DNA from: Candidatus Omnitrophica bacterium UBA1562
Lineage (GTDB): Bacteria; Omnitrophota; Gorgyraeia; Gygaellales; Profunditerraquicolaceae
Direction: 5' to 3'
DNA length: 26,387 nucleotides
NCBI GenBank assembly: GCA_002322525.1
Contig: DCOU01000038.1
Span: forward strand, 1 to 26,387
The notes beneath the pieces are model-generated. The model saw nothing but the letters and a program-made list of their open reading frames with translations. It was not told the DNA's origin and made no database searches. Both the position numbers and the translations under genes were made by a program. Shown here piece after piece: positions 1 to 26,387 of the stretch (its first letter is position 1; each line of letters opens with the position of its first letter).

Positions 1-411
1 ATTATCTATTCTTTTCCCTTTAACTATTCCGCAATGACCATGAGAGGTATATCCACACAGACAAACGTCTGTAATTACAATTAAATCTTTAAATCTTTCC
101 TTTACTGCTCTTACCGCCTTTTGAACAATACCATCCTCTCTATAAGCAGATGAACCTACCTCATCTTTTGTTTTAGGGATTCCGAATAAAAGTATGGACT
201 CTATCCCCGTGCCTTTAGGTATATCTCTAAGTAACTTGTCAATTGAAAAATGATATACGCCGGGCATGGACTTAATGGGCTCTTTTATACCTTTACCTTC
301 CACCACAAAGTAAGGCAAAATAATATTTTTAGGATGAAGTTGGGTTTCGCTTATCCAATCCCGGACAAAGCTTTTTTCTCTTAGTCTTCTTAAGTCTATA
401 ACAGCCTGCAT
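1..411 (-). CDS. hemB: Porphobilinogen synthase (ALA dehydratase), 5' part; runs off the window
   Basis: Not in the ORF track. Manual translation from ATG at 411: MQAVIDLRRLREKSFVRDWISET...PIKSMPGVYHFS...ILLFGIP...DGIVQKAVR...ITDVCLCGYTSHGHCGIV. It has the N-terminal RRLR motif and the Zn-binding CxCx7C motif, and follows cobA-hemD. Confidence 0.95.
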   Translation of the reverse strand, partial: MQAVIDLRRLREKSFVRDWISETQLHPKNIILPYFVVEGKGIKEPIKSMPGVYHFSIDKLLRDIPKGTGIESILLFGIPKTKDEVGSSAYREDGIVQKAVRAVKERFKDLIVITDVCLCGYTSHGHCGIVKGKRIDN

Positions 412-1919
412 CTTTTGGCCTCTCTTAGAGTAACTTTGCCTATACATCTAACTTTTACATTTTTGGGCACCTTTTTATATTTTTTTTTAAAATTCCTTAC
501 CGTTGAAGGGCTGGTAAACATAATCTCATCAAAGGTATTCAAGTCTAAGTCTGGCAAATCCTTGGGTATTACATTTCTATAAGCAAAACTGGTAGTTATT
601 TTTGCTCCTAATCTTTTGAATGCCTTCTCCAAACCCTTATCCGAAATATCCGAACGGGGCAAAAATATCCTCTTGCCTCTTATATCTAAGCTCTTAAATT
701 CCCTAACCAAGCCTTCCGAGGACTCTTTCTGGGGTAGCAAATCCGCTATAATTCCAAAGCCCAAGAGTCTATTTTTTGTAGAATTCCCGATAGCCGCAAT
801 CTTTATGCCAGCAAGTATTCTTGAATCATAGCTTATCGCACTTAATCTCTTAAAGAAGTATTCGACTGCATATCTGCTTACAAAGACTATCCAATCAAAA
901 TTTCTAATGTCTTTTAAATAATTATCAAATTCCTTATAGTCATCTAAGGGCTCGATCTTAATTAAAGGAAGATAAAAATAAGTGCCTCTTATAAAAAATC
1001 TTTCCTGCGACAGGCCAGTAAACAAAATTCTTTTGTTTTTCTTAAGCCAATTAAATTCTTTCTCTAACTTTACCCCGTTAGAGATACATTTGGCTGAAAC
1101 TAATTTACGGTCACCTGAAGGTGACCTATCTCTAACGGGGTTTACTACTTTGCCAACAATAACTATTGCCGGCGGCTTTAAACTTTGCTCTTTGGCCTTT
1201 TGCGCAATATCTTTTAAGGTGCCGATTAAAATTCTCTGGGTTATTAAACTGGCATTCTCGACTATCGCCACCGGTGTATTCTCATCCTTTCCTGCACCAA
1301 GTAAACGGGAAACTATTTCATCCAAATTCTCTACTGCCATATATAAAACTATGGTGCCAATTTTTGCTATGCTTTCCCAGTTAAGTAAACTTTCTTTCTT
1401 TATCGGTTCCTCATGGCCGGTAACAAAAACACAACTGGAAGCAAATCTTCTATCGGTCAAAGGAATGCCCGAAAATGCACTTGCGGCACTGGCAGAAGTA
1501 ACTCCTGGCACAATCTCAAATTCTATTTTTTCTTTGGTTAAAGCCTTGAGTTCCTGGGAACACCTGCTAAATATTGTGGGGTCGCCATTCTTTAGCCTTG
1601 CCACCTTTTTCCCTTCTTTAGCTTTCTTAATTATTAAGCTATTTATTTTATCCTGATGCACCAAAAATCCGTTAGAGTATCTTTCTTTACCCCGCCCTTT
1701 ATCAATATACAGCGTCTCTTTGTAGGAAAAAGGGCTGGGTTTACCTAACTTATCGCAACATAATAATTGCGCGCCATCCTTTGCATATTCCAAAAGACTC
1801 CTATCCACGAGGTAGTCATAAATAACCACATCCGCTTCTTTAAGAATATTTAATCCTCTCAGCGTTATTAAGTCAGGCTTTCCGGGACCTGCTCCAACTA
1901 AATAGACTTTGCCTTTCAT
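396..1919 (-). CDS. cobA: Uroporphyrinogen-III C-methyltransferase / uroporphyrinogen-III synthase fusion (CobA-HemD) carrying two in-frame palindromic insertions
   Basis: Methyltransferase motifs VYLVGAGPG, ARLKNGDP, EIVPGVTSA, GIPLTDR, VTGHE and LYM. C-terminal HemD-like region with FDWIVFVS, IAAIG, FLPRS, YRN, FTSPSTV and CIG. Confidence 0.93.
   Translation of the reverse strand: MKGKVYLVGAGPGKPDLITLRGLNILKEADVVIYDYLVDRSLLEYAKDGAQLLCCDKLGKPSPFSYKETLYIDKGRGKERYSNGFLVHQDKINSLIIKKAKEGKKVARLKNGDPTIFSRCSQELKALTKEKIEFEIVPGVTSASAASAFSGIPLTDRRFASSCVFVTGHEEPIKKESLLNWESIAKIGTIVLYMAVENLDEIVSRLLGAGKDENTPVAIVENASLITQRILIGTLKDIAQKAKEQSLKPPAIVIVGKVVNPVRDRSPSGDRKLVSAKCISNGVKLEKEFNWLKKNKRILFTGLSQERFFIRGTYFYLPLIKIEPLDDYKEFDNYLKDIRNFDWIVFVSRYAVEYFFKRLSAISYDSRILAGIKIAAIGNSTKNRLLGFGIIADLLPQKESSEGLVREFKSLDIRGKRIFLPRSDISDKGLEKAFKRLGAKITTSFAYRNVIPKDLPDLDLNTFDEIMFTSPSTVRNFKKKYKKVPKNVKVRCIGKVTLREAKRCRLL
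1073..1140. mobile_element. 68-bp palindromic MITE-like insertion, in frame in cobA-hemD
   Basis: Perfect 14-bp terminal IR CCCCGTTAGAGATA/TATCTCTAACGGGG and internal hairpin GGTCACCT-GA-AGGTGACC. Flanked by TTTA at 1069-1072 and 1141-1144. 68+4=72 nt adds NPVRDRSPSGDRKLVSAKCISNGV; removal restores GKVVKLEKEF. Confidence 0.9.
1690..1739. mobile_element. 50-bp palindromic MITE-like insertion, in frame in cobA
   Basis: IR CCCCGCCCTTT/AAAGGGCTGGG (1 mismatch), flanked by TTTA at 1686-1689 and 1740-1743. 54 nt adds PSPFSYKETLYIDKGRGK; removal gives DKLGKERYSNGFLVHQDKIN. Confidence 0.85.
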
Positions 1920-2596
1920 AATAAAACAACCTCCCGGGAATCAATTACTGAAAGCAAGTTATGCAGATGTAAATCTTCAGCTCTTGCGACAATGGCTAAA
2001 GACCCCTGCCAAGGATGGGGTTTAAGAATCTCAAATGGTATTCTTTGGGAAATCCTATCTTCCAGCCCCAATCTAATCAAACCAGCGGCAGCAATCACAA
2101 TGGTATCTAAGTCTGTTTCATCAAGTATCTTTAATCTCTCCTCGATATTGCCGCGGATATCTATAATCTGAAAATCCTTTCGATAGTTTTTAAGTTGAAT
2201 CTTACGCCTTAAGCTACTTGTCCCTATTTTTGCGCCCACCTTCAGTTCATCAAGGGTTAGATTATTCTTTGAAACCAAGGCATCGTAAGGATCGATGGAC
2301 TTTGTAATGGCCGCGATAAAAAGTCCGGGCGCCAAATTATCCGGCAAGTCCTTTGCGCTATGTACAACAAAGTCAATTTCACCCTTTAAAAGTGCCTCAT
2401 CTATTTCTCGGGTAAAAAAGTCGCTTCCTTCTATTTGCGATATAGGCGTAAACTTATCCTTATCGCCATATGTATCTATACCTATAATCTCTACATTAAG
2501 ATCGGGGTAGAATTTCTTTAAATTGCTTACCACCTCTTCTACCTGCTTAAGCGCAAGAAGGCTGGTTCTGGTTCCAATACGGTAAGTTTTTGCCAT
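1916..2596 (-). CDS. hemC: Hydroxymethylbilane synthase, short form (domains 1-2 only; no domain 3 or cofactor Cys)
   Basis: IGTRxSxLA, GD, FTREID, VHSAKD, GTSSLRR, IRGN and QG motifs are present. It ends at 226 aa before the GGC motif and has no Cys. ATGA overlap with cobA. Confidence 0.9.
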   Translation of the reverse strand: MAKTYRIGTRTSLLALKQVEEVVSNLKKFYPDLNVEIIGIDTYGDKDKFTPISQIEGSDFFTREIDEALLKGEIDFVVHSAKDLPDNLAPGLFIAAITKSIDPYDALVSKNNLTLDELKVGAKIGTSSLRRKIQLKNYRKDFQIIDIRGNIEERLKILDETDLDTIVIAAAGLIRLGLEDRISQRIPFEILKPHPWQGSLAIVARAEDLHLHNLLSVIDSREVVLL

Positions 2597-3579
2597 AATC
2601 TCTCTGCCTTTATTTTTATGACCTCTTCAATTTTCTTTGCTTCTTCTTTCTTTTTCTCAAAGTTCTTCTTTATTACAGTACCTAAATCTTCTAAACAGAA
2701 AAGCTCAACGCCCATTATATCTTTTACTAGAGGCTCAACATTCCTGGGTAAAGCAAGGTCAACTATAAGAAGCCCGTGATTAATAAGGCCTTCTAAAGTT
2801 TCCTTTTTAATAATAAAATGCGGGCTTGCTGTAGCGGTTATGACTACATCCGCCTTTTTCAAAGACTCTCTTAATCTATCGAATCTTACCGCCGCACCAT
2901 TAATCTCACTTGCCAATGCCTTTGCCTTTTCAAAAGTCCGATTAGAAACAAAGATTACGTTGGGCCTTTCTTTTTTTAGGTACTGCAAAACTAATTCGCT
3001 CACCTTTCCTACTCCAATAATTAAAATATTCTTACTCGAGAGGTTACCCAATCGTCCTTTTATAAAATCTAAAGCCAGGCTTCCTACAGAAATTTTACCT
3101 TCAGATATCTTAGTTTCTTTGTGTATCATCTTGGCGAAAGACAGAGCCTGAATAAATGTTTTCCTCAAAAACTCATCAGCAAAACCAATCTCTCTTGCTT
3201 CAAGATATGCCTGTTTAACTTGCCCTGAAATTTGTGTCTCACCAAGAATCAACGAATCTAGGCCGCAGGTAACCGCAAATAAATGCCTAAGTGCTTCTTT
3301 TGCCTCATATGTATAAAGGTAAGGCAAAAAATTTTTTGTCTCAATTTCATGGTATCGCGAAAGAAAATTTATTATCTGGCCTCTTGCACTTTCGAGATTT
3401 TCTGTGCTAGCATAAATCTCCATTCGATTACAAGTAGAAAGAATAACCGCTCCCTTAAATATTTGCCATTCCTTTAAGAGAAAAAGGGCGTTTTTTAGCC
3501 TCTTTTTAGGAAAGACGAGTCTCTCCCTCAATTCAATTGGACTAAACTTGTGATTTGTGCCAACCACTATTAAGTTCAT
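2539..3579 (-). CDS. hemA: Glutamyl-tRNA reductase (short C-terminus)
   Basis: VVGTNHK, LSTCNRME (catalytic Cys), GLDSLILGETQI, IIGVG NAD(P) motif, NRT, TATASPH and DLALPRNV. Confidence 0.95.
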   Translation of the reverse strand: MNLIVVGTNHKFSPIELRERLVFPKKRLKNALFLLKEWQIFKGAVILSTCNRMEIYASTENLESARGQIINFLSRYHEIETKNFLPYLYTYEAKEALRHLFAVTCGLDSLILGETQISGQVKQAYLEAREIGFADEFLRKTFIQALSFAKMIHKETKISEGKISVGSLALDFIKGRLGNLSSKNILIIGVGKVSELVLQYLKKERPNVIFVSNRTFEKAKALASEINGAAVRFDRLRESLKKADVVITATASPHFIIKKETLEGLINHGLLIVDLALPRNVEPLVKDIMGVELFCLEDLGTVIKKNFEKKKEEAKKIEEVIKIKAERLWQKLTVLEPEPAFLRLSR

Positions 3580-3974
3580 TCTATCTTGACTTCCTCTTCG
3601 TTTATTTTTCCCTCAACAATCTTGAAGGACCTTATGCTCGGGTTATCTTTATCCTTTATTGAAGCAATCACGTACGATGCCTCAGGATAAAAAGCCAATT
3701 CTACATCGTGTTCAGATGGATAAGCCTCTGTCTCAAGATGCGAATGATATATCCCCACCATCTCAAGGCCTAAATTACGTATTTCTTTCATCACTTTGAG
3801 CTGTTCTTTCGGGTCCATAAAGAATGAATTTGGGCTTCTATCTGTATTAGCCATCCTATAAATCTTTATAATCCTGCCTTCTTTACCTGCTAATATCCCG
3901 CAGGCCTCATTAGGAAATTCTCTTTTAGAGTGCTCTATCATCTGCTCAAACAAACTTTTTGCAATATAAATCAT
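3576..3974 (-). CDS. JAB/MPN (Mov34, M67) metalloprotease, Mec/HcyD-like sulfur-carrier processing peptidase
   Basis: PNEACGILAG and GIYHSHLETEAYPSEHD (E...HSH-x7-S-x2-D JAMM motif). Confidence 0.88.
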   Translation of the reverse strand: MIYIAKSLFEQMIEHSKREFPNEACGILAGKEGRIIKIYRMANTDRSPNSFFMDPKEQLKVMKEIRNLGLEMVGIYHSHLETEAYPSEHDVELAFYPEASYVIASIKDKDNPSIRSFKIVEGKINEEEVKIE

Positions 3975-4960
3975 TTTTTAACCCCTAAAAGTAAAAGCAT
4001 AGAATAACAAATTATTATACTTAAGACAGGCGTCAGCATCCAAACCTTCAGGATTTTCTTAGTTATAGGGTGAACCAAGGTCTGGCTATGATTTTTCTCC
4101 TCCTTTGCAGTATGTATGGCCAGAATAGACAAAGAGGAAAACTGGACATAGGGCGCAGGAAGACCCAAAACAGAACATGTAATAATAAAAGTGCTGACTA
4201 CCATGGAAACGATTGAGGCCGATATCGTACCCAAAGGAACAATCTCCTTACTTACGGTATTAAGCACTCCTTTGCCTAAAATAAGCCCTCCTAGACCAAA
4301 GAGCAGAGAAAAAATTAAAAAACCCGGTCTTGGACTTACTATATTTGCCGCCATAAGAGGCCCTACGACATTAGCCACATTATTAGTGCCAATACCAAAT
4401 GCGCTATAGAAGTCAGTGAAAAGTGTCCATTTTTTAAGCTTGGCCTCGTGGCAGAAAAATTTTTCATAGAATCTTAAGTTCTTCTGCCGCGGCGGATAAA
4501 TCTTGCGCGCAATAAAATAAGTAAGAAAATACGATAAAAGAGATACACCAACCCAGACAAAAATCAAATACCTGATCAGAGAAAAATTTAAAGATTTGAA
4601 ATATAACCCTGCCCCCACAAAAGAGCTAATGATAATTATGCTTGTTGACTGTGGTATTTTAAGGACGTTTGCCAAAAATAATGCGATACAAGCTGAAAAA
4701 AGAATCACTAAAACCACTGGTTGAGTAATAAGTTCTGGAGCGATAATTTTACTGCTTAATGTCTTTGCAACCCTTCCCCCTACAAGCAACGCCCCTATAA
4801 GCACAAATATAGTAAAGAGAACTACGGCCCTATTTTTTTTAATAATGTTACTTCCCACGCTAGGAGCAAATGACACTGCTAAACCTGAGGCCCCCATGTT
4901 CATCGCCCAAAATATAGAAATAATTATAAGGAGTAATATCTCGATCATTTTCTCACTCAA
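3971..4960 (-). CDS. PiT-family anion permease; probably a sulfate permease (CysP-like) given its context
   Basis: Repeated PiT signatures (AMNMGASG...; GIGTNNVANVVG), multiple TM segments, and position directly after cysH. The start may be the ATG at 4948 instead. Confidence 0.8.
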   Translation of the reverse strand: MSEKMIEILLLIIISIFWAMNMGASGLAVSFAPSVGSNIIKKNRAVVLFTIFVLIGALLVGGRVAKTLSSKIIAPELITQPVVLVILFSACIALFLANVLKIPQSTSIIIISSFVGAGLYFKSLNFSLIRYLIFVWVGVSLLSYFLTYFIARKIYPPRQKNLRFYEKFFCHEAKLKKWTLFTDFYSAFGIGTNNVANVVGPLMAANIVSPRPGFLIFSLLFGLGGLILGKGVLNTVSKEIVPLGTISASIVSMVVSTFIITCSVLGLPAPYVQFSSLSILAIHTAKEEKNHSQTLVHPITKKILKVWMLTPVLSIIICYSMLLLLGVKK

Positions 4961-5679
4961 ATCCCATCACCAGCCACGTTCTTTAGTGGCCGGGTATGGA
5001 TTCCGCATTCGCCGCCGCATTTGCTTGTGCCAATCCAACGGCCAGAGCGTTCGTCTTCTTCGTTAGTAATCCTGGTGCAGGGTGCGCAACCTAAAGACCT
5101 GTAACCTTGTCCGTAAAGAGGATTCACCTTTACTCCGTTGAGAGCCAGGTATTGCCAAACTTCTCTTTCCTTCCAAACAAGAATTGGATTCAGCTTAATC
5201 AAACCTTTATCCCGCTCTTCAACCTCTTTAAAGTCTGTGCGCGTCCTTCCTTCTGTACAACGCAAACCTGTAACCCAGCACTTGACTCCCATCTCTTCAA
5301 TTGCTCTGCGGATAGGTTCTACCTTTAAAATATCGCAGCATTTATCTGGGTCTGTTTCATAAAGTTTATCTGGTATCTCTGCATCGCTTTTATAAATTTT
5401 AATTTCAGGGTATCTAACTACTGTTTCATGCATAAATTGAACAGTCTCTTTTGGTTTAAACCTTGTGGTAATAATAAAACCTCTGATTTTTGGGCTAACT
5501 TTTTTTGCCAGATCCCAGACTGTTACAGAATCCTTGCCCAGACTATTAGCAACTACCAAGCCATCACCATATTTTTCATATGCCTCTTTTGTGAGTGCTA
5601 AGGACCTCTCTACTTTTTGTTTAAAATTCAAAGTTTCTACCAAGCTTTTAATATCATCCTGGTTGTTTAATAAACTCAT
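4957..5679 (-). CDS. cysH: Adenylylsulfate (APS/PAPS) reductase, [4Fe-4S]-type
   Basis: SLGKDS, KCCDILKVEP, WVTGLR, KLNPI, GYRSLGCAPCT, RSGRW and ECGIH. The CC...CxxC ligand set is typical of APS reductases. Confidence 0.93.
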   Translation of the reverse strand: MSLLNNQDDIKSLVETLNFKQKVERSLALTKEAYEKYGDGLVVANSLGKDSVTVWDLAKKVSPKIRGFIITTRFKPKETVQFMHETVVRYPEIKIYKSDAEIPDKLYETDPDKCCDILKVEPIRRAIEEMGVKCWVTGLRCTEGRTRTDFKEVEERDKGLIKLNPILVWKEREVWQYLALNGVKVNPLYGQGYRSLGCAPCTRITNEEDERSGRWIGTSKCGGECGIHTRPLKNVAGDGI

Positions 5680-5694
5680 TTGACTGCTCCCTCC

Positions 5695-6132
5695 TTAAAT
5701 TTGGTAAACAATCGTTTCTTTTTGCGACTTTACCTGTTTGGCTAAATCCTCAAAGGTTATATTGTCGATTATATTCGAAGTACAGCGCGTAACCTCCCGC
5801 CATATGTTCCTAAAAATACATTTATATATATCTTTGCAGCCCGAATAGTTCCGTTCAATGCAAGCTAAAGGTTCAATAGGGCCATCTATAAATCTGACAA
5901 CATCGCCCAGTTTTATTTGCAAAGGTGATTTGACTAAAAGATAACCTCCGACTTTACCCCTGCGACTTTCCACAAATCCGCCCCTTTTTAAATCCAGCAA
6001 CACCTGTTCTAAGAATTTTAGGGGTATATCTGCATGCTTGGCCAGATCATGAATGGTCACTAACTCTCCATAATGCAAGGATAAATCCAAAATTGCCTTT
6101 AATGCGTAGTCTCCTTTGTAGGTTATGTGCAT
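5695..6132 (-). CDS. Rrf2-family transcriptional regulator (IscR/CymR-like, three Cys)
   Basis: DYALKAILDL, LEQVL, VESRRGKVGGYLL, and C-x7-C-x5-C in the C-terminal half. Confidence 0.93.
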   Translation of the reverse strand: MHITYKGDYALKAILDLSLHYGELVTIHDLAKHADIPLKFLEQVLLDLKRGGFVESRRGKVGGYLLVKSPLQIKLGDVVRFIDGPIEPLACIERNYSGCKDIYKCIFRNIWREVTRCTSNIIDNITFEDLAKQVKSQKETIVYQI

Positions 6133-6156
6133 AGTCGTTGCTTCCCCTTCTTGTAT

Positions 6157-6206
6157 ATTAACTCTATTAACATAGTAGAGTATAATCTAAAAATAGAAAT
6201 TGTCAA
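6157..6206 (-). promoter_or_regulatory. Sigma70-type promoter with overlapping Rrf2 operator
   Basis: On the - strand: TTGACA (6206-6201), 16 nt, TATACT (6184-6179). Inverted repeat ACTCTA-N9-TAGAGT (6161-6181). 19/25 match to the IscR type-1 consensus ATASYYGACTRWWWYAGTCRRSTAT. Confidence 0.72.
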
Positions 6207-6211
6207 GTATT

Positions 6212-6335
6212 TTTTAGAGATAAAACTGACCATTGCCCCTGCCAATAAAAATACGGGAATAAAGCAGGCCAGAATATGTAAAGCAATGTATTCTTTTAAA
6301 GCTAAAAATCCTCCAAAGATTAATTCTTTGATCAT
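6212..6335 (-). pseudogene. 5' remnant of a DUF318 (ArsP-like) permease
   Basis: MIKELIFGGFLALKEYIALHILACFIPVFLLAGAMVSFISK resembles the permease N-terminus. The frame then runs into the promoter of the next operon and loses similarity. Confidence 0.65.
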
Positions 6336-6343
6336 TATTTGTC

Positions 6344-6778
6344 TTAGGTGGTAAATTGATGTTGGGACAAGTATCTGAATGCGCTCAGTGCGGCTTTAGC
6401 ACCTTCTCCTGCGGCAGTGATAATCTGCTTTTCGGGTACATCGGTAACATCTCCGGCAGCAAAGATACCCGTAATATTGGTTTCGTAGGCAGATTTGTTA
6501 GTTTTCACCCAAACTTTATCCTCTATTTTTTTAAGCTCAATTACTTCTTCGTTTTCTTTTAGGGCAATCTCAAATTTGCGCATATGTTCCTCAAACTTAG
6601 CTGCCAAATCCGGTCCTGTAATAAACTGATAACCTGTATAATTCTCTATATCACCGCTCAGCGCTGCCTGGCCACCGATGTCTTTGGTAATAACCAAGAG
6701 GCTCATTCTTTTACGTGCTGCGTAGACTGCCGCGGTTATCCCTGCCGGCCCTGCACCGATAATGATTAAGTCATACAT
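6344..6778 (-). pseudogene. trxB: Thioredoxin reductase with an in-frame internal deletion (NADPH domain and CxxC absent)
   Basis: The N-terminus ([20 protein letters not shown]) is joined at ...KSAYET|[13 protein letters not shown]... to the C-terminus ([14 protein letters not shown]). It is 144 aa versus about 300 for the family. Confidence 0.85.
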
Positions 6779-6780
6779 AT

Positions 6781-7017
6781 CTATAATCCCAGTGCGCTTT
6801 TTATTCTTTCTTTGTCAAATCCTACAATGATTTCACCTTCGATGTCCAAAACCGACACGCCCATTTGGCCGGATTTTTGCACCATTTCCTCCGCAGCTTG
6901 CTGATTATTTGAAACATCAATATCTTCAAAAGTTATATTGTTGTCCTTTAAGAATTGCTTAGTCCTAATGCACCAGGGACAGATAGGGGTACTATAGATT
7001 TTTACTGTCTTATTCAT
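6781..7017 (-). CDS. Glutaredoxin-like protein (NrdH/YruB type)
   Basis: [21 protein letters not shown] and IIVGFD. Adjacent to trxB. Confidence 0.92.
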
Positions 7018-7032
7018 ATTTTTCTCTTTATC

Positions 7033-7512
7033 TTAAGTTAAATTTCTCTTCAAATCGGACAAGATTTTTAAATGACCCTGCTCCTGCGTAATTAAGGCAT
7101 CCACAATCTTGAGGTCATATTCTGGCACTACCTTTTTCATACCTTCATAAAAAACGATGGAATCCTTCTCAAACCCTATACCCATATTCATAGCTTCTTG
7201 GTCGCTTTTTATAGTCTTGGCTATCTCTTTTCCTTTATCTTTTTGGGTAAATACATATTCGCTGGCTAAAGCGTTCATATAGGCAAAATATTCATCGGCA
7301 TCCAAACCTGATGGCTCATATTTTTCTGTTTTATTTAAAATCTCTTGAAAAGTTTTAATATGTTTTTCCTCTTCGCCGGCTAAATATTTAAATATCTCAG
7401 AGGCTTTTTGATTTTTTGATTGGCTGGACAATGTATTATAAAAATCCCTCCCATTTTTTTCGATCTGAATTCCTAATTTTACTATCTCACTACCGGCAAA
7501 TATGTTGTCCAT
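7033..7512 (-). CDS. Ferritin-like / rubrerythrin-like diiron protein without a rubredoxin domain
   Basis: Start reassigned to the ATG at 7512 (RBS GAGGAGG). Motifs: GIQIEKNGRDFY, EEEKH, FEKDSIVFY and QEQGH. Confidence 0.88.
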   Translation of the reverse strand: MDNIFAGSEIVKLGIQIEKNGRDFYNTLSSQSKNQKASEIFKYLAGEEEKHIKTFQEILNKTEKYEPSGLDADEYFAYMNALASEYVFTQKDKGKEIAKTIKSDQEAMNMGIGFEKDSIVFYEGMKKVVPEYDLKIVDALITQEQGHLKILSDLKRNLT

Positions 7513-7523
7513 CAACTTCCTCC

Positions 7524-8099
7524 TCAATAATTTTCGCAAAGGAGCTCGTAAAATCCTTGCGGATGGGCACAGGCAGGACATTCTTTAGGCGCTTCTTTGC
7601 CTTCGTGGACATATCCGCAATTTCGGCATTTCCATTTAACCACCGTATCCTTTTTAAACACCTTACCTTCCTTTACATTCCTGAATAATTTTCTGTATCG
7701 TATTTCATGTTGCTCTTCTACTTCTGCTATCTCCTTAAACTGATTAGCTACTTCTTCAAAGCCCTCTTTTCTTGCTGTCTCTTCTGCCTCTTTGTAAAGT
7801 CTTGTCCATTCAAGATTTTCACCGTCTCCAGCGGCTTTCAGATTTGCCGCAGTATCACCCATCAGACCAGCTGGATAACTGGCTCTAATCTCTACCTCCC
7901 CACCTTCTAAAAACCTAAAAAACCTCTTGGCGTGCTCTTTTTCATTATCAGCGGTCTCTAAAAATATTGCGGCTATTTGTTCATAGCCAGCATTTTTCGC
8001 CACAGAAGCAAAATAGGTATAGCGATTTCTTGCCTGAGATTCTCCAGCAAAAGAGGCAAGAAGGTTCTTCTCTGTTTTTGTCCCTTTCAAACTTTTCAT
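7524..8099 (-). CDS. rbr: Rubrerythrin
   Basis: AFAGESQARNRY-like start (SFAGESQARNRY), ENEKEH-like motif (DNEKEHA), GENLEW, VEEQHE, and C-terminal rubredoxin CRNCGY...CPACAH. Confidence 0.96.
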   Translation of the reverse strand: MKSLKGTKTEKNLLASFAGESQARNRYTYFASVAKNAGYEQIAAIFLETADNEKEHAKRFFRFLEGGEVEIRASYPAGLMGDTAANLKAAGDGENLEWTRLYKEAEETARKEGFEEVANQFKEIAEVEEQHEIRYRKLFRNVKEGKVFKKDTVVKWKCRNCGYVHEGKEAPKECPACAHPQGFYELLCENY

Positions 8100-8126
8100 C
8101 TTTTCACCCCCTTGTCTATGATTTTT

Positions 8127-8207
8127 TTAAAATATGCCTCGCATATTAAGATACAACAAAGTAGGGAATATTACAACTGCTTTCTGTCCGCATTGATTAC
8201 AAAACAT
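8127..8207 (-). pseudogene. Possible gene stub MFCNQCGQKA... (hcp-like or zinc-ribbon N-terminus)
   Basis: An RBS-like AGGAAG precedes the ATG at 8207. The 26-codon ORF has a recognisable CxxC only in its first 10 residues. Confidence 0.35.
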
Positions 8208-8218
8208 CTTTTGCTTCC

Positions 8219-8939
8219 TTATAAGTATATCTTTTCTGCCAAGTCCTTACCCGCCTGAGTAAGAAATATCTTATTAAGTAACGCCGCGGTTTTTTCTTTA
8301 TCTTTGCTGTCCACTTCATCCTTTAAATTCACCAGCCAGTCCGCATCGTATAATACCTTAAAATTTTGCGTATTGATTTTGCCAGGGGTATGATGCTGGG
8401 CGATAATTTCGCAAATCTCATCAATATCTTCTTTTTTAAACCCGACCTTAAGCAGGATAATTCTCGCAATCTCTGGACCCTCCTTTTCCTGAAAATGACC
8501 TGCGCTTGAGCCATATTTTTCTTCTGCCACCTTTATTCCCATATCATGCAGGATACTTGCGGGAATAACGATATACCAGTCTGCCTTTTCTTGTTTTAAG
8601 AGTTCCTCGGCAAAATGCATCACGTTTTTGGCGTGGTTTATCCGTTTTATATCACTCCCAAAATACTCTTCTAACTCTTTCAGGAGTTTTTGTTTTGTGG
8701 TTATAACTTTATTGCGCATATATTTGCTGTAGACCTTAAGACCCCAGACATCCCTGGGCATACCTACACTAGTCAAGGCAGCTTTGGCCTTCCTCGCGGA
8801 GAATAGTAGTTTTACAATGCAGGCAGGTTGCTTTAATCTCATCTGTCCATATCTCTATTTCTTGCAAACAGGATGGACATTTTATAATTTCCGGTTCAGG
8901 TTGTCTAAACCTTTGCGCTCCCGGACAGTTAGAAATCAC
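8219..8939 (-). pseudogene. Cys-rich (Zn-ribbon-like) domain + HD phosphohydrolase, disrupted by a TAG and a +1 frameshift
   Basis: GTG at 8939 overlaps the hcp stop. It reads MISNCPGAQRFRQPEPEIIKCPSCLQEIEIWTDEIKATCLHCK...SCLD*(8771-8769)CRYAQGCLG. An extra G in CTGGGGT (about 8741-8745) then shifts the frame; removing it gives CLGLKVYSKYMRNK and the HD domain (RINHA, ILHDMG, HHT, DADW). Confidence 0.82.
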
Positions 8940-10216
8940 TTTAATATCTCCTGCAAATCCTTTTCTGACTGGCTAATTAGCCGAAGATCAAATTTATCTC
9001 TTAAAACATTAAATACGCCTTTAGAGATAAATTCCGGCGCCACAGGCCCTATGTATATGCCTTTAATATTTAATGCTAAAAGTGACAATAAAATCGCAAC
9101 CGCCTTCTGCTCGAACCAGGTAAGCACAAGCGATACCGGCAGGCTATTTACGTCTGTATTTAATGCCTCTGCTAGCGCCTTTACTATCTCAATGGCTGAA
9201 TAGGCGTTATTACATTGGCCCAGATCTATCAGCCGAGGGATACCTTCAATTTCACCAAAGTCCAAATCATTAAACCTGTATTTACCACAGGCCAAGGTTA
9301 GAATTAAACAATCCTTTGGAACAATCCTGGCAAATTCCCGATAGTATTCACCTTTTTTGCCTGGCGTGTCGCAACCTCCTATAAGGAAAAAGTGTCTAAT
9401 CTTTCCATCCTTTATAAGAGAAATAAGCTTATCAGTCAATTCTAAAACGTTTCGGTAGTGAAAACCAGTTAAAATAGTAATGCCTTCTTTATTTTTTAAC
9501 CTTGACAATGATTGGGCCTTTTTGATTAAATCTGAGAAATCCATATTCTTAATATGCTTAACCCCTTTTATACCAGCAACACTACAGGTGAATAATCTGT
9601 CCCGATACGAGTCTTTGGGGAGAAGCACACAGTTTGTGGTGGCTAAGATTGCTCCTGGGAAATCATCAAATTCTTCTCTTTGTTTTGCCCAAGCTCCGCC
9701 CCAATTTGCGACCAAGTGTTTAAATTTCTTTAGCTCAGGATAGCTATGCGCTGGCAACATCTCTCCATGGGTATAAATATTTATTCCTTTGCCTTCGGTC
9801 TGCTTAATTAACTCATAAAGGTCTAAAAGGTCATGGCCAGTAACCAAAATACCGTGACCTTCTTTTGCCCCGGTTGAAACTTTAGTAACTTGGGGGAAAC
9901 CAAATCTTGCCGTATGCGCCCTATCCAGAATCTCCATCGCTTTTATATTCATCTGACCGGCTTTCAGCACATACTCTATAAACCTGTCAGCGTCAAAATT
10001 AACATTGGTCAGGGTAGTAAATAAGGCTTCGTTAATAAAGGAATCTATTTTCGCATCCGAAAAGCCCAGCCTTTTGGCATGGTAATTATAGGCAGCTATT
10101 CCTTTTAATCCAAATATAAGAATATCCTGCAAACTTGCCACATCCTCGTCTTTACCGCACACACCATGAACTTTACACCCACCAGGCATTGTCTGAGAAC
10201 ATTGATAACAAAACAT
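8936..10216 (-). CDS. hcp: Hybrid cluster protein (hydroxylamine reductase), short class III type
   Basis: MFCYQC-x7-C-x5-CGK, TLTNVNFD, GHDL, THGEMLPAH, TTNC, GGCD, LACG, GQCN and WFEQKA. 426 aa. RBS AGGAGG. Confidence 0.95.
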   Translation of the reverse strand: MFCYQCSQTMPGGCKVHGVCGKDEDVASLQDILIFGLKGIAAYNYHAKRLGFSDAKIDSFINEALFTTLTNVNFDADRFIEYVLKAGQMNIKAMEILDRAHTARFGFPQVTKVSTGAKEGHGILVTGHDLLDLYELIKQTEGKGINIYTHGEMLPAHSYPELKKFKHLVANWGGAWAKQREEFDDFPGAILATTNCVLLPKDSYRDRLFTCSVAGIKGVKHIKNMDFSDLIKKAQSLSRLKNKEGITILTGFHYRNVLELTDKLISLIKDGKIRHFFLIGGCDTPGKKGEYYREFARIVPKDCLILTLACGKYRFNDLDFGEIEGIPRLIDLGQCNNAYSAIEIVKALAEALNTDVNSLPVSLVLTWFEQKAVAILLSLLALNIKGIYIGPVAPEFISKGVFNVLRDKFDLRLISQSEKDLQEILK

Positions 10217-10228
10217 AAGAGCACCTCC

Positions 10229-11128
10229 TTAAATGAAGCCACAATTTACTGAACGAAGTGAACGTAAATTGTAGGGCTGAATTTTTACATTTCCCTTGAT
10301 ACCTATAGTAACTTCTTTAAAAGGTATTTTCTTCCCAGATAAATCTATTGCCTCTTTTACAATATGTACCAATCCAAAGCAACAAGGTACTTCCATATGA
10401 ACGCAAGTTATAGATTTTATATTGTTATTTTTAATAATCTGGGTAAGCTTTTCTTGGTAAAATTGAATATCATCTAACTTGGGACAGCCAATCAGTAAAA
10501 TCTTTCCTTTTAATAAATCTTGGTGAAAATCCGCATAGGCAAAAGGAACGCAATCAGCAGCGATCAAAAGATCAGCGTTTTCCAGATATGACGCCTGTGG
10601 CGGAACAAGCATAATCTGAACAGGCCAGGTTTTAAGCTGAGATTCCTGCTTTGCTCCTGTTTTCTTTTTTGTTAGAATGCTCTCTTTCTTGCTAAAATCC
10701 ATAACCTTAGAGCTGGGGCAACCGGAAAGGACAGAGATAGGATGTTGCTGTTTTCCAGATGAAGTGGTTTCTTTCAAGGGAATTTCTATGTTTTTTTCTT
10801 TTAGATAATCTATTGCCTGCTTAAGATATTTATCCTGGTTATGTTCTTTAAGGTGCTCAAAGTGAGCCTTTATTACGTTTTTCCCCTGCCTTATAATATT
10901 TTCCATAACTTTATTCTCATCGTAGGGCTCCGCTTCCCTTTCCTCTATAGTAATTGCACCTTGTGGACAGTGGCCAATGCAAGCGCCCAGACCATCACAA
11001 AATAAACCACTAATTAACCGTGCCTTATCATCAATAATCTGTAACGCCCCCTCGGGACAGTTAGGAATACATAAGCCGCACCCGTTACATTTTTTCTCAT
11101 CAATCTTTATTATCTTTCTTTTTGCCAT
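10229..11128 (-). CDS. 2x[4Fe-4S] ferredoxin-domain protein commonly found beside hcp
   Basis: CNGCGLCIPNCP and CDGLGACIGHCP, followed by GCP, WPVQI, AADC, GCPKLD and MEVPCC motifs. Confidence 0.9.
   Translation of the reverse strand: MAKRKIIKIDEKKCNGCGLCIPNCPEGALQIIDDKARLISGLFCDGLGACIGHCPQGAITIEEREAEPYDENKVMENIIRQGKNVIKAHFEHLKEHNQDKYLKQAIDYLKEKNIEIPLKETTSSGKQQHPISVLSGCPSSKVMDFSKKESILTKKKTGAKQESQLKTWPVQIMLVPPQASYLENADLLIAADCVPFAYADFHQDLLKGKILLIGCPKLDDIQFYQEKLTQIIKNNNIKSITCVHMEVPCCFGLVHIVKEAIDLSGKKIPFKEVTIGIKGNVKIQPYNLRSLRSVNCGFI
10238..10277. mobile_element. 40-bp palindromic element at the 3' end of the ferredoxin gene (tentative member of the same class)
   Basis: GCC-ACAATTTAC...GTAAATTGT-AGGGC, flanked by TGAA at 10234-10237 and 10278-10281. 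It supplies the atypical tail QPYNLRSLRSVNCGFI. Confidence 0.55.
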
Positions 11129-11131
11129 AAG

Positions 11132-11536
11132 TTAACTCCTCTTTAATAAGGAAGCTATGGTAATGGATTCTAATTTTGACGCTACATATTTCTCAATACC
11201 GTCTATTTTTCTTTTTAGTGGACAGGTATTCCTATTTGGACAGAGCTTCTTTTTAAAGATACATTCATTTAATTTTAATGGGCCCTGAAATATCTTTATT
11301 AAATCAACCAAAAATATCTTATTTACTGGAAGAGCTAAACTAAAGCCACCGCCATAGCCCTTGGAGGCCTTAAGAATACCCTTATTATGCAATGTTTGAA
11401 GGATCTTTCTCAAAAAAGGCCGGGGTATTTTCAATTCTTTTACTAAAGTTCCTACAGGGACTATTCTGGCTTTAGAATTTGCTATAAAGCAGAGCGCTCT
11501 TACAGCATAATCGGTATTACGCGTTATTAACTTCAT
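11132..11536 (-). CDS. Rrf2-family regulator (NsrR/IscR-like, three Cys), probably leaderless
   Basis: Start reassigned to MKLITRNTDYA at 11536. Motifs: LRKILQTL, ASKGYGGGFSL and C-x6-C-x5-C. Confidence 0.9.
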   Translation of the reverse strand: MKLITRNTDYAVRALCFIANSKARIVPVGTLVKELKIPRPFLRKILQTLHNKGILKASKGYGGGFSLALPVNKIFLVDLIKIFQGPLKLNECIFKKKLCPNRNTCPLKRKIDGIEKYVASKLESITIASLLKRS

Positions 11537-11542
11537 AAAGTA

Positions 11543-11570
11543 ATGATACCATATTAGTATCATATGTCAA
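11543..11570 (-). promoter_or_regulatory. Sigma70-type promoter with a 7-7-7 palindromic operator
   Basis: TTGACA (11570-11565), 16 nt, TATCAT (11548-11543), with the ATG 6 nt further on. Perfect IR ATGATAC-N7-GTATCAT (11543-11563). Confidence 0.75.
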
Positions 11571-11589
11571 GAAAAAAATATGATTTATT

Positions 11590-12257
11590 TTATTTCTTGT
11601 TCTTCAAGGTTTCGAGAACAGCGTTTGAGGCATTAGCAACAAACAGAGAGGAAATAAAGAGGCCGTATGCTGGTATAAACTTAAATACTAAAAATGCGGT
11701 TATTCCTGCAATGCTGCCAAAAGTAAACCCCGTTACACCCCACCCTGAAGTGAGGCATTCTGGGTGTAACGGGGTAAAACCTTTGGCTAGCCCAAGGCCT
11801 GATGTCTTGGGTTCAAGGATTAATCTGCTGGGTAAGCAATATATATCCCAAGGGCTATTATCAAGTAGATATTCGACTCTATGTTCCAGGTAAGGGGAAT
11901 CTTAAAAAGCGTAGCAGTAAAGAGCGCAAAGTTTGCCGGATTAAAGATGTGCCGCTCTTTATATCGGACAATGTTCTTAGAGATAATCGCCAATAGAGAA
12001 AAAATAAACAGGAAATACCAGGATTGGTGATAATCGATAATGCCTGCTACAATAAATCCAGAGATTATCGCACTCCTAGGTTTAACCCTTTGGTGAAAAA
12101 GAAATCGTTTAATAATAAAATCGCTGCTCGCAGCAATAAAGATACCTCCCAATACCCAGAGACTGAAACGCGGGCTTTCTTGAGGTAGTTTGACAAGAAA
12201 AAGAACACTTAATAGAATTATTAACTGATTTCTTTTATCGCTTAAAAATTTCCTCAC
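11590..12257 (-). pseudogene. Stand-alone RnfD/NqrB-like membrane protein, broken by an internal deletion/frameshift near 11835
   Basis: Frame 1 from the GTG at 12257: SAIISGFIVA...AIISKNI...RHIFNPANF, stopping at 11820. Frame 2: LILEPKTSGLG...GFTFGSIAG..., ending at TAA 11590. The expected middle segment appears missing. Confidence 0.75.
11728..11774. mobile_element. 47-bp palindromic MITE-like insertion, in frame in the RnfD-like gene
   Basis: Perfect 13-bp IR CCCCGTTACACCC/GGGTGTAACGGGG, flanked by TAAA at 11724-11727 and 11775-11778. 51 nt equals 17 codons with no stop on the - strand. Confidence 0.9.
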
Positions 12258-12362
12258 CCCGTTACAAATTTTATATACCTTTGTTTCGCTGCAATTACAT
12301 CCTTCCATTGTCATTTCAAAATCACTTTTATATTTTAGTATTTATCAGAATTTGTAACGGGG
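12257..12362. mobile_element. 106-bp palindromic MITE-like insertion at a stop/start overlap
   Basis: Perfect 14-bp IR CCCCGTTACAAATT/AATTTGTAACGGGG, flanked by CTCA at 12253-12256 and 12363-12366. Removal restores the GAGTGAGGAAA overlap (TGA stop / GTG start). Confidence 0.9.
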
Positions 12363-12363
12363 C

Positions 12364-12882
12364 TCACTCTTTGACTACTAACATTGCCTTCATCGTATTA
12401 TGGCCTTTGCCGCAATATATAGAGCACAAAATGTCAAATTCGCCATTTTTGTCTGCTACAAATTCTATCCTCTGCGTCTGGTCTTTTTTTACCGGCACAT
12501 TTATATTATATTCTTCAATATAGACTCCGTGTGGGACATCGCGAGATATAGCAAGTATTTTTGCGATATCACCTTTTTTAACTTCAATTACCTCGGGCGA
12601 GAAACCAAACTGATAAGCCTCTAAATTAAATTCTTTTATTTTTGTAATATACTTTTGCGGCTCTTTTTTAAACTCCTCTATGCACATCGGGCAGCAGAAA
12701 TAATAGGTCTTGCCCTCATAGGTATAGGAGTATTCTTTTGAGGCTGGTTCATGTATCACAGGGCAGATGCCTAAATTTTGTTGCACCTTACTTGCCTCTC
12801 GCATCATATGATGTCCTTCATTGGCATAAGTCAAAGTCAATCCTAAGGCCCATATTAAAATTATATTGAATATTAATCTCAT
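12364..12882 (-). CDS. Secreted YHS-domain + CuA-type cupredoxin protein
   Basis: Signal peptide, HHMM, a YHS motif (CPV...[24 protein letters not shown]), then DVPHG...[12 protein letters not shown] (H...C-x3-C-x3-H-x2-M CuA ligand pattern). RBS AGGGGGG. Confidence 0.88.
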
Positions 12883-12896
12883 TTTATACCCCCCCT

Positions 12897-13229
12897 TTAG
12901 ATTAAAGAAAAAATATAGCCCAATACTAATGAACTAAGCGAGATGAATCCTAAATAAATCAATAAAATCTTCATTCCAAATTCTTTTTTCAGAACCAATA
13001 TTGTCCCATAACTGGTAATTGGGCCGGCTAATAAAAGAACCCTACCTGCACCCTCACTCAACCCCTGTTTTATAAAGGCATCTACCAAAGGAACAGTGGC
13101 AGTTGAGCAGATATACATCAAAAGGCCAAATACCAAAACAAAGAGATATCCCAAGAACCCTCAGCCGCCTTTTTTAAACAAAAATAACATCATCACCGCG
13201 ATTAATATTACACCTAACCATCCCGTCAT
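12897..13229 (-). pseudogene. Chimeric remnant: short membrane peptide, in-frame TGA, then the C-terminal part of a DUF318 permease
   Basis: ATG at 13229 reads MTGWLGVILIAVMMLFLFKKGG-TGA(13163-13161)-GFLGYLFVLVFGLLMYICSTATVPLVDAFIKQGLSEGAGRVLLLAGPITSYG... all in one frame. The second part matches the permease C-terminal MYxC...P...GP motif. Confidence 0.65.
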
Positions 13230-13240
13230 TTAGACTCTTT

Positions 13241-15715
13241 CTAAATATTCCTCCTATATCTTCTCATTAACAGAGAATTACCTACTACCGATACTGAACT
13301 AAACGCCATTGCCGCTCCGGCAATCATGGGATTCAAGAGAAATCCTGTAAATGGATACAATATTCCAGCCGCGATAGGAATACCCGCCGTATTATAAAAG
13401 AATGCCCAAAAGAGATTCTGTCTGATTTTCTTCATCGCGTAGCGGGATAAATCCATAGCCATCACTACATCTCTTAAATCATCTTTTATGAGAACAATAT
13501 CTCCTGACTCTATCGCCACATCTGTGCCCGTGCCTATAGCAATGCCTATGTCTGCTTGAGTTAATGCAGGGGCATCATTTATTCCGTCGCCCACCATAGC
13601 TACTTTTAAGCCTTCAGTTTGAAGCTTCTTAATCTCTTGGGCTTTATCTTTAGGAAGAACCTCAGCCAGAACTCGATCTATACCAACCTGCTTAGCTATA
13701 GCTTCTCCTGTTCGTTTATTATCTCCGGTTATCATAACAACCTGCTTGCCCATGCGTTTGAGTTTAGCCACCGCTTCTTTAGAAAACTCCTTTAAAGTAT
13801 CCGCTACCCCAACCACGCCTTTTAGCCGATTATTAACCGCAATCAACATTGCTGTCTTGCCTTCACTTTGCAATCTCTCCAAGTCCTCTATGGCTTGCGA
13901 TATGTCTATATTTCTTTCTTGCATCAACCTTTTGTTGCCTAAGAGAACCTGATTGTTATCAATTATCGCCCTAACCCCTTTGCCGGTTATAGATTCAAAA
14001 TCCTCTATATTTCGCAACTTTATATTCTTTTCTTGAGCGCCTTTTACAATTGCCTCTCCCAAAGGATGTTCAGACTTCTTCTCAACCGAGGCTGCTAATA
14101 TTAAAACCTCCTCATCTGAAACAGCATAAGAGACAACATCTGTAACCTTAGGCTCTCCTTTAGTTAAGGTTCCTGTCTTATCAAACACAATCGCCTTTAT
14201 TTGATGGGCAATCTGCAAGCTTTCTGCGCTTTTGATTAAAATGCCATTCTCAGCACCTAATCCAATTCCTACCATAACTGCAGTGGGTGTTGCCAGGCCC
14301 AATGCGCAAGGACAGGCAATAATAAGGACGGCAATAAAAACTGTTAAAGCAAATAAAAAATCTTTACCTACAAGTAACCAAATGATAAAAGCTAAAATTC
14401 CTATAACCATAACCCCGGGTACAAAATATGCGGACATCTTATCTGCCAGTTCCTGAATGGGCGCCTTAGACCCTTGAGCTTCCTCTACTAATTTTATAAT
14501 CTGGGCAAGAGCAGTATCTTTCCCAACCTTTGTTGCCTTAAATTTGAAACTGCCAGTTCTATTTATGGTTGCGCCTATTACTTGGCTTGCTTCTGTCTTC
14601 TCAATAGGGATACTCTCGCCTGTAATCATTGATTCATCAACACTGGAATGGCCTTCGGTTACTATCCCATCAACTGGAATCTTCTGGCCTGGCTTTACAA
14701 TCACAATATCGTCAACTGCGACCTCTTCTATAGGAATTTCTTTTTCTTGGCCATCTCTTAAAACTAAAGCTACCCTTGGCTGAAGACCAATTAGTTTTTT
14801 TATAGCTTGTGAAGTCTTGCCTTTGGCAATTGCCTCTAATAGTTTACCTAATAAAATAAAGGCGACCAAAAAACCTGCAATTTCATAATATAGATTTTTC
14901 ATGGTAAAGACCGTTGGGCCTAGCCACATTGCTATTGAAACATAAAGACTATAAAGATAAGCTGCTCCTACGCCTAAAGCTACCAAGGTGTCCATATTAG
15001 CGGTTTTTGTCCGAATTACTGCGATAACTCCCTTAGTAAAAAATTGGTAACCCGCAAACATAATGGGAGTACAAAGAAGAAATTGGATAAACGCCATACG
15101 TTGTTTTATAAATGGGGCAAGGGGAAGTTTAAGTCCGCTGGCCATGGTAAAATACATCAGCGGCACTGCTAAAATAATTGAAACAGTAAACTTGATTTTA
15201 AGACTTCGGATCTCTTTTTCTCTCACCTCTTTTTCAACATCAACTGTAGCCCCTGCTTCTTCAATCGGCGTGTAGCCAGCTGCCTTAATGGTTTCTTTAA
15301 TTTTCTCTGCTAAGATAATTGAGCTATCATATATAATTTTTGCTTTTTGATTAACGAATAATTCTTTTTTAATTATGCCCTGAAGAGAATTCAAGGCTCC
15401 CTCAACCGTGCTGAGGCAATGGGGATTATCCATACCAATGACCTTAAGGCTTAAAGTTGTCTTACCTTTTTCCTCTCTAACTTTTTCTGGCATAATCGTT
15501 TTATATCCGGTTTTAGCAATTGCCTGATGTAATTCTTGGGGAGTGATTTTTGTAGGGTCGTATTCAATATAGGCCTTTTCGCTAGTAAAATTTACTTTTG
15601 CACTTATTACCCCAGGTGTTTTCTTTAGGGCGTTCTCAATAGTTACCACGCAACTTGCACAATGCATACCCATAATACCGATGATTATTCTTTCCTTAGT
15701 AGGATTTGTAGCCAT
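13241..15715 (-). CDS. copA: Cu(I)-exporting P1B-1 ATPase with two N-terminal HMA domains
   Basis: [47 protein letters not shown] in TM7 and MAFSS in TM8. Confidence 0.97.
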
Positions 15716-15719
15716 AGGT

Positions 15720-24943: not shown

Positions 24944-26259
24944 CTCTTCACCTCGATTAATTGCAGTCCTACTATACGTTCCAAGTCCGCCAGGTTCATA
25001 TTATACTCCACTAATGCCTTATAATAATCCATCTTTGTTTCAATCAACATCCGTTCATTATCCAAGAGCATCATTATATTGCCTTTGCCCGAACGATATC
25101 CGGAAAGCGAAGCCCGAATAGAGCTCTCTAATAAAGGTATCTGATTATCCTTATATAGAGCAATCTTATTTTGGGCAATAGAAACCTTGGTTGCCAAATC
25201 TTTAGTCTGAGACAATGCCATATTCTTCATTGCCTGATAGCTGGCTTTCGCTTCCTCTAAATTTGTAATCGCCTCTTTTACCTCATAACGCTGTTTTGTC
25301 CAGAACCAAAAGGGGAGGGTAAATGCCATCATCAAATCCCAGGGGCCTATCCCGCCGGCGGTAAATCCCCTTAAACCTATCTCTGCCATTAAATCCGGGA
25401 AGAAGCTCCGTTTGGCTAATGACTTGGCGTATTTGTTCTTTTCTATGGCATAGGAGAACATAAGTAGCTCCGGCTGATTCTCTATGGTAAGCCGATACAG
25501 AGAATCTATATCTACCTTAAAAGATGCGTCTTCTTCTAATTCAACTGCACCCAACGACGCTTCCGGTTCCCGGTTTAACAAGGTATTCAACCGGGTTCTC
25601 TTGGCGGATTGCCCTTCCTTTAGATTCCGGATATGCGTGGAGAGGCTGGCGATCTCCAGATTTATTTTAAAAAGCTCTTCCTGAGGAATATCCCCGATAA
25701 TATATTTTGCCTCAGCAATCTTGGCGATATTTTTTAAGAAAGCAAGGCTGGCTTCGTTTAATTCCGTTTCTTTATAGTTCATAAATAAATCATAATAAGC
25801 ATTCTTAACTTCATTTATAACGTCCAATTCTTTATTTTTATAATCTGCGGAAAACATCTGGGATTCTATAAGCGCAATCTTTCCTTTTAAAGATAACTTA
25901 CCAAATAAGGGAAACATTTGACTAACAGAAAGCATTCTATCTTCTGGCATGGTGCGGTCTAATTTTAAAGTTCCTTTTTGTATCTTCATAAAAGAAAAAC
26001 CCACGGTTGGATTATCAAGTGACTTTGCCTGGGGAACTCTTGCCAAGGATGCCTCCCAGCGTTTTTTTGCTGCAAGAATCTCAGGGTTATTCTGGATTGC
26101 CTCTTTAAGCAAAGAGTCCAAAGAAAGCAACTCATCCGAATATAAGATAGTATTACTCAGAATAAATATGTTAACCAAAAATAAAATAATTCCCGTTAGA
26201 AATTTTTTCCTAATAGAGGATTTGCATATTTCTAAAGGGATAAATATTTTTCTTATCAT
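24940..26259 (-). CDS. TolC-family outer-membrane efflux protein (CusC/CzcC-like) with a palindromic insertion in its signal peptide
   Basis: A...NPEILAA, SQMFPLFGKL, VKNAY, QPEL, FFPDL and Y...G...LLD...; first gene of the CBA triad. Confidence 0.9.
   Translation of the reverse strand: MIRKIFIPLEICKSSIRKKFLTGIILFLVNIFILSNTILYSDELLSLDSLLKEAIQNNPEILAAKKRWEASLARVPQAKSLDNPTVGFSFMKIQKGTLKLDRTMPEDRMLSVSQMFPLFGKLSLKGKIALIESQMFSADYKNKELDVINEVKNAYYDLFMNYKETELNEASLAFLKNIAKIAEAKYIIGDIPQEELFKINLEIASLSTHIRNLKEGQSAKRTRLNTLLNREPEASLGAVELEEDASFKVDIDSLYRLTIENQPELLMFSYAIEKNKYAKSLAKRSFFPDLMAEIGLRGFTAGGIGPWDLMMAFTLPFWFWTKQRYEVKEAITNLEEAKASYQAMKNMALSQTKDLATKVSIAQNKIALYKDNQIPLLESSIRASLSGYRSGKGNIMMLLDNERMLIETKMDYYKALVEYNMNLADLERIVGLQLIEVKR
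26191..26240. mobile_element. 50-bp palindromic MITE-like insertion, in frame in the TolC signal peptide
   Basis: IR TCCCGTTAGAAAT/ATTTCTAAAGGGA (1 mismatch), with flanks TAAT/TAAA (1 mismatch). 54 nt adds PLEICKSSIRKKFLTGII; removal gives MIRKIFILFLVNIFILSNTILYS. Confidence 0.8.
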
Positions 26260-26261
26260 TT

Positions 26262-26387
26262 TTAGGCTATCTTTCTGAATCTTGAGATTAACTCCATAAT
26301 TTCATCTATCTTTTTCTGCTTCTCAAGCTCAGATTTGCCCCTGAAGGCAGTGATTACGCAGCCATCCACGTGTTTTCTGAAGACCTC
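26262..26387 (-). CDS. csoR: CsoR/RcnR-family metal-sensing repressor, 3' part
   Basis: Not in the track. EVFRKHVDGCVITAFRGKSELEKQKKIDEIMELISRF* has the H-x3-C motif. It lies 2 nt before tolC. Confidence 0.88.
   Translation of the reverse strand, partial: EVFRKHVDGCVITAFRGKSELEKQKKIDEIMELISRFRKIA

Follow-up and report, generated by a model that had tools for sequence, protein, structure and literature searches.

The palindromic inserts of the window (the whole stretch of DNA analyzed, 26,387 nucleotides) are rather likely to be gene-less, MITE-like miniatures of a very small mobile element, with a GIY-YIG nuclease as the candidate mobilizing enzyme. Each copy is an insertion that has duplicated 4 bp of the asymmetric target R|TRAA, and full-length relatives of ~265-345 bp carry the same inverted repeats and 4-bp duplications as the miniatures, together with a single gene. 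This gene encodes a single-domain GIY-YIG nuclease of ~90 residues, with the catalytic Tyr, Tyr, Arg, and Glu in place.

Copies in the window and their host genes

Five copies are clear, with coordinates, inverted repeats, and flanks exactly as in the preliminary description, and one further hairpin is tentative:

Copy 1, element 1073-1140 (1069..1144 with flanks): 68 bp, TTTA/TTTA, 14-bp inverted repeat CCCCGTTAGAGATA
Copy 2, element 1690-1739 (1686..1743 with flanks): 50 bp, TTTA/TTTA, repeat CCCCGCCCTTT with one mismatch
Host gene of copies 1 and 2, 396..1919, minus strand: CobA (TP_methylase)-HemD fusion, 507 residues (PF00590, 1.3e-53; PF02602, 1.7e-42)
Copy 3, element 11728-11774 (11724..11778 with flanks): 47 bp, TAAA/TAAA, repeat CCCCGTTACACCC
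Copy 4, element 12257-12362 (12253..12366 with flanks): 106 bp, CTCA/CTCA, repeat CCCCGTTACAAATT, at a stop/start junction
Copy 5, element 26191-26240 (26187..26244 with flanks): 50 bp, TAAT/TAAA, old and degenerate, TCCCGTTAGAAAT / ATTTCTAAAGGGA
Host gene of copy 5, 24940..26259, minus strand: outer-membrane efflux protein of the OEP/TolC family (PF02321, 6.1e-45)
Tentative copy, hairpin 10238-10277 (10234..10281 with flanks): 40 bp, TGAA/TGAA, GCCACAATTTAC / GTAAATTGTAGGGC

On the minus strand, copy 1 reads in frame as 24 added residues (NPVRDRSPSGDRKLVSAKCISNGV) where the CobA domain ends, and copy 2 as 18 residues (about PSPFSYKETLYIDKGRGK) within a CobA loop, where the window protein has 32 residues versus 9 in the solved methyltransferase 2ybq. 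Copy 2 belongs to the CCCCGCCC repeat subfamily, which is distinct from the others and has ~35 copies. Neither insert is present in the paralog on contig C151 (70% identity) or in three orthologs (G025, G001, and G026); the empty site of copy 1 has a single TAAA.

Copy 3 had been placed in a reading frame, and minus frame 2 is indeed open across it (TPLHPECLTSGWGVTGF); it lies toward the C-terminal end of a gene for an RnfD-like membrane protein, but this gene is frameshifted near 11820-11850. An empty-site allele in groundwater run X8 skips exactly 51 nt (47+4), as seen in one contig whose shorter side spans 41 nt. At copy 4, read on the minus strand, TGAG preserves the stop of a YHS-cupredoxin gene, while the last G of the element joins TG to form a new GTG start for the RnfD-like gene; its length plus 4 (110) is not a multiple of three, as expected for a position outside a reading frame. 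Read in frame, copy 5 adds 18 residues (PLEICKSSIRKKFLTGI region) to the signal peptide of the TolC-like protein, and orthologs in the congeners G006 and G001 lack it, with a single TTTA at the site. Empty sites with one copy of the tetramer, which the preliminary description had proposed to seek in relatives, were thus found for four copies (1, 2, 3, and 5) in a paralog, orthologs, or a population contig. As single strands, all five clear copies fold far better than shuffled sequences (z from -2.5 to -7.0).

The tentative copy lies at the junction of a ferredoxin-like and a prismane gene. It is flanked by TGAA and has an imperfect inverted repeat of 12 bp (folding z -4.7), but it has no CCCCG terminus and was not recovered by the genome-wide family scans. 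A possible member of the family, it faintly resembles CCCCCACACCAATTA, a fourth repeat type seen in other genomes.

A dispersed family with an asymmetric target

The genome, an Omnitrophota assembly of 1.40 Mb that is 74% complete, holds ~157 dispersed elements that have (C/T)CCCG...CGGG(G/A) as their ends and lie between identical 4-bp flanks. They range from perfect palindromes of 26 bp up to ~140 bp, have terminal inverted repeats of 11-15 bp, and fall into three repeat types: CCCCGTTAGAAAT, CCCCGCCCTTyCT, and CCCCGCACCTTyT. The commonest miniatures are of the CCCCGTTA type (n=94), a sequence that occurs 100 times in the genome and 91 times as its complement, against ~12 expected. When 11-nt inverted repeats between identical 4-bp flanks were sought without regard to motif, 208 structures emerged, ~155 of which begin with (C/T)CCCG. 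The interiors had been called unrelated; this does not hold for the 53-bp type, which has a recognizable, though very diverged, interior consensus, and the higher conservation of the repeats is in part an artifact of the copy-finding procedure.

Insertion favors TAAA (84 sites versus 3.7 expected) and TGAA (40 versus 1.4). Among GTTA-type copies, 78 of 87 have identical flanks, over 16 different tetramers and always 4 bp long, which bears out the earlier claim of true target duplications. Terminal inverted repeats of ~10-15 bp or more, and a duplication of fixed length whose sequence differs between sites, are those of MITEs. The target is asymmetric whereas the element ends are symmetric, which is more in keeping with strand-specific recognition than with a transpososome of two-fold symmetry.

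The family had also been described as active or recently active, and three observations agree with the empty sites in this respect. Elements are inserted into one another at C117:12374-12453 and C136:188-329; there has been a lineage-specific burst, with 69 copies in this genome versus 0-5 in six congeners; and an identical 53-bp copy occupies non-homologous loci in this genome (G000) and in G006.

Full-length elements and the candidate enzyme

The preliminary description had suggested looking for an IS or RAYT-like transposase bounded by the same inverted repeats. None was found in this genome and ~640 kb of fetched loci, and the sole protein found between family repeats is instead the ~90-residue GIY-YIG nuclease. 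One full-length element is present in this genome:

Full-length element, G000:C93:355-643: 289 bp, TGAA flanks, CCCCGCCC type, encoding P0001

P0001 (98 residues) matches PF01541 at 1.8e-13, and its best PDB match is 1zg2, a UPF0213 protein (3.8e-5); among NCBIfam models there is only a sub-threshold match to an intron endonuclease. Residues Y15, Y26, R36, and E72 are present, with a spacing, as read from the sequence, like that of Y6/Y17/E64 in SsnA. The element sits on a start codon, and the site is empty and uninterrupted in three congeners. A 287-bp element of the CCCCGTTAGAAAT type in G054 carries the same gene. Of the 30 best homolog loci across Omnitrophota, ~26 have one of the family repeat types on either side, 265-345 bp apart, while no inverted repeats were found at four; nuclease genes in MAGs labelled Edwardsbacteria and Nitrospinota are bounded likewise. 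No family repeats surround the two other GIY-YIG genes of this genome, and the 74%-complete assembly has no full-length partner for the CCCCGTTA and CCCCGCAC types, its sole full-length element being of the CCCCGCCC type.

Four different repeat types each enclose the nuclease alone. Repeat type clusters on the nuclease tree, with 8 changes versus 17.4 in shuffles (none of 200 shuffles as low), and inverted-repeat type and nuclease clade diversify together, crossing host phyla; linkage alone would also produce such clustering.

We infer that the GIY-YIG nuclease is the mobilizing enzyme. It would recognize the element as a single-strand hairpin or cruciform with a stem starting CCCC:GGGG and, by analogy with the published Ssn nucleases, cut a few bases outside the hairpin. 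Host repair and ligation would finish the move, and the miniatures would be mobilized in trans. GIY-YIG nucleases are DNA hydrolases with no known strand-joining activity, and the nuclease model therefore leaves the 4-bp duplication unaccounted for. It is possible, if a shade short of probable, that the ~290-bp units are self-sufficient transposons with a 90-residue Ssn-like GIY-YIG single-strand nuclease as transposase: hairpin movers that insert at R|TRAA with a 4-nt duplication, use host start codons, and give rise to gene-less hairpins by the hundreds, altering proteins, start sites, and promoters in Omnitrophota, CPR, and further uncultivated phyla.

Alternative mobilizing enzymes

A RAYT or an IS-type DDE transposase is probably not the mobilizing enzyme. 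We consider it unlikely that the elements are ordinary MITEs moved in trans by the DDE transposase of an unassembled insertion sequence, with the GIY-YIG gene as a passenger or a selfish colonizer of the element's loop. Terminal inverted repeats with a fixed-length duplication are a DDE hallmark, and 4-bp duplications with CC(C) termini recall IS1380 and piggyBac. The genome is also incomplete, insertion sequences frequently go unassembled, and two IS1182-like transposases are present. The ends of the IS1182-like copies, however, are unrelated to the family: the C11 copy begins GAGGCTGTCCGAC, and the sole candidate repeat near the C104 copy is GAGAGCTCTGAAAAA. A search of two element-bearing genomes (G434, 25 copies; G041, 17 copies) yielded no DUF772-type transposase, PF13701 and PF13843 have no match in this genome, and no transposase lies between family repeats 300-6000 bp apart in this genome and ~640 kb of fetched loci. 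Each of four repeat types encloses the nuclease only. The asymmetric target also speaks against a DDE enzyme, and 26-bp copies would be too short for bending into a paired-end complex.

Far less probable is a spread of REP-like hairpins by a RAYT or IS200-type Y1 transposase, in which case the flanking tetramer would be a recognition site and not a duplication. The elements do form hairpins, the genome has two Y1_Tnp genes, and the target is a strand-specific tetramer, as in IS200/IS605 (PMC3333891). Yet at least 16 different tetramers are found in matching pairs on the two sides of identical inverted repeats, which is not expected from a guide-based cleavage site; on C89 the Y1 gene sits between GTAG-tagged hairpins of its own that differ from those of the family, no family hairpin occurs within 500 bp of the Y1 gene on C58, and the full-length elements carry the GIY-YIG gene instead of a Y1 gene.

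Reading frames and start codons

In long ORFs genome-wide, 64 of 67 internal copies are open and have a length that, plus 4, is a multiple of three, versus 50 of 90 copies elsewhere (Fisher 5.5e-9), so that the frame bias reported for the window extends to the genome. Only 43% of elements lie inside ORFs, versus 76% of random TRAA sites, a depletion, and those inside are 26-68 bp long. In this compact genome, as the statistics show, selection retains only harmless insertions. The ORF-internal copies are probably translated as extra peptide segments, judging from their sequence; the peptides encoded are hydrophilic and turn-rich (NPVRN...ISNGV, FTPLE...LTGF, KPRP...GRGK).

Start codons of the form (A/G)TGAx hold 24 copies, and each of these start-site candidates has A or G directly before it. 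At ATGAA and ATGAG, the duplicated TGA(A/G) and the last G of the element rebuild the start as a new GTG. A Shine-Dalgarno-like run lies within the repeat (GGAAGG, GAAGGTG) or just inside it (AAGGAGG). Promoter-like or ribosome-binding motifs were seen on some copies.

The frame bias bears on a further reading, slightly less probable again than a Y1 transposase, in which the inserts are removed from DNA or RNA before protein synthesis, like introns or the internal eliminated sequences of ciliates. Perfect hairpins with 4-bp repeats would permit precise excision, and copy 3 is exactly missing in one population contig. Were inserts removed before translation, length and stop codons would not matter, and the bias therefore counts against removal, as do old degenerate copies that are still in frame (e.g., 26191-26240). 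We give hardly any credence to immobile host regulatory hairpins (terminators, attenuators, uptake or restriction signals) flanked by repeats by chance, for although some copies have the expression motifs above and Ssn-type repeats modulate transformation in Neisseria (PMC11893778), there are empty sites in paralogs, orthologs, and the population, nested copies, a patchy, burst-like spread among congeners, and 43% of copies inside ORFs.

Significance

Regardless of mechanism, the family illustrates how ultra-compact genomes house mobile DNA. The only survivors are copies that add codons, rebuild start codons, or bring their own ribosome-binding sites, and hence a steady supply of new surface loops and expression signals. 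If the nuclease moves the elements, DNA transposition would gain a new enzymatic route, autonomous mobile DNA would have a lower bound on its size, and the recently described Ssn nucleases would acquire a natural function. If the ~290-bp units are self-sufficient, they would be among the smallest known transposons, GIY-YIG would join the DNA transposases as roughly their fifth catalytic class, and it would be clear how Ssn-type repeats arose. By analogy, enzymes that cut beside programmable hairpins may be of practical interest for single-stranded DNA tools.

Comparison with known systems

Among published systems, the Ssn nuclease/hairpin-repeat family comes closest, and for in-frame residence the Rickettsia palindromic elements do. 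We compare the Omnitrophota elements with five systems:

(i) IS1380 and piggyBac make 4-bp duplications, have 13-bp terminal repeats starting CCC, and can excise seamlessly, all in common with the Omnitrophota elements, but the piggyBac target TTAA is palindromic whereas TRAA is not. Derivation from this group is not supported, the PF13701/PF13843 DDE transposase not being found in this genome; in five element-rich genomes, PF13701 had no match in three and weak partial matches in two.

(ii) REP/REPIN-RAYT systems likewise have short hairpins, probably handled single-stranded, and a small enzyme gene tied to its own repeats. REPs, however, are extragenic, lack the target duplications seen here, and depend on an HUH tyrosine transposase, and the RAYT-like genes of this genome are accompanied by other hairpins or none.

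(iii) Classical bacterial MITEs derived from DDE insertion sequences, such as Correia/NEMIS, ERIC, and Nezha (review PMC10969869; survey PMC11602168), share terminal inverted repeats, target duplication, absence of a gene, many copies, and occasional promoter or in-frame effects. Unlike theirs, the Omnitrophota parent element has no DDE transposase and the target is asymmetric. The smallest copies (26 bp) fall below the 50-800 bp quoted for prokaryotic MITEs, and ~90% of surveyed MITEs are intergenic, whereas 43% of the Omnitrophota copies are ORF-internal.

(iv) Rickettsia palindromic elements (RPE-1 to RPE-10, ~100-150 bp; Ogata et al. 2000, 2002, as reviewed in PMC10969869) also lie in frame within unrelated genes of a small genome, housekeeping genes in their case, and yield extra peptides, as the sequence predicts here; the analogy drawn in the preliminary description is a fitting one. 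They are longer than the ORF copies of 26-68 bp and their hosts are unrelated, and the two are likened by behavior, not by sequence; the Omnitrophota elements, unlike RPEs, have clear 4-bp duplications and a candidate enzyme.

(v) The Ssn system is known from SsnA of Neisseria meningitidis and its SRM/NTS hairpin repeats (Chenal et al. 2025, PMC11893778). Its repeats flank the nuclease gene and number in the hundreds, and the authors remarked on an IS-like architecture, with mobility as a hypothesis only (PMC11893778). Both systems have a single-domain GIY-YIG protein (~94 residues in Ssn), a gene-bracketing repeat that is also dispersed in tens to hundreds of copies, and a hairpin sequence peculiar to each nuclease clade. 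The Ssn class is cd10448, to which P0001 is likened by size, catalytic residues, and repeats, its best solved relative being the UPF0213 protein 1zg2. Ssn nucleases cut outside the hairpin, in variable flanking DNA (PMC11893778), and the Omnitrophota nuclease is assumed to do the same. The Ssn gene lies between two separate hairpins, whereas the Omnitrophota gene lies inside the two arms of one inverted repeat, and only 2% of NTS copies are ORF-internal, versus 43% here. What the Ssn paper offers as a mobility hypothesis is documented in the Omnitrophota elements as insertion with a 4-bp duplication, empty sites, and nesting.

Hairpin-Ended Miniatures in the Window and Genome

The genome to which the window belongs, an Omnitrophota genome by kinship, comprises 1.40 Mb in 159 contigs with 39.8% G+C, and the window is the entire contig C39. 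The copies it holds are as follows:

1073-1140: copy 1, in the CobA-HemD fusion gene
1690-1739: copy 2, in the same gene
11728-11774: copy 3, in the RnfD-like gene
12257-12362: copy 4, at the YHS-cupredoxin/RnfD-like junction
26191-26240: copy 5, in the TolC-like gene
10238-10277: tentative copy

The coordinates assigned to the five clear copies in the preliminary description proved exact; each copy has inverted repeats of 13-15 bp and 4-bp direct repeats at its flanks, and as single strands all five fold much better than shuffled sequences. The tentative copy has a hairpin and TGAA flanks but lacks the family terminus. An Rfam search of the window returned no known RNA family.

Genome-wide counts are 100 for CCCCGTTA and 91 for its complement (about 12 expected); the two are separated by 28-131 bp in 84 exact pairs, and the commonest element length is 53 bp. 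A motif-blind scan for 11-nt inverted repeats with at most one mismatch and identical 4-bp flanks, 26-160 bp in length, recovered 208 structures, about 155 of them starting with (C/T)CCCG. The copies in the genome, about 157, sum to about 9.1 kb, or roughly one per 8.9 kb, and their inverted repeats fall into three types.

Inverted-repeat types in the genome
CCCCGTTAGAAAT: 94 copies
CCCCGCCCTTyCT: 35 copies, eleven of them near-perfect 26-bp palindromes; includes window copy 2
CCCCGCACCTTyT: 21 copies

Insertion by Target Duplication

Sixteen different tetramers occur as identical flanks among the copies, a variety that argues for true target duplication, and single tetramers are found at empty sites; the duplications are genuine, as the preliminary description held. 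Reconstruction of the target gives R|TRAA (T 88%, R 89%, A 92%, A 96%; preceding purine at 82% of sites), with TAAA used at 84 sites versus 3.7 expected and TGAA at 40 versus 1.4.

Empty sites in the cobA-, tolC-, and rnfD-like genes, which had been proposed as a check, are known for four of the window copies. The 70%-identical CobA-HemD gene of contig C151 lacks copies 1 and 2, as do the orthologs of three relatives, and a single TAAA occupies the copy 1 site; two congeners lack copy 5 in their TolC-like orthologs and have a single TTTA there. At copy 3, exactly 51 nt are skipped in one contig from another groundwater sample, a comparison made on assembler contigs that used one informative joint and left out joints with short sides. 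For copy 4, a DNA search of congeners with the region 11400-13000 found no orthologous locus.

The C151 gene (G000:C151:8418-9809) is a second CobA-HemD gene, 70% identical to window 396-1919 and free of both inserts. Either this gene is a paralog or it sits on a related-strain contig co-binned into the MAG, for which the contamination estimate is 3.8%. Over window 1085-1126, contigs from other samples (runs X8 and X10) match both copy 1 repeats, with one base in place of the 40-bp interior, and continue into unrelated flanking sequence; they are other, shorter family copies in the community and not alleles of the copy 1 site.

Some copies are inserted inside other copies, and strict matches number 69 in the window's genome versus 0, 0, 0, 1, 2, and 5 in six same-genus genomes. 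The family is a lineage-specific burst. An identical 53-bp copy common to this genome and a congener (G006) was considered as an orthologous insertion and rejected; it lies at unrelated loci and, because these are non-homologous, is uninformative on in-situ conservation.

Nuclease-Bearing Units and the Probable Mobilising Enzyme

Relatives of the miniatures, about 290 bp long, carry a GIY-YIG nuclease gene. In genome G054, a 287-bp unit with TTCG flanks holds a gene that begins just within the left repeat, runs through the right one, and is complete except for a frameshift in an A-run. The unit on contig C93 of the window's genome, 289 bp long (G000:C93:351-647 with its flanks), reads TGAA-CCCCGCCCTTCCT...AGGAAGGGCGGGG-TGAA; its 98-codon ORF starts at the host gene's ATG, extends across the left repeat (MNPALPK...), and terminates at a TGA made by the right duplication, where an overlapping GTG restarts the host gene. 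Three congeners have an uninterrupted ...ATGAAGAAT... start at this site, and therefore the gene-bearing unit is an insertion with a 4-bp duplication, as in the miniatures.

Of 401 sampled Omnitrophota genomes, 318 contain homologs of the C93 nuclease; these are often multicopy, and some carry stop codons. At about 26 of the 30 best homolog loci, inverted repeats 265-345 bp apart mark the bounds, belonging to the three local types or to a fourth, CCCCCACACCAATTA; nuclease loci in Edwardsbacteria- and Nitrospinota-labelled MAGs are likewise repeat-bounded. Repeat type clusters strongly on a tree built from 33 nucleases (8 changes versus 17.4 in shuffles), and the topology cuts across host taxonomy. 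The miniatures are linked to these nuclease-bearing elements, and the GIY-YIG nuclease is probably the mobilising enzyme, although its catalysis of movement is something we infer. Two identical 301-bp GIY-YIG units with the repeat CCCCCGACTAA also stand in tandem, 424 bp apart, in an Edwardsbacteria-labelled MAG (G044:C152:248-548 and 672-972; L166/L171).

The main rival holds that an unseen DDE transposase moves the elements and that the nuclease is a passenger. A DDE insertion sequence that might serve as partner was looked for in the genome and none was found: the window's genome has no match to profiles PF13701 or PF13843, and IS1380 and piggyBac partners were set aside with no matches there and weak or none in five element-rich genomes. 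Family repeat pairs 300-6000 bp apart enclose no transposase in this genome or in about 640 kb of further loci, and those with matching flanks, tried as long elements, are all pairs of separate miniatures. Two IS1182-like transposase genes (DUF772 + DDE_Tnp_1_6) are present:

G000:C11:104-1600
C104 (L108:670-2220)

Both were rejected as partners, the element ends being unrelated, and the IS1182-like family was not found in genomes G434 and G041. The C11 copy adjoins a contig end that begins with a GAGGCTGTCCGAC... terminus.

A RAYT mechanism is unlikely: the Y1 genes of the genome have other hairpins or none, and the diversity of paired flanks points to true duplication. The preliminary description had proposed a search for an IS or RAYT-like transposase bounded by the same repeats; none was found, and a nuclease gene lies between them instead. 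One RAYT-like Y1 gene (G000:C89:4094-4465) sits amid several GTAG-tagged hairpins (TGTAGTTGCC...; L200:1370-1456, 1733-1809, 3155-3249) and appears to form a REP/RAYT system of its own within this genome.

Residence in Reading Frames

Copies were counted as ORF-internal when their removal in silico left a junction 20 or more codons within a stop-to-stop frame that was itself no shorter than 150 codons. This holds for 67 of 157 copies versus 76% of random TRAA sites, and gene-internal insertions are therefore under-represented. Length plus 4 is divisible by three and the frame open in 64 of the 67, versus 50 of the 90 remaining copies (Fisher 5.5e-9), which extends to the whole genome the frame bias first described in the window. 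Together with the duplications and empty sites, these statistics support the original interpretation of mobile miniatures filtered by frame. They also suggest that the inserts are translated, and the alternative, that inserts are removed before translation, is contradicted by the same fractions. The encoded peptides are hydrophilic, with turn formers abundant at both ends (NPVRN...ISNGV, FTPLE...LTGF, YPVRN...ISNGVY, KPRP...GRGK).

One copy lies within a prepilin leader (L010:2900-2964 and the adjoining minus-strand ORF), where ...FLTGF is encoded by the right repeat, which together with the duplicated TTTA restores the G|FTLIEL cleavage motif. At window 11780-11860, the N-terminal part of the RnfD/NqrB-like gene (stop at 11820) and the C-terminal part bearing copy 3 differ in frame; a frameshift, a misassembly, or decay of the gene could account for this.

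Residence at Start Codons and Promoter-Like Copies

Twenty-four copies sit on (A/G)TGAx and are followed by an ORF of at least 60 codons from a GTG composed of the element's last G and the duplicated TG; A or G precedes in 24/24, the candidates including a few ORF-internal in-frame copies that do not mark genuine starts. Within the CCCCGCCC and CCCCGCAC repeats, GGAAGG or GAAGGTG lies a few bases 5' of the rebuilt GTG, and CCCCGTTA-type copies at start sites have AAGGAGG immediately inside the right repeat. Window copy 4 belongs to this class, on a former GTGA stop/start overlap with both signals rebuilt. One subtype is always at ATGAA:

G000 C117:9485-9537
C63:22567-22618
C87:1304-1354
C157:4255-4302
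C13:1863-1915
C70:10047-10095

Its layout is left repeat, short loop, inner right-repeat copy, AAGGAGG, and right repeat. The old ATG keeps a 5-codon mini-ORF (MNPVRN-stop), the rebuilt GTG lies behind the element's own ribosome-binding site, and the alternative hairpins might act as translation regulators. The subtype is also amplified in G041. Other copies have promoter-like features:

G000:C87:28364-28409
G000:C17:5543
L114:144
L115:145-192

In these, the flank and first bases read TTGACC or TTGCCC, and the interior contains TGnTAnnAT-like extended -10 boxes some 16-17 bp further downstream, so that these copies have the appearance of subtypes that carry or form promoters. Copies of 72-79 bp in a Parcubacteria-labelled MAG resemble them.

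Distribution

The exact 53-bp form occurs at more than 96 loci in MAGs named Omnitrophota, Planctomycetota, Clostridia, Edwardsbacteria, Nitrospinota, Parcubacteria, and others. Several 'Planctomycetia'-named MAGs are Omnitrophota by kinship, and isolated single matches may be binning errors. Subtypes of their own are amplified in the MAGs labelled Parcubacteria (25 copies), Nitrospinota (14), and Edwardsbacteria (15). The 13-mer repeat is patchy among Omnitrophota (91 of 401 genomes), and viral contigs gave only 8 matches.

Comparison with Published Systems

A full-text literature search for the inverted-repeat sequence gave nothing relevant, and in the literature on GIY-YIG with inverted repeats, target duplications, or MITEs, we found no description of such a transposon. 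The in-frame pattern is the same as that described for Rickettsia palindromic elements (PMC10969869). Among published systems, the Ssn family comes closest: its repeats lie on either side of the gene and are scattered in hundreds of copies, and the authors of its description, who remarked on an IS-like layout, suggested that it is a domesticated mobile element (PMC11893778). The present family differs from Ssn or extends beyond it in three respects:

(i) Insertion has direct comparative evidence, in the form of duplications, empty sites, nesting, and a burst.

(ii) Unlike in Ssn, the architecture is a single hairpin with the gene in its loop.

(iii) The 4-bp target is asymmetric, and residence in frame and at start codons is massive.

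What the first reader, a model, noticed from the sequence alone, without database searches (positions are those of the whole stretch)
1916..2596. HemC lacking domain 3 and the dipyrromethane-anchoring cysteine
Seen: the protein is 226 aa with no Cys at all and ends before the GGC motif. The catalytic Asp (HSAKD) and the pyrrole-binding Arg residues (GTR, SLRR, IRGN, ERL, IRL) are retained. The end looks settled rather than freshly broken, with an ATGA overlap with cobA and the cobA RBS (GGGAGG) inside the last codons. Established: HemC attaches its cofactor covalently to a domain-3 Cys (E. coli Cys242). Inference: either a non-covalent or minimal HMB synthase, a split enzyme with domain 3 encoded elsewhere, or a dead gene in an otherwise intact hem operon.
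Basis: partly seen in the sequence, partly recalled or inferred. Interest (0 to 1): 0.72.

Follow-up and report, generated by a model that had tools for sequence, protein, structure and literature searches.

The report
Two-domain HemC without cofactor cysteine
This intact, conserved gene encodes a porphobilinogen deaminase that lacks the whole third domain and the cysteine that hold the built-in cofactor in every studied version of this enzyme. It belongs to a large, apparently unstudied bacterial clade that must make its tetrapyrroles by a variant of a textbook reaction.

Summary
Window 1916-2596 (-) encodes a 226-aa HemC with only Pfam PF01379. It aligns to E. coli HemC residues 5-226, has no cysteine, and ends at an ATGA overlap with cobA-hemD.

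It is not a fresh break. The same length and stop occur in orthologues of 83-90% identity (dN/dS 0.12-0.20), and all 120 nearest database relatives lack domain 3. About half of the hemC matches in 401 Omnitrophota genomes end before domain 3.

On trees built from domains 1-2 alone, 55 domain-3-less modules form one side of a branch with 98% support. These are free-standing or fused to SirC-HemA, HemA, HemD, CobA-HemD, ArsC-like or HD domains. Every residue that contacts substrate or pyrroles in solved structures is invariant in this clade. No cysteine column is shared.

No domain 3 was found in any frame of this genome or of five relatives that are at least 90% complete. A second hemC in the same bin also lacks domain 3 and carries an HD domain instead.

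The gene sits in a sulfate-assimilation and siroheme operon that ends in a sulfite reductase.

Best reading: a working two-domain hydroxymethylbilane synthase that does not tether its chain through the canonical thioether. The mechanism is inferred.

This scan has noted the same clade several times on other DNA.

The parts
1916..2596 (-). hemC: 226-aa two-domain hydroxymethylbilane synthase (domains 1-2 only; no domain 3, no Cys)
   Evidence: PF01379 only. Aligns to E. coli HemC 5-226. AF2 pLDDT 94.7, TM 0.93 to 7ccy_C. dN/dS 0.12-0.20.
2539..3579 (-). hemA: short glutamyl-tRNA reductase (346 aa, no C-terminal dimerisation domain); its last 58 nt overlap the start of hemC
   Evidence: GlutR_N + Shikimate_DH; TIGR01035 positions 2-343 of 416. 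The overlap is also seen in L023, L024 and C151.
396..1919 (-). cobA-hemD fusion (uroporphyrinogen-III C-methyltransferase + uroporphyrinogen-III synthase), translationally coupled to hemC by an ATGA overlap
   Evidence: TP_methylase 4-238 and HEM4 316-504; junction sequence.
1..447 (-). hemB (porphobilinogen synthase), N-terminal 149 aa. The gene continues on contig C152 of the same assembly.
   Evidence: ORF list. The window part aligns to HemB of C151 up to residue 150, and the C152 part aligns from residue 150.
3576..3974 (-). Prok-JAB (Mec-like) protein of the sulfur-carrier cysteine pathway, first gene upstream of hemA
   Evidence: PF14464, 96 bits. The same position is seen in C151, L023 and L024.
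3971..6132 (-). Head of the operon: Rrf2 regulator (5695-6132), PAPS-reductase-like CysH (4957-5679), PHO4-family permease (3971-4960)
   Evidence: ORFs. Pfam labels are taken from the syntenic loci L024 and L016.

Best explanation
The gene encodes a functional two-domain hydroxymethylbilane synthase. It keeps the complete catalytic cleft of HemC: the Asp83 general acid/base, the Arg/Ser/Lys/Gln set that binds incoming porphobilinogen, and the last two pyrroles of the chain. It has no domain 3, no cofactor loop and no cysteine. It takes porphobilinogen from HemB and passes a linear tetrapyrrole to the CobA-HemD fusion encoded by the next, translationally coupled gene. This supplies siroheme for the sulfite reductase at the end of the same operon. 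A thioether anchor cannot form within this protein. The growing chain is therefore most likely held non-covalently in the arginine-rich cleft under a remodelled lid loop (clade-specific Asp47, Thr50, Asp59, Phe60, Ala81). The primer would be either a free dipyrromethane or the first porphobilinogen itself. The second case would give an aminomethylbilane that is deaminated to hydroxymethylbilane or its azafulvene for HemD. Shown: the anatomy, the conservation, the clade and the operon context. Inferred: the enzymatic activity and the non-covalent mechanism.
For: Anatomy: PF01379 only, no Cys, ends at the E. coli 226 equivalent.
Fold: AF2 pLDDT 94.7, pTM 0.89. The model superposes on domains 1-2 of human and E. 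coli HMBS at TM 0.89-0.93 and rmsd 1.4-2.0 A.
Active site: PMC7959689 Table 2 lists the residues of the substrate site and pyrrole sites 1-2, and all of them lie in domains 1-2. Their window equivalents are R10, S12, Q18, F61, S80, K82, D83, T126, S127, S128, R130, R131, R148, G149, N150, R154, A169, R175 and G198. All are present. Sixteen of them (all but T126, R130 and N150) are kept in 55 of 55 clade members.
Selection: dN/dS is 0.20 and 0.12 against orthologues of 90% and 83% identity, which have the same stop and ATGA overlap.
Breadth: all 120 nearest relatives lack PF03900. Of 153 representatives of 50%-identity clusters, 70 lack domain 3. The 55 with near-complete domains 1-2 that group together form one bipartition, with 98% support in both FastTree and IQ-TREE (LG+C20).
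Fusions with neighbouring pathway steps: SirC-HemA-HemC, HemA-HemC, HemC-HemD, HemC-CobA-HemD.
Replacement pattern: relatives in the same order carry either a full-length or a two-domain HemC in the same operon slot. About half of the hemC matches in 401 Omnitrophota genomes are two-domain.
No domain 3 elsewhere.
Operon: Rrf2-CysH-permease-JAB-HemA-HemC-CobA/HemD-HemB-HemL-ThiS/CysM-SiR.
No URO-D was found in the genome, which fits a siroheme end product.
Against: No member of this clade has been assayed, so the activity is inferred. In studied enzymes the anchoring cysteine is intolerant to substitution (human C261, bioRxiv 10.1101/2023.02.06.527353). A human truncation lacking domain 3 is pathogenic (PMC10773753). 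How a two-domain enzyme would retain the chain and stop at four rings is unexplained. The genome is only 74% complete. A very divergent anchor protein supplied by another gene would escape profile searches.
Confidence: 0.6

Rival explanations
1. The enzyme is active and still uses a covalently bound primer, attached to a non-cysteine residue of domains 1-2. Candidates are the clade-specific lid-loop residues (Asp59, Asp47 as esters; Thr50 as an ether).
For: Asp47, Thr50, Asp59, Phe60 and Ala81 are 89-96% conserved in the two-domain clade and rare in canonical HemC. Position 59 is Gly in 78 of 88 canonical sequences. These residues lie in or next to the active-site lid loop, next to Phe61, which contacts the substrate analogue in 7ccy.
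Against: No such linkage is known for any HemC. A pyrrolylmethyl ester would be labile and so a poor permanent anchor. None of these residues is strictly invariant. I could not measure distances because the tools return no model coordinates.
Confidence: 0.12
2. The enzyme is split or assisted. The anchoring thiol comes from another protein (an unrecognisable domain-3 analogue, or a neighbour such as CobA-HemD or HemA) or from a small-molecule thiol.
For: The two-domain modules are often fused to, or overlap, pathway neighbours. The genome is 74% complete.
Against: PF03900 was not found at E <= 10 in this genome or in four of five relatives at 90-96% completeness. The fifth gave one 11.7-bit chance-level hit. 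A custom domain-3 profile run at maximum sensitivity on all six-frame segments gave a best E of 0.44, and that hit lies antisense inside a 439-aa ORF. The fusion partners differ (SirC-HemA, HemD, CobA-HemD, ArsC-like, HD), so no single partner is common. Compact operons in near-closed genomes contain no unexplained ORF. The only Cys in the CobA-HemD linker lies in an insert that is absent from the paralogue.
Confidence: 0.13
3. The protein no longer makes hydroxymethylbilane. It is an inactive remnant or a porphobilinogen-binding protein with another role.
For: In studied enzymes, loss of the cofactor cysteine or of domain 3 abolishes function.
Against: dN/dS is 0.12-0.20. All catalytic residues are invariant across a clade that reaches down to about 42% identity. 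No other hemC of canonical type was found in this genome or in high-quality relatives, which nevertheless keep hemA, hemB, hemL, cobA and a siroheme-dependent sulfite reductase in one operon. Canonical and two-domain forms occupy the same operon slot in different relatives.
Confidence: 0.07
4. The short gene results from a recent deletion, a premature stop or an assembly error in this genome.
For: None beyond the short length.
Against: The identical protein is on 14 contigs. Fifty of the 120 nearest cluster representatives are exactly 226 aa. The same stop and overlap occur in orthologues of 83-90% identity. The clade is deep.
Confidence: 0.01

Closest known systems
Canonical hydroxymethylbilane synthase / porphobilinogen deaminase (HemC/HmbS; E. 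coli 1PDA/1AH5, human 7CCX/7CCY, B. megaterium 4MLQ; TIGR00212; PF01379+PF03900)
   Same: Domains 1-2 are about 40% identical and superpose at TM 0.89-0.93. Every substrate- and pyrrole-contacting residue of domains 1-2 is kept. The pathway position is the same, between HemB and HemD.
   Different: There is no domain 3, no cofactor loop, no Cys242/Cys261 equivalent and no cysteine at all. The lid loop is remodelled (Asp59 replaces the conserved Gly; also Asp47, Thr50). All 17 distinct solved sequences matched by phmmer are 310-389 residues long and extend past the aligned two-domain part.
NCBIfam NF002202 (PRK01066), a 241-position 'hydroxymethylbilane synthase' equivalog that ends where domain 3 would begin. 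From memory it was built on Chlamydia HemC. ESM Atlas clusters of 202-223 aa carrying PF01379 only are commonest in Chlamydiota.
   Same: The architecture is the same, domains 1-2 only. The window protein aligns to profile positions 20-233 of 241 at 215 bits. Relatives P0247 and P0217, which match this model best, fall in the same clade.
   Different: The window protein scores below that model's cut-off (215 against 251 bits), so it is a sister group and not that equivalog. I found no biochemical study of either group.
HemC-HemD and HemC-CobA-HemD fusion proteins
   Same: The same consecutive steps are coupled. Here the coupling is by an ATGA overlap rather than a fusion. In relatives it is a true fusion (P0124, P0125).
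   Different: Fusions exist both with full-length HemC (P0137, with PF03900) and with two-domain HemC (P0124, P0125, without it). The fusion partner therefore does not replace domain 3.
Type II periplasmic-binding-protein / LysR effector-domain fold
   Same: After the HMBS structures, the next structural matches are two-lobed binding proteins such as YhfZ and the OxyR, CynR and LAO domains. Without domain 3, the protein reduces to this bilobal core.
   Different: These matches have TM of only 0.41-0.53 and 11-18% identity, with no catalytic Asp/Arg set. This is a resemblance of fold, not membership.

Membership tests
Canonical three-domain HemC (TIGR00212; PF01379 + PF03900) | Domains 1-2 (PF01379) with the bilobal fold | tested here: met
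   PF01379 at 230 bits. AF2 model has TM 0.93 to 7ccy_C.
Canonical three-domain HemC (TIGR00212; PF01379 + PF03900) | Catalytic Asp (E. coli D84) and the Arg/Ser/Lys/Gln pyrrole-binding set | tested here: met
   D83, R10, R130, R131, R148, R154, R175, K82, S80, S127, S128 and Q18 are present.
Canonical three-domain HemC (TIGR00212; PF01379 + PF03900) | C-terminal domain 3 (PF03900) | tested here: not met
   There is no PF03900 in the protein. TIGR00212 is matched only to position 218 of 293. No domain 3 was found in the genome.
Canonical three-domain HemC (TIGR00212; PF01379 + PF03900) | Cysteine that carries the dipyrromethane cofactor (E. coli C242, human C261) | tested here: not met
   The protein has no Cys. 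The alignment ends at the E. coli 226 equivalent.
Canonical three-domain HemC (TIGR00212; PF01379 + PF03900) | Hydroxymethylbilane synthase activity | not testable with these tools
   Inferred from operon context and conservation only.
Two-domain HemC clade (PF01379 only; this report's 'clade S') | PF01379-only module that ends within about 15 residues of the end of domain 1 | tested here: met
Two-domain HemC clade (PF01379 only; this report's 'clade S') | Placement on the two-domain side of the supported branch in a tree built on domains 1-2 | tested here: met
   55 against 88 rows, 98% support in FastTree and in IQ-TREE LG+C20.
Two-domain HemC clade (PF01379 only; this report's 'clade S') | Clade signature residues E21, D47, T50, D59, F60, A81 | tested here: met
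   All six are present in the window protein. They are 89-96% conserved in the clade and rare in canonical HemC.
NCBIfam NF002202 (PRK01066) short HemC equivalog | Score at or above the curated cut-off of 251 bits | tested here: not met
   215.1 bits.

The most novel reading that the evidence does not exclude
A large bacterial clade of porphobilinogen deaminases polymerises porphobilinogen with no covalently bound dipyrromethane cofactor. The clade covers about half of the hemC-bearing Omnitrophota sampled, plus Chlamydiota-type enzymes and SirC-HemA-HemC fusions. It would use only the two-lobed catalytic core, priming on a free pyrrole and releasing the bilane directly to HemD. The 'universal' self-made cofactor of HemC would then be an addition and not a requirement of the chemistry. 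In sublineages with no detectable HemD, even ring closure to uroporphyrinogen III would be unaccounted for.
Probability: 0.5. Interest if true: 0.85.

Novelty: new variant of a known kind. Interest (0 to 1): 0.7.

Why it matters
The dipyrromethane cofactor, thioether-linked to a domain-3 cysteine, is a textbook hallmark of hydroxymethylbilane synthase. It is treated as essential in the porphyria literature, where C261 is intolerant to change and domain-3 truncations are pathogenic.

A deep, strongly conserved clade lacks that domain and any conserved cysteine. It still sits in complete siroheme operons. This makes a long-accepted mechanistic requirement directly testable with one small, easily expressed protein.

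If the clade is active, it defines the minimal catalytic unit of tetrapyrrole chain assembly. It raises the question of how chain length is set without the domain-3 cavity. It also bears on haem synthesis in Chlamydiota.

If the clade depends on a partner, that partner is a new pathway component.

It also matters for annotation. These proteins pass the TIGR00212 cut-off and are named like canonical enzymes.

Tried and rejected
Stand-alone domain 3:
- PF03900 was searched in six frames of the own genome and found nothing at E <= 10.
- The same search in G001, G026, G031, G033 and G038 gave only one 11.7-bit hit, E 0.57, in G031.
- A custom domain-3 profile built from 54 full-length relatives was run with all filters off on 20,608 six-frame segments. 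The best hit had E 0.44: a 44-aa segment with a GAGC motif on C120. I rejected it because it lies antisense inside a 439-aa ORF.

Alternative cysteine anchor:
- In the close family, position 171 is Cys in 64 of 120 but Ala in 48, including here.
- In the SirC-HemA-HemC subclade, position 106 is Cys in 23 of 26 but not elsewhere.
- No Cys column is shared across the clade, so this idea was rejected as a general anchor.

C-terminal partner replacing domain 3:
- The partners differ (ArsC/LMW-PTP-like, HD, HemD, CobA-HemD) and most members have none. Rejected.

Organism names for the SirC-HemA-HemC subclade and for Chlamydia-type sequences:
- Two genome-contig scans gave nothing useful. P0146 returned no relatives. 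P0247 returned only four canonical HemC loci at 32-35% identity.
- The listing of cluster members gave names only for Omnitrophota members.
- The top 30 Swiss-Prot fold matches were all full length, 301-323 aa.

Literature:
- Six full-text searches found no paper describing a natural HemC without domain 3.
- The MMBR review I tried to open by id is not held.

Other:
- dN/dS against the paralogue on C151 is unusable because synonymous sites are saturated.
- No complex prediction was run, because I do not claim a specific binding partner.
Full report
**1. The observation**

The minus-strand ORF at 1916-2596 gives a 226-residue protein.
- Pfam finds only PF01379 (residues 6-211, 230 bits) and no PF03900.
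- NCBIfam TIGR00212 is matched above its cut-off (246 against 164 bits), but only over profile positions 2-218 of 293.
- phmmer aligns residues 4-225 to E. coli HemC 5-226 of 313, without gaps. The protein therefore stops about 16 residues before Cys242.
- It has no cysteine at all.
- The stop TGA overlaps the ATG of the next gene, a CobA-HemD fusion, and GGGAGG lies 11 nt upstream of that ATG.

**2. Not a break and not an artefact**

- The identical protein is on record from 14 contigs.
- Orthologues of 90% and 83% identity (P0002 on L023, P0003 on L024) have the same 226 codons. L023 also shows the same ATGA junction. The gene order JAB-hemA-hemC, followed by cobA/hemD and hemB where the contig extends, is the same.
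- Nei-Gojobori dN/dS is 0.20 and 0.12 (dS 0.28 and 0.78). The last 40 codons behave like the rest.
- All 120 nearest cluster representatives (65-100% identity) carry PF01379 without PF03900. Fifty of them are exactly 226 aa.

**3. A deep clade of two-domain HemC**

- An exhaustive phmmer search of 1.84 billion representatives returned its 150 best hits. With three further cluster members this gave 153 proteins. Seventy of them end where domain 3 should begin.
- I built a tree from profile positions 1-222 only (143 rows). In it, 55 two-domain modules form one side of a branch with 98% support in FastTree. IQ-TREE under LG+C20+F+G4 gives the same split (55 against 88, SH-aLRT 98).
- One row first labelled 'full' (P0196) is in fact also two-domain.
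- The clade has two parts:
  - SirC-HemA-HemC fusions of about 700 aa.
  - A group holding the window protein, other Omnitrophota forms, and proteins that match NCBIfam NF002202 best.
- Architectures in the clade are free-standing, HemA-HemC, SirC-HemA-HemC, HemC-HemD, HemC-CobA-HemD, HemC-ArsC-like and HemC-HD.
- ESM Atlas clusters of 202-223 aa with PF01379 only are commonest in Chlamydiota and Omnitrophota.
- In 401 Omnitrophota genomes of at least 85% completeness, 199 have hemC. About 101 matches run to profile position 282 or beyond. About as many end at 203-234.
- In the window's own order, 7 genomes have only a full-length HemC and 7 (counting G000) have only two-domain HemC.
- The full-length form occupies the same operon slot, SirC-HemA-HemC-CobA/HemD in L006. 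This is the pattern expected if the two forms do the same job.

**4. What is kept and what has changed**

- PMC7959689 (Table 2) lists the contacts of the substrate analogue and of the pyrroles in sites 1 and 2 of human HMBS. All of them come from domains 1-2. Domain 3 contributes only Cys261 and Ser262 at site 3, plus intermittent arginine contacts.
- Using the alignment, the window equivalents are R10, S12, Q18, F61, S80, K82, D83, T126, S127, S128, R130, R131, R148, G149, N150, R154, A169, R175 and G198. All are present.
- Sixteen of these positions are identical in 55 of 55 clade members.
- No cysteine column is shared across the clade. The close family has Cys or Ala at 171 (64 against 48 of 120). 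The SirC-HemA-HemC group has Cys at 106 in 23 of 26. The window protein and its paralogue have none.
- Residues that separate the clade from canonical HemC are E21, D47, T50, D59 (Gly in 78 of 88 canonical sequences), F60 and A81. Most of them lie in or beside the active-site lid loop.
- AlphaFold2 with a 60-sequence alignment gives pLDDT 94.7 and pTM 0.89. Only the last three residues are disordered.
- The model matches domains 1-2 of 7ccy_C, 1ah5 and 1pda at TM 0.89-0.93.

**5. Is domain 3 supplied from elsewhere?**

- PF03900 finds nothing at E <= 10 in the six frames of this genome (74% complete).
- In G001, G026, G031, G033 and G038 (90-96% complete) it finds only one 11.7-bit hit.
- A domain-3 profile built from 54 full-length relatives was run without filters on all stop-to-stop segments of 30 aa or more. 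Its best hit has E 0.44. That hit is a 44-aa segment lying antisense inside a 439-aa ORF, so it is a chance match.
- The genome does hold a second hemC, on contig C151. It is 71% identical, also lacks domain 3, and continues into an HD domain.
- Compact operons in other genomes contain no unexplained ORF. Examples are L016, and L025 from a two-contig genome.

**6. Context**

- The window starts inside hemB. The rest of hemB is at the end of contig C152. The two halves meet at residue 150 of the C151 HemB.
- The full operon reads: Rrf2, CysH-like PAPS reductase, PHO4-family permease, JAB (Mec-like), HemA, HemC, CobA-HemD, HemB, HemL, ThiS-CysM, a NIR_SIR sulfite reductase, a ThrC-like protein and MoeB/ThiF.
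- It is a sulfate-assimilation operon with its own siroheme supply.
- No URO-D was found in this genome or in most relatives.
- With a dead HemC, four other tetrapyrrole genes and a siroheme enzyme in this operon would have no purpose.

**7. Mechanism**

Shown: the catalytic cleft is intact and under selection, and there is no thiol in the protein.

Inferred: the enzyme makes a linear tetrapyrrole for HemD without the canonical thioether. I consider it most likely (about 0.5-0.6) that the chain is held non-covalently.
- The primer could be a free dipyrromethane.
- Alternatively, the primer could be the first porphobilinogen, which would give an aminomethylbilane. Aminomethylbilanes are enzymically converted to uroporphyrinogens. 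I take this from memory of Battersby et al. 1982; that paper's title is cited in the reference list of bioRxiv 10.1101/2021.02.09.429727.

Open problems:
- How the chain length is limited to four rings without the domain-3 cavity.
- How the chain is retained between steps.

Rivals:
- A covalent link to a clade-specific Asp or Thr.
- An unrecognised partner or a small thiol.
- An inactive or repurposed protein.

Against an easy acceptance: in studied enzymes the cysteine is intolerant to substitution, and loss of domain 3 is pathogenic.

**8. Novelty**

- Six full-text searches found no description of a natural HemC without domain 3.
- A 2026 review still describes the conserved cysteine as the attachment site.
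- Databases name these proteins 'hydroxymethylbilane synthase' without comment. An NCBIfam equivalog of 241 positions without domain 3 exists.
- Earlier agents of this scan reached the same reading on other genomes. I re-derived it here independently.
- New in this report:
  - the second, HD-fused copy in the same bin;
  - the dN/dS values;
  - the clade signature residues;
  - the mapping of the contact residues;
  - the phylum census;
  - the IQ-TREE check.

Noticed in passing
G000 contig C151 (locus L001:961-2136:-) against window 1916-2596: The bin holds a second copy of the whole roughly 15-kb sulfate/siroheme operon in the same gene order. Its HemC is 391 aa: domains 1-2 plus a C-terminal HD domain (PF01966). 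The same fusion appears in another genome (G103) and in P0077. Identity between the two operon copies is mosaic: PHO4 94%, SiR 92%, CysH 87%, HemC 71%, CobA-HemD 64%, HemA 59%, Rrf2 41%. This could be true paralogy, recombination or co-binning of two populations. G038 also has two short hemC copies.
   Followed up: partly
window 2539-2596: hemA and hemC overlap by 58 nt in different frames. Overlaps of 49-58 nt recur in L023, L024 and C151. In relatives the two genes are fused (P0123; SirC-HemA-HemC proteins). The overlap could serve translational coupling or occasional frameshift fusion. This was not tested.
   Followed up: no
window 2539-3579 (-): HemA is 346 aa and matches TIGR01035 only to position 343 of 416, so it lacks the C-terminal dimerisation domain. 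Relatives with a full-length HemC also have a short HemA (345 aa in L006), so the two truncations are not linked.
   Followed up: partly
L014 (G001), L025 (G031:C1:654500-668500), L016 (G041): In a sublineage, the two-domain HemC sits in a compact operon: Rrf2-CysH-SirC-HemA-HemC-CobA-HemB-HemL-SiR. There is no HemD in the operon, and there is no PF02602 match anywhere in genomes at 92-96% completeness, including a two-contig genome. Who closes the ring to uroporphyrinogen III in these genomes is unexplained.
   Followed up: partly
window 1-447 and G000 contig C152:11890-12444: The start of the window contig abuts the end of contig C152 inside hemB. C152 carries the rest of the operon: HemL, ThiS-CysM, sulfite reductase, a ThrC-like protein and MoeB. 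C152 also holds a masked stretch that reads as N.
   Followed up: yes
proteins P0052 and P0112 (homologues of window 1916-2596): Two close homologues carry in-frame inserts of about 30-36 residues inside domain 1, after positions about 31 and about 74. The inserts are low-complexity and rich in Pro and Ser.
   Followed up: no
window protein residue 171 (codon at about 2084-2086, minus strand): This position is Cys in 64 and Ala in 48 of the 120 closest homologues. It lies two residues after Ala169, whose backbone NH binds the pyrrole acetate in solved structures. It is probably a neutral buried Ala/Cys exchange, but an alternative anchor in part of the family has not been excluded.
   Followed up: partly
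proteins P0007, P0010, P0026, P0051: Some relatives have the two-domain HemC fused at the C-terminus to an ArsC / LMW-phosphatase-like domain with a CX5R motif (348-360 aa).
   Followed up: partly
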